This document shows, in pieces, positions 1-64,000 of a stretch of DNA of 64,000 nt. How positions within the stretch are numbered: position 1 is the stretch's first letter; every line of letters begins with the position of its first letter. Both the position numbers and the translations under genes were made by a program. Source of the DNA: Octopus sinensis (Eukaryota); the NCBI RefSeq assembly GCF_006345805.1, contig NC_043000.1:123752001-123816000 (forward strand), read 5' to 3'. The notes beneath the pieces were generated by a model. The model was not told where the DNA came from and did no database searches. It saw only the letters and a program-made list of their open reading frames with translations.

Positions 1-86
1 ACCGAATCTGGAACTTAACTATGGTCTGTCTATAGCACTTATTCAGCATTACCTGACACCTTTGGGTCTCAATGACACCATTATCT

Positions 87-88
<2 letters not shown>

Positions 89-134
<46 letters not shown>
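89..134. repeat. (TA)n microsatellite
   Basis: Pure TA run. Confidence 0.95.
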
Positions 135-137
<3 letters not shown>

Positions 138-309
138 AAAAGGTGAGAGCTAGATATACTCAGTATAGAAAGCATGAAGTAATGCTCAAATGATCTGAAC
201 TTAAACACTGATAATTTAAACTCTCAAGAAAATACATCATCTCTGAACAACTGCTAAAGTCTTAGAAGACATGAGAACAAGGTCTCATTTCATTACAGTA
301 ACACAATTA

Positions 310-500
310 CAAATATGTGCTAACATACATATACACACATGCACAAACGTACACACACATGCACAAATGTACTCACACATGCACAAACATACACACATGC
401 ACAAACGTGCAGACATATGCTCAAACGTGCATACACATACACAAACGTGCATACACATGCACAAACGTGCATACACATGCACAAACATACACACACATGC
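310..500. repeat. Degenerate CA-rich minisatellite
   Basis: Repeats of units like acacatgcacaaacgtgcat; source of the spurious His/Thr and Cys/Val ORFs. Confidence 0.85.
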
Positions 501-824
501 ACAACTGCTAGAAATAATAGTCAAGTTTTCATTAATTTTAGACTTTTTTTGTATCAACCTGCTTTTTTTCTTTGTTTTATTTTCTATGTGAGCTGAATAC
601 ACTCCACTTTATTATGTATGCATGCATTTCTTTCGATTAGTAATTGCTTTCTTTGCAAAATTCAATCCAGTCACTCACAACGTGACAAGTTTCTGTTTTT
701 AATAAAAATCAAGACAGCTCTCGGAGTCTCTGGCCATCTGGATTGTTTGATAAGTGCAGTTATGTATGTGTGTTTGGATGAAGTTGCTCTTGTATTGTGA
801 TTGTACATATATTACTTTATTATG

Positions 825-1105
825 TAAGTGTGTATGTATGTGTGTGTGCTTCAATGATGTTTGTTTTTGTGTGTGTGTGTGTGTGCATGTGTGCTTCATT
901 GATGTTTGTGTGTATGTATATGTCTGTGTGTGTGTATGTATATGTATGTATGTATGTATGTATGTGTATGTATGTATGTTTATGTATGTATGTGTATGTA
1001 TGTTTATGTATGTATGTGTATGTATGTTTATGTATGTATGTGTATGTATGTATGTTTATGTATGTATGTGTATGTATGTATATATATGTATATATATATT
1101 CTATA
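825..1105. repeat. Compound (TG)n/(TATG)n microsatellite
   Basis: Direct reading. Confidence 0.9.
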
Positions 1106-1816
1106 TGTGATTGTATGCATGTGTTCAATTCTGGGGTCTCAAATGGAGAATCCCTAGAATGTTCTGCAGATTTTCACAGTACCTCTTACCAATTGCATTT
1201 GTGTGAATATGAATCAGCTTATTCTGTTCTTCTTTGGTGAACCCCAACATATCTAGGTTTGTGCGTGTGTGTGTGTGCTCACGTGCATGCCTGTGTATTT
1301 AAACCTAAGCATGTATATATATGTTCATATTTATATGTGTGTTTTGTATATATTGATGGACAGGTGTATGCATATTTGTACGAATGCATTGTTGATTGTA
1401 TATTGTGTATGCATTTCTGCTTGTAGGTTTGTATGAGTGTACATGAGAGAATATATATGTGAAATATTTTGTATTGCATACATCAGACAGCTGCAAAATA
1501 AAGTTCTCTTCCTCACAGACAGATCAGCTCTATTAATGATGTTTATAGAAATTTTCTAATGTTAACAGAAATGTACTTGTAAGGCAATTGATTTGATCTG
1601 AGACTGTGTGTCAAATCTCAAAACAATTACAGCATAGAAGACACACATCAGCCATTCAAAAGCACACAGGGATTGTTAAATGAGTTTTTGAATAGCTTAA
1701 TGTGTCTTCCACACTGTACTTGTCTCATGTTAGCTTCATAAATATATTCTATGAAAATAAGCTTTGAACTAAGGTATGAAATTGCAGACATTTTCTTTTC
1801 TTGTCTTCTCACCTAG

Positions 1817-1951
1817 GTGTTCCAAGAAGCCTCAAGTTTTCACAGGTGAAAGAGTTATTGAATAATGTTCCTGGTGTGAAAGCAATCCATAATTTGAGGA
1901 TGTGGTGTTTGACAACCAATAAAATTGCATTATCTGTCCATTTAGCTGTTG
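1817..1951 (+). CDS. Zinc transporter SLC30A/ZnT2-like, penultimate coding exon (cytosolic C-terminal domain)
   Basis: ctag| acceptor and |gtaagt donor; 135 nt, phase 1-1. Translates (G)VPRSLKFSQVKELLNNVPGVKAIHNLRMWCLTTNKIALSVHLAV, matching the CDF/ZnT2-family pattern GxP...V..V..VHxL(H/R)IW.L.....LSVH. Confidence 0.9.
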
Positions 1952-2065
1952 GTAAGTGAAGCTGGCTTTTAAAATTACTGTTTTTATTTTTACTGTTGCC
2001 TTGATGTCTAACGTAGACACAAATCTTCACATTTTGTGTAATAGTGTATATATATACCTACCCCA

Positions 2066-2297
2066 CAAGGCGGCGAGCTGGCAGAAACGTTAGCACACCG
2101 GGCGAAATGCATAGCCGTATTTCGTCTGTCATTATGTTCTGAGTTCAAATTCCGCCGAGATTGACTTTGCTTTTCATCCTTTCAGGATCGATAAATAAAG
2201 TACCAGTTTTGCACTGGGGTCAATGTAATCGACTTAATCCCTTTGTCTGTCCTTGTTTGTCCCCTCTAATGTTTAGCCCCTTGTGGGCAGTAAAAAA
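2066..2297 (+). mobile_element. tRNA-derived SINE, family A (ggcggcgagctggcagaa head; central gactttgcctttcatcctttc domain) with 18-bp TSD
   Basis: Internal B-box-like gagttcaaattcc; flanked by atatatatacctacccca at 2048-2065 and 2298-2315. More than 20 related copies occur in the window. Confidence 0.85.
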
Positions 2298-2698
2298 ATA
2301 TATATACCTACCCCAGTACTTACTTCCATAAGGATGATGGGCAAAGCTGATAAAGGTAGGATTTGAACTCAAAATATAAAGGGACTTGAGTTAAATGCTG
2401 CATAGCATTATAGCATGCACCTTCTGTTCTGTGATTTCTACTTCTTTACTAATCACTGCCTTTTAATCTGGGGAAATATTACCATATTTGGAAACAGGTA
2501 TGGGTCGATGTTACAGAAAGGGCATCTGACCATAGAAAATCTGCGTCAGTAAACTCTGCCTAACCCATGCAAGCATGGAAAAGTGGACATTAAAACAATT
2601 ATGATGATGATGATGTCTCAGTCTTATTGCACAACACCTTGGGCAAGTGTTTCTACTATTACTTGTTGTTAAAATTTATGTGCAATGAGTTGCTTGTA

Positions 2699-3880
2699 TT
2701 GGTCATCCCATAAATAATGCGATTTTTGCAATTGTATGAACTAAAATTGGAGGGGGACAGGATAAAGTACCTGCATCAACTTGCTATAAAAGCAGGTAGT
2801 AATTTTACCATGTGCTTATTCTTAGTGCAAGTTTTGAAGAGTGCAGTTTGATTTTAACAGTTATTTTTTCAAAGCTATAATGGAAGTGACAAAGGAGCAT
2901 ATTCAGCATATTTTGCTTTATGAGTTCAATGAAGGCAACAGTGCAATGGAAACTTTGAGGAATATTAATGCAGTATATAGGGATTAGACAATAAGCATAA
3001 GTCAATGTCAATGGTGGTTCCAGAAATTCCAAGCTGAAAACTACAGCCTAAAAGACTAGCCTCATCCTGGAAGATCTGTAGAGCTTGATGAGGACATCCT
3101 GCAAACCCAGGTGAAACAAAATCCCATGTAACTGCTGAGGAACTAGCAGAGAAGCTTAGATTTATTGACACCTGCGTACCATCAGAAAGTCAGCAAATTG
3201 GGTCAAATTCTTCGCATACTTTCCAAATCTAATTATATGCAGAGAGCGAATGTGTGCTCTTCTTTACTGTCACATCTCATGAATAAGCCCCTTTTTTAGT
3301 GGGGGAGACTGAATAGTGACTGATGATGAGAAATGGTTTCTCTATAAAAATGTCAAGTGCGGAAGACAGTGGGAAGGGAAAGGAGAAACACCAGCATCCC
3401 AGCTAAAGAAGGTTTTCACCCACATAAGATATTGTTATCTGTTTGGTGGGATGTGAAAGGTTTAGTCCACTTTCAACTTTTAAACCCAAACCAAACAATA
3501 ACAAAGGGGATCTACTGCATGCAGCTTAAGTCAGTGCTAGAAGAAAAATGACCATCTTTGGTTTTAAGACAAAAGGTGTTCTTCCATCAGGATAATGCTC
3601 AGCCACATACAGTGAGGATGACATTCCAAAGGCTGGAGTATTCATCAGACATTGCCCCATCTGATTATCATTTATTCTGCAGTCTTCAAAATCATTTGAA
3701 CGGAAAAAATATGAATTCTGTAGATGAGGTCAGAACAGTACTAGAGGAGTATTTTTCATTACAGACAAGTGAATTTTAGAAGAGGGGCCTTGCAAGTCCA
3801 CCAGATAGATGGAAGAGCATTGTAGAAAATGGAGGAGAGTATATTTTTGATGGAAAAAGAACTTTATCTTAATTTTGAAA
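2699..3880 (+). mobile_element. Mariner (DD34D) transposon relic in the last ZnT intron
   Basis: TA followed by TIR-like ttggtcatcccataaataatgc. ATG at 2880 gives MEVTKEHIQHILLYEFNEGNSAMETLRNIN, with stops and frameshifts further on. Motifs LLSVWWDVKG, FHQDNAQPH and YSSDIAPSDYHLF are present. Right TIR not seen. Confidence 0.88.
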
Positions 3881-3991
3881 TTAGGGTTAGGCCAAAAATG
3901 GTTTAAAACCATTACTCTAAACTGCTGTCTGTAGCACTCTGTAAATATTATTCAATCATTCAAAAAACTTTTGTGTTCATATTTTTTACAG

Positions 3992-4137
3992 ACCAATATT
4001 CTGATCCATTGAAAATAATGCGAGAAGCTACCAACATACTAACAAATCGATTTGGTCCAATGGAAGTAACTATCCAAGTTGAGGAATATGAAGAAAACAT
4101 GAACGAATGTGTCCAATGTCAAGATCCAAAAGATTAG
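3992..4137 (+). CDS. Zinc transporter SLC30A/ZnT2-like, terminal coding exon
   Basis: ttttttacag| acceptor, in frame with the previous exon: (D)QYSDPLKIMREATNILTNRFGPMEVTIQVEEYEENMNECVQCQDPKD*. Has the typical ZnT2/3/4/8 ending TIQ(V/I)E.Y...M..C..CQ.P.D; TAG at 4135-4137. Confidence 0.9.
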
Positions 4138-4264
4138 CAAGTTTTTCCACCTCAAATATTTCAACTTTCTCCCAAAAACTGCCATCCTGGGTTGGTGGGG
4201 AAGACATTTAAAGGTGTTGGATATAGATATATACCAATGTATGCGTATATACTGACTGTCTAGT

Positions 4265-4565
4265 GCATTTGTGTGTGTGTCTATGCATACTTTACATACA
4301 TATGTTTACATGTATATTATACACACACACACACACGTGTATGCACACTTCCAGGCACAAACACACATTTATACTCACACACTCACACACACATATTTAC
4401 ATATACACACTCATACACAAACTTTACATACATATGTTGACATATATATTACACACACACATGTGTATGCACACCTCCAGGCACAAACACACATATCCAT
4501 ACTCACACACACTCACACACACATATTTACATATACACACTCATACACAAAGATCTATACACCTG
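4265..4565. repeat. CA-rich repeat containing an internal ~135-bp tandem duplication
   Basis: actttacatacatatgtt...gtatgcacac..ccaggcacaaacacac...acatatttacatatacacactcatacacaaa occurs twice. Confidence 0.8.
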
Positions 4566-4997
4566 TATGAAACTGCCTTAAGCACACACTCAAACAGCTT
4601 CCTTTGGGCTTTCCCTGCTGTTTCTTTGTCACAGTTTTTGTCTGTGGGGTTTATATTGTTATTTATACAAAACCATTGAACCTTGCTCTTTCTCTCAAAA
4701 TATTTCTCTTTCATCTTGCCGCTGCCACCACCACCATCATCATTATCATTATCATCACTATTTTCTTCACAATTCATTCATCAATAATAACAAGGCTAAT
4801 CTGGGAAACATCTTGGGTCCAAAGCCCTTATCTCTGTTAGTTCATTGTCGATAACCAAGAGCTTTTTAAGCTTGGTATTTTTGTTGTTGTTTTTTTTGTT
4901 TTGTTTTTTTGTTAAGGGTTGGGACTAATTTTATCTAATTTTTTTTTTGTATGTTGATTGTATATATTTTATGACATTTTAAATTATTAAATGTTGA

Positions 4998-5003
4998 AAT
5001 AAA
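4998..5003 (+). terminator. Candidate poly(A) signal of the ZnT gene
   Basis: AATAAA ~860 nt after the stop codon; not verifiable without transcripts. Confidence 0.3.
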
Positions 5004-5411
5004 GAGAAATTGAATGTGAATAGATTAATGAATCGTACAATGAAACTTGTGGCACCTAATGCAGTGTGTGTGTGTGTAATACTGATTTGACTAACGCTTC
5101 AGTTTTTGCTTTCAACCATTGACTTAGCTGTTATATATAAAACCTAAATATACAGTCAATATTATTAATATATTTCTCTCTATGCGTAGCGTCTCACCAT
5201 CAGTAAATGATTTTGCTGTTCTTCAACATAATGCACCTCCCAGTCTAGGAATGGAAACCAGTCTTGTGATCATGAGTGCAACACCCAAACCACCAGACCA
5301 ACACACACACACTCTCGCCCACCCCTCTCTCTCCTTGTTACAGTTTACTATAAATTATTTGGAATGTTCCATCTTTAATTGCCAACAAAATGGAACTCTG
5401 ACTTTCTTTAA

Positions 5412-5631
5412 CCCTTTCATTACTGTATTTATTTTGAGATGCTTTGTGTTTCTTTCAATTACTTTAAATATAACAAAGAATTTAGTAAAATAAGTCAGTT
5501 AACATTAAGCTAGTGTTAGGAATATAAACTATGACTAAGGTTTGGTGAAAGATTTTAATTCAAAACTTATGAAAACAAGACGTTTTTACTCAGAGCCAGA
5601 GCCAATTTCAGCTGGGTTGGTAACAAAAGGG
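5412..5631. mobile_element. piggyBac-like MITE (~220 bp) with TTAA target duplication
   Basis: TTAA|CCCTTTCATTAC ... GTAACAAAAGGG|TTAA; a second copy is at 22389-22604. Confidence 0.8.
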
Positions 5632-6019
5632 TTAAATTATAAATAATGCTTGTTGAATAACTCTGATCTTTTTCAATCCCATTTTCTGATCTTTGAAAAA
5701 GTATCAGACTTACTATAAGCTAGGCTGTTGAATTAATGAACAACAACAATAATTATAATTATGATTAGCATTATTGTTGTTATTCATGTTGTCAAATCAT
5801 CAGATATTTTATATGCTTGGCAGTTGTGAAGAATTTGAAAGTTTAAGCTTTGTATTGTGCATGAGAGAAAAAAGGATGTAGTGTGTTTTGTGTATGCTTT
5901 ATGTGTAGATATTGTACCTTCATGCTCTTGTATAAGACCATGTTATCATGCCCTTGTTTCAATGTTTTCAAGGTCTCTATTTTTGTGATACACCTCTGGC
6001 AGGAAATGCTTAGTTATAG

Positions 6020-6345
6020 TGAAGGTGCATGGCTTAAGGGTTAGGGTATTCAGTTTATGGTCATAAGGTTCCTAGTTCGATTCCCGGTGGCATGCTGTGT
6101 CCTTGAGCAAGACATTTTACTTCACATTGTTCCACTCCATTCAGCTGGCAAAAGTGAGTTGTATCTGTATTTCAAAGGTCCAGCCTTGTCACATTCTGTG
6201 TCATGCTAAGTCTCCTTGAGAACTATGCTAAGGGAGCACATGTCTGGAGTGCTCAACCTCTTCCAAATTATATTCCCAAGCAGGCTGTTCCATTGATCGG
6301 ATCAGCTGGAACCCTCATTGTTGTTACAAATGGAGAGTAGTAGGA
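6020..6345 (+). mobile_element. tRNA-derived SINE, family D
   Basis: Head ggtgcatggcttaagggttaggg...gttcgattccc followed by tgtgtccttgagcaagac; homologous to 48349-48676. Confidence 0.75.
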
Positions 6346-7795
6346 TGACACCTCTGCACAAATATTGCAAAGTATATTATTATTATCTGCACAGGAATAT
6401 ATATTATTGGAGATAACAAGACAGTTTCATTGTAATAAACAAATATATATAAACAAGGGTTTATATAGTTACCTTACAAATGAATATTAACTGTAATGTT
6501 CAACATTCTTTGTATAGGTAACTAACCAATACTTTCAGAGGATTTTGCTATCCCTTAATGAAGTTCATAACTTTTATTTGAATATATATATATATATTAT
6601 ACATATCATCATCATTTAAAATGGACATTAAACAATGATGATGATATATATATAAATAATTGTTGCTGGCATAAAGTAATGAATTACTTTATTACAGTAC
6701 AGAAGACAAAATCAAACCTTGACTCACACTTCTGTTGACAGATTAGGAAATGAGTATAACACTACTGATATTAAAATAAAAAAGTTTCCCAAAAATTAAA
6801 CATACAAAGTATATTTAGAGCAACTAACACACAGACATACGCACACATATATACATACAATTCACTATACACTTAAATAACCGCATACATACTCTCTCAC
6901 ACACACACAATTATTTTACCCAAACATGCCCATAAAATGACCCTTACACTAAAAATACAAGCAAGGCTGATCCAAGCAATTTCAGATGAATGGGTTTATC
7001 TTTTGGTATCTTGTGTTGCTAAAGTGTAGAAAGTATGTTTGTGTTTTTTAAAAAAGAGTGTTTTTATGTAGATTTTTTTTAAACTTCAGGGAGACCACCT
7101 TCTTGAATGTCACAGTACAGGATGTGGACTCCTTGAGCACCAGGCCTCCTTGGGTATGGGGCCCAATTGGGAGCAATCGATCCAATTGGCTTAAGGCTGG
7201 CCCTGTTGTTTGGTAATATTATTATCCTTCTGTAACCTGTTCTTCCATCACTTAAACATGAGTCTAATTTATGTTTCATGTTACCAATTATTGCATATTA
7301 GAGTTAGATTTCAATCTAACTTCTAATTAATTTCATTTGTTCCTATCCAATTACAGTGACCTGTTTTCGTTCAGCATCCATAGTTGCTTTGCTTAGCCAT
7401 TCAGCTTCATCATGGTACCCTGTTCTTATTTACAGCACTTCAGTTCTTGTCTGTATTGCTACTTCACTTTACTATTTATGCAAGCATTCTTTTTATTTTC
7501 TTTAGTAAATCGGTTAACATGTAATTAGTAAAGGAAAATGTTTGGAAATTTTGGTGAGGAGACCTTTTATTTTTCAGTGAGAGTACCGTTGAGTGGTGGT
7601 AAACTCCAGCAAGCTAAGCCAATTCTGTAATATTTTTAATTATTAGTTGACTCATTTCACATCATTCAATCTTCCTAGTTGTGATTTCTGACCTTAGTCA
7701 TTAAACTGGAGAATTAAATTACCACTGCTGCATAGTCTAATGGTATAAAGGTTCAGACTGTTATGTAGAATGTCTACCTGTGAACCTCCTCTTAT

Positions 7796-8030
7796 GGTGA
7801 GATGAGCTGGCAGAAACGTTAGCACGACGGGCGAAATGCGTAGCCGCATTTCGTCCGCCACTACATTCTGAGTTCAAATTCCGCCGAGGTCGACTTTGCC
7901 TTTCATCCTTTCGGGGTCGATAAATTAAGTACCAGTTACGCACTGGGGTCGATATAATCGACTTAATCCATTTGTCTGTCCTTGTTTGTCCCCTCTATGT
8001 TTAGCCCCTTGTGGATAATAAAGAAAGAAA
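7796..8030 (+). mobile_element. tRNA-derived SINE, family A
   Basis: Near-identical to 2066-2297 and 17802-18020. Confidence 0.85.
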
Positions 8031-8585
8031 CAGATTTTCCTGTGTCAAATATTTACAGACATGTGAGTTGAGCCATTGAAAATTAAGTGCCTTACAAGAT
8101 ATACAATGTAGGCTCGCCCTCCATAAATGCATACATCTGATGCTGTTCATCCAACATGCCATCATTTAAATGGGTCTCATCAATTTATTAGGAACATATT
8201 CAGTTATCCCTACTAAAACTATTTATTCTAGAGTTTTAACTCTATTGTTTTCCCTTTTTTTTTTCTTTACTCCACCTGCTTCGACTCCTTTCAACAAGCT
8301 GCTTGTGTATCACTGCCAATCAAATCCACTTGCTTCTACTCCTTTCTTCCACTCAATACTGTATCTCTCTACTCCTTCCCCCCACCCCGCCCCATATGCA
8401 TACCTTGAGTCAGCACTCATCAGCATTTCCAATCTTTCCTTCCCAGAACATCCACCCTCTGGATGTTCTCCGCAGGTGTTGACAGACTGAATGTCACCTC
8501 TATTTCAGCGGGCCCTATGAAAGTCATCAGCACTGCTCTTTCTTCCAAATTAACAATTAAGAAAAAAAATAAGAAAAAAAATCTA

Positions 8586-8995
8586 GGCACAGGAGTGGCT
8601 GTGTGGTAAGTAGCTTGCTTACCAACCACATGGTTCCAGGTTCAGTCCCACTGCGTGGCACCTTGGGCAAGTGTCTTCTACTATAGCCTCAGGCTGACCA
8701 AAGCCTTGTGAGTAGATTTGGTAGACGGAAACTGAAAGAAGCCCGTTGTATATATGTATATATATGTGTGTGTGTGTGTGTATGTTTGTGTGTCTGTGTT
8801 TGTCCCCCCAACATCGCTTGACAACCAATGCTGGTGTGTTTACATCCCCATAACTTAGCAGTTCGGCAAAAGAGCCCGATAGAATAAGTACTAGGCTTAC
8901 AAAGAATAAGTCCTGGGGTCGATTTGCTCGACTAAAGGCGGTGCTCCAGCATGGCCACAGTCAAATGACTGAAACAAGTAAAAGAGTAAAGACTA
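8586..8995 (+). mobile_element. tRNA-derived SINE, family B (CORE-like ggcaccttgggcaagt box, internal TA/TG microsatellite, gtaaaaga tail)
   Basis: Full-length copy from aggagtggctgtgtggtaag to gaaacaagtaaaagagtaaa; at least 10 related copies or fragments in the window. Confidence 0.85.
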
Positions 8996-9539
8996 CATAA
9001 ATGACAAGCATGATTTTCCTCATGTGCCTTTTTGAAATATTGGAAACCCCCAATTTACTAAAGGAATTTACCACTAAAATTCTTTAATCATAGGAGGCAA
9101 CTACAGTTTTATAACATTAATAACAAATATGATCTCTGCAACGCTTTCACATTCCTGCAGGCTCAGACCTGCAAATATGTAAACCTATTTCTGATAGATT
9201 CTTCTTGTAAAATCAATGAGATTTAGTTCAATTTTTGGAGTTATTCTGACTTAATTTTTATCTTTGTTGCTAGTTAGGTCTCTTAGAAAGTCACCACTAG
9301 CATTCAGTTCCTTTAATTATTGGCTAATAATATTGTTTAATTAATAGCAAATTTCTGTTGTGAGCACTTTTTATGCTTCCTTCATAACTGAAAAGCACCT
9401 GATTTATAAGTTATGATTCCTGAACCAGAAAGCTGTGACATACTGAGGTATCAATAATGTTAGCCACCCCAGCATGACCACAGTCTAATGACTGAAACAT
9501 GTAAAAGATATATATATATATATATATATAAATTTAAAA

Positions 9540-9812
9540 ACATTTGAGCGAGGTCATCGCAGTGCTGCTGGACTGGCTCCTGTGCAGGTGGCACATAAAA
9601 AGCACTATTTGAGCGTGGCCATTGCCAGTACCACCAAACTGGCCTATCATGTCGGTGGCACATAAAAGCACCCATTACACTCTCAGAGTGGTTGGCGTTA
9701 GGAAGGGCATCCAGCTGTAGAAACTCTGCCAGATCAGATTGGAGTCTGGTTCGCCAGACCCCAGTCAAATCGTCCAACCCATGCTAGCATGGAAAGCGGA
9801 CGTTAAATGATG
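9540..9812 (+). mobile_element. RTE LINE 3' end / RTE-tailed element, family C
   Basis: gtggcacataaaa modules, then gttaggaagggcatccagctgtag ... ggaaagcggacgttaaatgatgat tail. Confidence 0.8.
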
Positions 9813-10394
9813 ATAAATATAAATAATAATTGAATGCTGTGAGCAGTGCATAAGCAGCTCATTTACCAAATCAAACTAAACTTCTAAAATTCTTGAAAGC
9901 AAACTAAGAGTGTAACAGATCAACCCTTCTGCTAACAGCCTGCAAAAGTCCTCCCTGGTTCTATGACACAAAATTCAAGTACAACCTGGGTTATATCAAG
10001 TGAAAAAAGGTTAAGTATGAAATCTATTAAATAGAAATGAGTTCACCCACAATTCACAGCTGAGGTTTTACATTTTGATTTAGTGTATGTGAGGAAAATA
10101 TTACTGAAACAGAATGTAGACATTACACTTGCATCTCATCAGAAATTATTATTTACCCTCTTGTGTGGCAGGAAATTTTTAATGGTATAGTGAGATGAGG
10201 AAGAGGAGTGCTCATGACCCTTTTGGGGGACTGTTATGAGTGATGGAAGGAAGATATCCCCAGACCAGAGACATGGCCCCAAATACTTGCAATTGTATGA
10301 ACTCTGATGAAAGTACTCAAGGACCATCAGGTGGTGGTATTATGGTATTAAACTGAGCAATACATAGATTTAGTTGAGACATAGCTAAATATTC

Positions 10395-10396
<2 letters not shown>

Positions 10397-10479
<83 letters not shown>
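10397..10479. repeat. (CT)n microsatellite
   Basis: Pure run. Confidence 0.95.
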
Positions 10480-10481
<2 letters not shown>

Positions 10482-10861
10482 CTTCAGAGAGGTTGCTGGT
10501 GTAAGAAGCAGTATGAGATATGAATTTCTAAGGGAAAGTGTGAAATGTGAAAGAAGAGCTGGCAGAGCTTTAGAAATTTTAGTAAGAAATATAATACATT
10601 CCCTACTTTTAGGCCACTTTAAATAAAACCCTCAATTCAATAGCACTGTGTACAAACTCTATACTTGGAATGACCAATTTTAAATACTATTGGAATTTAC
10701 TCACAAGATATTGGAATCTAATATGTATACCATTCTGCCTAAAAAAATGGATCTACAAATGCAATATCCCTGCATATCTCACATCTATTTTCATTCCTCC
10801 ACTTCTCTCTCTATTTCATATCTTATCTAAATTAACTATTGCTTAACCATTTTCTCACACC

Positions 10862-10909
10862 GTCTCTGATGAAGGGATATAATAAATATCTTGGAAACAG
10901 CTGTAAGAC
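10862..10909 (+). ncRNA. Minimal type-I hammerhead ribozyme motif (Penelope-like)
   Basis: Stem I GUCU/AGAC; CUGAUGA at 10866-72; stem II GGGAUA/UAUCUU; GAAAC at 10894-98; palindromic stem III ACAGCUGU; cleavage triplet GUA (10903-05). The base pair next to the core (A10873/G10893) is non-canonical. Confidence 0.75.
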
Positions 10910-11681
10910 CTATTTATAAATGTTCTAAAATCTTCACAGCCTTGGTTTTTATAAAAAAAAAATTATATATATACTTAAATAAACCTCATTATTATAATTT
11001 CTCATATAGGCACAAGTCCTCAGTTTTCTTTTTTTTTTTAGTTTTTTTTTTTTAATTTCCCAAAATATTACTGGTACATATTTTATTAGTCCCACATGAA
11101 TAAATGACAGATTTGAAAACTGAACCTAGAGAAATGAAACTAAATATAGCAATTCACTTAGTTCAGAGACTATGTTTTGCCACTCTGCTCCCTTTTATTA
11201 TTATTATTATAATTAAAGTGGTGAGTTGATAGAATTGTTAGCATGCCAGGAAAATTGCTTAGTGGCATTCCGTCCACCTTTAACATTCTGGGTTCAAAAT
11301 CCACCAAGGTCAACTTTGCCTTTCATTCTTTTGGGGTCAATAAATTAAGTACCAGTGAAACACTGGGTTTGATGTTATTGACTGTCCCCTCCCCTAGAAT
11401 TTCAGACCTTGTGCCTTTAGTAGAAAGGATTATTATAATTTTTATTATTGTTATTATTATTTTACTTCTCAAAGCTCTCAGTCATACTTGTTCTGGTTGA
11501 TTCTGTGAGAGCAGACAGCAACCTGTTGTCTGGGATCACACAGGGTCTCTTTCTGCAAATTATAAGCTTTGGTACCTGGTTGTTAACTTATCATGGAAGA
11601 CAATCAACACCCGAGTACCAATCTCAAAATCCCAACTGTCCCCATTGTTGTTATTATTATTATTATTAATCAAAACAAATC

Positions 11682-12870
11682 AAAATAGATGAACATCAAT
11701 GGAATCTGTATCTTTGTGGTACCAGTGCCGGTGGCACACACTTTGTGGTACCAGTGCCGGTGGCACACAAGAGAACCATCCGAACGTGGCCGTAGCCAGT
11801 TCCGCATCGACCGGCCTCCGTGCTGTGGGCACGTAACAAACACCATCCGATCATGGCCGTTCGCCAGCCTCATCTGGCACCTGTGTCGGTGGCACATAAA
11901 AACACCTTCCGAAGACCCGGCAAGACTAGTCAGTCCACCTGTGCATACCTTCCTTCTTGTGACACTTGTGAAGACCGGTTGAGGCAAGTGAAAATCAAAT
12001 CAAATCAAATCAAAATAGACAAAATAGATGAACATCAATGGAATTTGTATCTTGTGGTACCAGTGCCTGTGGCACACAAGAAATCCATCAGTGCCGTAGT
12101 CAGTGCGGTGGGCACATGACAAACACCATACGATCATGGCCGTTCACCAGCCTCATCTAGCACCTGTGTCGGTGGCACATAAAAACACCATCCGAAGACC
12201 CGGCAAGACTAGTCAGGCCATAACCCATGGCCCCTACCTGGGACGTAGTCAGTCCACCTGTGCATACCTTCCTTCTTGTGACACTTGTGAAGACCTGTTG
12301 AGGCAAGTGAAAATCAAAACAAATCAAAATAGATGAACATCAATGGAATTTGTATCTTTGTGGTACCAGTGCCGGTGGCACGTGGCACATAAGAAAACCA
12401 TCCGAACGTGGCCGTAGCCAGTACCGCATCGACTGGCCTCCGTGCTGTGGGCACGTAATCAAGCACCATCCGATCATGGCCGTTGCCAGCCTCATCTGGC
12501 ACCTGTGTCGGTGGCACATAAAAACACCATCCGAGCGTGGCCGTCTGCCAGCCTCGTCTGGCAACTGTGTCGGTGGCACATAAAAAACACCATCGAGCGT
12601 GGCCGTCTGCCAGCCTCGTCTGGCACCTGTGCGGTGGCACATAAAAACACCATCCGAGCGTGCCTTTGCCAGCCTCGTCTGGCACCTGTGTCGGTGGCAC
12701 ATAAAATCACCCACTACACTCCGGAGTGGTTGGCGTTAGGAAGGGCATCCAGCTGTAGAAACACTGCCAGATCTGACTGGACTGGTGCAGCTTTCGGGCT
12801 CCCCAGACCCCAGTTGAACCGTCCAACCCATGCTAGCATGGAAAGCGGACGTTAAATGATGATGATGATG
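11682..12870 (+). mobile_element. RTE 3'UTR with about three tandem ~310-350-bp units built of ~55-60-bp hairpin modules, ending in the (GAT)n tail
   Basis: aaaatagatgaacatcaatggaat recurs at ~11682, ~12020 and ~12325. The junction catccga|agacccggcaag recurs and is also seen at ~44215. Family-C tail at 12715-12870. Confidence 0.8.
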
Positions 12871-13439
12871 ATTATTATTATTATTATTATCATTATTAAG
12901 TCAGTGAACTGGCAGAATCGTTAGCATGTCACACAAAACACCTAACTGCATTTCTTGTTTCTTCTGATTCTATATTCTGAGTTCCAGTTCTGCTGAGGTC
13001 AGCTTTGCCTTTCTTCCTTTTGAGGTCGATGAAATAAATACCAGTTGAGCCATGGAGTCAGTGTAACCAACCAGCCATCTCCCCCAAAATTTAAGATATT
13101 GTACCTATATTAGAAAGGACTATTATTATTATTATTGGGAAGGCAGCAAGCTGGCAGGTTCATTAGCACATGAGATACAATGCTCAGTGGTATTTGTTCT
13201 GGCCCTTTGTGTCCTGAGTTCAAATCTTACCAAGGTCAACTTTGCCTTTCATCTCTCTAGGGTTGATAATATAATGTATGAGTCGATATTAAGGTTGATA
13301 ATGATACCAACTTCTCCCATGCCCCTAAAATTGCTGTCCTTGTTTGTAAATCAGAAACATTTATTATTGAGAGTAGTGGACTGGTAGAATTGTTAGGACA
13401 TAGGATAAAGTACTTTGCAATATTTGTTCCAACTAAGGG

Positions 13440-13915
13440 GGCAACCTGGCAGAAACATTAGCACACCGAGCAAAATGCTTAGCTGTATTTTATCTGTCTT
13501 TACATTCTTATTTCTTTACTGCTCACTAGGGGCTACACACAGAGGGGACAAACAAGGACAGACAAACAGATTGTCAATTATATCGACCCCAGTGTGTAAC
13601 TGGTACTTATTTAATCGACCCCCAGTGTGTAACTGGTACTTATTTAATCGACCCCGAAAGGATGAAAGGCAAAGTCAACCACAGCAAAATTTGAACTCAG
13701 AACGTAGCGGCAGACAAAATACCGCTAACATTTCTGCCAGCTCGCCTGTAAAGATGTCTGTCTTTACATTCTGAGTCCAAATTCCGCTGTGGTTGACTTT
13801 GCCTTTCAACCTTTCAGGGTCAACAAATTAAGTACCAGTTGCATACTAGGTTCAATCTAATCGCCTGGCCCCTCCCCCAAAATTTCGGGCCTTGTGCCTA
13901 GAGTATAAAAAAATC
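13440..13915 (+). mobile_element. Family-A SINE interrupted by an antisense family-A SINE (13509-13756) with 16-bp TSD
   Basis: tctgtctttacattct at 13493-13508 and 13757-13772. The inner copy carries a 39-bp tandem duplication (~13582-13660). Confidence 0.8.
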
Positions 13916-15396
13916 ATTAGTTCACTGGACAAAATGTTTTGTGGCATTGCGACTTGCCTCCTCTCCTGAATTTGCTGGCCTTGTGCCAAAATTTGAAATC
14001 AATATTTGTTCCAACTCCCTCTGTGCTAAGTTCAAATCCTGCTGCAATTGAAGAAATTGAGTGTCCCCTTTCTTTCAAAATTGCTAATTTGTACCTTTTA
14101 TTTTTCCTTGAACCCAAGGATTCATAAGACCAGTTACCTTATAAGTGACCAAGATCACAACATTCTCCTTGAACTAGACACCACTCTGTTGCAAGGTTCA
14201 AGTCATCAGTTTTGAAGGGAGAGGAAAAATTGATCACATCATCCCAAATACTTTAGTCCACATTACTACATAAGGAGTATAGGGTCAGTTTTCCAGTTTC
14301 TCTGACATATATATTCCTCCCTTAGTGGAACACCTGTCCATTGCAGGATTACCCATTTTTATCCGTTGAGTAGACTGGAGCAATGTGAAATGAAGGGTTT
14401 TACTTAAGCACACAACACAACACATCACCCAGTCCAAGAATTAAAACCACAATTTTACAATCATGAGTCCAACACTCTAACCACTAAGCCATGCTCCTCT
14501 ACATCCCCAATACTTGGCTGATTCTTTATTTTATCAACCCTGAAAGGATGAAGAGCAATGTTAATATTGGCAAGGTTTGAACTCAGAATGTAAAGAACCA
14601 GAAGAAATGCCACAAAACATTTGTCCAACATGCTATTTATTCTTCTCCTGCTCACTGCCTTTATGCCTAAATTAGAAACAATTATTATAATAACATAATT
14701 CATTAATAAAGTATCTGAATTAGTGATTATCTTCAGCACTGTGTATTCCTCTTGGTGTAGCTTAGCCCTTATTCTTTCAGTTATATTTTTTTATGCGCAT
14801 TTGTAAGTCCAGCATCGCCTGCTGTGTGAAGTCAAACCAATGTTAACAACTATTCAAGAAAAAAATATACTTGCATTATTCCACAATTAAATACATCAAA
14901 TAGTTCTAAATTTACATTTTATATTTCCCTTTCCATAAAAAAAAAAATTTATTTATTATTGTAAATATTTTTTGAAAAAACTAATTTACTCCTTATCCCT
15001 TCTTTAAGGGAACAAAATCCAAACCAAGTTGTTTAAGAACGTCCTTGAAGTTCTTTAAATTATTTTTAAAACAATGAATTCCACAAAAAATAAATGAAAA
15101 GATGTTTAATTTTTTTTGACATTTAAACATTATTTTTATTGAATAAAATGTCTATTTTGCATTAGTCGTTTTGTCTTTTTTTCTGTTACATTATCAGTTT
15201 TTATATATATAGTGATTGGTCTATAAAACAGTATTTTTCATTGGAAATCCTGTGAGGATGGAAAGAGGGAAGACAAATTACTACAATTAATAAAAATAAG
15301 AGATGGTTTTTAAACTTTTCAAACTTGTCCAATATCACAGGGAAAATAGAAGAATTATACGATTGTAATTTCTATTTTGTCTTCACATTAATAAAA

Positions 15397-15628
15397 AGTA
15401 AAGTTACTTTCTTGAGTCATACAGACTCATAAGAGCTGGTTTCCTGGCATGTATATTCTTCACCTGGATGGGACGCCAGTCCATTGCAGGATTACTCATT
15501 TTCACCAACTGAGCAACATGAAAGGAAGTGTTTTGCTCAAGAATACAATGTGTCGCCTGGTCCAAGAATCAAAACCACAACCTTACAATCATGAGTCCAA
15601 CACCCTAACCACTAAGCCATGCACCTCC
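15397..15628 (-). mobile_element. tRNA-derived SINE, family D-related
   Basis: Reverse complement of the ggaggtgcatggcttagtggttaggg head at the right end. Confidence 0.7.
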
Positions 15629-15666
15629 ACATTAATAAAAAGGGGTGAAGAGTAAAAGTTTCCTAT

Positions 15667-15992
15667 AGGCGCAGGAATGGCTGTGTGGTAAGTAGCTTGC
15701 TTACCAACCACATGGTTCCAGGTTCAGTCCCACTGCATGGCACCTTGGGCAAGTGTCTTCTACTATAACCTCGGACTGACCAAAGCCTTGTGAGTGGATT
15801 TGGTAGACGGAAACTGAAAGAAGCCTGTCGTATATATATATATATATATGTGTGTGTGTATGTATGTATATGTTTGTGTGTCTGTGTTTGTCCCCCCAAC
15901 ATCACTTGACAACTGATGGTAGTGTGTTTATGTTCCCGTAACTTAGCGGTTTGGCAAAAGAAACCGATAGAATAAGTACTAGGCTTACAAAG
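15667..15992 (+). mobile_element. SINE family B (3'-truncated)
   Basis: Homologous to 8586-8995. Confidence 0.8.
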
Positions 15993-16084
15993 GCTGTAGA
16001 AAATCCTCTTCAACAAATTTCGTGTGACCCATACAAGTATGGAAAAGGGAACATTAAATGTTGATGATGATAATCACAAGTAGA

Positions 16085-17460
16085 AAACAACCAAGTGCTG
16101 AAAGTTCAGGTAGTGAAGTAAAACATTGCTTCTGGATGTTGAATTTCAAGTGTTGGGCCAATTCAAAGTGTACAAATGATAAAAATATGTGGAAACATCT
16201 TTAAGCTTCACTACATCAACAATTAAAACAGTCTTGTAAAAGAAAATGGAGACAAAATAAAAGCTTTTCTCATGATGACCCTTTGTCATCTGCAAAGAAG
16301 GGGAATTGTTCAAAGAATAAATTTAAAAAAACAGCAGATGTACTTAGATGCGAGAATATGACAAAATTTATTAAGCCAGCATATAAGGATAGAAGGAATA
16401 TCATTAGACACAAAGACAAGGAGATAATTCATAAATATTTGTAGTTAGTAGAGTTTGGTTTGATAGGTTCAAATGATGACATAATTTAAAGCATCCATGT
16501 TTATATGAAGCTGCTTGTGTTGACACTCAGACAGCAAAGGAAGTTCCTTATGTTCTTAAGATTATCATCAAACATAGCAACTATTTTTGCCAACTTATAT
16601 TTAATGTAGGCGAGAAAAGCCATTTCTGGAAAGGAATGCGATCCTGAACTTCAATTTCACAAGAAGAAAAGTGACTCTTGTTAAAGGCCAGGAAAGACTT
16701 TAACATTTCTACTTTAGGGCAGTGTTTCAGGAGGCTTTGAGTGGAAGTTAATACTTATTAATCATTCAGAAAGACATCAGCAGATATGGACAATAACTGT
16801 GTATGTTCTAAAGATCTAAAAAGAAGGTCAAAGTGACAAAAGAAATATTCACACCACACTGGTTTGTTTCATACTTATTTTCAGCAGTGAAAATATTGTG
16901 GAGAGCATAACCTTGAATCTAAGGCATTGTTAGGAATTGATAATGTTTTAGGTCATCCACAGAATTTCACCACTTTGCATTCCTGTGAAAATAGTTTTAC
17001 TTACCACAAAACAACACTTCTTTACATCAACCCATGTTTCAAGGTGTGATTTTTAACATAGAAGAATTATACAAATGTAATTTCTATTTTGCCTTCACAT
17101 TAATAAAAAGTAAAGTTACTTTCTTGAGTCATACCAACTCATAAGAGCTGGTTTCCTTTGTAACAACTTCAAACAGCTTGTTGAAGAAACATTTGACCAA
17201 GATAAATAATCAATAATCATTCAGAGACTTTTCAGAAAACTACAATATCTCCAATGGTCATAGATAATATTAAAACATATTGGAGTAAAATAACCAAGAA
17301 TTACATGAAAGGAATTTAGAAAAAGCTATAGCAAGAATTATGCAAAGATTTTCTAGAATTTACCAAAGAAATAGAACCAGCAGTCAATAATCAACTTGCC
17401 AAAGAAAGGAGAATGCAAAATATCAATGTGGAATATTTGGAAGATTCCAATAGTCTTCTG
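16085..17460 (+). pseudogene. Highly decayed pogo/Tigger (CENP-B-like DDE_1) transposase
   Basis: Scattered motifs in the expected order: FKL.TSTIKTV (HTH), IFNVGEK..FWKGM, KALLGIDNVLGHP, PQNNTSLHQPMFQGVI (cf. PPNTTSLIQPMDQGVI), NYNI...IDNIK. Many stops and frameshifts. Confidence 0.6.
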
Positions 17461-17801
17461 GTAAGTATTTATCAATTGAAGAGATGCAAGATTTATTTTT
17501 TTTTATCAATGACACATCACTTGTGGAGGTTCTTTCATTGGAACTTTCATGGCTACAGTCTTGGACCAGCTGCATAGTTTTCCAGCCCTTGTACAGAATG
17601 TTTATACAAGACGCTACTCATGTGGATGTCTGGTGGTTCACAATGAACTCATCTGTCCTTTGACAGGTCTTTGTTTTTAGGCCTGCAGGGTATTCACAAC
17701 ATCCTCCTCACCTTGCAAGCCAGGCTGGGTAGCCAATCAAGTTGCCAACCACCCACCTATGAAACAGGTAATACTGGGTTACATGATACCAGAAGTAGGA
17801 T

Positions 17802-18020
17802 AAGGCGGTGAGCTGGCAGAACCGTTAGCATGCCGGGCGAAATGCGTAGCCATATTTCGTCTGCCATTACGTTCTGAGTTCAAATTCCGCCGAGGTCGAC
17901 TTTGCCTTTCATCCTTTCAGGGTCAATTAAATAAGTACCAGTTACGCACTGGGGTCGATGTAATCGACTTAATCTGTTTGTCCCCTCTATGTTTAGTCCC
18001 TTGTGGGTAATAAAGAAACA
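17802..18020 (+). mobile_element. SINE family A with 17-bp TSD
   Basis: gataccagaagtaggat at 17785-17801 and 18021-18037. Confidence 0.88.
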
Positions 18021-18454
18021 GATACCAGAAGTAGGATTTTCAAGACCTGGCCTTAATGCAGTGATTAGTACAGGAACTCAACCAAACTGATACTGAAGGC
18101 TCTACTGTATGGACTGGAAAACCAAAAAGAAATCTTACAACCGAATTTCTCAGTAACATGGATATCTCAGTTATGGATATCATAGGCCAGTTTATTGAAA
18201 ATTATTCTGATTGGAAGTGCAACTTCAAGTAAAGAGAAATGTTACAGGCATGATAGTGTGAATAGCTTTATGAGACAAAACTCAATAAAATGCAGATGAC
18301 ATTTTTCATAAAGCAATTTGTATGTAAGGAAAAAATACAGCCTGTGCTATTCTATTTCTCACTGCTACTTTTCAACTGAAGTAGGCTGATGCACTTGTAA
18401 TTAAAGTTGATTAATTCAATTCGATTCATAATTTTATAACATTAGATCTTAAAC

Positions 18455-18812
18455 TCAGGGTGGAGTGAAGCTGTTTGATAAAAGGAGGACTGAGGACTTG
18501 ATGAGGATGCTGGGGTTGGAGGAATCGATGGAACAGCTGGCAAGGGCAAATGGAGTGCGGTGGTATGGGCATGTATTGAGGAGCATGTTCTGAGGAGGGT
18601 GCTTGTGTTTGAGGTAAATGGACCAGGAAAGTGAGGTAGACAGAGGAAAAAGTAGAGGAGATTGGGAAGGTTGGCTTTAGAAGGGAGGACGCCCAAAACC
18701 TGGCGAGATGGTGTGAGGATGGTTGCTATGGCATTGAGGTAGATCCGGCCACCCCCATTAACAGGGACAAAACTTGGATTTAAAACACTGGATGGTGATG
18801 GTGATGATGATA
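18455..18812 (+). mobile_element. RTE LINE 3' fragment (ORF C-terminus plus short UTR, GAT tail)
   Basis: Translates GVKLFDKRRTEDLMRMLGLEESMEQLARANGVRWYGHVLR..., the RW(Y/F)GHV.R motif of RTE ORF ends. Confidence 0.75.
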
Positions 18813-18944
18813 TCACAGTGTGGAAAAATATCTAAAGTTATTAACTACTTAGATTTTTCAGTTGCTTGGTGATGTGCTTTTATCACTGTTAAAAATATTG
18901 TCTGTCATACTCATATCTCTCTGCTATTATGATCATACTCTTTT

Positions 18945-19325
18945 ATTTGTTTCAGTCATTTGACTGTGGCCATGCTGGAGCACCGCCTTTAGTCGAGCAA
19001 ATCAATCCCAGGACTTATTCTTTGTAAGCCTAGTACTTATTCTATCGGTCTCTTTTGCCGAACCGCTAAGTTACAGGGACATAATCACACCAGCATCGGT
19101 TGTCAAGCGATGTTGGTGAGACAAACACAGATACACAAACATATACACACACATATATACATATATACGACGGGCTTCTTTCAGTTTCTGTCTATCAAAT
19201 CCACTCACAAGGCTTTGGTCGGCCTGAGGCTATAGTAGAAGACACTTGCCCAAGGTGCCATGCAGTGGGACTAAACCCGGAACCATGTGGTTGGTAAACA
19301 AGCTACTTACCACACAGCCACTCCT
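18945..19325 (-). mobile_element. SINE family B, full length
   Basis: Reverse complement of 8586-8995. Confidence 0.85.
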
Positions 19326-20211
19326 GCATCACATGTAGTATTATTTCTTTTAATACTGCATATTACAGTATATATCCACCACAAGGTCTAGTCCTTTTTG
19401 CTTTGTGGTAGTCTGTGTGCTTCAATGATCCTTAGAGCTATGCCAGCAGAGGACAAGCTCCTGTTAGGAACTCTTATTCAAGGCAAGTCAAACGATAGAG
19501 GTTAGACTAATATGGACCACCACTTCCAAGAGGTAAAAATGAAGGGCTAGCTCTACTGCCTAGAGAAAAGTAAAGTTACAGAAGCATTAATGACAATTCA
19601 AAACCAACAAGACCTTAGAGAGGAAAGCCTTCCCTCAGGGAAACATGACACAGGGCAATAAAATTCAAAAGGAAGCTGCAGGGATCCAGTCAGAGATAAT
19701 CAGGAAAAACAATCCAGAATCAAGAACAGTTGTCAATGGCCTATACTTCATAGGGGGAAAAGGGCTTCAATATTACAACATATTTCAATTATATTATGAC
19801 TTTACTGCTAAGAGTATTTTATGGTCAAAGTAACTATTTATAGGATCATTGTTAAGTTAAGCACCAGTGCCAAAAATACACACATCAATAATGGCTGGAT
19901 AACAAATGTTGACTCTTCAACAGGTAGGTCAGCAAATCTATTGATTTCATACAGCTGTGAGTATTGTCTTGCTTTGAACTTCTTTTTTTAAAAATAATCA
20001 TAACTAATAGATCCTGAAAAAAAAATCAATAAGATGTGCTATCGAAGACCAGTTTCATATAAACAAATATGAACAATATCTAGTAATGAGTTGATTTATT
20101 TCAGATCTATAGATGGATTTATTACAAAGCTAACATTTTGCTTACTGATGTGTTGTTTCATCTCTCTTCTATTGTTACTATAACAGTCTGCTCTTCCCTG
20201 CATACCTATTT

Positions 20212-20421
20212 CTTTATTACCCACAAGGACAAACAAGGACAGACAAAGGTATTAAGTCGATTACATCGACCCCAGTGTGTAACTGGTACTTAATTTATCG
20301 ACCCCAAAAGGATGAAAGGCAAAGTCGACCGTGGCAGAATTTGAACTCAGAACGTAACGGCAGACGAAATACTGCTTAGCATTTCGCCCAGCATGCTAAC
20401 GTTTCTGCCAGCTCGCTGCCT
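20212..20421 (-). mobile_element. SINE family A
   Basis: Reverse complement of the family-A sequence. Confidence 0.8.
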
Positions 20422-20944
20422 TCCTGCATACTTTCTTCACCTAGGAAAATACACTCCACTTCTCTCTCATCATGTCATCACTTAGGAAATTACAATAAAC
20501 ATTTTACCAAATCCTTCCTCCCAAAAATGGCAATCTACTGAAATTTGCTTTCAGTGCCTGTTTTTCCTGCAGATATCAAACTACAAATATCCAAACTAAT
20601 TAATGATCTTATAAAACTGAGAATGACTGCATCATGGGCTTTGTTCCTCCTCCTCCTTTAACTAGTTCATATGAAGAAAAAATCATAAGTGGATACACAC
20701 ATTTACAAATACTCACATTCACAAACACACATATACATTTGTATACACACATGTACACACATATACACACACATGCCCATGCACATATCAGATAAAAATC
20801 CGGAAAATGTTTACATTGTATTTGTAACCTGATAAATTCTTATCACTGAAGTCATCTTTTACTGTAAATAATTACTGTTCTTACACAGTGACAACTTTCT
20901 CTGTTGACTTGAGTACAATAACAAGCTATATTTGGCTTTATTAT

Positions 20945-21340
20945 TATTGGGTTGTCCGGAAAGTTCATGCCAATTTTTAGAGGAAAGAAAAGGTCAATAA
21001 ATACTTGCCATCACATTTTTAATCAACCAAATATGAACCATTTTGTTGCACAATGCGTCTCCATCTTTCCTTTAACTTGAAAATACCCTCTTCCTAGACT
21101 TGGGGTGGTTTCATGGTAAAGAATTTATCAAGGTATCTTTTTACGTTATCTAAGGAATTGAAAGTTTTACCATTAAGACTATTCTGCAGAAACCTGAATA
21201 AGTGGAAATCCGAAGGAGCAATATCTGGTGAATATGGAGGGTGGGGTAACACATCCCAGCCGAGCTGCAGCAATTTTTGCCTGGTTCCCCAAAGCATCAA
21301 ATGCCGAAAATGAACTTTCTTATATTCCATTTTAAGAGGT
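20945..21340 (-). mobile_element. Internally deleted mariner element
   Basis: TIR-like tattgggttgtccggaaagttc. ORF 21094-21330 fuses the N-terminus MEYKKVHFRHLML directly to KLLQLGWDVLPHPPYSPDIAPSDFHLF. Confidence 0.85.
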
Positions 21341-21499
21341 TACAGAATTAACACAGGTTATAGGAACATAAACCTTCTTCCACGATAAGATAGCTTAAAC
21401 TGTTCTCTAAATGGAGGTGTAATCAAATCCTGTTTTATGGACTCAACTATGTTCTAAAATGGCTGTAATTGTAAATTTTTAGAATGAAGTAATTGTAAA

Positions 21500-21608
21500 T
21501 TTTTAGAATGACATTATAGGGTAAGTGTGAAAGGCTTGATCTGGCTCATTTCAACATAAAACTGGTAGAATATTTGGGCCAGATATGGCCAGTTTGAATG
21601 TTAAAGGG
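21500..21608. mobile_element. Fragment of a second TTAA/AAGGG-ended MITE
   Basis: Ends ...gaatgttaaaggg|ttaa; the other end is not found. Confidence 0.45.
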
Positions 21609-22388
21609 TTAAATAGTAAAAGTAGTCTAAGTTACATATAACTGCAGTGGTGGTAGTGATGGTGGTGGTGGCAACCACAGCAGCAGTGGTGGCAGCATTG
21701 ACAGTGGTGTATAAATACCAAAAGACACCTGTCTTCTTTTTTCTAAAAAATCTAAAAACCAAAGGTTTAGGCACAATCAGAACTTATTTGTTTCTACTGT
21801 TGTTTATTTAAACTATTGCCCACTTTCCTTTTAAGATAATATATCTTTGCCAAGACCTTGGCTTTGTTGATTACATCTTTATATAATAACCATATGCTTA
21901 ATCTCTTTCACAAAGGTATCATCACACCTGTCATTTAGTCTTATCTCAACTACAAAACTGCATGTCTATATTATTGAACTCTACAACAGGTACAGAGTAT
22001 ATTTCCTACCATTTGTATGCCCTAAACTCACGCAGCCATCATCACCATCATCATCATCAACATCATCAGCAGCAGCAACAGCGGTAGCATCATCATCGTT
22101 GTTGTCATTGTCTTTGTCATCGTCGTCATCGTCATCATTTTAATGCTGCTTCCCCCCCCCTATGCTAACATTCTTTTCTATTCTAGACACAAAGGCCTGT
22201 AATTTTAGGGGATGGGACCTGTCGATAAGATCGACTCCAGTACACAATTGGTACTTAATTTATCGACCCCGAAAGGATGAAAGGCAAAGATGACCTCAGT
22301 GGAATTTGAACTCTGAACGTAAAGACAGACGAAATACAGCTAAGCATTTCGCCTAGCGTGCTAACGTTTCTGCCAGAACATTGGTTAA

Positions 22389-22604
22389 CCCTTTCGTTAC
22401 TGTATTTTGAGATGCTCTCTGTTTCTTTCACTTACTTTAAATATAACAAAGAATTTAGTAAAATAATTTGGTTATCATTCAGCTAGTGTCAGGAATATAA
22501 ATTGTGACTAAGGTTTGGTGGAAGATTTTAATTCAAAACTTATGAAAACAAGACATTTGTACTCAGAGCCAGAGCCAGTTTCAACCAGGTTGATATCAAA
22601 AAGA
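22389..22604. mobile_element. piggyBac-like MITE, second copy
   Basis: TTAA|CCCTTTCGTTAC...aaaaaga|TTAA; colinear with 5412-5631. Confidence 0.8.
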
Positions 22605-23480
22605 TTAAGCAAAACTTTTCCACAGTCAGACACCCTTCTTGTTGCCAACCCTCACTCATTTCTAAGAAAGATACTTGATCAGATTTCCTCTGATTTTTAA
22701 AAAATTTTTGTTGACCAATAAAGAGGTCAGTATAATACAAGATGCCTCCTCTGCAGTTTTGATCTAAAGCCATCTATTTGATGACTTTGATTTTGTTTTT
22801 AAGGAGTGTACAAACACTGTTGAGTCAATGGGAAAACACAAACACACATTTATACATATTCACACACACACATGTACACATATACACACACACACATACA
22901 AATACACACACACTCACTCATACACACATATATGTATATCTCTATTTGTGTGTGTGTGTGTGTGTGTGTGTGTTTGTCCCCTACCAATGCTTCACAACTC
23001 ATGTTGGCTTGTTTTACATCCCTGTTATTTAGTAGTTTGGCAAAAGGAACCAATAAAACAGGCACCAGACTGAAAAATAAATCCTGGAGTAAATTTGTTT
23101 GATTAAGCCCTTCAAGGTAGTGCCCCAGCATGGCTGTACTCCAAGGACTGTAATAATTAAAAGATAAAACATAGCCATATTTTCCAAATATACCTGGATG
23201 GGAATGAGAATGATCCTGTAGCGAGACTGTTGTCATAAATTGCTTGGTTAAGGTTAAATAGTCAGAAATCAGCTCACCCTGCATGTTCCTATCGATTGGT
23301 CACATAAACCAGTCATGGCTGAGTTTGTTTCTTGGATTGGTCTAGTTTTACACAGGATACAGTTTTGTATCCAATTGCATTGTACAATAGACCAACCAGC
23401 ATGACAAAATTAAATGCCTGTTGAACTTCTTTCTATCAGTAAATAAGAGAATTTTCCCTGCTTTCTGCAATGAGGTCCAC

Positions 23481-23750
23481 GAGCTTATGGTGTAGTGGTT
23501 AAGAGTGCAGGCTACTAACCCCCAAGATTCCGAGTTCGATTCCAAGCAGAAACCCGAACAATAATAATAATAATAATAATGATAATAATAATATCAAATA
23601 CCATCGAAAAATACCTTAGAAATGAGAACCCAGGTTCGAAATTTCCCCAAGTCACCTGAAGAAGCCTAGAGGGTATATCAGCCAAAACGTTGTGTTAACA
23701 GCAAACGAGATGAGTACAAATATCCATCAAATGTAAATAATGTAAATAAA
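23481..23750 (+). mobile_element. SINE-like element: tRNA-like head, (AAT)n, Penelope-type hammerhead, (tgtaaataa) tail
   Basis: A box tggtgtagtggt at 23488-99 and B box gagttcgattcc at 23532-43. Hammerhead relic at 23652-23695: CUGAAGA, stem II, AAAAC in place of GAAAC, AACGUU palindrome, stem I cac/gtg. Confidence 0.65.
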
Positions 23751-23759
23751 GCTGGTTAT

Positions 23760-24058
23760 GATGACAAGGGTTCCAGTTCATCTGATCAATGGAACAGCCT
23801 ACTCATGAAACTAACATGCAAGTGGCTGAGTACACCACAGACACATATACCCTTAACGTGGTTCTCGGTAAGATTCAGCGACACAAAATGTAACAAGGCT
23901 GGCTCTTTGAAATGCAAGTACTACTCAATTCTGCCGGCTGAGTGGACTGGAGCAATGTGAAATAAAGTGTCTTGCTCAAGGTCACAACACACCAGCAGAA
24001 ATCGAACTCACAACGTTATGATCATGAACTGAATGCCCTAACCACTTAGCATGCACCT
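23760..24058 (-). mobile_element. SINE family D
   Basis: Homologous to 48349-48676. Confidence 0.75.
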
Positions 24059-24571
24059 CCATACAAATTAATCATAAGCAATTAAATGTATGAAGTCAAA
24101 ATCCTGATCAAGATCTAATATGCTAACTCTTACTAGATTTTCTAATGAAATATTTTCACTATGGCTTGATAAAATTATTGAATGTTAATATAATATATGA
24201 CAGCTGTCTACACTCATACATGCATTTGTATGCTGATTAATTTTTAATAATTAAATTTTCTTCAATCTCTTCAAAGAGAGATAGAAGATATTAATTGAAT
24301 ATTATGAATAGAGCCAGATAATTAGTACGCTTAAGCTATATAAATCTCTCTCTCTCTCTCTCTCTCTCTTTCTCCCTAACCCCTCTCTCTAATAGATATA
24401 CATTCACGTCCTAGATAGGCTGTATCTGAATAATAGATGGAACAAGTGATGTTTATGTCAAAAACACATTTTGTCATTGGACTACTTCAATCAGAATTGC
24501 TCCGGGGCTAATCGAAAAAAAGTAGCAATAAAATACACAGTCATGTACATAGACTTGTACCAAGAGAAATA

Positions 24572-24576
<5 letters not shown>

Positions 24577-24645
<69 letters not shown>

Positions 24646-24655
24646 AAGAGAGAAA
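24577..24655. repeat. (GA)n microsatellite
   Basis: Direct reading. Confidence 0.9.
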
Positions 24656-24896
24656 GGGAATTTATGTTTTCACATGAGAATTACTCTTGTCTCTACATCC
24701 TGAATTATTAAGTGGCTTCTGTTAAATTCCTGGAACAAGAATTTAAGTAAAAGATAAGTTGGCTGTGCAACCACGTGATTCAGGGTTTGACCCCATTGTG
24801 TGTGTAGAATGATAACAACACATTTGCCTTTGCTGATGCAAAAAAAAACAAAAACAAAGAGTCGGGGAAGAGGTATGGAAATGATATTATGAAAGG

Positions 24897-25005
24897 TTGA
24901 ATAAGGAGATAGAGAGAGTCCACATGGATAAATTTTTCACTATAGACCTTAATGGTCATAAAGACACTGCATCAGTGAATAGACTAAAGAAAGCCTCCAT
25001 AGAGA
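24897..25005 (+). mobile_element. Ty3/Gypsy integrase C-terminal fragment
   Basis: DKFFTIDLNGHKDTASVNRLKKA resembles the ..K.F.IDING..DTVSIDRLK end of Gypsy integrases. Confidence 0.6.
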
Positions 25006-25308
25006 AAATTGTCCCTGTTCCCACTGCAGAAGACACACACACAGCATTACAAACACTGCCCACACACCTAACTTCACATTCCATGATTACCATTGGAATT
25101 GATCAGGTAGTGGACAAGGATTCTGGATTATTTTTCCGGTTTCTTTACTTAATTTTTGTGAACAATCAGGTTCATTTTTTAGTATTCTCGTTTATAAGAG
25201 CAATCAAGTTTATTTCAGATATTCTCATTTTAAAAATCATCTCCGGCTAATCGTTGAGAGGACATTGGCATTGCCTTGGCAGAGGTTTGCACTCTCTGAG
25301 TGCTCATG

Positions 25309-25309
<1 letters not shown>

Positions 25310-25355
<46 letters not shown>

Positions 25356-25368
25356 GTTATTGTTATTA

Positions 25369-25412
<44 letters not shown>

Positions 25413-25431
25413 GTTATTATTGTTATTATTG

Positions 25432-25484
<53 letters not shown>

Positions 25485-25733
25485 AAGGCGATGAGCTGGC
25501 AGAATTGTTAGCACACTTAGCAAAATGCTCAGCAGTATTTCATCTGCTACTGCATTCTGAGTTCAAATTCTGCTGAGGTCAACTTTGCCTTTCATCCTTT
25601 TGGAGTTGATAAATTAAGTACCAGTGAAACATTGGGGTCAATGTAATCAACTAGTCTCCTTCCCACCAAATTTCATCCCTTGTGCCTTTAGTAGAAAGGA
25701 TTATCATTATTATTATTAATATTATTATTATTA

Positions 25734-25778
<45 letters not shown>

Positions 25779-25783
25779 TATTA

Positions 25784-25820
<37 letters not shown>

Positions 25821-25849
25821 CATTATTGTTGTTGTTGTTGTCATTATTA

Positions 25850-25892
<43 letters not shown>
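25310..25892. repeat. Two long (ATT)n/(GTT)n tracts flanking a family-A SINE (25486-25700)
   Basis: Direct reading; source of the poly-N/I/L/Y ORFs. Confidence 0.9.
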
Positions 25893-25893
<1 letters not shown>

Positions 25894-26321
25894 AAAGGCC
25901 TTATTAGTATATAATGAGGGAAAAGTATTTTGTATGAATAATAAATAATTAATTTTAAAAATTAGAAGGTTCATTTTTTTTTTTTTTCAATTATTACAAC
26001 TAATATATATTTGTAATTATGTACAATGTACAATCAACACAAACTGTTTCTAAATGAAAATATTTCATATAATGAAGTTATTTATTAATTTCTCTTATCC
26101 TGAAACAAAAGTGTTATTCATAAAAAAATAGGTGCTTGATCTACTCAATACATTTGTATTACGATTTTTAATAATACATATTACCATAAATATTAAAATA
26201 GCTGAATAATAAATATTCAGACGATCATACAGGAAATTAATTTTTCGTTAATGATTGTATTGAATATAAAAACAATTATTTTGAATTTGTTATTATTATG
26301 AAGTTATTCATTCAATCTTTT

Positions 26322-26596
26322 ACGCTTTTACTTGTTTCAGTCATTTGACTGTGGCCATGCTGGAGCACCACCTTTAGTCGAACAAACCAACCCTAGGACT
26401 TATTCTTTGTAAGCCTAGTACTTATTCTATCAGTCTCTTTTGCTGAACCACTAAGTTATGGAGACGTAAACATACCAACATCGGTTGTCAAGTGATGGTG
26501 GAGGACAAACACACACCCACAAACACACACACAAACACACACACACACACACACACACATACATACATACATACATACATACATACATACAATACA

Positions 26597-26629
<33 letters not shown>

Positions 26630-26792
26630 GTATACACACATACACACAATGGGCTTCTTTCAGTTTCTGTCAACCAAATCCACTCACAAGGCTATAGTTG
26701 AAGACACTTGCCCAAGGTGGTGGCACACAATGGAACAGAACCTGGAACCATGTGGATGGGAAGCAAGCTTCTTACCATACAGCCACTCCTCC
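26322..26792 (-). mobile_element. SINE family B with expanded internal (CA)/(TACA) microsatellite
   Basis: Reverse complement of family B. Confidence 0.8.
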
Positions 26793-27976
26793 ATTTAGTA
26801 CAAGCCATCATAAAATGTTTCTGTTTTAAATAAGCAAGGTCTAATAAGTATAATTATCCAATTAGCACGTAATTTCTTTATCTACATTCCAACTAAATTA
26901 GGAATTTTTTTGCCTTTCTATTTATTTTTAGCAAACACAGCAAACTTCCAGGAGTTCCAGTCTCCTGTTATTCCCTCTGTGAGTCTACAGATTCTGGGGC
27001 TCATAGAGTGGATGACAGGGGACCAAGACTCATGGTATTTAGCTGGGTTTGAGAAAATACACCAAGCTAAGTAAAAGCATGGTTATCCTTGCAAACAGGC
27101 TTGTCCCCTGAATCCCTCCCCAGCTGAGCATCCCTAATCTTGTGGGCTTGTAGGTGCTGGTGTCACATAAAAAGTACTCATAAATGCACCCATGCCAACA
27201 TTGCATAAGAGCACCCGGCACATTCTGTAAAGTGATTGGCATTAGGAAGGGCATCCAGACAAAGGGACCAGACCAAAAAGATACATGAAACCTGGGAAGC
27301 TCTTCAGCTGGCCATCCAAACCATGCCATCAAGGAAAAGGGACATTAAATGGTGGTGGTGGTGGTGGCAGCGGCAGCAGTGGATGATGATGATGATGATG
27401 ATAATTGTGCCAATCTTTTCGAGTTGGCTGTGGTGTTAGTGGTGGTGGTGTGAGCTATATTTAGATGATACAGATTTAATTTTTGCTTTTAATTTTTTAT
27501 ATGGTTTTTATTTTATTTATATTTTATTTGCAGCGTGGAAGGTGTTTATTAGCCATTTAAGAAACACACAGAAACCGTTAGATTCACTTCAACAAGTGAA
27601 GCACCACCTTTAGTCAAGCAAATCAACCCCAGGACTTATTTTTTGAAGCCTAGTACTTATTCTATCGGTCGCTTTTGCCGAACCACTAAGTTACAGGGAT
27701 GTAAACACCACCATCAGTTGTCAAGTGTTGTTGGGGGAGGGGACAAACACAGACATGCAAACATATACACACATGCACATGCAGATATATATATATATAT
27801 ATACACACACACATGCACACATGCACACGCACATGTACACATATACATGCATGTACACACACAAATGCATATGTATACATACAAAAATATAGACACATAT
27901 AAACATGCATACACCCAAACACATGCATACACACAAACACTCAAACACTCAAACACTCACATACATACATACATTC

Positions 27977-28022
<46 letters not shown>

Positions 28023-29949
28023 ACATATATATTTGTTGATGAGGGACAGAAGGCATTTTGGTGAGAGTCAGAAACTTCAGAAGAAAAAACAAGCTATTAC
28101 AGATTCAGTACAATAGCTTGAAGTCTTAAATGTCATGACTTGATAGGAGCATCACATTATCATTTTACTGGAATCACATGATAGCATTTGTCAGTTAGAC
28201 TACTTGGCTTTTGAATAAGAAACACTTCCATTCATTGGATTGGCTGGTTTGTGTCAGGAAACTTAGATTTAATAACACTGTTATTGCATGTAATGATAAA
28301 AGTTTACTCTGAATGTGTCAAATGTATTGGGTTGTTAGAAAAATTCCTTTGTCTTCTTTTTATTTTATTTTTTTCTGCTTGGCAGTAAAAGAGTAAAAGA
28401 GGGGGCCAGTCGATTAGATCAACCCCAGTATGCAACTGGTACTTGATTTATCAACCCCAAAAGGATAAAAGAGAAAGTCAACTTCAGCAGAATTTGAACT
28501 CAGAACATAATGACAGACGAAATATCACTAAGCATTTCGCCAAGCATACTAACATTTCTGCCAGCTCGCTGCCTTAACCTTGCTTAATTGTAGCCTCTCA
28601 CTTACAGATTGCATTTGCAAGAGAATAGTAACCAGTTTCTTTCATTGCCTGAAAATCCTAGCTTCTTCAGGTTACTCAAGCAAGTCCAGCAATAATAATT
28701 ATTATAATTCAAATTATGTTATATATAAACAAACATAAATTTGTTTTTAGAAGCGTTGAAATGGTTTGAGTCTCATGACTGGTTGCTGACAAATTTTTTC
28801 GCTCCATAAGGATTTTATCCTGTCTCTGCTGTTCTGTCAGCATTTATGCATTGAAAAAAATATTATCTTCCTATTTGAACCTACAATTATTATAATTGTT
28901 AATGTGAATATAATTATTAATGTGTGAAAAAAAAAGGTTGCAAGCTGGCAGAACCATTAGTATGCTGGACAAAAAGCTTAGAAGCATTGCATCCTTCTTT
29001 ACCTTCTGAGTTCAAATTCCACTGAGGCTGCCTTTGTCGTTTAATCTTTCAGGGTCAATAAAATAAGTACCAGTTGAAAACTGGGGTTCATGTAATTGAC
29101 TAGCCCTTCCCCCAAAATGTTAGGCCTTGTATTTATAGTAGAAAGAACAATTATTGGTTTCAAATTTCAGCACAAGGCCAGCAAATTTGGGTGGTGGTGG
29201 GGATAAATCATTTAACATCAACCCAGCGCATAACTGGTACTTAATTTATTGACCCCGAAGGATGACAGGCAAAGTCGACTGCAGTGGAATTTGAACTCAG
29301 AACATAAAGGCAGACAAAATACCACTAAGCATTTTGCCCAACACACTAATGACTCAGCCAATTGGCCACCTTAAATATTGGTTTCAAATTTTTACAAAAG
29401 CAATTTTGGGGGAGGTGGGGTAGGTCAATTACATCGACCCCAGCATTCAACTGGCACTTCTTTTAACAACCCCAAAAGCAGGAATGGCAAAGTAGACCTC
29501 AATGAGATTTGAACTCAGAACATAAAGACAGACAAAGTAGAAAGGATAATTATGAAATGTGAATTTATAATCAGGTAAAGAAACTTCCAGTTTCAAACCA
29601 GTTGTCAACAAATATTCTTCTTTCTCCTCACACTAATTTGGGAAGAAGCATTTATATCTCTAGTGTAGATTTGTGATTTAACCAGATTTTACTTTTCTGT
29701 CTAAAACAACTATATTAAGTCTCTTATGTTTGCAAACGATGGAAGTGTTCATGGGAACATTCCACCAATATTTTGTCTGCTGATACGCATGCAATATCCT
29801 TGCTATGTATGAATGGATGGATTGAGGAATTGATGGATGGATGGATGGATGGATGGATGGATGTTGGGTGAGCTTTAGAGGTCATAAGAGTAGCCACACA
29901 CATAGGCAGGTTGTTAACTATGCATTATATGGCATCTCTACTTGCAGGT

Positions 29950-30168
29950 AATGTAGAAAATGATGTACATCAGAAGACAGGTTGAAATTGCCTATGAAGA
30001 TTCACCAAAACAATACTGTAACAAAGACTGTTGGAGGCGCCCATCATTGCAACATCTGCACAAAAGAATGTAAATCCCTGGCAGGAATGAAGAGCCACAT
30101 CCATGCTGCATGTGTCTAAGTGAACAATCAAGTGGTGGCCTTACTTGAAATCAAGTTGCAGCCATCAT
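29950..30168 (+). mobile_element. LINE (RTE-like) 3' fragment with terminal C2H2 zinc finger
   Basis: HHCNICTKECKSLAGMKSHIHAACV* followed by a short UTR ending cagccatcat. Confidence 0.55.
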
Positions 30169-30217
30169 GTATGTGTATATGTGTGAATGCATATGTATAT
30201 GTATGTGTGTATATACT

Positions 30218-30635
30218 CTTTACACTTTTACTTGTTTCAGTCATTTGACTGTGACCATGCTGGAGTACCACCTTTAATCGAGCAAATCTACCCCAGGACT
30301 TATTCTTTGGAAGCCTAGTACTTTTTCTATCGGTCTTGTTTGCCGAACCGCTAAGTTATGGGGGATGTTAACACACCAGCATCGGTTGTCAAGCGATGTT
30401 GGGGAGGGACAAACACAGACACACAAACATATGCACACACACATACATATATATATATATATACATATATACGACGGGCTTCTTTTAGTTTCCATCTACC
30501 AAATCCACTCACAAGGCTTTGGTCAGCCCAGGGCTATAGTAGAAGACACTTGCCCAAGGTGCCACGCAGTAGCAATGAACCTGGAACCATGTGGTTGTTA
30601 AGCAAGCTACTTACCTCACAGCCACTTCTACGCTT
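30218..30635 (-). mobile_element. SINE family B
   Basis: Reverse complement of family B. Confidence 0.8.
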
Positions 30636-30672
30636 ATGTATATATGCATGCATATACAAATATATATGTAGG

Positions 30673-30850
30673 TATGAGGGAGTGCTGAAAAGTTCCTGGC
30701 TTTGGGTAAAAGAAAATACAGGAGGATCAGTTAATTATGATTTTATTCAACATATTCTCCTCTCAGATTCACACACCTGTTGCAGTGGTCCTTCAGTTTT
30801 TCTAAGCCATGTAAAAAGGAACTCGGAAGGTTGAGCCATCAACCAAACCT
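30673..30850. mobile_element. Mariner terminal fragment
   Basis: TIR-like tatgagggagtgctgaaaagttcctggct. Confidence 0.5.
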
Positions 30851-31173
30851 TAAGGCCAGGAACCTTTCAGGACCCCTCTCCTATTATGTCTGTAGAGAGT
30901 GCTGTAATCTGAGGAAACAAAGATTGTACTTCTTTATTTACATCAGTAATCATGTCAGGAGACACAGGAATATCAAAGTCTCTTGTTTTCCTTTCACTGA
31001 ACCAATAGTCATCACCCATTGATGGATACTTGTCTTATAGAATACCACGAAATTGACTCCATTTGTTGCAATAGAGCTTGTGATAAGAATTAATAAATAT
31101 TAACCCTTTAATTCATTTGTTATATATATATTTATTTCTCATTATGTATATGTCTACCTACCTACTTCTTTAA

Positions 31174-31174
<1 letters not shown>

Positions 31175-31213
<39 letters not shown>

Positions 31214-31309
31214 TGGTGTGTGGTGTGTGTGTGTGTGTGTGGTGGTGTGTGTGTGTGGTGTGTATATATATATATTATATATATATAGATAATATATATA
31301 TATATACTT

Positions 31310-31357
<48 letters not shown>

Positions 31358-31395
31358 TATATATATTATATATATATATATATATACACCCATTC

Positions 31396-31450
<55 letters not shown>
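31175..31450. repeat. Compound (TG)n-(TA)n-(AGAT)n microsatellite
   Basis: Direct reading. Confidence 0.92.
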
Positions 31451-31533
31451 AGATGGACAGATAGTTAGAGTGATAGATATATGTATGTGTGTAAATATAC
31501 ACTTACACACACAGAATTAGAAAAATAGATTTT

Positions 31534-31568
<35 letters not shown>

Positions 31569-32007
31569 ACGCACACACATATGTGTTCATATTTATTATT
31601 TTCTGCTATTTCTTGTAATAGTTATTTTCTATTTATACTTGTGCGTGTGTTTGCAAATGGTTGTGTGTGTGTGTGTCTGTACGTGTGTGTTTGTGCATGT
31701 ATGTTTGTGTTGTGCATGTGTGTGTGTGCGTGTATGTGTGCGCATCTGTGTTCTATCAAATAAAAACAGGATAGTATCTTAGAAATTCCAAATACGGTGT
31801 GATGATCAGCAAGATCGATCCGATATGTCCAAAGAAAAGAGCAAAGAAGTCATTTCTCAATGGTTAATGAATGCACATAATTTGAATTGAAGTCCATGCT
31901 AAATGACATCTTCTCCTTCTTCTTCTTTTTTTTCTTCTTCCTCCTCTCCTCCTCCACCTGATCTTTCATTTTTTGCCATTTTCTGTTTTCCTGTCTTCTG
32001 TCTTTAG

Positions 32008-32013
32008 TTTATT
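32008..32013 (-). terminator. Candidate poly(A) signal of the LDLa gene
   Basis: AATAAA on the minus strand ~175 nt after the stop; another AATAAA overlaps the stop codon itself. Confidence 0.35.
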
Positions 32014-32188
32014 ATCTCAAATGTATCAGTATTCTAACAAGTCCCCATGTAATATATTTGGCAACATTTCCATTCCATTCTGTGTTCTCCCATCCAATTT
32101 ACATGAGCCAAGCCAACTGCAAAACACATAGAAATAGCATGGAGGTAATGTGGACAATAGTAGAACACAAGTGCGATGGACAAGTCTT

Positions 32189-32313
32189 TTATTTCTGGGG
32201 ACAGCTCAGCTCATCGCTGCCATCAGTACATTCTCTTGTGCCGTCACATCTCCAAGACAATGGCACGCACTCTGCTATTTGGCTACATTGGAACTGGTGT
32301 GAAAGGCAACTTC
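32189..32313 (-). CDS. LDLa-repeat protein, terminal coding exon (module 7 plus stop)
   Basis: ttatgcattccag| acceptor; (G)SCLSHQFQCSQIAECVPLSWRCDGTRECTDGSDELSCPQK*; six Cys and DxSDE; TAA at 32191-32189. Not shown in frame in the ORF track. Confidence 0.9.
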
Positions 32314-33132
32314 CTGGAATGCATAAAAGAAAAGAAGTGTTTCAGTTATATGACATTTTTTATATTACCGGATGGACATTTGGGGACAGAAAGGGTTGTA
32401 AATATTATTTAGTTTAATGTTATCAGAACTTAGAAACTTCAAGAGAACGTGAATTCAAAAATCAATTTTTTAATGGTTGAACTCAAAGCAGATAAAGCTA
32501 CAAATAATCCTTTCTACTATAAGCACAAGGCCTGAAATTTGGTGGGAGGGGTCAGTTGATTAGATCAACTCCAGTATGCAACTGGTACTTAGTTTATCGA
32601 CCCCAAAAGGATGAAAGGCAAAATCAACCTCAGTGGAATTTGAACTCAGAATGTAAAGACAGATGAAATACTGCTAAGCATTTCGCCTGGCATGCTAACA
32701 ATTCTGCCAGCTCAACACCTTGATAAAACTACAAATAATGTGTAAATTTTGGGTTAAAAAGACCCCTTGGATAGAAAAATTCTATTATTTATAGTTCCAT
32801 CTACTTTGAATTGAAACATTAAAACAAAAAAAAAGATATTATTTGGTTTATACTTTTAATGGAAGATGTTGGAAGAGAAGGAAAAAGATGTGAAGTAAAG
32901 AAAAAAGACTGTAAAGGAAGAAAATACAGACAAACAACAACAAAAAGAAAACAACAAGAAAATGAAGGCATAGGAGTGGCTGTGTGGTAAGTAGCTTGCT
33001 TACCAACCACATGGTTCCCGTTTCATTCCCACTGCATGGCACCTTGAGCAAGTGTCTTCTACTATAGCCGCAGGCTGACCAAAGCCTTGTGAGTGGATTT
33101 GGTAGACAGAAAATGAAAAGAAGCCTGTCGTA

Positions 33133-33207
<75 letters not shown>

Positions 33208-33225
33208 GTGTGTGTGTATATATAT

Positions 33226-33306
<81 letters not shown>

Positions 33307-33329
33307 TATATATACATACATACATACAT

Positions 33330-33406
33330 ATTTGGAATAATCATTAATTTCACCAAGTAGATTACATGCCGAAATCTACTTGGTGAAATTAATGATTATT
33401 CCAAAT
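33330..33406. other. Perfect 34-bp inverted repeat with 9-nt loop
   Basis: atttggaataatcattaatttcaccaagtagatt / acatgccga / exact reverse complement. Confidence 0.92.
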
Positions 33407-33636
33407 TAATTAATTTCACCCTATATTATTACTGATAACCATAATTCATCCCAGTAAATGACCGCAACATCTTGTCTTGGCTACACGCTGGTGGGAAGGG
33501 GTTGGTGACACAAACTTTCATTCACATTTCGAATTTGGTGATACTGGTAACGGTTTTAGCTCGCTCTGATACTGAGTTGAGATGATGCCTTCTAGTATCT
33601 CGAAATTTAATATACAATTATTCATAATTGTAGTGT

Positions 33637-33727
33637 CCTACGCTGATGAGAAAAAAAGTTGGGTAAGTCATAATTATCTAATTCTTATGATTTCCTAAAA
33701 CTTAATTTCGAAACGTACGTCCGTAGG
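33637..33727 (+). ncRNA. Type-I hammerhead ribozyme, canonical core, 60-nt stem II
   Basis: Stem I CCUACG/CGUAGG; CUGAUGA at 33643-49; stem II 33650-33709 closed by G-C; GAAAC at 33710-14; palindromic ACGUACGU stem III; GUC cleavage triplet at 33719-21. Confidence 0.88.
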
Positions 33728-33910
33728 TGACTTAAAATTGTATGATAGATTGCCGTCATTTCCTTCTCTCTTGCCTGTCTGTGTTTACCTTTCAAGTGCT
33801 GCGGTTTTACTGAGATCTCCCTTTTAGTAGAAAGAATAGCTATAACTCTTTGACTGCTATTTCTAAATTCGGTGTGTGGTGAAGCAAATCGTTGCTAAAC
33901 CCTTAATTAC

Positions 33911-33985
<75 letters not shown>

Positions 33986-33989
33986 GGTA

Positions 33990-34222
33990 TGTATGTATGT
34001 GTGTGTATGTGTTTGTGTGTATGTGTTTGTCACCACCACCACCACCCATGATGTTGGTGTGTTTACGTCCCCGTTACTTAGCAGTTCGGCAAAAGAGACC
34101 AATAGAATAAGTACTAGGCTTACAAAGAATAAGCCCTGGGGTCGATTTGCTCAACTAAAGGCGGTGCTCCAGCATGGCCACAGTCAAATGACTGAAACAA
34201 GTAAAAGAGTAAAGAGTAAAGA
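33990..34222 (+). mobile_element. SINE family B, 3' half
   Basis: Homologous to 8790-8995. Confidence 0.75.
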
Positions 34223-34589
34223 GTATGAAGGCAATCAAAGAAAGAAAGAATACAAGAAACATTAAAGAATCTTTCATCTTTTACTTGTTTCAGTCACTGA
34301 ACTGTGGCCAGGCTGGGGCACCACCAGTACTTATTTTTAAATCTGATACATGTTCTATTGGTTTCTTTTGCTGTACTGCTAAGTTACAGGGACAGTTATC
34401 AAGTAATAGTGGTGGGGGGAGGACAAGCTCAAACACAAAGACACGCGCACACACACACACACACATATTGGAAGAGTTACCAGCACCATGATGATTCATG
34501 TTGAGTATCAAAATGCTGATATCATGACTGATGCTCAATGCTCTGTGAACACTGAAAAGACTGTAAGACATGACAGGGACAGTTGCAAT

Positions 34590-34905
34590 GGACAGCAGTA
34601 AGGGGCACATGAGGCATTCTGGCGGCATTTGCACACCAGAATTCATCCTTACATCTTTGAACAGGAACTTAGACTCAATTCAGACAGCCATGTGAAGCTA
34701 CTGAAGACTTGTCAATCCCTTGTCGGAGAGGATTGCTACTGGAATACTCTATGAGTAACAGCAGAATTCAACTCCTTGCCATACCTCCAGAAAGAGTCAG
34801 AAGCTGTTATCAGAGAATTTCTAACTTAATTGGCCCCAGTTTCTGGCCTCTTAATTCCCTTGATTGTAATCCCATTGATTACTATGTGAGGGGCATGGTT
34901 GAGAC
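34590..34905 (+). mobile_element. Tc1/mariner-superfamily transposase relic
   Basis: QQNSTPCHTSRKSQKLLSENF...FWPLNSLDCNPIDYYVRGMVE, a decayed QQDxAPxH / WPPNSPDxNPxDY. Ends ~45 bp from an LDLa exon donor. Confidence 0.7.
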
Positions 34906-34950
34906 CATTGATTCTGTGATTTTGTGATGTTAAGAAACATTTTCTCTTAC

Positions 34951-35094
34951 CATTTCCTAGAAGGGAGAATGAAGTGTATATACAACCCATTTCATCAATG
35001 CCATTTTGGCAATCCGATTGTTTATCACATTTCCATTCCACTGGAATACATGTTTTGTTGTCACATCGAAATTGGTTCTCATTGCAAAGTGACC
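34951..35094 (-). CDS. LDLa-repeat protein exon, module 6
   Basis: ttgttatag| and |gtaag; 144 nt, phase 1-1; SLCNENQFRCDNKTCIPVEWKCDKQSDCQNGIDEMGCIYTSFSLLGN. Confidence 0.92.
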
Positions 35095-35540
35095 CTATAA
35101 CAAACACAAAAAACGGGAAACATCAATTAAATTAGTAAATGAGATCTAATTATAATGAAGTGTTGGAGGATTAAGGAAGCCAAGTCTACTTCTTGTTTTC
35201 TTTTCAAAACTGTGTTTTCTTTCTACTTTTTCTATTTCTGTGAATGTGGTGGGAATTATATTGGCTAAACTGGCATGTCATTTAGAAAACAGATGACAGT
35301 TCACAGACAACAAATATGTGATCCAAGCATTGTAGTAATTTATTTAGATATGATGTAATACTTTGGAATATATTATAATGTATTTGAAACAAATTTGATT
35401 GCAATAATCTCTTTTTCAAAACTATATTTTGAAGTGATCTGATTATAATAATATACTTTGGAATTAATTAACAGCAATATAAAAGGAACAGCACATTTTC
35501 TTTTTATTATTTTTAAACACACATGCACATGCATGCACAC

Positions 35541-35578
<38 letters not shown>

Positions 35579-36846
35579 ATACACATACAGAATAGTATAG
35601 AAGCAAAGATTTCTCAGATGTTACGTAATTTCATTCTAAGATCTACAGCTGGTTAAAATTACAAATAACATCATTCATTCAGTTACTTAATATATAAAAA
35701 TACATAATTGATTTAAATGTGATGAGTGAACCATTTCATCAGGAAATAAACGTGTGTGATGAGTGACTTGCATTTGTATTTCATATGTTGATATATGGAT
35801 TGTTTGTAGTAACTCTTTTGATAACAACCCTCCTGAGATTACCTCTGGTTCTCTGATACAAACTTCCAGCTCTAAAGGGATCTAAATTAAAAGCTTCCAT
35901 CAAAATTGTATATTAAGTTGTGTTCCAAACACCAGTTTGTTAATAACAAAGTTATATTAGTAAATTCTTCTTTGTTTTCAATAATTAATTTAAATAAAGG
36001 CTGTGTATTTCAACAGAAATATAATAGCAAAAGTCCTAATGTGTATCATACATGTATAACGTGAGTTGTGTGAACAATTGATGTTATGGAGGCTGATATT
36101 TAATATATGGAAGTATGTTGTGTGGATTGTTTTGTATTATAATGAGATTATTTATCGTGGGTAAGTTTTATGTTATTTTATTGCATAGTCATTATATAAG
36201 ATGCGTGTGGTGTGCAAAGAATCTACTGTTTCAGTTGTGCATGTTCAAAGTTGTGAGACCTAGAATGAATTTTATAGTTTACTTTGTCATCATCACCATC
36301 ATCATCATCGTCATCATCATCATTTAACATGTGTATGTATGTATGTATGTATGTATGTATGTATGTATGTATGCATGCATGTATGTATGTATGTATATGA
36401 TGGACTCTCCCACCAAAGATGAGGAATGACCATTCAGCTTTTGCCGAATGACCTGCACAAATGATTTGTTTATAATGACCAAATGCTTGCGCCACACATT
36501 AGCTCATTCTCTCCATCAAATTGACGTTGACTGAACAGGAGAATTGTGTGCCATGTATCAGGTGCCAAAGGGATCACAGAGCAACATGAAATGAAGTGTT
36601 TTGCTCAAGATCACAATGCACCACCTGGTCTAGGAATCGCAATCACAGTCACTGGATCATAAATGCAACACCCCAGTCACTAAGCTATGCAGAGTTTTCA
36701 TTAGGATAATACAAACAGATTGGTATGCACTCTGAGTCCTCGAACTGGTATGCCACTAAAATTCCAGTTTCAACTGCGGTTTAACATGCAGTTTCACAAC
36801 TGTGTTTTTAAAGTGGCTAGAAGTGGCTTCCCCTTGAGCCAATATT

Positions 36847-37100
36847 TATAGATTAAAACAGAAATGAAGTGGCAAACAGTTTGGCAAGACTTGACAAAGA
36901 CATTTAATTTAGTTATATGATAAAAAGATATACATAGTCTCTAACAGCTGTTTCTAAAATAACCCAGCTGTTGGAATACTGGAATATTCTAGAAACAGTT
37001 AGAGATTACATACACTATTTTATAATTTATACATCTAAATTAAATGTCATGGTCAAATCTTTCCAAACCATTTGCATCTTCATTTCTGTTTTAATCTATA
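36847..37100. other. ~255-bp imperfect palindrome (fold-back element)
   Basis: tatagattaaaacagaaatgaag ... cttcatttctgttttaatctata; inner arms gacatttaatttag/ctaaattaaatgtc and ctgtttcta/tagaaacag. Confidence 0.8.
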
Positions 37101-38151
37101 GATTTAAAGATAGGTAGACAGACAGGTAGGCAGGCGGATAGACAGACAGACAAATAAATGTAGAGATACATATGCATGTATATTCGTATGCACATATATA
37201 TAGACACACACACACACGCACATACATAGATACAGACAGACTCAAACACACATATATACATGATGGCACGTCTATATATATTTGTGTGTGTGTCTGTCTG
37301 TCTGTCTTCTGTCTATCACTCTCTGCTGTCTTTCTTTCTCGCCTTATCATTACATAGCTTGCTGCAATTTTGTCTTATTTAGCTTCAAAAGATGACAATT
37401 TCATGGGCAACAACAACAGTATAGACAATATCAATGATGATGATGATGATGATGAGATGATGATGACAGGGTCAATGCCAACAGCAAAGACAGCAGCAAC
37501 AACGGAAGCAGTTGCAATGACATGATGACAGTTGCAATGATGGTGGTGGTGGTGGTGGTGGTGTTTTGGTGGTGGTGGTTTTGGTGGTGGTGGTGGTGGT
37601 GATGTTTTATGATACTTGGTCTTCTCCTTTCTTTCTTTCTTTCTACCTTTTCTTTTTTCCTTCATTGATCAGCCACTGTACGCGAAGACCTGTCTAGACA
37701 ATTAAATTATCTAAACATGATCCTCTCTCGTCAAATCAGAAACATGCTTATTACATTGTCAGAGAAGTTGTCATTTAACTTTTCTTCAGAGACTGGGAAT
37801 GTTAATTTATTTTGCTTTAGTTTTAATCAAAGAATCCATTATCTCTTTTACACTGGTACTTTTCTTACAGGCCCTGAAAGGAGGAAAGGAGTAGTCGACC
37901 CTGACAGGGTTTGAACTCAGAATGTAAATGTGGAAGAAATGCTGCTAAGCATTTTTCTCAGTACGGTAGTGATTCTGTCACTTCTCTGCCTTCAAGATGC
38001 CAAGAATATTGGTTTCTTACACCATACATATAAGAACATTATGGCATAAAAAATATTTTTAAAAAAAAAAAGTAGAAATATTTTTACTTTTATTTTTGCT
38101 TTTTTAAATTATTTATTCATTTTTTATCTACAGTTACCCTTTACTTAATTA

Positions 38152-38182
<31 letters not shown>

Positions 38183-38185
38183 AAA

Positions 38186-38225
<40 letters not shown>

Positions 38226-38239
38226 GAAGAAGAAGAAGA

Positions 38240-40875
38240 AGAAAGAAAAAACACACACAGAAGAAAAAACACACAACGAAAAGGCCCCCTGGATTGACAG
38301 AATATCTACAGAACTGGACCCCTTAGAAGAGCAAAAGTGGGAGGGTGTCAAGGTAGAAGATATAAGATCTGCTCTCAGGAGGTCAAGCAAATGGAAGTCT
38401 CCAGGAAAGGATAAAATTCCTAACTTCTGGCTGAATGCCTTCCCAGAGAGCCATGAACTGCTAACAGAACTATACAATGATGTTCTGCAACACCCTAGTA
38501 GGATGCCTCCTTGGCTAGTTAATGGGTTAACATTCCTGCTTCCAAAAAGTGAAGAAACAAATGAACCAAAAAACTATAGACCCATAACCTGCTTAACAAC
38601 TATGTACAAAACTCTAACATCTGTCCTGACGGAATATACCTATAGTTTTTTAACAGACAGCAGCATATTCCCTAATGAACAGAAAGGATGTAAACGTGGA
38701 TCCTACGGCTGTAAAGACCAACTACTCATCAATAAGATGATCTTAGAAGATTGTCACAAACGACACAAAAACTTATCAATAGCCTGGATAGACTATAAAA
38801 AGGCTTTTGATAGCCTACCACATAGCTGGATTAGGAAATGCCTTGAAATGTATAAGATAGCACCAACTCTGCGAAACTTCTTGACTGTAAGTATGAGATC
38901 ATGGAGAACCACACTAACTCTGAACAGTGACAGTGAATCCCTAAATGCTGGTGATGTAAAAATTTCGTGTGGCATTTTCCAGGGTGACTCACTGTCACCA
39001 CTCCTCTTTTGTTTATCCTTAATACCTCTCTCAAAGTTGCTCAATGACGCGCAGTACGGGTATAAAATGTTTGATAAAAATATAATCATCTCGTTTACAT
39101 GGATGATTTAAAGCTTTTTGCAAAAAATGATCAACAACTCAAGGGCTTACTAGCGATAGTCAAACAATTCAGTGACGACATCAGAATGCAATTCGGCCTC
39201 GATAAATGTGCAAAGGCTACCTTTATCAAAGGAAAAATGACAGAAACATCTAACGTTAACCTTGACCAACAGAATGTCATAAAAGAACTAGACCCAGCGG
39301 AGAGCTACAAGTACCTAGGGGTAATTGAAGGGAACGGAATAAGGCATTCAGAGATGAAGGAAAGGATCAGGAGAGAATGCTATCGAAGAGTGAGAGCAAT
39401 ACTCAAGACAGAGCTGAATGCAAGAAACAGGATCGAAGCAATCAATGCATTAGCTATACCAGTCGTGACTTACAGTTTCAATATTGTTAACTGGTCAATT
39501 ACTGAAATATGTCAGCTCGACAGAAAAATAAGGAAACTGTTGACAATGCATAGAATGCACCACCCTAAGGCAGATACAGAACGACTCTATCTGCCAAGAA
39601 AAGAGGGAGGCCGTGGTCTTTTGCAACTGGCAATAACAATGAAGATTGCTACAATTGGCCTAGACACCTACCTGAAAAACTCTGAGGACTGGATGTTAAA
39701 ACTTGTCTCAAAACATGAAAACAAGAAAGCATCATACTCAGTAACAAAACAGGCAAAGGAATATCTAAGTGAATTCCGAATACAACCAATTTCGGAATTA
39801 GAGATAGACATACAAGAAACAAGCACAGAAAAAGCTAGGCGCATGAAAACCCGTGCCAAAACTGCGGCCTTAGATATTCTGAATAATAAATGGCAAGAAA
39901 AACCTCTCTACGGCAAATACCCAAAGAGAGCGAATAATGCAGATATCGACAAAGCCCTGACCCATCAATGGCTAATGGCCTCTGGCTTAAAATCTGAAAC
40001 AGAGGGGTTTATCATAGCAGCTCAAGATCAATGCCTACCAACAAGAAACTACCAGGCCAACATATTAAAGATCAGAAGCAGTCCAACGTGTCGTGTATGC
40101 AAGCAACAAAATGAAACCATTGACATGTGGTCTCCAAGTGCAGTCTTCTAGCGCCTACAGAATATCTCAACAGGCACGATAGAGCTGCACAATATATTCA
40201 CTGGGTAATCTGTAAAAACCTGGAGTTGCCCCATGAGAAAAACTGGTGGGAACACAAACCACCCCCAGTGCTTGAAAATGACCACATCTCACTCCTCTGG
40301 AACTTCACCATTCAAACTGACAGGAAGATAGATGCAAATAGGCCAGACATCATATTGAAAGACTTCAAACAAAGAACATGCCTCCTCATTGATATGACTG
40401 TCCCAATCGATATAAACGTATCTGTCAGGACCTACCAAAAACTGAGCAAATATAAAGATCTTGAAATAGAAATCAGCAAAATGTGGAAGCTGAAGACTAA
40501 AACAATACCTGTTGTCATAGGTGCCCTGGGAATGATAGCAAAAGGGGCTGATAGCTACCTAACTCAGATACCAGGAAACCCAAAAATGGCAGAAGTTCAA
40601 AAGATAGTGCTCATGGGAACTGCTCATATCCTACGCAAAATACTCTCTATGTAACCTCAAGGTTTAAAACAACCATAATTTTCGGTTTAAAAAAAAAAAA
40701 AAAAAAAAAAAAACTTTTTTTTTTTAGACATTCATTAGTACAACATCCCCACTCCCCAAATATATGGCACACTAGGCATAACAACAACATGAACTTCCAA
40801 CCCTGTTGTCTCTTGAGGTCTCTGGGTGAGACTTGGAGCCAACTTGTACAAATATAAAGCAAAAGTCAAACATAG
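38240..40875 (+). mobile_element. 5'-truncated R4/Dong-clade non-LTR retrotransposon (RT plus CCHC plus restriction-like endonuclease) in an (AAT)n tract
   Basis: RT motifs KNYRPITCL, QKG, WIDYKKAFDSLPH, GIFQGDSLSP and YMDD (39096-39107). C-terminal CRVC..E(T)ID(H)..S.C, RHD, RPDI..D and KLSKY; stop at 40654. Two single-base frameshifts (~39085, ~40124). (AAT)n on both sides (38191-38223, 40876-40896). Confidence 0.92.
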
Positions 40876-40898
40876 AATAATAATAATAATAATAATTT

Positions 40899-41454
40899 AT
40901 GCCCTGATGCTGTACCAGGCAGTGGCCCTCGTGGCTTCTGATCTTAACTGATTGGAAGTGTTATCATGTACATTGTTTTGTCTTGGTATAAAAGATGGGC
41001 TACAGCAAATATTCTGCTCAATACCACAGATTTGCTTGTCAGTTGTTTGACCATAACCAGTTGAGCACGTCCCTTAATGGCTGACGATATGTGCATCTCT
41101 GACCACAAGCAGAAGTAGTGGGGAAGCATCATAGCCATGTGTTGAGAGGGATTCTTTGGGGTTTGAATAATTGACCTCCGGAAACATGGGTGTTTCGTTC
41201 AACATCCTTAAACAACCCTTATTCAGGGACCTTTTGAGCAGGATGGGTTACTCGACCAGAAGAAAATTCTAACTGGGCTTCACCGGCAAGGTCATGTGCT
41301 GTTTATCTTGATATGAGATCACCATGTCGCGCACATATGGTTGTGATGCATGTGCCTAGTGTACCCTTATCAGACGGGTAGTCATGATGGGTATACTGGG
41401 CTTCGTATATTTTACCCCAGTGTCACTTTGATGGCATGCTCTGCTCTCTCACTC
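40899..41454. mobile_element. ~556-bp non-coding interspersed element bounded by (AAT)n on both sides
   Basis: GC-richer block from gccctgatgc to ctctctcactc, between AAT tracts 40876-40896 and 41455-41561; no convincing ORF. Confidence 0.55.
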
Positions 41455-41482
41455 AATAATAATAATAATAATAATAATAATG

Positions 41483-41520
<38 letters not shown>

Positions 41521-41798
41521 TAATAATAATAATAATAATAATGATGATAATAATAATAATATGAGGGAATATTATTCCAAATTTACAGGGAAAAATTCAA
41601 TTTAGAAATACTAAATCAAATTTCACAAAATATGATATATATATATAATATATATAAATTAGAAAAAAACACATTTTATCAATTCAATAATGAAGAAATT
41701 AAATTATACCATTTAGAAAAATTATATCTTATAGAAAGATTAAATATAAGATAAAACATATACCAATGATTAAGTAATGTGCAAAATAATAAATAAAA

Positions 41799-41869
41799 CA
41801 ATTTGATCAATGGAACAACCTGCTCATGAAATTAATGTGCAAGTGGCTAAGCACACCACCAAATATATA

Positions 41870-41900
<31 letters not shown>

Positions 41901-42011
41901 CGGACGCTAAACGATGATGATGATGATGCTGATGACGATGTATATATTTGGTGGTGTGCTTAGCCACTTGCACATTAATTTCATGAGCAGGTTGTTCCAT
42001 TGATCAAATTG
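41799..42011. other. Fold-back inverted duplication: 72-bp perfect arms plus (CAT)n/(GAT)n
   Basis: 41799-41870 is the exact reverse complement of 41940-42011; a 15-nt spacer aaacggacgctaaac lies between the CAT and GAT tracts. Confidence 0.9.
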
Positions 42012-42057
42012 ACTGGAGCACTCATTGCCATAACCGACAGAGAGACAGGCATGTGTA

Positions 42058-42137
<80 letters not shown>

Positions 42138-42476
42138 GGATGAATGAATCATCCTTTGTTTACAGTTAACATGGAAAATTCAATAAACAGTTACCAGGGT
42201 AGCAAAATTCACCAAGTAACAAGGGTGTAGTGACCTATTCAAAGGTAGAAACTCCGGGTTAATGTGCAGCAATTTGTGTAGTATAAGTAAATAAATGGAG
42301 TTGAACGAAGATTCTATTCTATATATATATACAGATAAGTTTCTTTATTGGCCACACAGGGCAGCACACAGATGGGACAAGTTACAAGGTAGAGCTTTTC
42401 TTTTGGAGGAGCAAAAAAAAAAAAAAAGGTGGCGTAGGTTTTCGATCAAAAGGGATCGTAAAAGGGAAAAAAGAAC

Positions 42477-42567
<91 letters not shown>

Positions 42568-42599
42568 TAGATAGATAGATAGATATAGATAGACAGACT

Positions 42600-42690
<91 letters not shown>
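42477..42690. repeat. (AGAT)n microsatellite
   Basis: Direct reading; a similar tract is at 53010-53190. Confidence 0.92.
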
Positions 42691-43436
42691 GCAGAGAGAG
42701 AGAGAGATTCATGCATATAAGTATATTACTATATATTATATACTACAAATATGTTATATATTATATATATATATTATGTGTGTGTATGTACATATGTATA
42801 CGTGTGCATGTGTGTGTGTATGTACATATGTATATGTGTGTGTGTTGAACCATTAATCCCTACACATCTTTTTCACTTCTTTTCCCTCCTTAACCTTCAC
42901 TTTATTTATAGTTCTACTTATCTGTTCATTATATTTGTCTTGTTAACCTTTAAACAATCTGATTAGAGTTCTATCCCTAATTAAATATTACAAAAAAAAT
43001 TCCTTTCATAATAATTTTTGTAACAAATGTAAACATGCCTGCTTTTAATGAGGCTTTCCTCATTAAATTACATAATATGACACAAGAGAGTGAGTCTTTC
43101 TTCACTTGTTGAATAAGACATCAAGTGAAATTTGAAATGTATGGATGGATGGATGGATGGATGGGTGGATGGGTGGGTGAGTGAGTGATTGGGTGGATGG
43201 TTGGTTGCAAGGATGTGAGTATATGTTTTGTATGCATATCATCATCATCACCATTTAACATCCATTTTCTATACTGGCATGGGTTGGACAGTTCGACAAG
43301 GGCTTGCCTACTGAAGTGCTGCCCAAGTTCCATGTCTTTTTAAGCATGGTTTCTAAGGTTTGATAACTTTCTTAACATATGGAAGCATTCACACATGTAT
43401 GTATTCATGTGTGTATATATGTATTTATGTATGCTT

Positions 43437-43477
<41 letters not shown>

Positions 43478-43733
43478 TTTGTTGCCAGGCAAAAATGAGT
43501 GGTACCTATTATTCAAAGGACCAACTTTGTTCCATTCTTTGTCACACTGAATCTCTGAGAACTACGTTAAGGATATACATGCCTGTGGTGTGCTTAGCCA
43601 CTTGTACATTAATTTAATGAGCAGATTGTTCCATTGATCAAATCAACTGGAACACTCACTGCCATAACCGACAGAGAGACAGGCATGTATATATATACAT
43701 GCCCCTCTGGCACCTGTGCAGGTGGCACAGGTG

Positions 43734-43766
<33 letters not shown>

Positions 43767-43773
43767 TATATAT

Positions 43774-43848
<75 letters not shown>

Positions 43849-43849
<1 letters not shown>

Positions 43850-44089
43850 CACCTGTGCAGGTGGCACGTAAAAAGCACCCACTACACTCGCGGAGTGGTT
43901 GGCGTTAGGAAGGGCATCCAGCTGTAGAAACACTGCCAGATCAGACTGGAGCCTGGAGCAGCCCCTGGCTCCCCAAACCCCGGTCGAACCGTCCAACCCG
44001 TGCTAGCGCGGAAAATGGACGTTAAACGATGATGATGATGATGATACATACATACATATGCATATACACATACATGCATATACATATAC

Positions 44090-44175
<86 letters not shown>

Positions 44176-45000
44176 CATCTGGCACCTGTGTCGGTGGCAC
44201 ATAAAAACACCATCCGAAGACCCGGCAAGACTAGTCAGGCCATAACCCGTGGCCCCTACCTGGGACGTAGTCAGTCCACCTGTGTATACCTTCCTTCTTG
44301 TGACACTTGTGAAGACCTGTTGAGGCAAGTGAAAATCAATCAAAATAGATGAACATCAATAGAATTTGTATCTTTGTGGTACCAGTGCCGGTGGCACACA
44401 AGAAAACCATCCGAACGTGGCCGTAGCCAGTACCACATCGACTGGCCTCCGTGCTGCGGGCACGTAACAAACACCATCCGATCGTGGCCGTCTGCCAGCC
44501 TCGTCTGGCACCTGTGTCGGTGGCACATAAAAAACACCATCCGAGCGTGGCCGTTCGCCAGCCTCGTCTGGCACCTGTGTCGGTGGCACATAAAATCACC
44601 CACTACACTCTCGGAGTGGTTGGCATTAGGAAGGGCATCCAGCTGTAGAAACACTGCCAGATCTGACTGGCCTGGTGCAGCCTTCGGGCTCCCCAGACCC
44701 CAGTTGAACCGTCCAATCCATGCTAGCATGGAAAACGGACGCTAAATGAATGATGATGATGATGATGATATATATATACACCTCTGGAAATATGCTGTGA
44801 ATGCGAAGATCCAACAGATAACGTGAGTTCATGGTTGTTTCCTGCACCAGCTTCACATAGAGGCGTTAGGAAGGACATCCAGCTGTAGAAACACTGCCAG
44901 ATCAGACTGGAGCCTGGTGCAGCCTCCTGGCTTCCCAGACCCCAGTCAAACCGTCCAACCCATGCTAGCTTGGAAAATGGACAGTAAATAATGATGATGA
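43849..45000 (+). mobile_element. Cluster of three RTE 3' ends (43849-44045, 44177-44770, ~44780-45000)
   Basis: Three family-C tails; the middle copy has the same 3'UTR units as 11682-12870. Confidence 0.8.
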
Positions 45001-45374
45001 GGAGGAGGAGGATGACATATATATATACTTTCTGCATTTTCTATATGCTGCTATCTCATTTTTTTCACATTTCTTCTATTTTTTTGTTTTTTATCTAGTT
45101 TCAGCTCCCAAGCTGTGGCCATGCTGGGGCAATGCCATTTGGTGTTGCTACATAATTTTACTTCATGAATGCCTTTTAGGAATTGCCATTTGGTGCATGA
45201 GAGAGTTTGATGTAGCCGCCCTCATCTGCACCTCCTGCCGCGAAGTTGGTTCATCTGGGACATCTGACAGGAAAGGGTCCAGCTTTATTTTGAAGACATC
45301 TACATCCACCCCATGCAGGTCTCTCAGGTCCTTCGGGAGGATATTAAAGAGCTGTATTATTCAGTTTTTAATGA

Positions 45375-45735
45375 TAGCGATGACGATGACGACAACAACG
45401 ACGACGACGATAGCAACGACGATGACAATGATGACGATGATGATCACAACGATGGCAATGACGATGACAACAACGACGACAACAACAACGACGATGACAA
45501 CGATTTCGACAATGACGATGACAACAACGACAATGACAACAACCACAACAACGATGACAACAATGACGACGATGACGACAATGATGACAATGACGACGAC
45601 AACGACGACAACAACGAAGGCAATGATGACAACCACAACCATGATTATGACAATGATGATGACGATAACAACAATATGAATGACAATGTCAATATCAGTG
45701 ATGATGGTGATGATGATGATGATGATGATGACAAT
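45375..45735. repeat. Degenerate (GAY/AAY)n trinucleotide tract
   Basis: Direct reading; gives Asp/Asn, Thr/Met and Val/Ile pseudo-ORFs in different frames. Confidence 0.85.
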
Positions 45736-45945
45736 GCCAAGGAAGAAGAGGATAAAGTTGATAACAATGTTCTTGGCAATTCTTATCAACAAGGACACTG
45801 ATCAAAACATAATTGTAAACAATGGAAAGAAAAGCTAATCCATCTTGAAAGAGAAGCTTTAATAATTGATAAGAAATCATTGTCTTCTTAACGTTAGAAG
45901 TTGTTAAAGCAGCAAGCTGGCCTAGAGTAGAAAAGAATATTATTT

Positions 45946-46650
45946 GGAAATAAAGGCAGTGAGCTGGCAGAAATGTTAGCACATCGGGCGAAATGCTTAG
46001 TGGTATTTCGTCTGTCTTTATGCCCTGAGTTCAAATTCCGCCAAGGTCGACTTTGCCTTTTATCCTTTCAGGGTTGATAAATTAAGTACCAGTTGTGTAT
46101 TGGGGTCAATCTAATCAACTGGCCCTCTCGCCCAAAATTTTGAGCCTTGTGCCTAGAGTAGAAAAGAATATTATTTAAGGTGGCAAGCTGGCAGAAATGT
46201 TAGCATGCTGGGCAAAATGCTTAGCAGTATTTTGTCTGCCATTATGTTCTGAGTTCAAATTCCGCTGAGGTCAACTTGGCCTTTTAACCTTTCATGGTCG
46301 ATAAATTAAATATGAGTTACACACTGGGGTCGATGTAATCGACTTAATCCTTTTGTCTGTCTTTGTTTGTCCCCTCTATGTTTAGCCCCTTGTGGGCAAT
46401 AAAGAAATAAGAAAAGAATATTATTTGTAAATAAAGGCAGTGAGCTGGCAGAAATTTTAACACACCGGGTGAAATGCTTAGTGGTATTTCATCGGTCTTT
46501 GTGTTCTGAGTTCAAATTCTGCCAAAGTCGACTTTACCTTTCATCCTCTTGAGGTCGATAAATTAAGTACCAGTTGCCTACTGGAGTCGATCTAATCAGC
46601 TGTCCCCTTCCCCAAAAATTTCGGGCCTTGTGCCTCGTGTAGAAAAGAAT
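45946..46650 (+). mobile_element. Three head-to-tail family-A SINEs
   Basis: agaaaagaatattattt recurs at 45929, 46160 and 46410. The middle copy (46177-46409) has the other tail type and is flanked by this 17-mer as a TSD. Confidence 0.8.
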
Positions 46651-46669
46651 GTTAGAAGTTGTTACTTAC

Positions 46670-46813
46670 AGAAAGAAAACGTTGGTGAAAACAAATCCTT
46701 TTCACAAATGCTTTCATCGCTTCCATCCCGGCAGTCTGTTTCTTCATCACATCGCCAGTCGATGGGAATACAGCTTTTGTCTTGGCATGCAAACTGGTTG
46801 CCGTTACACACTG
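46670..46813 (-). CDS. LDLa-repeat protein exon, module 5
   Basis: aatatag| and |gtaagt; 144 nt, phase 1-1; (A)[47 protein letters not shown]. Confidence 0.92.
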
Positions 46814-47984
46814 CTATATTTAGAAACAGAGAATAATAGATACAGCTGGATGACAAAAATAAATTGATCGAGTAGGATAATGATAACCTCATTAATCTAA
46901 ACTAATAAATAATTCATTAATTAGTCTGCAGTAATTGCAGGCATGGCTGTGTGGTAAGAAGGTTGCTTTTCAGCCCAACCCATGGTTTCAAGTTATGTCC
47001 CACTGTGTAATTCTGGTGGGGTGGGGTTGGCAAGTATCTGCTATTACCTTGGGATTTAATAAATGAAAACTGAAAGAAGCATATTGTGTATATATAAATA
47101 TGTGTAGCCAACTGGCTTCCATGCCAGTGGCATGTAAAAGGGCACCATTCAAGCGTGATCGTTACCAACGTTGCCTTACTGGCACCTGTGCTGGTGGCAT
47201 GTGTAAAAAGATCGAGTGAGGTTGTTGCCAGTACCGCCTGACTGGTCCCGGTGTCAGTGGCACGTAAAAAGTACCCACTACACTCTCGGAGTGGTTGGTG
47301 TTAGGAAGGGCATCCAGCTGTAGAAACTCTGCCAAACCAAGATTGGAGCCTGGTGCAGCCATCTGGTTCGCCAGACCTCAGTCAAAATCATCCAACCCAT
47401 GCTAGCATGGAAAGTGGACATTAAACGATGATGATGATGTGTGTATGTATGTGTGTGTGTACATGTGTGTATATTACTGTCTCTTTGCCTTGACTTTATG
47501 TGATGCTTGTAAATGAGTGTCACCGTCATACAAGCTGTGTCACTCATTTCAAATCTTCTGTGGAAATATGTTTGGTCATGAAGAAATAGTAATTTCAAAA
47601 TTTGGCACAAGGCCAGCAAGCTTGAGACAGTGGTGGGGGTAAGTCGATTACATCAAATCCCAGAACTGGTATTTATTTTATTGACCATGAAAAGATGAAA
47701 GCAAAGTTGATCTTGGCACAGTTTGAACTCAAATCATAAAGCATTTTGACCAGTGTGTTAACAATTCTGCCACTTCATTGCTTTGTCATGAGGAAATATT
47801 ATCTTACTTTGAGGGCTAATGACAGGAAGATCATCCAGGTGGAGAAAACCCACCACAATTAATTCCATCCAGCCCATGCAAGCATGGAAAAGTGAACAGA
47901 AAGGCATAGAGGAGAATGTAATTTGGAGTATATCATATGTAGGGAAATAAATGGTGGTCATGGCCTTTGATCATAGGCTTGGTC

Positions 47985-48330
47985 AATCATCATCATCGTC
48001 ATTTAATGTCCTCTTTCCATGCTAGCATGGGTTGGACGATTTGACTGAGATCTGGCGAACCAGATGGCTGCACCAGACTCCAATCTGATCTGAAAGAGTT
48101 TCTACAGCTGGATGCCCTTCCTAATGCCAACCACTCCGAGAGTGTAGTGGGTGCTTTTACGTGCCACCAGCACAAGGGCCAGTCAGTTGGTACTGGCAAT
48201 GGTCACGCTCAAATGGTGCTTTTTATGTGCCACCTGCACAGGAGCCAGTCCAGCGGCACTGGCAACGACCTCGCTCGAATGATTTTTCACGTACCACCAG
48301 CACAAGTGCTAGTGAGGCGACGCAGGTAAC
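47985..48330 (-). mobile_element. RTE 3' end, family C
   Basis: Reverse complement of the family-C tail with three hairpin modules. Further copies at ~47105-47440 (+), ~50628-50900 (-) and ~57425-57670 (+). Confidence 0.78.
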
Positions 48331-48348
48331 GATAATCAGGTCTGATAT

Positions 48349-48676
48349 TTTCTTTTGACTCTGCCGGTTACGACGACGAGGGTCCCAGCTGATACAATCA
48401 ACGGAACAGCTTGCTCGTGAAATTAACGTGCAAATGGCTGAGCATTCCACAGACACGTGTACCCTTAACGTAGTTCTCGGGGATAATCAGCGTGACACAG
48501 AGAGTGACAAGGCTGACCCTTTGAAATACAAGTACAACTCATTTTTGCCAGCTGAGTGGACTGGAGCAACGTGAAATAAAGTGTCTTGCTCAAGGACACA
48601 ACGCGTCGCCGGGAATCGAACTCACAACCTTACGATCATGAGCCGAATGCCCTAACCACTAAGCCACGCGCCCTCA
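48349..48676 (-). mobile_element. tRNA-derived SINE, family D, well preserved, 12-bp TSD
   Basis: Head gagggcgcgtggcttagtggttagggc...gagttcgattccc; CpG-rich; caggtctgatat at 48337-48348 and 48677-48688. Confidence 0.85.
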
Positions 48677-48740
48677 CAGGTCTGATATATTAGCTAAATA
48701 GCAACAATTACAGTTACAGAGAGAGAAGCCTTCTCCTTAC

Positions 48741-48881
48741 CTGTTGTTGGAAGTTCAGTTGTATTATATACACACCCGGATTCATCACTTCCATCATCAC
48801 AGTCCTCTTGTGTGTTGCAAAGAAGACGAATTGAAAGACATTCCCCATCAGAGCAAGCAAATTGTTCTATTCCACAAGAAT
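48741..48881 (-). CDS. LDLa-repeat protein exon, module 4
   Basis: tctttgcag| and |gtaagg; 141 nt, phase 1-1; [46 protein letters not shown]. Not shown in frame in the ORF track. Confidence 0.92.
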
Positions 48882-48931
48882 CTGCAAAGAAGTTTTATTA
48901 GCCATTATTATTTTTATTATTATTATTATTA

Positions 48932-48980
<49 letters not shown>

Positions 48981-49335
48981 GGCGATGAGCTGGCAGACTT
49001 GTTAGCATGCCGGGCAAAATGTTCAGTGATATTTTGTTTGTCGCTACATTCTGAATTCAAATTCTACCAAGGTGGACTTTGCTTTTCATCCTTGCAGGGT
49101 TGATTAAATAAGTACCAGTTATGCACTGGGGTTGATGTAATTGACCTAATCCTTTCCCCCAAATTTGGGACTCTGTGCTTCCAGTAGAAATAATTATATC
49201 GTGGGTTGAAATTCCATCAAAGCCAACTTTGACCTTTACTTTTTTTTCAGGGTCAATGAAATTAGTACCAGTTAAGCACTAGGGTCAATGTAATATTCCC
49301 CCAAAATATCAGAGTGTGCACCTTTTCTAGAAAGG

Positions 49336-49386
<51 letters not shown>

Positions 49387-49389
49387 ATT

Positions 49390-49870
49390 GCTTTTGCACA
49401 ACTTCTAATGCTGAAGATGTACTATGGTGTCAACTATTCACTACCAGTGAACTAAGGTATCACCTCTTATTTTTCGAGCACTTTCCGAGTATTCAAGCAG
49501 TTCCAAGCAGTGCTGTTTTCTGCAAGTGCTCCACCCTTATTGCAGCCCTATTTGTTCCACGTACTTTTTGAGATTTTTGCTCACTGCTCCCAGGGTGCCG
49601 ACAATTATTGGCACTACTGCTACCTTTTTCATCGACCACAACTACTTAACTTCCCAAGCTAACCTGTCATATCTCTTGACTTTTCTTTCTTCCTTATTGC
49701 ATAACTTGATGTTGACTGGGCATGCTATATCTATGATCCAGTATAGTTTGTTTTCTTTCTCAATTAAGACTGTCCGGCTTCCTATTCTCTATCTCCTGGT
49801 CGCACTGAATCATGAAATCCCATAGGATCTTTGCATTTCTATTTTTGACAATGCCTTCGAGTTTGTGGTC
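49390..49870 (-). mobile_element. 3' fragment of a second R4/Dong-type LINE within (AAT)n
   Basis: HKLEGIVKNRNAKILWDFMIQCDQEIENRKPD...IDIAC...VPIIVGTLG (restriction-like endonuclease domain, frameshifted); long ATT tracts on both sides. Confidence 0.8.
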
Positions 49871-49956
<86 letters not shown>

Positions 49957-50267
49957 GGAACCTACATGGTGGTGAATTGGCCAAGTCCTTACAACATCAG
50001 TAAAAACACTTGATTGTTTTTCTTCTAGCTTGCTATATCTGAGTTCAATTCCAGCTTAGGTCAACTTTGATTTTCATCCAGCAATTTTTGAGAGGAGATT
50101 AGTCAATACCCCCAGTACTTAGCTTGTAATTTATTTTATTGACCCCCACCCCTTGGAATCAATGAATTAAAAATCAAAAATCACCAGCATTGTGTCTAAA
50201 TTACTCTTTTACTTGTTTCAGTCGTTTGACTGCGGCAATGCTGGAGCACCGCCTTTAAAAAAATCAT

Positions 50268-50358
50268 CAACCACAGAGGGACTTGAACTCGGACCCTCAG
50301 ATTTTATCACTCAACAGTTCTTAAAAGTCAGATGCATTACCAACAGAGCTATGCAGGC
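50268..50358 (-). pseudogene. tRNA-Lys(UUU) pseudogene with 19-nt intron at the canonical 37/38 position
   Basis: GCCTGCATAGCTCTGTTGGTAATGCATCTGA-CTTTTA-[agaactgttgagtgataaa]-ATCTGAGGGTCCGAGTTCAAGTCCCTCTGTGGTTG; colinear with eukaryotic tRNA-Lys-TTT. Anticodon at 50325-50323, intron 50321-50303. Mismatches in the acceptor and anticodon stems. Confidence 0.8.
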
Positions 50359-50626
50359 TGAATATTAAAATATTAATAAAGGTAGTTTGGTGGAAGAAAC
50401 AATAGTGTCAGATTTAGCCATCATCATCATTGTTTTACATCCATTTTTCATGCTGTTGAATGAGTTGAATAATTGTTGAATGAGCTGTTATGGTCTGCTC
50501 ACCCAAGCAGGTCAGAGGACTGTATCTCAATTGTGTACTTCCATTTGGCTAGGTTTCTATGGTTGGATGCCCTTTCTAACATTAACCCCTTCCCACAGTG
50601 CACAGGACATCAACACTAGTGAGATC

Positions 50627-50667
<41 letters not shown>

Positions 50668-51757
50668 GTTTAACGTCCATTTTCCATGCTAGCATGGGTT
50701 GGATGGTTCAACTAGGGTCTGGGAAACCAGGAGGCTGCACCAGGCTCCAGTCTGATCTGGCAGTGTTTCTACAGCTGGATGCCCTTCCTAACGCCAACCA
50801 CTCTATGAGTGTAGTGGGTGCTTTTTATGTGCCACCAGCACAAGTGCCAGGGGAGGCTGGCAACGACCACAATCGGTTGGTGCTTTTACGTGCCTCGGCA
50901 CAGAAACCAGTCAATCATATCCGTGATAATATGAAAAGGTCCTTTGAGTTTACATTTTACAGAATTTACTGGGTGCATTTTTCTTGGCACCAACACTAAA
51001 GAGGTAGCCACGTCCTTGACATTATTACTTCAATGGAACGTATGAACAGCACTTGTCTCTTGCTTCTGACAATGCAAAGACAAGATGATGATAATCCTAA
51101 CCAGGACTGACTTCTGCCACTTAAGGACATCCTTACACTTATCAAGGGGTTTCTCTTGTCCAGGATTCCCTAGGTCAGAGAAAAGACAAATCTAGTATAT
51201 CTGTGAGAGAGATATCATATGTCGGGGCTGCTGCCAAAAGAGTCACCAATGCTGAACTCATCCACTTTAATGAGGGCTCCACCCCATTTGTAAGTTTGAT
51301 TGATGGCTGTCGACACTTTGTTCATCCACCCTTGTTGAGAGGCAATTTATAATTTTTTTTCTTTTTGTCATGATATCAAACCACTCTTTACATTCTGAGG
51401 TGTGACCCTGAAGTCGTATTGCCAGTTTAAATGCTGACATCCCAACTATGAAACAGGTAGTACTGGTTTAATTAATTACCAACATCAGATCATTTTGTTT
51501 TGTTTTTTTTTTGTTTTTTGGGGACTTTTTGCTGTTTTTTAATCTGATCTAACGAAAAGAAATGTGTAAAACAATAAAAAACAATTATGTGTAAAACAAT
51601 AAAAAAACAAAGAAATATCTGATAATGTAATTATTTGTAGGTCATTTTTGTTAATGTTGTGCAAATAGTGATTGTTTTAACATAAAGTATGTTTACGTAC
51701 AACAATGGTGTTAGGTCACTGAAGGCAGTGAAAGAATGTTTTCAAAGGGATACATAC

Positions 51758-51928
51758 GTTGGTTATTAGAAGCGGGTGTACTATGATTGTTTAAAGCAAG
51801 CGTACTATCTTCTTTAGTACATCCCTCCTCGTCACTGCTGTCAATGCAGTCGTTTATGCCATCACATAGTTTGTCACGGTTCACACAACTTCCATCAGCA
51901 CACTTGAACTGGTTCATATTACAGTGTT
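51758..51928 (-). CDS. LDLa-repeat protein exon, module 3
   Basis: ttattgcag| and |gtatgt; 171 nt, phase 1-1; (E)[56 protein letters not shown]. Confidence 0.92.
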
Positions 51929-52399
51929 CTGCAATAACAATAAAGACTATAACAGTCAGCGCTGGATTAACCCATTAAGCAATATAAGCATGTGTTTAGG
52001 ACATCAAGGGACGGGAGCCCCACAGAAATGAAAATGGTTTACAGTACAAAAGAAATCACTTTAAACTTGCAAAAATAATATTCGTAATGCCTTATCTCTA
52101 CTAAGTATAGGAACAGAAGTTTTACATAAAATTAATTTTAACGATATCATCAAACACTTTGCAATTTACTCTTTGCCCTTTTACTCATTTACTTGTTTCA
52201 GTCATTTGACTGTGGCCATGCTGGAGCATCACCTTTAGTTGAACAAATCAACCCCAGGACTTATTCTTTGTAAGCTTAGTACTTATTCTATCAGTCTCTT
52301 TTGCCAAAATGCTAAGTTACAGGGATGTAAACACATCAGCATCGGTTGTCAAGCAATGTTGGGGGGACAAACACAGACACACAAACATATACACACACA

Positions 52400-52435
<36 letters not shown>

Positions 52436-53010
52436 CACATATATATATACATATATACAATAGGTTTCTTTCAGTTTCTGTCTTCCAAAAAAACTCACAA
52501 AGTTTCTTATTTCTTTACTGCCCACAAGGGGCCAAACATAGAGGGGACAAACAAGGACAGACAAAGGGATTAAGTCGATTACATCGACTCCAGTGCGTAA
52601 CTGGTACTTAATTTATTGACTCCGAAAGGATGAAAGACAAAGTAGGAATTTGAACGCAGAACACAAGGGCAGGCAAAATACCACAAAGCATTTCACCCAG
52701 TGTGCTAACATTTCTACCAGATCGGCACCTTTTAGCTTGGTTTCTATGGCTGGATGCCCTTCCTAATGCTGGAATGTGGCAATGCTGGAGCAGTGCCTTG
52801 AAGTGTTTAGTAAATCAAACAAACCCAGACTGGTAAATTATGAGGACATAAACAAACCAGTATTGGTTGCCAAGTAATGAGAGACACGTGTACACGTGTG
52901 TGTGTGTGTGTGTGTGTGTGCGTGTATGTGTGTGCATGTGTGTGGGAGTGTGTAATGTACGTATGCATGCATGTACATATGTATGTATGTATGGATGTAT
53001 GTATGTATGT

Positions 53011-53055
<45 letters not shown>

Positions 53056-53068
53056 TAGACAAACAGAC

Positions 53069-53126
<58 letters not shown>

Positions 53127-53158
53127 GTAGATAGATAGATATACAGGTAGATAGATAA

Positions 53159-53191
<33 letters not shown>

Positions 53192-54196
53192 TAGCCTGAA
53201 CAGGCTTCAAGACATTTTCTGTCTACCATATTCACTCAAGACTTTGGTCAACTTGTTTAAGGTGCTGTTCAGTGGGACTGAACCTGAAACTATATGCTCG
53301 CCAAGCAAACTCCTTAACCACAGAGCCATGCCAGCCACTACAGACACTATACATAATTACATTACTGGCACCAGTGACTGTCCCATGCATTGAGGTTTAC
53401 AGTTGAGTGCAATGTCCTACGTAGCACAATTGTTGCAGTCAATAGTGTAAGTGATTTGAGATTAGTGTAGATCTGATACTTTAGAAAAGAAAAAATATAT
53501 TATGTGAGAAAAACACTTGTTTCAGTCCATCTGTTGATAATTTCAACAAATTCAAATAAAACAACTTTTGTAAATGGACTTAATAATCAATAACACTGAT
53601 ATTAAAGAGATAACTGCCTGTTATTTCCTTTTGAATCATTTGCAAGAATGATTTTATTACAGATATAAAGAAATATAAGTCAGGGAGAAGATGCACTCTT
53701 ATACCTGTTAGTAGAGTGTGTATATTGTCTGAATTTTATAGTGTTAATTATCCTTCATGGCTGGTCTTACCAATAGGTTTCATGTGAACTTATATAATGG
53801 AGAGTTAGGCAACAAACCAGTTATATAATGCACGCATGTCAGAGATAACTGTCATAGAAGGGGAAATGGCAACTGTTCTTTCCCCTTCCATGTCGGCTAT
53901 CTCTGACAAGTGTATATCATATATCTGGTTTATGGTAGCAAGCTGGCAGAATTGTTAGCACACCGGTTGAAATGCTTAGCGGTATTTCATCTGCTGAGTT
54001 CATATTCCACCAAGGTCGATTTTGCTTTCCGTCCTTTTGGGGTCGATAAGTTAAGTACCAGTTGCATACTGGGGTTGATCTAATTGACTGGACCCCCAAA
54101 AAATTTCAGGCCTTATACCTGTAGTAGAAAAGATTATATATATGGTTTGTTGCCTCACACTCCATTATATGATTAGCATAAAGAAATATATATATA

Positions 54197-54752
54197 TATA
54201 TCATCATCATCGTCATCATTGTTTAACGTCCACTTTCCATGCTAGCATGGGTTGGACGATTTTGATTGAGGGCTGGCGAACCAGATGGCTGCACCAGGCT
54301 CCAATCTTGATCTGGCAGAGTTTCTACAGCTGGATGCCCTTCCTAATGCCAACCACTCCAAGAGTGTAGTGGGTGCTTTTTACGTGCCACCAGCACGGGG
54401 GCCAGTCAGGCGGTACTGGCAATGACCTAGCTCGAATCTTTTTACACATGCCACTGGCACAGATGCCAGTAAGGCGACGCTGGTAACGATCACGCTCGAA
54501 TGGTGCCCTTTTACGTGCCACCGGCATGGAAGCCAGTTGGCTGCTCTGGCAACGATCATACTCAGATGTTGCTCTTGGCACCCTACTAGCACGGGCACAA
54601 GTGCCAGTAAGGCAACGCTGGTAACGATCACACTCGAATGGTGCCCTTTTATGTGTCACTGGTACGGAAGCAGGTTATCCACTCTGTCAACGATCACACT
54701 CGTATGGTGCTCTTTGCGCCCAGCTAGCACGGATGCCAGTCATCGAATTTGA
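54197..54752 (-). mobile_element. RTE 3' end, family C, with ~6 divergent hairpin modules
   Basis: Family-C tail plus modules, ending at gattttgatttc. Confidence 0.78.
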
Positions 54753-54774
54753 TTTTGATTTCATATATATATAT

Positions 54775-54836
<62 letters not shown>

Positions 54837-55918
54837 AGTTCCTCCAACCTTTGATGGGTTTTATTTTTCATCCTGCTGTGTGTCCAACAAACCCCCTTCC
54901 TAACAAAGCAGGCTCGGTGGGGTGCCAGTTCAGTTACTGATGACCTGACCATGCAACAGGTTGTACTGGGTCACATGTTACCAGTATTGCTTGAGAGCAA
55001 CCTTACATAAGCACAAGCAGTCAACAGTCATATATTGCTTTTGTATATTTTATTTATATTCTTAAATCTCTTATATTTTTACCTTTTTTGTGTGTATTTT
55101 TATATATGTATGGAGCAAACGGAGCTTCTTAGCCAGGAAGGCAACCTATCTAGAAGAAGAAAAGCTCTGATAATCCAGATAGATTAATTTAATCGTTGAA
55201 CTTCGTAACATAGTTTGTTTATCAATATTATTTGTATCTTGTAATTATTTTGAGTTTGATCGTTGTTATTATTATTATTGTTATTGACTGGATTTGTAGT
55301 GGACTGGTGGTTGTGATTGAATATTTTCATAGTGTATTGTTCATTTGTTCTAATATTTTTGCACCTTTCTTTAATTTATGGGGCTTAAATGTTTCTTACT
55401 TTCCATTAGTATATAATTTTTCACCATTATATCATTTTTATATATATTGATAGTTATAAGTTACGATAGATATTAATTATTATATCTATTTATTTAGATT
55501 TTTTTTATTAAGGGATCTAACGTATTACATTTAATTTAATTTGAGAATTAATTTTGTTAGACAATATATTATTTAACTATTAGGTGTTATATTTATTAAG
55601 TAGTATTAAATTTAAGATAATTAGGTATTATATTAATTGATATTTAGTCAACTATATTATAGAGTGATATATTAAATCTATAGATACTACACATATATAT
55701 TAATTATATAGTTAGCTTATTTAATGAGTTTGTCTATATTTGAACCATTTCTTATTTTGATTACAATATTAATGACTTGTGTATATTAATAAATTTTAAA
55801 GTATTGAATAATTTAAATATTGTTTTTAGTTTTCACTTAATGTATATTTAGTATCTTATATATATATATATTAAATTATATTTATTAATTAATTATTTTA
55901 TTATTCTAGTTTATTTTT

Positions 55919-56014
55919 AACCTGATGAGTGGCTATATCGAAGTGATTTTACTACTACTATTAATTTTTTTACTATAATCATTTCTTAAATATAGTCACG
56001 AAACACATGTCGTT
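55919..56014 (+). ncRNA. Type-I hammerhead ribozyme, canonical core, 71-nt stem II
   Basis: Stem I AAC/GUU; CUGAUGA at 55922-28; stem II GUGGCUAUAU/AUAUAGUCAC plus GAAGUGAUU/AAUCAUUUC; GAAAC at 56000-04; ACAUGU palindrome; GUC at 56009-11. Confidence 0.82.
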
Positions 56015-56397
56015 TTTCTACCAAATATATGTTTTTATTATTTTTTGCAATTTACTTAATCATCGGTATATTATTGTTATTTTAATTTTAATATTTCTAT
56101 TATATGTAACTTTCTAGATGGTGTAATTTAATTGTTCATTTTGAATTGATAAAAGGTATTTTTTTCAAATTTATATATATATATATTATATAGTGTGAAA
56201 TTTGATTTAGTATTTCTAAATTGAATTTTTCCCTGTAAGTTAGGATTAATATTCCCTCAAATAATTATTATTATTATATATATATATATATATACATATA
56301 TACACAAACATATATGTAGATATATATGTATGTATATTTACACGTGTGTGTGTATGTATGCATGTATGTATATACACATGCATATCTTATATATATA

Positions 56398-56478
<81 letters not shown>

Positions 56479-58514
56479 GAAAAATAAATTCAAAAAAGAA
56501 CAATTCAAACTTTTTGAGAGGTCCAAAAAGAGAGAAAGAATGATTTCTAATAAAGATTCATCATATTCATAAAAAACAGCCAGAGCAAGTATTAAGAATA
56601 TGAAAATAGTAGTTGAAAAATATCGTTAAAGGTATAAATATACCATAAACGATTATAGAAAAATGGAGGAGAAAAAGATGTTGCATCAAAATTAGATTTA
56701 ATACAAAATAGGATTCAATACATATGCATTTCCAAAGGACAATACAAATATGTAGGAAAAAATTATAATCATAGTAATTATAATTAAATTTATGCATTGT
56801 CATTCTTATCAGCGTGAAGAATTTTTGGAAGGACATCAAAAAAGGTTTAATAAAATAAAGTAAATTAAAATAAGATACAATAAGGGAGAATACAAAAGGG
56901 GTAATAGGGAAAAACCAGATATTTACAAGCAAGTTGTAAAAGGGAAAAAATAACGGTAAAATAATAGTGAGAGAGACAAAAGAGAAAAAAGACAGACATA
57001 TCAATGTGTATGCACGTCTATATGTGCAAACAGAATGATTAGATTTGGCTTTTCTGTTTCTCCTGACTTATTTAGGATTATTTCTTCCTTTAACAATAGA
57101 AAACTAAATCTTTACTACAAGAATTTTACCTCCTCTACTACTGATACTAATCCCAATTATTCAAATAGCTCTGTATCTTCTACCAAAGGTTCCCATACTC
57201 ACACAAACACTTCCTCCTCAATAGCAAGACACATATTTCTGCCTCTCTATTTCTCTGTTACACTCTAACTGTCCATCATCTGATACTGGATCACCTCCTC
57301 TAATGCTCTCTCTGTTGTGGAAGGACACCTGTCTCTCTGTTTCTTTGTCACACTCTAACCTTTCACCTTCTGACACACATTCTCTTCCTCAAATGCCCCT
57401 ACCCCTCTCATGGTTCCTTGTCTTGTGAGTTACATGGTTACCCTGCCAGTGCTGGTGCCACATTAAAAGCATCCAGTCCACACTGCAGTGTGGTTGGCAT
57501 TTGGAAGTCCACTCTGCAGAGTTTTTGGTGTTAGTAAGAGCATCCAGCCATAAAATCCCTGCCAAGACTGACACAGTAGCCTAGGGTAGTTTTTCTAGCT
57601 GACCAGCTCCTGTCAACCTTCCTACCCGTGTATGCATGGAAGATGGATGTTAAATGATGATGATGATAATGATGTATATCATATTTTCACACACAGCTGT
57701 TATAAAGATCATAATGCATGTATCTGTTATTACTGTATGTAAAGTTATAGAAAACCAACAAATGAAATAATATTTGAATTTTTTATATTTTTGAAAATAA
57801 TTATATTTAATGTTTGTATAAGTGCTTATTCCATAATTAGATATTGTAACTATATGAGCAGAATATACAGTATCACACACAAGCACACACACAATCATGT
57901 GTATATATGTGTGTGTATGTATGTAAAACATGTATCATCGTCATCGTCGTCATCATCATCATTTTAATAATGTGCTTGTATGGTAGTAGTTCTGTGCTTG
58001 CATGATAGTAGTGATAAGGAGATGATGATGATGATGATGATGAAGATGATGTTGATTACGATGATGATGTAGAGACAATCTTTTGTCACTCTTTTGGTCA
58101 TAAATGCAGTGAACCAGAGACAAGATTATTGAAAACTTTTAACCAACAATATTATTGTTTGCAAAAATGAAAGATGAAATACATAAATAACAAAACTAGT
58201 CTAGCCCTCCCACATCCACCCTATGCCTACCCTACCCTTCCTAAAGGAAAATGAAGGAAAAAAATCGATATTTCATAAATATTCATATTTTATGATTATT
58301 AGAAAAATTCCTTTAGAGAATATTATTGAAATAACTGTTGCTATTCTAACGCTTGACTGTTTCACCAATATTGCATATATTGGGAAAACATGTATTCCTA
58401 ACATATACAACAAGAACAACAGTAATCAAAATAGATGTGCTTGAGAGTGTGTGTGTGTGTGTGTTGTGTGTGTTGTGTGTGTGTTGTGTGTGTGTGTGTG
58501 TGTGTGTGTATGTA

Positions 58515-59312
58515 CAGTACTTTGCAAAAATCTTTGGCCACTTTATTGTAAAGTTCTACTAATTGCCAACTTATGAACGGATGTTTCACATTGTATTTTT
58601 TACAGATGAAACATTGGCCCTGTTGGAATCATTTCCATACCTAATCATTATATTTTGTAGTAGGGGTTCTGAATGAGAGGGGAAGATGTGAGATGACCAC
58701 CAAAAATGGCCATGCAAAAGTTTCTGGCCACCTCACATAAACCATCAGGATACATTCAGTGTTTTAAAACAGAAAAATGTTTATAATGAAAATTTATTAC
58801 ATAATGTTCATGTCAAGAAGTTACTGTACATTGTTAATATTTTGTGTGGCTTCCCTTAGCTTGAATAATTGCTTCAATGTGCCTGGGAAGAGATGCGTAT
58901 AAATCTTTCACCATCTTCACAGGTATGAGATGCCATTCTCTGTGGCTGAGCTCCCATAACTCGAGATTGTGTGGATTCTTCTGACGAACTTTTCTCTTTA
59001 GTTCTGTCCATATTTGTTTGATGATATTTAAGTCAGGGCTCTGAGCTGACCAATCTTTCAATACGGTAACACCTTCATCAGCCAGATTCTGTTGTGTTGC
59101 ACACAATCTGCAGCATGGAGCTCCGTCATGCTGAAAAGCCTCACCTTTATCCAAGTCTGGTATCAAATTGTCCTTCAGCAACTGGATGCAAATGGAACTA
59201 TTCAAGTTACCATCAATTTTAACCAACTTTCTTGAACCATCACTTTTTATGTATACCCAAAACTTCACTGTTTTCATCGTGTAACATGAGTCGTTTCACT
59301 TTCTTGAAAGCC
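58515..59312 (-). mobile_element. Tc1-like (DD34E) transposon 3' part with IR/DR-type end
   Basis: TA|CAGT terminus; direct repeats tgcaaaa(a/g)t(c/t)t(t/c)tggccac at 58523 and 58713. ORF 58834-59277 has FQHDGAPC, WSAQSPDLNIIKQIW (catalytic Glu changed to Lys) and AKGSHTKY*. Confidence 0.88.
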
Positions 59313-59326
59313 TTCTGACAAATTCT

Positions 59327-59557
59327 TATTTCTTTACTGCTCACAAAGGGCTACACACAGGGGGAACAAACAAGGACAGACAAACAGATTAAGTTGATTA
59401 TATCGACCCCTGTGCGTAACTGGTACTTATTTAATCGACCCCGAAAAGATGAATGGCAAAGTCGACCTCGGCAGAATTTGAACTCAGAACATAGCGGCAG
59501 ACGAAATACCGTTAAGCATTTCACCCGGCGTGCTAACGATTCTGCCAGCTTGCCGCT
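59327..59557 (-). mobile_element. SINE family A with 14-bp TSD
   Basis: ttctgacaaattct at 59313-59326 and 59558-59571. Confidence 0.88.
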
Positions 59558-59752
59558 TTCTGACAAATTCTGGCTGATGAAGGTGTTACCATATTGAATG
59601 ATTGGCAAGCTCAGAGCCCTGACTGAAACAGTCATTTGACAGGATGTGTATATATATATATGTATATATTATTTAATAACAGCTTGAATTGGCCCCATGC
59701 AACTTAAAGACATATGATAAAGAAATAAAGAAAAGAAAATCTATTAACTTAC

Positions 59753-59899
59753 CTCTGATTGCATTAGATGAAAAAATTGCTAAGTTTGGACATTCATCTT
59801 CATCACTGCCATCAGGGCAGTCACTTTCACCATCACAGTGCCATGCTCGTGGAACACAGGAGCCATTTGTGCAGAGGAATTGGTCGATATAACACCTGG
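59753..59899 (-). CDS. LDLa-repeat protein exon, module 2
   Basis: ctttccag| and |gtaagt; 147 nt, phase 1-1; (S)[48 protein letters not shown]. Not shown in frame in the ORF track. Confidence 0.92.
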
Positions 59900-60007
59900 C
59901 TGGAAAGTAAGAATGGTAATAAGTCTTAGAATGTTTATTTTATCTCGTAATCCTTTTGATAACCCACCCAAGACAGCTTCAGGTTCTGAGATACATGTTT
60001 TCTAGAC

Positions 60008-60305
60008 ATAGGAGTGGGTGTGCGGTAAGTAGCTTACGTAACAACCACATGGTTCTGGGTTCAGTCCCACTGCGTGGCACCTTGGGCAAATGTCTTTTAC
60101 TATAGCCTCGGGCTGACCAAAGCCTTGTGAGTGGATTTGGTTGATGGAAACTGAAAGAAGCCGGTCGTAACTTAGCAGTTCGGCAAAAGAGACCAATAGA
60201 GTAAGTACTAGGCTTACAAAGAATAAGTCCTGGGGTCGATTTGCTCGACTAAAGGTGGTGCTCCAGCATGACCACAGTCACATGACTGAAACAAGTGAAA
60301 GAGTA
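60008..60305 (+). mobile_element. SINE family B lacking the internal microsatellite segment
   Basis: gaagccggtcg|taacttagc junction deletes the middle of the family consensus. Confidence 0.8.
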
Positions 60306-62571
60306 ACATTTCATTTTAATAATGGCAAAGTTATTTAACTAAGTTCTTCATTATTTTCAAAATTAATTGAAACAGAGCTAATATATTTTCATAGAAATGA
60401 GGTAATAAAACGGTTACGAAATATAGGATTCAATGTTGAAATTTCTTTTCTTGTTGTTTTACAGGTAAATAGAGATGATGCGGGGGTGTAAACTACAGTC
60501 AGTCTAAATAATAGAAGCAACTAATGTTATGTGCTAGATGGCATGTTAGGCTTGCTTCCCTTACTGTTTAAAGGTAAAGAAATTGTAAGTAGTCAGGTTA
60601 TTGTTATATTTTAAACCCTAGTTTAAACTTTAGAAGACCCTCTGTGCTGTACCCAAAGACGATGCATATAACTCTTCTTAACTTAATTTATCTAAACTAC
60701 TTTGCTGAGACTTAAAATTGGTTTTCTGATTGCAATGTGTGTTTGAAATCTTCAATAAATGAAAATTTCAAAACCACATTTTGATAAAAATATATTAAGA
60801 TTAAAATGTTTAAGAATTTTCTATCCTGTGTAGACTTTAACAATTGCTTTCTTTGAGTAAAAGTTACATACTCATAACTAATTAATTAGAAACTGTTGTA
60901 GAGGAGCAATAGGAATGCTATCCAGGAACAGCAGGAATGACACCCAGCTATAAAAAAAATTCCTGAACAATATGCAAATATATAAGTTTGTAAAAACAGT
61001 CTCACCAATACTAAAAAAAACTGATGTTAAATAGAAACAAAAACAAGTGTTTAATACTACTAGAAAGTGTTATATATGTTGGTCATAAATAATGAACTCA
61101 CTGAATAAACATGATATATGTACACTATAAAGACATGTTTATTTTGCACTTGTCACAAATTAGATTTAACTTAGTGGAATAATGGTAGAATGCTATTGAT
61201 TTTGTTTTATTCAACATTTTCAGTCAGGCAAACGTCTTTGTGTGAATAGTTAATCTCAATAAACAATCTGTTGTAGACAAAAAGAGACATCGAGAAGAAA
61301 ATAAATGAAAGAAAACACATTTTAAAATAAAATAAGCAAAAAGAACAATAAATAAATGAATAAAAAGCAATGGTGAATTTGATAGTCCACTTGATACATT
61401 TAATCTATGTTAAATTCTATGTTAAATAAAGCCTTCATTTGAGAATAAATAACACTCTCTTAGTGATCGAACTACAAATAACGATTGTTTATATATATGA
61501 TGGTCTTTTGAGAGGATACCAGTAATTACTAGATAAATAGAACAGAGAAGGTAGATTCAGGGATCAAGAGAAGAGAGAAGATGGGTGGCTACAGGTCAAA
61601 TGAAAGGAGAAAATACTGCCATCAAAACTTTACTTTCTCACATCAACAATAGAAGTTTGGAAGGAGTCTGATACATTATGGTGATTAAGGGGTTGCACTC
61701 ACAGTTGCAAAATCAAGGTTTTGATTCTCAGATCAGGTGATGTATTGAGTTCTTGAGCAAAATACTTCATTTCATGTTACTTGAGTCCACTTAGTTGTAA
61801 ATGACAAACCCTGTGATGAACTGGCATCTCATTCAATGGCAATGTGGTGATCTCAGTCACTTATGCACCATGGAAACTGAGTAACTAACCCCATGATTTC
61901 AAGGACTTGAGACAGTAAAGCCAAGGAGACTTACTTTACTGATACAAGATGGGAACTTCTATATGGCTGCTGCTTGACTTGTGAAAATAGCATTTAAATT
62001 TTCACAATTCACACACCACTATCTTAAAGAAAAAAAGAAGGACATGATGGATAATATTGTGAATCTTTGGTCATTGGTTGGTTCAGTCAGAGCTGATCTG
62101 AGTTCAAAAACAACAATTACAACAATTCCAGTTGCACAACCATGGGAAACAACCAAACCAAGAAAGTTACTTGAAAATGGCAACCAGAACTCCCTTAAAC
62201 CACACCCTATTCTCTTAAGAAAAAAAATTAGAAAAAGAACAGAAAGATACTTTTAATGGAAAGTTCATGGCTTAAGCATCTTTGAGTGTAGGTCAGTCTG
62301 ATCTCAGCTTACCTAGAAGATAAACAATACTAGATATAGGGCTAGAAATAGCAGCAAAATTGAAATCACACCCTATCATCTTGAAAAAATAAAGGATATG
62401 TTGGATAATGTGGTCTAAGATTTACATAGATTTACAAAAAGACAGAATGGCCATGATCTGATTGACCAGAGCTGACCCAGAGCAAAACATCCACAACAAC
62501 AACATCAAGATAATCTACAGCTGTTGTCTGCTAATTAATAAATTAATGTGAGAAGAGAAAGTGATACAAAC

Positions 62572-62715
62572 ATATGCTATGGGTTGGTTCCTCTTTCTTC
62601 ATTGGACATTCCTCTTCATCACTGCCATCTGCGCAATCTTGGTACTTGTCACAGTGCCATAATGCTGGAATACACACATTGGTGTTGCACCGAAACGAGT
62701 CATCTGCACAGTTCA
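62572..62715 (-). CDS. LDLa-repeat protein exon, module 1 (first within the window)
   Basis: gcattgcag| and |gtttgt; 144 nt, phase 1-1; [47 protein letters not shown]. Not shown in frame in the ORF track. Confidence 0.9.
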
Positions 62716-63604
62716 CTGCAATGCATAATCATAATATTGTTGATGGTATTTTAGTAATTAATTATTTACCAGGCAGAAGTTACTATTTGCAGCATCTCAA
62801 ATCCCTGAATTCATTATACATGACCAACAAAAGAAATAACAAGTATTTTATAATTGTATTTAACATTTATCTTCATTTCTGTTTTACATAAGTTTTTTAC
62901 TATTTACAACACAGGAATTCTTTTTTACATATTTATACACACACACACACACACGTGTGTGTATGTGTGTGTGTGTGTGTGTGTGTGTCTTCTTGCCTTA
63001 GTGTCATGTGATTGCTACAAACGAATGTCATTCATTTACAATATTCTGCAAAAGTCATGTCTGGCCATAAGGAAATATTAAATTGCATGGAAACAGGTGA
63101 GGGTTGGGGACAGGAAGGGCATCTGGCTATAAAAACTGCAGATGTTCAGGCTGGAAACCAGATGCATTAATTCACCAGTTTGGGAAGACTTCGAAAAGTG
63201 ATGGCAGAGGTCAACTTTGCTTTTTGTTTTCCTGACAACAATAAAACAAGTACCACGCAAGTACTGGTGTCAATACCATTGACTGTTCCCTCCCAACAAA
63301 ATTATTTCTGGCTTTTAGTCAATATAAGAAACTATGGTTAATTATATACCAATATAATTAGCAGTGTATCTCCATCTATCTCTCTGTTTGTCCATCCACT
63401 TGTACTGCAAATCAGCTGATATGGCACTTTCACTCTGTTTGAATTTCATACAAATACTGATAAGTTGTTTAATTAGCAGAGCTATAATGCTTTAGCAAAA
63501 CCTATATTTTATGAAAACACTAACGGGTTATTTAGTTAACTAAATACTGAAGCCAAAATGTATGTACATTTAGCTGTCTGTTTATAAATTATAAACTATA
63601 TATA

Positions 63605-64000
63605 TCATCATCATCATCATCATTTAACATCCATTGGATGGTTTGATCAGGGCTGGCAAGCTGGAATGCTGCACCAGACTGCAGTCTGATTTCACATGGT
63701 TTCTACAGTTGGATGCCCTTCCTAATGCCAACCACTCCGAAAGTGTAATGGGTGCTTTTATGTGCCACTGGCACAGGTGCCATTTACATGACACCAGTAT
63801 CTGCCACGACTGCAATTTTACTTGCATGACATAATACCAAAGGTCTCGGCCACTAGTCATTGCCTCTGTGAGGCCCAAAGTTTGAAGATCATGATTCAGC
63901 ACCTCGTCCCATGTCTTCCCAGGTCTACTTCCACAGTTAGAGATTCGCACTTCTTTACACAACTGTCCTCGTCCAAACACATCACATGACCATGCCAGCG
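63605..64000 (-). mobile_element. RTE LINE 3' end: ORF C-terminus joined to the family-C UTR and (GAT)n tail
   Basis: RWHGHV.. and GSRPGKTWDEVLNHDLQTLGLTEAMTSGRDLW.. run directly into gtggcacataaaagcacc...ttaggaagggcatcc...gttaaatgatgatg. Confidence 0.82.

What the first reader, a model, noticed from the sequence alone, without database searches (positions are those of the whole stretch)
32189..62715. Gene ending in an array of at least 7 LDLa modules with no downstream membrane anchor or catalytic domain
Seen: seven minus-strand exons with AG/GT ends splice in frame (1016 nt, ~338 codons). Each encodes one six-Cys LDLa module with an acidic DxxDE end; the six internal exons add a 9-20-aa linker, several Ser/Thr/Asn-rich (sequons NHS and NTT in linkers, NGS and NKT in modules). 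The last module is followed by PQK-stop. Known: in LDLR/LRP/VLDLR, SORL1, GRL101 and corin-type proteins the LDLa cluster is followed by EGF/YWTD, FN3, LRR-7TM, protease or TM segments. Inference: this is a secreted or N-terminally anchored multi-LDLa ligand-binding or matrix protein, possibly lineage-specific. The N-terminus is outside the window, so identity is open.
Basis: partly seen in the sequence, partly recalled or inferred. Interest (0 to 1): 0.7.

Follow-up and report, generated by a model that had tools for sequence, protein, structure and literature searches.

The report
Octopus protease-less corin-like membrane receptor
The seven exons are real and form the 3' end of an annotated but unstudied octopus gene for a cell-surface protein, anchored by its N-terminus, that resembles the non-catalytic stem of the protease corin and ends in ten LDL-receptor-type binding modules; it is an interesting domain variant, not a new kind of protein.

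Summary
Seven minus-strand, phase 1-1 AG/GT exons (1016 nt) each encode one LDLa module (Pfam E 3e-77). The spliced peptide is identical to residues 756-1093 of RefSeq XP_036358313.1, uncharacterized protein LOC115210576 of Octopus sinensis, including the PQK-stop.

The full 1093-aa protein has these parts in order:
- a conserved cytoplasmic tail
- a single N-terminal signal-anchor
- a SEA domain with a GSISV motif
- a Ser/Thr/Asn-rich stalk
- a Frizzled cysteine-rich domain (CRD)
- ten LDLa modules, then the stop.

It has no EGF/YWTD, SRCR or protease domain, and none is present in the 32 kb downstream.

O. bimaculoides has the same C-terminus. So do four independent transcript assemblies from an unnamed species at about 52% identity. 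dN/dS is 0.09 for the LDLa array.

The closest architecture found is a scallop corin-like type II serine protease (TM-SEA-Fz-LDLa-SRCR-trypsin). O. vulgaris annotators named the orthologue "corin isoform X2".

I read it as a non-catalytic, N-terminally anchored, Ca2+-dependent binding and possibly endocytic receptor. That function is inferred, not shown. It is a new variant of a known kind, of moderate interest.

The parts
62572..62715 (-). Exon encoding LDLa module 4 of 10 plus linker (protein residues ~756-803); phase 1-1
   Evidence: 100% tblastn match to P0121 residues 756-803
59753..59899 (-). Exon encoding LDLa module 5 plus linker; NGS sequon inside the module
51758..51928 (-). Exon encoding LDLa module 6 (no Trp before Cys4; DSSDE motif) plus a 22-aa Ser/Thr/Asn linker with an NHS sequon
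48741..48881 (-). Exon encoding LDLa module 7 (Leu for Trp, Asn for Asp after Cys4, in both lineages) plus linker with an NTT sequon. Read-through of its donor gives [15 protein letters not shown]-stop, which is the C-terminus of the O. vulgaris 971-aa model.
46670..46813 (-). Exon encoding LDLa module 8 plus the conserved linker [13 protein letters not shown]
34951..35094 (-). Exon encoding LDLa module 9 (NKT sequon; Asn at Cys5+2; IDE tail) plus linker
32189..32313 (-). Terminal coding exon: LDLa module 10, then Pro-Gln-Lys and TAA (32191-32189). No usable GT donor lies before the stop.
   Evidence: same end in O. bimaculoides
32188..32193 (-). AATAAA hexamer overlapping the stop codon, a candidate poly(A) signal. 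The next one is at 32013.
   Evidence: sequence only; usage not tested

Best explanation
**Shown.** The window holds the last seven coding exons of Octopus sinensis LOC115210576. The gene spans 163 kb and encodes a 1093-aa protein. The parts of the protein, in order, are:
- a conserved ~93-aa cytoplasmic tail
- one signal-anchor helix, giving type II topology with the N-terminus inside the cell
- a juxtamembrane SEA domain with a GSISV motif where SEA domains self-cleave
- a poorly conserved Ser/Thr/Asn-rich glycosylated stalk
- one Frizzled-type cysteine-rich domain
- ten LDLa modules, with the stop 3 residues after the last.

This is the order of parts found in the stem of a mollusc corin-like type II serine protease, but the scavenger-receptor and protease domains are absent and the LDLa array is longer.

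**Inferred.** The protein is a non-catalytic cell-surface receptor.
- The membrane-distal LDLa array, whose Ca2+-cage residues are intact, captures ligands that display basic residues.
- The Fz CRD offers a second, possibly lipid- or Wnt-type, binding site.
- The conserved tail motifs (YVDV/YIDI of YxxPhi type; NPGF/NPGY of NPxY type) drive clathrin-mediated uptake.
- SEA self-cleavage allows the ectodomain to be held non-covalently and shed.

**Confidence by part.** Gene identity and architecture about 0.95. A non-catalytic binding receptor about 0.6. An endocytic mechanism about 0.35.
For: **Identity.**
- The spliced peptide is identical to the C-terminus of XP_036358313.1.
- The gene range is 162,844 nt.

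**Topology.**
- There is a single hydrophobic segment at 94-118 and a polar N-terminus.
- In-frame stops lie upstream of the ATG in the transcript contigs.

**Domains.**
- SEA scores 34.5-37.7 bits against a cut-off of 26.4.
- Fz scores 45.8-46.7 bits against a cut-off of 32.1 when the segment is scanned alone.
- The Fz segment also matches PDB Frizzled-6/3/4/8 CRDs at E 4e-9 to 1e-6.
- There are 10 LDLa modules.
- The acidic Ca2+-cage positions are kept, or conservatively changed, in all ten. Module-specific deviations are shared by both lineages.

**No protease, SRCR, EGF or YWTD.**
- None is found in the proteins.
- None is found in the window's 32 kb downstream.
- The 3' UTRs of the transcript contigs from four sequencing runs are non-coding.

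**Selection.** dN/dS between two related transcripts is 0.20 overall: LDLa 0.09, Fz 0.04, tail+TM 0.09, stalk 0.43.

**Tail motifs.** They are conserved across five sequences.

**Corin-like relative.** Scallop OWF53862.1, named 'Atrial natriuretic peptide-converting enzyme', has TM-SEA-Fz x3-LDLa-SRCR-trypsin. BLASTP to P0121 gives E 2e-26 over the Fz+LDLa region.
Against: - No expression, localisation, cleavage or binding data exist for this gene. Literature searches for its identifiers returned nothing.
- The endocytic motifs are short linear motifs and could be chance or serve another role.
- The LDLR family carries NPxY in type I tails. Its use in a type II tail is untested.
- The SEA call covers only model positions 12-76 of 106. 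The profile of the SEA segment found no PDB SEA domain.
- The AlphaFold model is of low confidence, mean pLDDT 38. Its beta-alpha-beta-beta-alpha-beta order is only suggestive.
- Descent from a corin-like protease by loss of the catalytic end is not demonstrated. Independent exon shuffling would give the same architecture.
Confidence: 0.6

Rival explanations
1. The functional form is mainly soluble or matrix-bound. SEA self-cleavage or juxtamembrane shedding releases a Fz-LDLa10 ectodomain that acts as a secreted binding or matrix protein.
For: - A GSISV motif lies at the SEA self-cleavage position and is conserved in all species.
- Corin and matriptase ectodomains are shed (PMC10520876 and PMC5567652 abstracts).
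- The mucin-like stalk carries many sequons.
Against: - The signal-anchor and a strongly conserved cytoplasmic tail (dN/dS 0.09) are kept. That would be unnecessary for a purely secreted product.
- Cleaved SEA halves normally stay associated (general knowledge of MUC1 and matriptase).
Confidence: 0.15
2. It acts chiefly through the Frizzled CRD as a membrane-tethered modulator of Wnt or another lipid-modified ligand, in the manner proposed for MFRP. The LDLa array serves as a spacer or co-receptor contact.
For: - The Fz CRD is the most constrained part: dN/dS 0.04 and 64% identity between distant lineages.
- It aligns to the Wnt-binding CRDs of Frizzled-6/3/4/8.
- MFRP is a non-catalytic type II protein with LDLa and an Fz CRD (PMC5215506).
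Against: - The ten LDLa modules are almost as constrained (dN/dS 0.09) and keep their Ca2+-binding residues. They are therefore unlikely to be a mere spacer.
- No Wnt-binding data exist. CRDs of this fold bind varied ligands.
Confidence: 0.2
3. It is a true corin-type protease whose SRCR and protease exons lie further downstream and were missed by the gene models. The O. vulgaris record is named 'atrial natriuretic peptide-converting enzyme'.
For: - The O. vulgaris annotation carries that name.
- The order TM-SEA-Fz-LDLa is shared with a scallop corin-like protease.
Against: - The TAA follows LDLa10 within an exon that has no usable donor before the stop.
- O. bimaculoides has the same end.
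- Transcript contigs from four sequencing runs of a distant species stop at the same place and have a non-coding 3' UTR.
- There is no trypsin, SRCR or GDSGGP/AAHC signal anywhere in the window, including the 32 kb downstream.
- No called gene lies within 10 kb of the gene ends.
Confidence: 0.03
4. The array is a decaying or non-functional remnant, a pseudogene or annotation artefact.
For: The O. vulgaris model ends in intron read-through after exon 48741, which shows that gene models here can be imperfect.
Against: - All 60 Cys of the ten modules are conserved, with no frameshifts or stops.
- The modules are one-to-one orthologous between lineages at ~57% identity.
- dN/dS for the array is 0.09.
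- The gene is expressed in four RNA-seq runs.
Confidence: 0.01

Closest known systems
Corin / mollusc corin-like type II transmembrane serine proteases (human corin; Mizuhopecten yessoensis OWF53862.1)
   Same: - Both have type II topology with a cytoplasmic N-terminal tail.
- Both have an Fz CRD followed by an LDLa cluster. Human corin has 2 Fz and 8 LDLR modules (PMC7605860).
- The scallop protein also has a juxtamembrane SEA with a G-S motif and an S/T-rich linker before the Fz domains.
- O. vulgaris annotators named the orthologue after corin.
   Different: - The octopus protein has no scavenger-receptor domain and no trypsin-like protease domain. It ends 3 residues after the last LDLa.
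- It has one Fz and ten LDLa modules.
- Sequence similarity is at domain level only, 26-28% over Fz+LDLa.
MFRP (membrane frizzled-related protein)
   Same: It is a non-catalytic type II transmembrane protein whose ectodomain combines LDLa repeats with a Frizzled CRD (PMC5215506). It is a precedent for a stem-only relative of type II proteases.
   Different: - MFRP has two CUB domains and only two LDLa repeats, with the CRD at the C-terminal end.
- The octopus protein has SEA, no CUB, its CRD before the LDLa array, and ten LDLa modules.
C. elegans EGG-1/EGG-2 (and vertebrate LDLRAD1)
   Same: - These are membrane proteins whose ectodomain is essentially an LDLa array.
[quoted passage not shown]
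- That they are type II and N-terminally anchored is my recollection of Kadandale et al. 2005, not checked here.
- The last octopus module gives a weak sub-threshold match to Pfam LDLRAD1_C (21.2 bits against a cut-off of 29.2).
   Different: - They have no SEA and no Fz CRD.
- No similarity beyond generic LDLa was detected.
LDLR/VLDLR/LRP family
   Same: - Both use LDLa modules encoded one per exon in phase 1-1.
- Both keep the acidic Ca2+ cage.
- Both have an NPxY-like tail motif.
   Different: - The topology is opposite (type II, not type I).
- There is no EGF-precursor or YWTD propeller region.

Membership tests
LDL receptor family (LDLR/VLDLR/LRP) | Cluster of LDLa ligand-binding repeats | tested here: met
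   7 modules in the window and 10 in the protein; Pfam E 3e-77 and 9.5e-105
LDL receptor family (LDLR/VLDLR/LRP) | EGF-precursor homology region with YWTD beta-propeller after the LDLa cluster | tested here: not met
   No PF00058, PF07645 or PF14670 hit in P0121 or P0122. tblastn of 240 LDLR-family proteins, and the motif scan, find nothing outside the 7 exons.
LDL receptor family (LDLR/VLDLR/LRP) | Type I topology: signal peptide, C-terminal TM and cytoplasmic tail | tested here: not met
   The only hydrophobic segment is at residues 94-118 and the protein stops 3 residues after LDLa10.
Corin / type II transmembrane serine proteases | N-terminal cytoplasmic tail and signal-anchor (type II) | tested here: met
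   Hydropathy scan; in-frame stop upstream of the ATG
Corin / type II transmembrane serine proteases | Stem with Frizzled CRD and LDLa repeats (corin); SEA next to the membrane (many type II serine proteases) | tested here: met
   Pfam Fz 45.8 bits, SEA 34.5 bits, LDLa x10; PDB Frizzled CRDs E ~1e-9
Corin / type II transmembrane serine proteases | Scavenger-receptor (SRCR) domain before the protease | tested here: not met
   No SRCR hit in P0121 or P0122 or in the window (tblastn with the SRCR-containing P0270 and P0275)
Corin / type II transmembrane serine proteases | C-terminal trypsin-fold serine protease domain | tested here: not met
   No PF00089 hit. No tblastn hit with trypsin, P0190, P0270 or P0275, and no GDSGGP or AAHC motif in six frames. 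The transcripts end with a non-coding UTR.
MFRP | Type II TM with CUB-LDLa tandem repeats and a C-terminal Fz CRD | tested here: not met
   No CUB domain. The Fz lies N-terminal to the LDLa array.
Self-cleaving SEA-domain proteins | SEA fold with a G|S[VI]xV motif between strands beta2 and beta3 | tested here: inconclusive
   The Pfam SEA hit is above its cut-off but partial, model positions 12-76. GSISV/GSINV is invariant. The low-confidence model places it between two strands. Cleavage itself cannot be tested here.
EGG-1/EGG-2 / LDLRAD1-type LDLa-only membrane proteins | Ectodomain made only of LDLa repeats | tested here: not met
   SEA, stalk and Fz CRD precede the array. The LDLRAD1_C match is below its cut-off.

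The most novel reading that the evidence does not exclude
A cephalopod-restricted gene family arose from a mollusc corin-like type II serine protease. It lost the SRCR-protease end and expanded the LDLa array. It now works as a catalytically dead endocytic or Wnt/lipid-binding receptor with a lineage-specific tissue role. One unverified lead is the 'corin' reported as expressed only in the light organ of the bobtail squid (PMC10329180).
Probability: 0.25. Interest if true: 0.5.

Novelty: new variant of a known kind. Interest (0 to 1): 0.33.

Why it matters
- **Annotation.** At least one public record calls this gene 'atrial natriuretic peptide-converting enzyme', although it has no protease domain. 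Expression studies in cephalopods that report 'corin' may in fact be reading this non-catalytic gene.
- **Biology.** It adds a clear invertebrate example to the small set of type II membrane proteins that keep a protease-type stem (SEA, Fz, LDLa) without the enzyme, as MFRP does in vertebrates. The ten modules have been kept one-to-one over a deep cephalopod split. That makes it a tractable case for asking what such stems bind on their own.
- **Limits.** It does not open a long-standing question, and the gene model was already public.

Tried and rejected
- **First homology search.** The 337-aa peptide returned only generic LDLa proteins of 209-590 aa at about 35% identity. The tool appears to filter by length relative to the query. 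Repeating with the peptide concatenated three times recovered the true 1093-aa protein.
- **Exhaustive search with the spliced peptide.** I used the Argonauta partial protein P0240 instead, which lacks the LDLa array.
- **Full-length Pfam scan.** It missed the Fz domain. Scanning the segment alone found it.
- **PDB search with the SEA segment.** It found no SEA structure.
- **AlphaFold on a 3-sequence alignment.** Mean pLDDT was 38, so I ran no fold search on it.
- **Literature searches.** The locus and accession identifiers and SRR6517992 gave nothing.
- **Rejected readings.** An LDLR/LRP fragment with downstream EGF/YWTD exons, a truncated true corin, and a pseudogene are all rejected; the reasons are in the rival explanations.
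- **tRNA scan of the window.** It found none.
Full report
**Observation**

A six-frame pattern scan finds seven six-cysteine LDLa patterns in the window, all on the minus strand. Reading the flanks gives these exons:
- 62715-62572
- 59899-59753
- 51928-51758
- 48881-48741
- 46813-46670
- 35094-34951
- 32313-32189

Every exon has an AG acceptor after a pyrimidine tract. Every internal exon has a GT donor, five of six being GTAAG/GTATG-like. All introns are phase 1, and the total is 1016 nt.

The translation is an uninterrupted 337-residue peptide ending Pro-Gln-Lys-TAA. Pfam scores seven Ldl_recept_a stretches at E 3e-77. The last exon has no usable GT donor before the stop codon. An AATAAA hexamer overlaps the stop at 32193-32188.

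**Identity**

A first homology search returned only generic LDLa proteins of 209-590 aa. That pattern suggested a length filter. Searching with the peptide concatenated three times found P0121, XP_036358313.1. This is 'uncharacterized protein LOC115210576 [Octopus sinensis]', 1093 aa. Its residues 756-1093 are identical to my spliced peptide.

The gene spans 162,844 nt in GCA_006345805.1, with no other called gene within 10 kb. The window therefore holds the last seven coding exons. The first 755 residues lie beyond coordinate 64000.

Members of the same 90% cluster are:
- O. bimaculoides XP_014785499.1: 1096 aa, 95% identical, same ...ELSCPQK end. UniProt calls it 'FZ domain-containing protein'.
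- O. vulgaris CAI9720926.1: 971 aa, named 'atrial natriuretic peptide-converting enzyme isoform X2'. Its C-terminus [15 protein letters not shown] is exactly the read-through of the donor at 48741 into the intron of this window.

The window has His at the exon C/D junction codon, as in O. sinensis, where O. vulgaris has Tyr.

**Architecture**

Parts of the protein, in order:
- **Anchor.** There is one hydrophobic segment, residues 94-118, and no N-terminal signal peptide. In the transcript contigs of the distant homologue an in-frame stop precedes the ATG. The protein is therefore type II, with the N-terminus inside the cell.
- **SEA domain.** Pfam finds it above its gathering score, 34.5-37.7 bits against 26.4. 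It has an invariant GSISV (GSINV in Argonauta) at the position of the SEA self-cleavage motif.
- **Stalk.** A poorly conserved Ser/Thr/Asn-rich stretch follows. The protein carries 21 sequons in all.
- **Frizzled CRD, residues 489-595.** The full-length Pfam scan missed it. Scanned alone, it scores 45.8 bits against a cut-off of 32.1. A two-sequence profile hits PDB Frizzled-6/3/4/8, Smoothened and sFRP3 CRDs down to E 3.5e-9.
- **LDLa array.** Ten modules follow, not eleven as I first counted.

There is no EGF, YWTD, CUB, SRCR or trypsin domain.

**Is the C-terminal end real?**

Three lines of evidence agree.
1. Two Octopus gene models stop at PQK.
2. A homologue at about 52% identity (P0122, P0244, P0248) is assembled as intron-less contigs from four separate sequencing runs: SRR6517992, SRR29271467, SRR29271484 and SRR29271455. 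It ends 4 residues after LDLa10, followed by 106-687 nt full of stops.
I also ran motif scans for GDSGGP, AAHC, YWTD and CxCxxG. Nothing turned up outside the seven exons on either strand, including the 32 kb downstream.

**Constraint**

- The ten modules are one-to-one orthologous between the two lineages.
- Module-specific oddities are shared by both lineages:
  - LA6 and LA7 lack the Trp.
  - LA7 has Asn after Cys4.
  - LA9 has Asn at Cys5+2 and an IDE tail.
  - LA10 has Glu before Cys5.
- The array is therefore old, not a recent expansion. Its Ca2+-cage positions are intact or conservatively changed.
- Identity by region between the two lineages:

| Region | Identity |
|---|---|
| cytoplasmic tail | 56% |
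| SEA | 53% |
| stalk | 25% |
| Fz | 64% |
| LDLa | 57-65% |

- dN/dS between two closely related transcripts is 0.20 overall: 0.09 for the array, 0.04 for Fz, 0.09 for tail+TM and 0.43 for the stalk. The counts are small.

**Distribution**

A profile of the N-terminal 756 residues found only P0121, P0122 and a partial Argonauta hians protein in the 5.8-billion-sequence collection. That search is limited by length and by word sensitivity.

An exhaustive phmmer search of 1.84 billion representatives with the Argonauta fragment, which has no LDLa array, gave only 52 hits. Apart from cephalopods, these are single-domain matches:
- multi-Fz proteins such as one from Montipora
- multi-SEA proteins
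- one Frizzled receptor
- two type II protease-like giants.

The most telling hit is scallop OWF53862.1, 'Atrial natriuretic peptide-converting enzyme'. It has a cytoplasmic tail, TM, SEA with an RGSIRV motif, an S/T linker, three Fz, about four LDLa, SRCR and trypsin. BLASTP to P0121 gives E 2e-26 over Fz+LDLa.

The octopus protein thus has the part order of a mollusc corin-like protease stem without the catalytic end.

**Mechanism (inferred)**

The best-supported reading is a non-catalytic, N-terminally anchored surface receptor.
- LDLa modules with intact acidic cages bind basic residues of ligands in a Ca2+-dependent way. This is established for the LDLR family.
- Here the modules sit at the membrane-distal tip, on a glycosylated stalk.
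- The Fz CRD is the most constrained domain and may bind a lipid-modified or other ligand.
- The tail carries a conserved YVDV/YIDI (YxxPhi type) and NPGF/NPGY (NPxY type). These would fit clathrin-mediated uptake, but they are short motifs and untested.
- The SEA motif suggests self-cleavage and possible shedding.

Rivals are a mainly shed or soluble form, a Wnt modulator like MFRP, a missed protease end (nearly excluded) and a pseudogene (excluded).

**Comparison with known families**

- Human corin has a tail, TM, two Fz, eight LDLR modules, SRCR and a protease (PMC7605860).
- MFRP is a type II protein with CUB, LDLa and a C-terminal CRD, and no protease (PMC5215506).
- EGG-1/2 are LDLa-repeat oocyte surface proteins that are endocytosed (PMC13042291).

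The octopus protein fails the defining catalytic feature of the type II serine proteases. It fails the EGF/YWTD and type I features of the LDLR family. It lacks the CUB domains of MFRP. It is therefore a member of none of these, but it is built and probably works like a stem-only relative.

**Verdict**

The novelty is modest. The model is already public though uncharacterised, and in one species misnamed. The architecture is a variant of known type II Fz/LDLa proteins.

Noticed in passing
window 38503-40654 (+): Three adjoining ORFs (202, 350 and 175 aa) of a non-LTR-type retroelement lie in the 11.6-kb intron between exons 46670 and 35094. Two match Pfam RVT_1, at E 7e-17 and 1e-3. The reading frame is broken, so the copy is probably dead.
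   Followed up: partly
window 58834-59277 (-): A 147-aa ORF resembles a DDE_3 (Tc1/mariner-type) transposase, E 1.6e-5 and just below the Pfam cut-off. It lies in the intron between exons 59753 and 51928.
   Followed up: partly
window 9570-9815, 11670-12880, 43850-45030, 47180-47440, 47990-48300, 50650-50900, 54190-54540, 63600-63780: A dispersed repeat family with internal ~62-bp tandem units has at least ten copies on both strands at 73-94% identity. It produces the recurring spurious ORFs such as ...FLQLDALPNANHS... in the ORF list. ARAGORN found no tRNA genes in the window.
   Followed up: partly
window 48697-48740 (-), just past the donor of exon 48881-48741: Reading through this donor gives [15 protein letters not shown]-stop, which is exactly the C-terminus of the O. 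vulgaris model CAI9720926.1 (971 aa, 7 LDLa). This is either an intron-retention isoform or an annotation artefact.
   Followed up: partly
window ~51830-51845 (-), LDLa module 6: The module carries DSSDE rather than DGSDE. In corin and CD320 this motif directs apical sorting in kidney cells (PMC7605860). It is present in O. sinensis and O. bimaculoides but not in the distant homologue, which has DGSDE.
   Followed up: partly
window 25312-25892, 33131-33331, 42477-42690, 53011-53194, and 1-1240: Long microsatellites are present: (TTA)57, (ATT)65, (TA)101, (TAGA)54 and (ATAG)46. TG/CA-rich low-complexity tracts are also present and create many spurious Cys/His/Thr-rich ORFs.
   Followed up: no
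O. vulgaris CAI9720926.1 (public annotation; orthologue of the window gene): The record is named 'atrial natriuretic peptide-converting enzyme isoform X2', although the protein has no protease domain. Cephalopod papers that report 'corin' expression, such as light-organ-specific expression in Euprymna (PMC10329180, PMC6172772), might refer to this family. This is unverified.
   Followed up: partly
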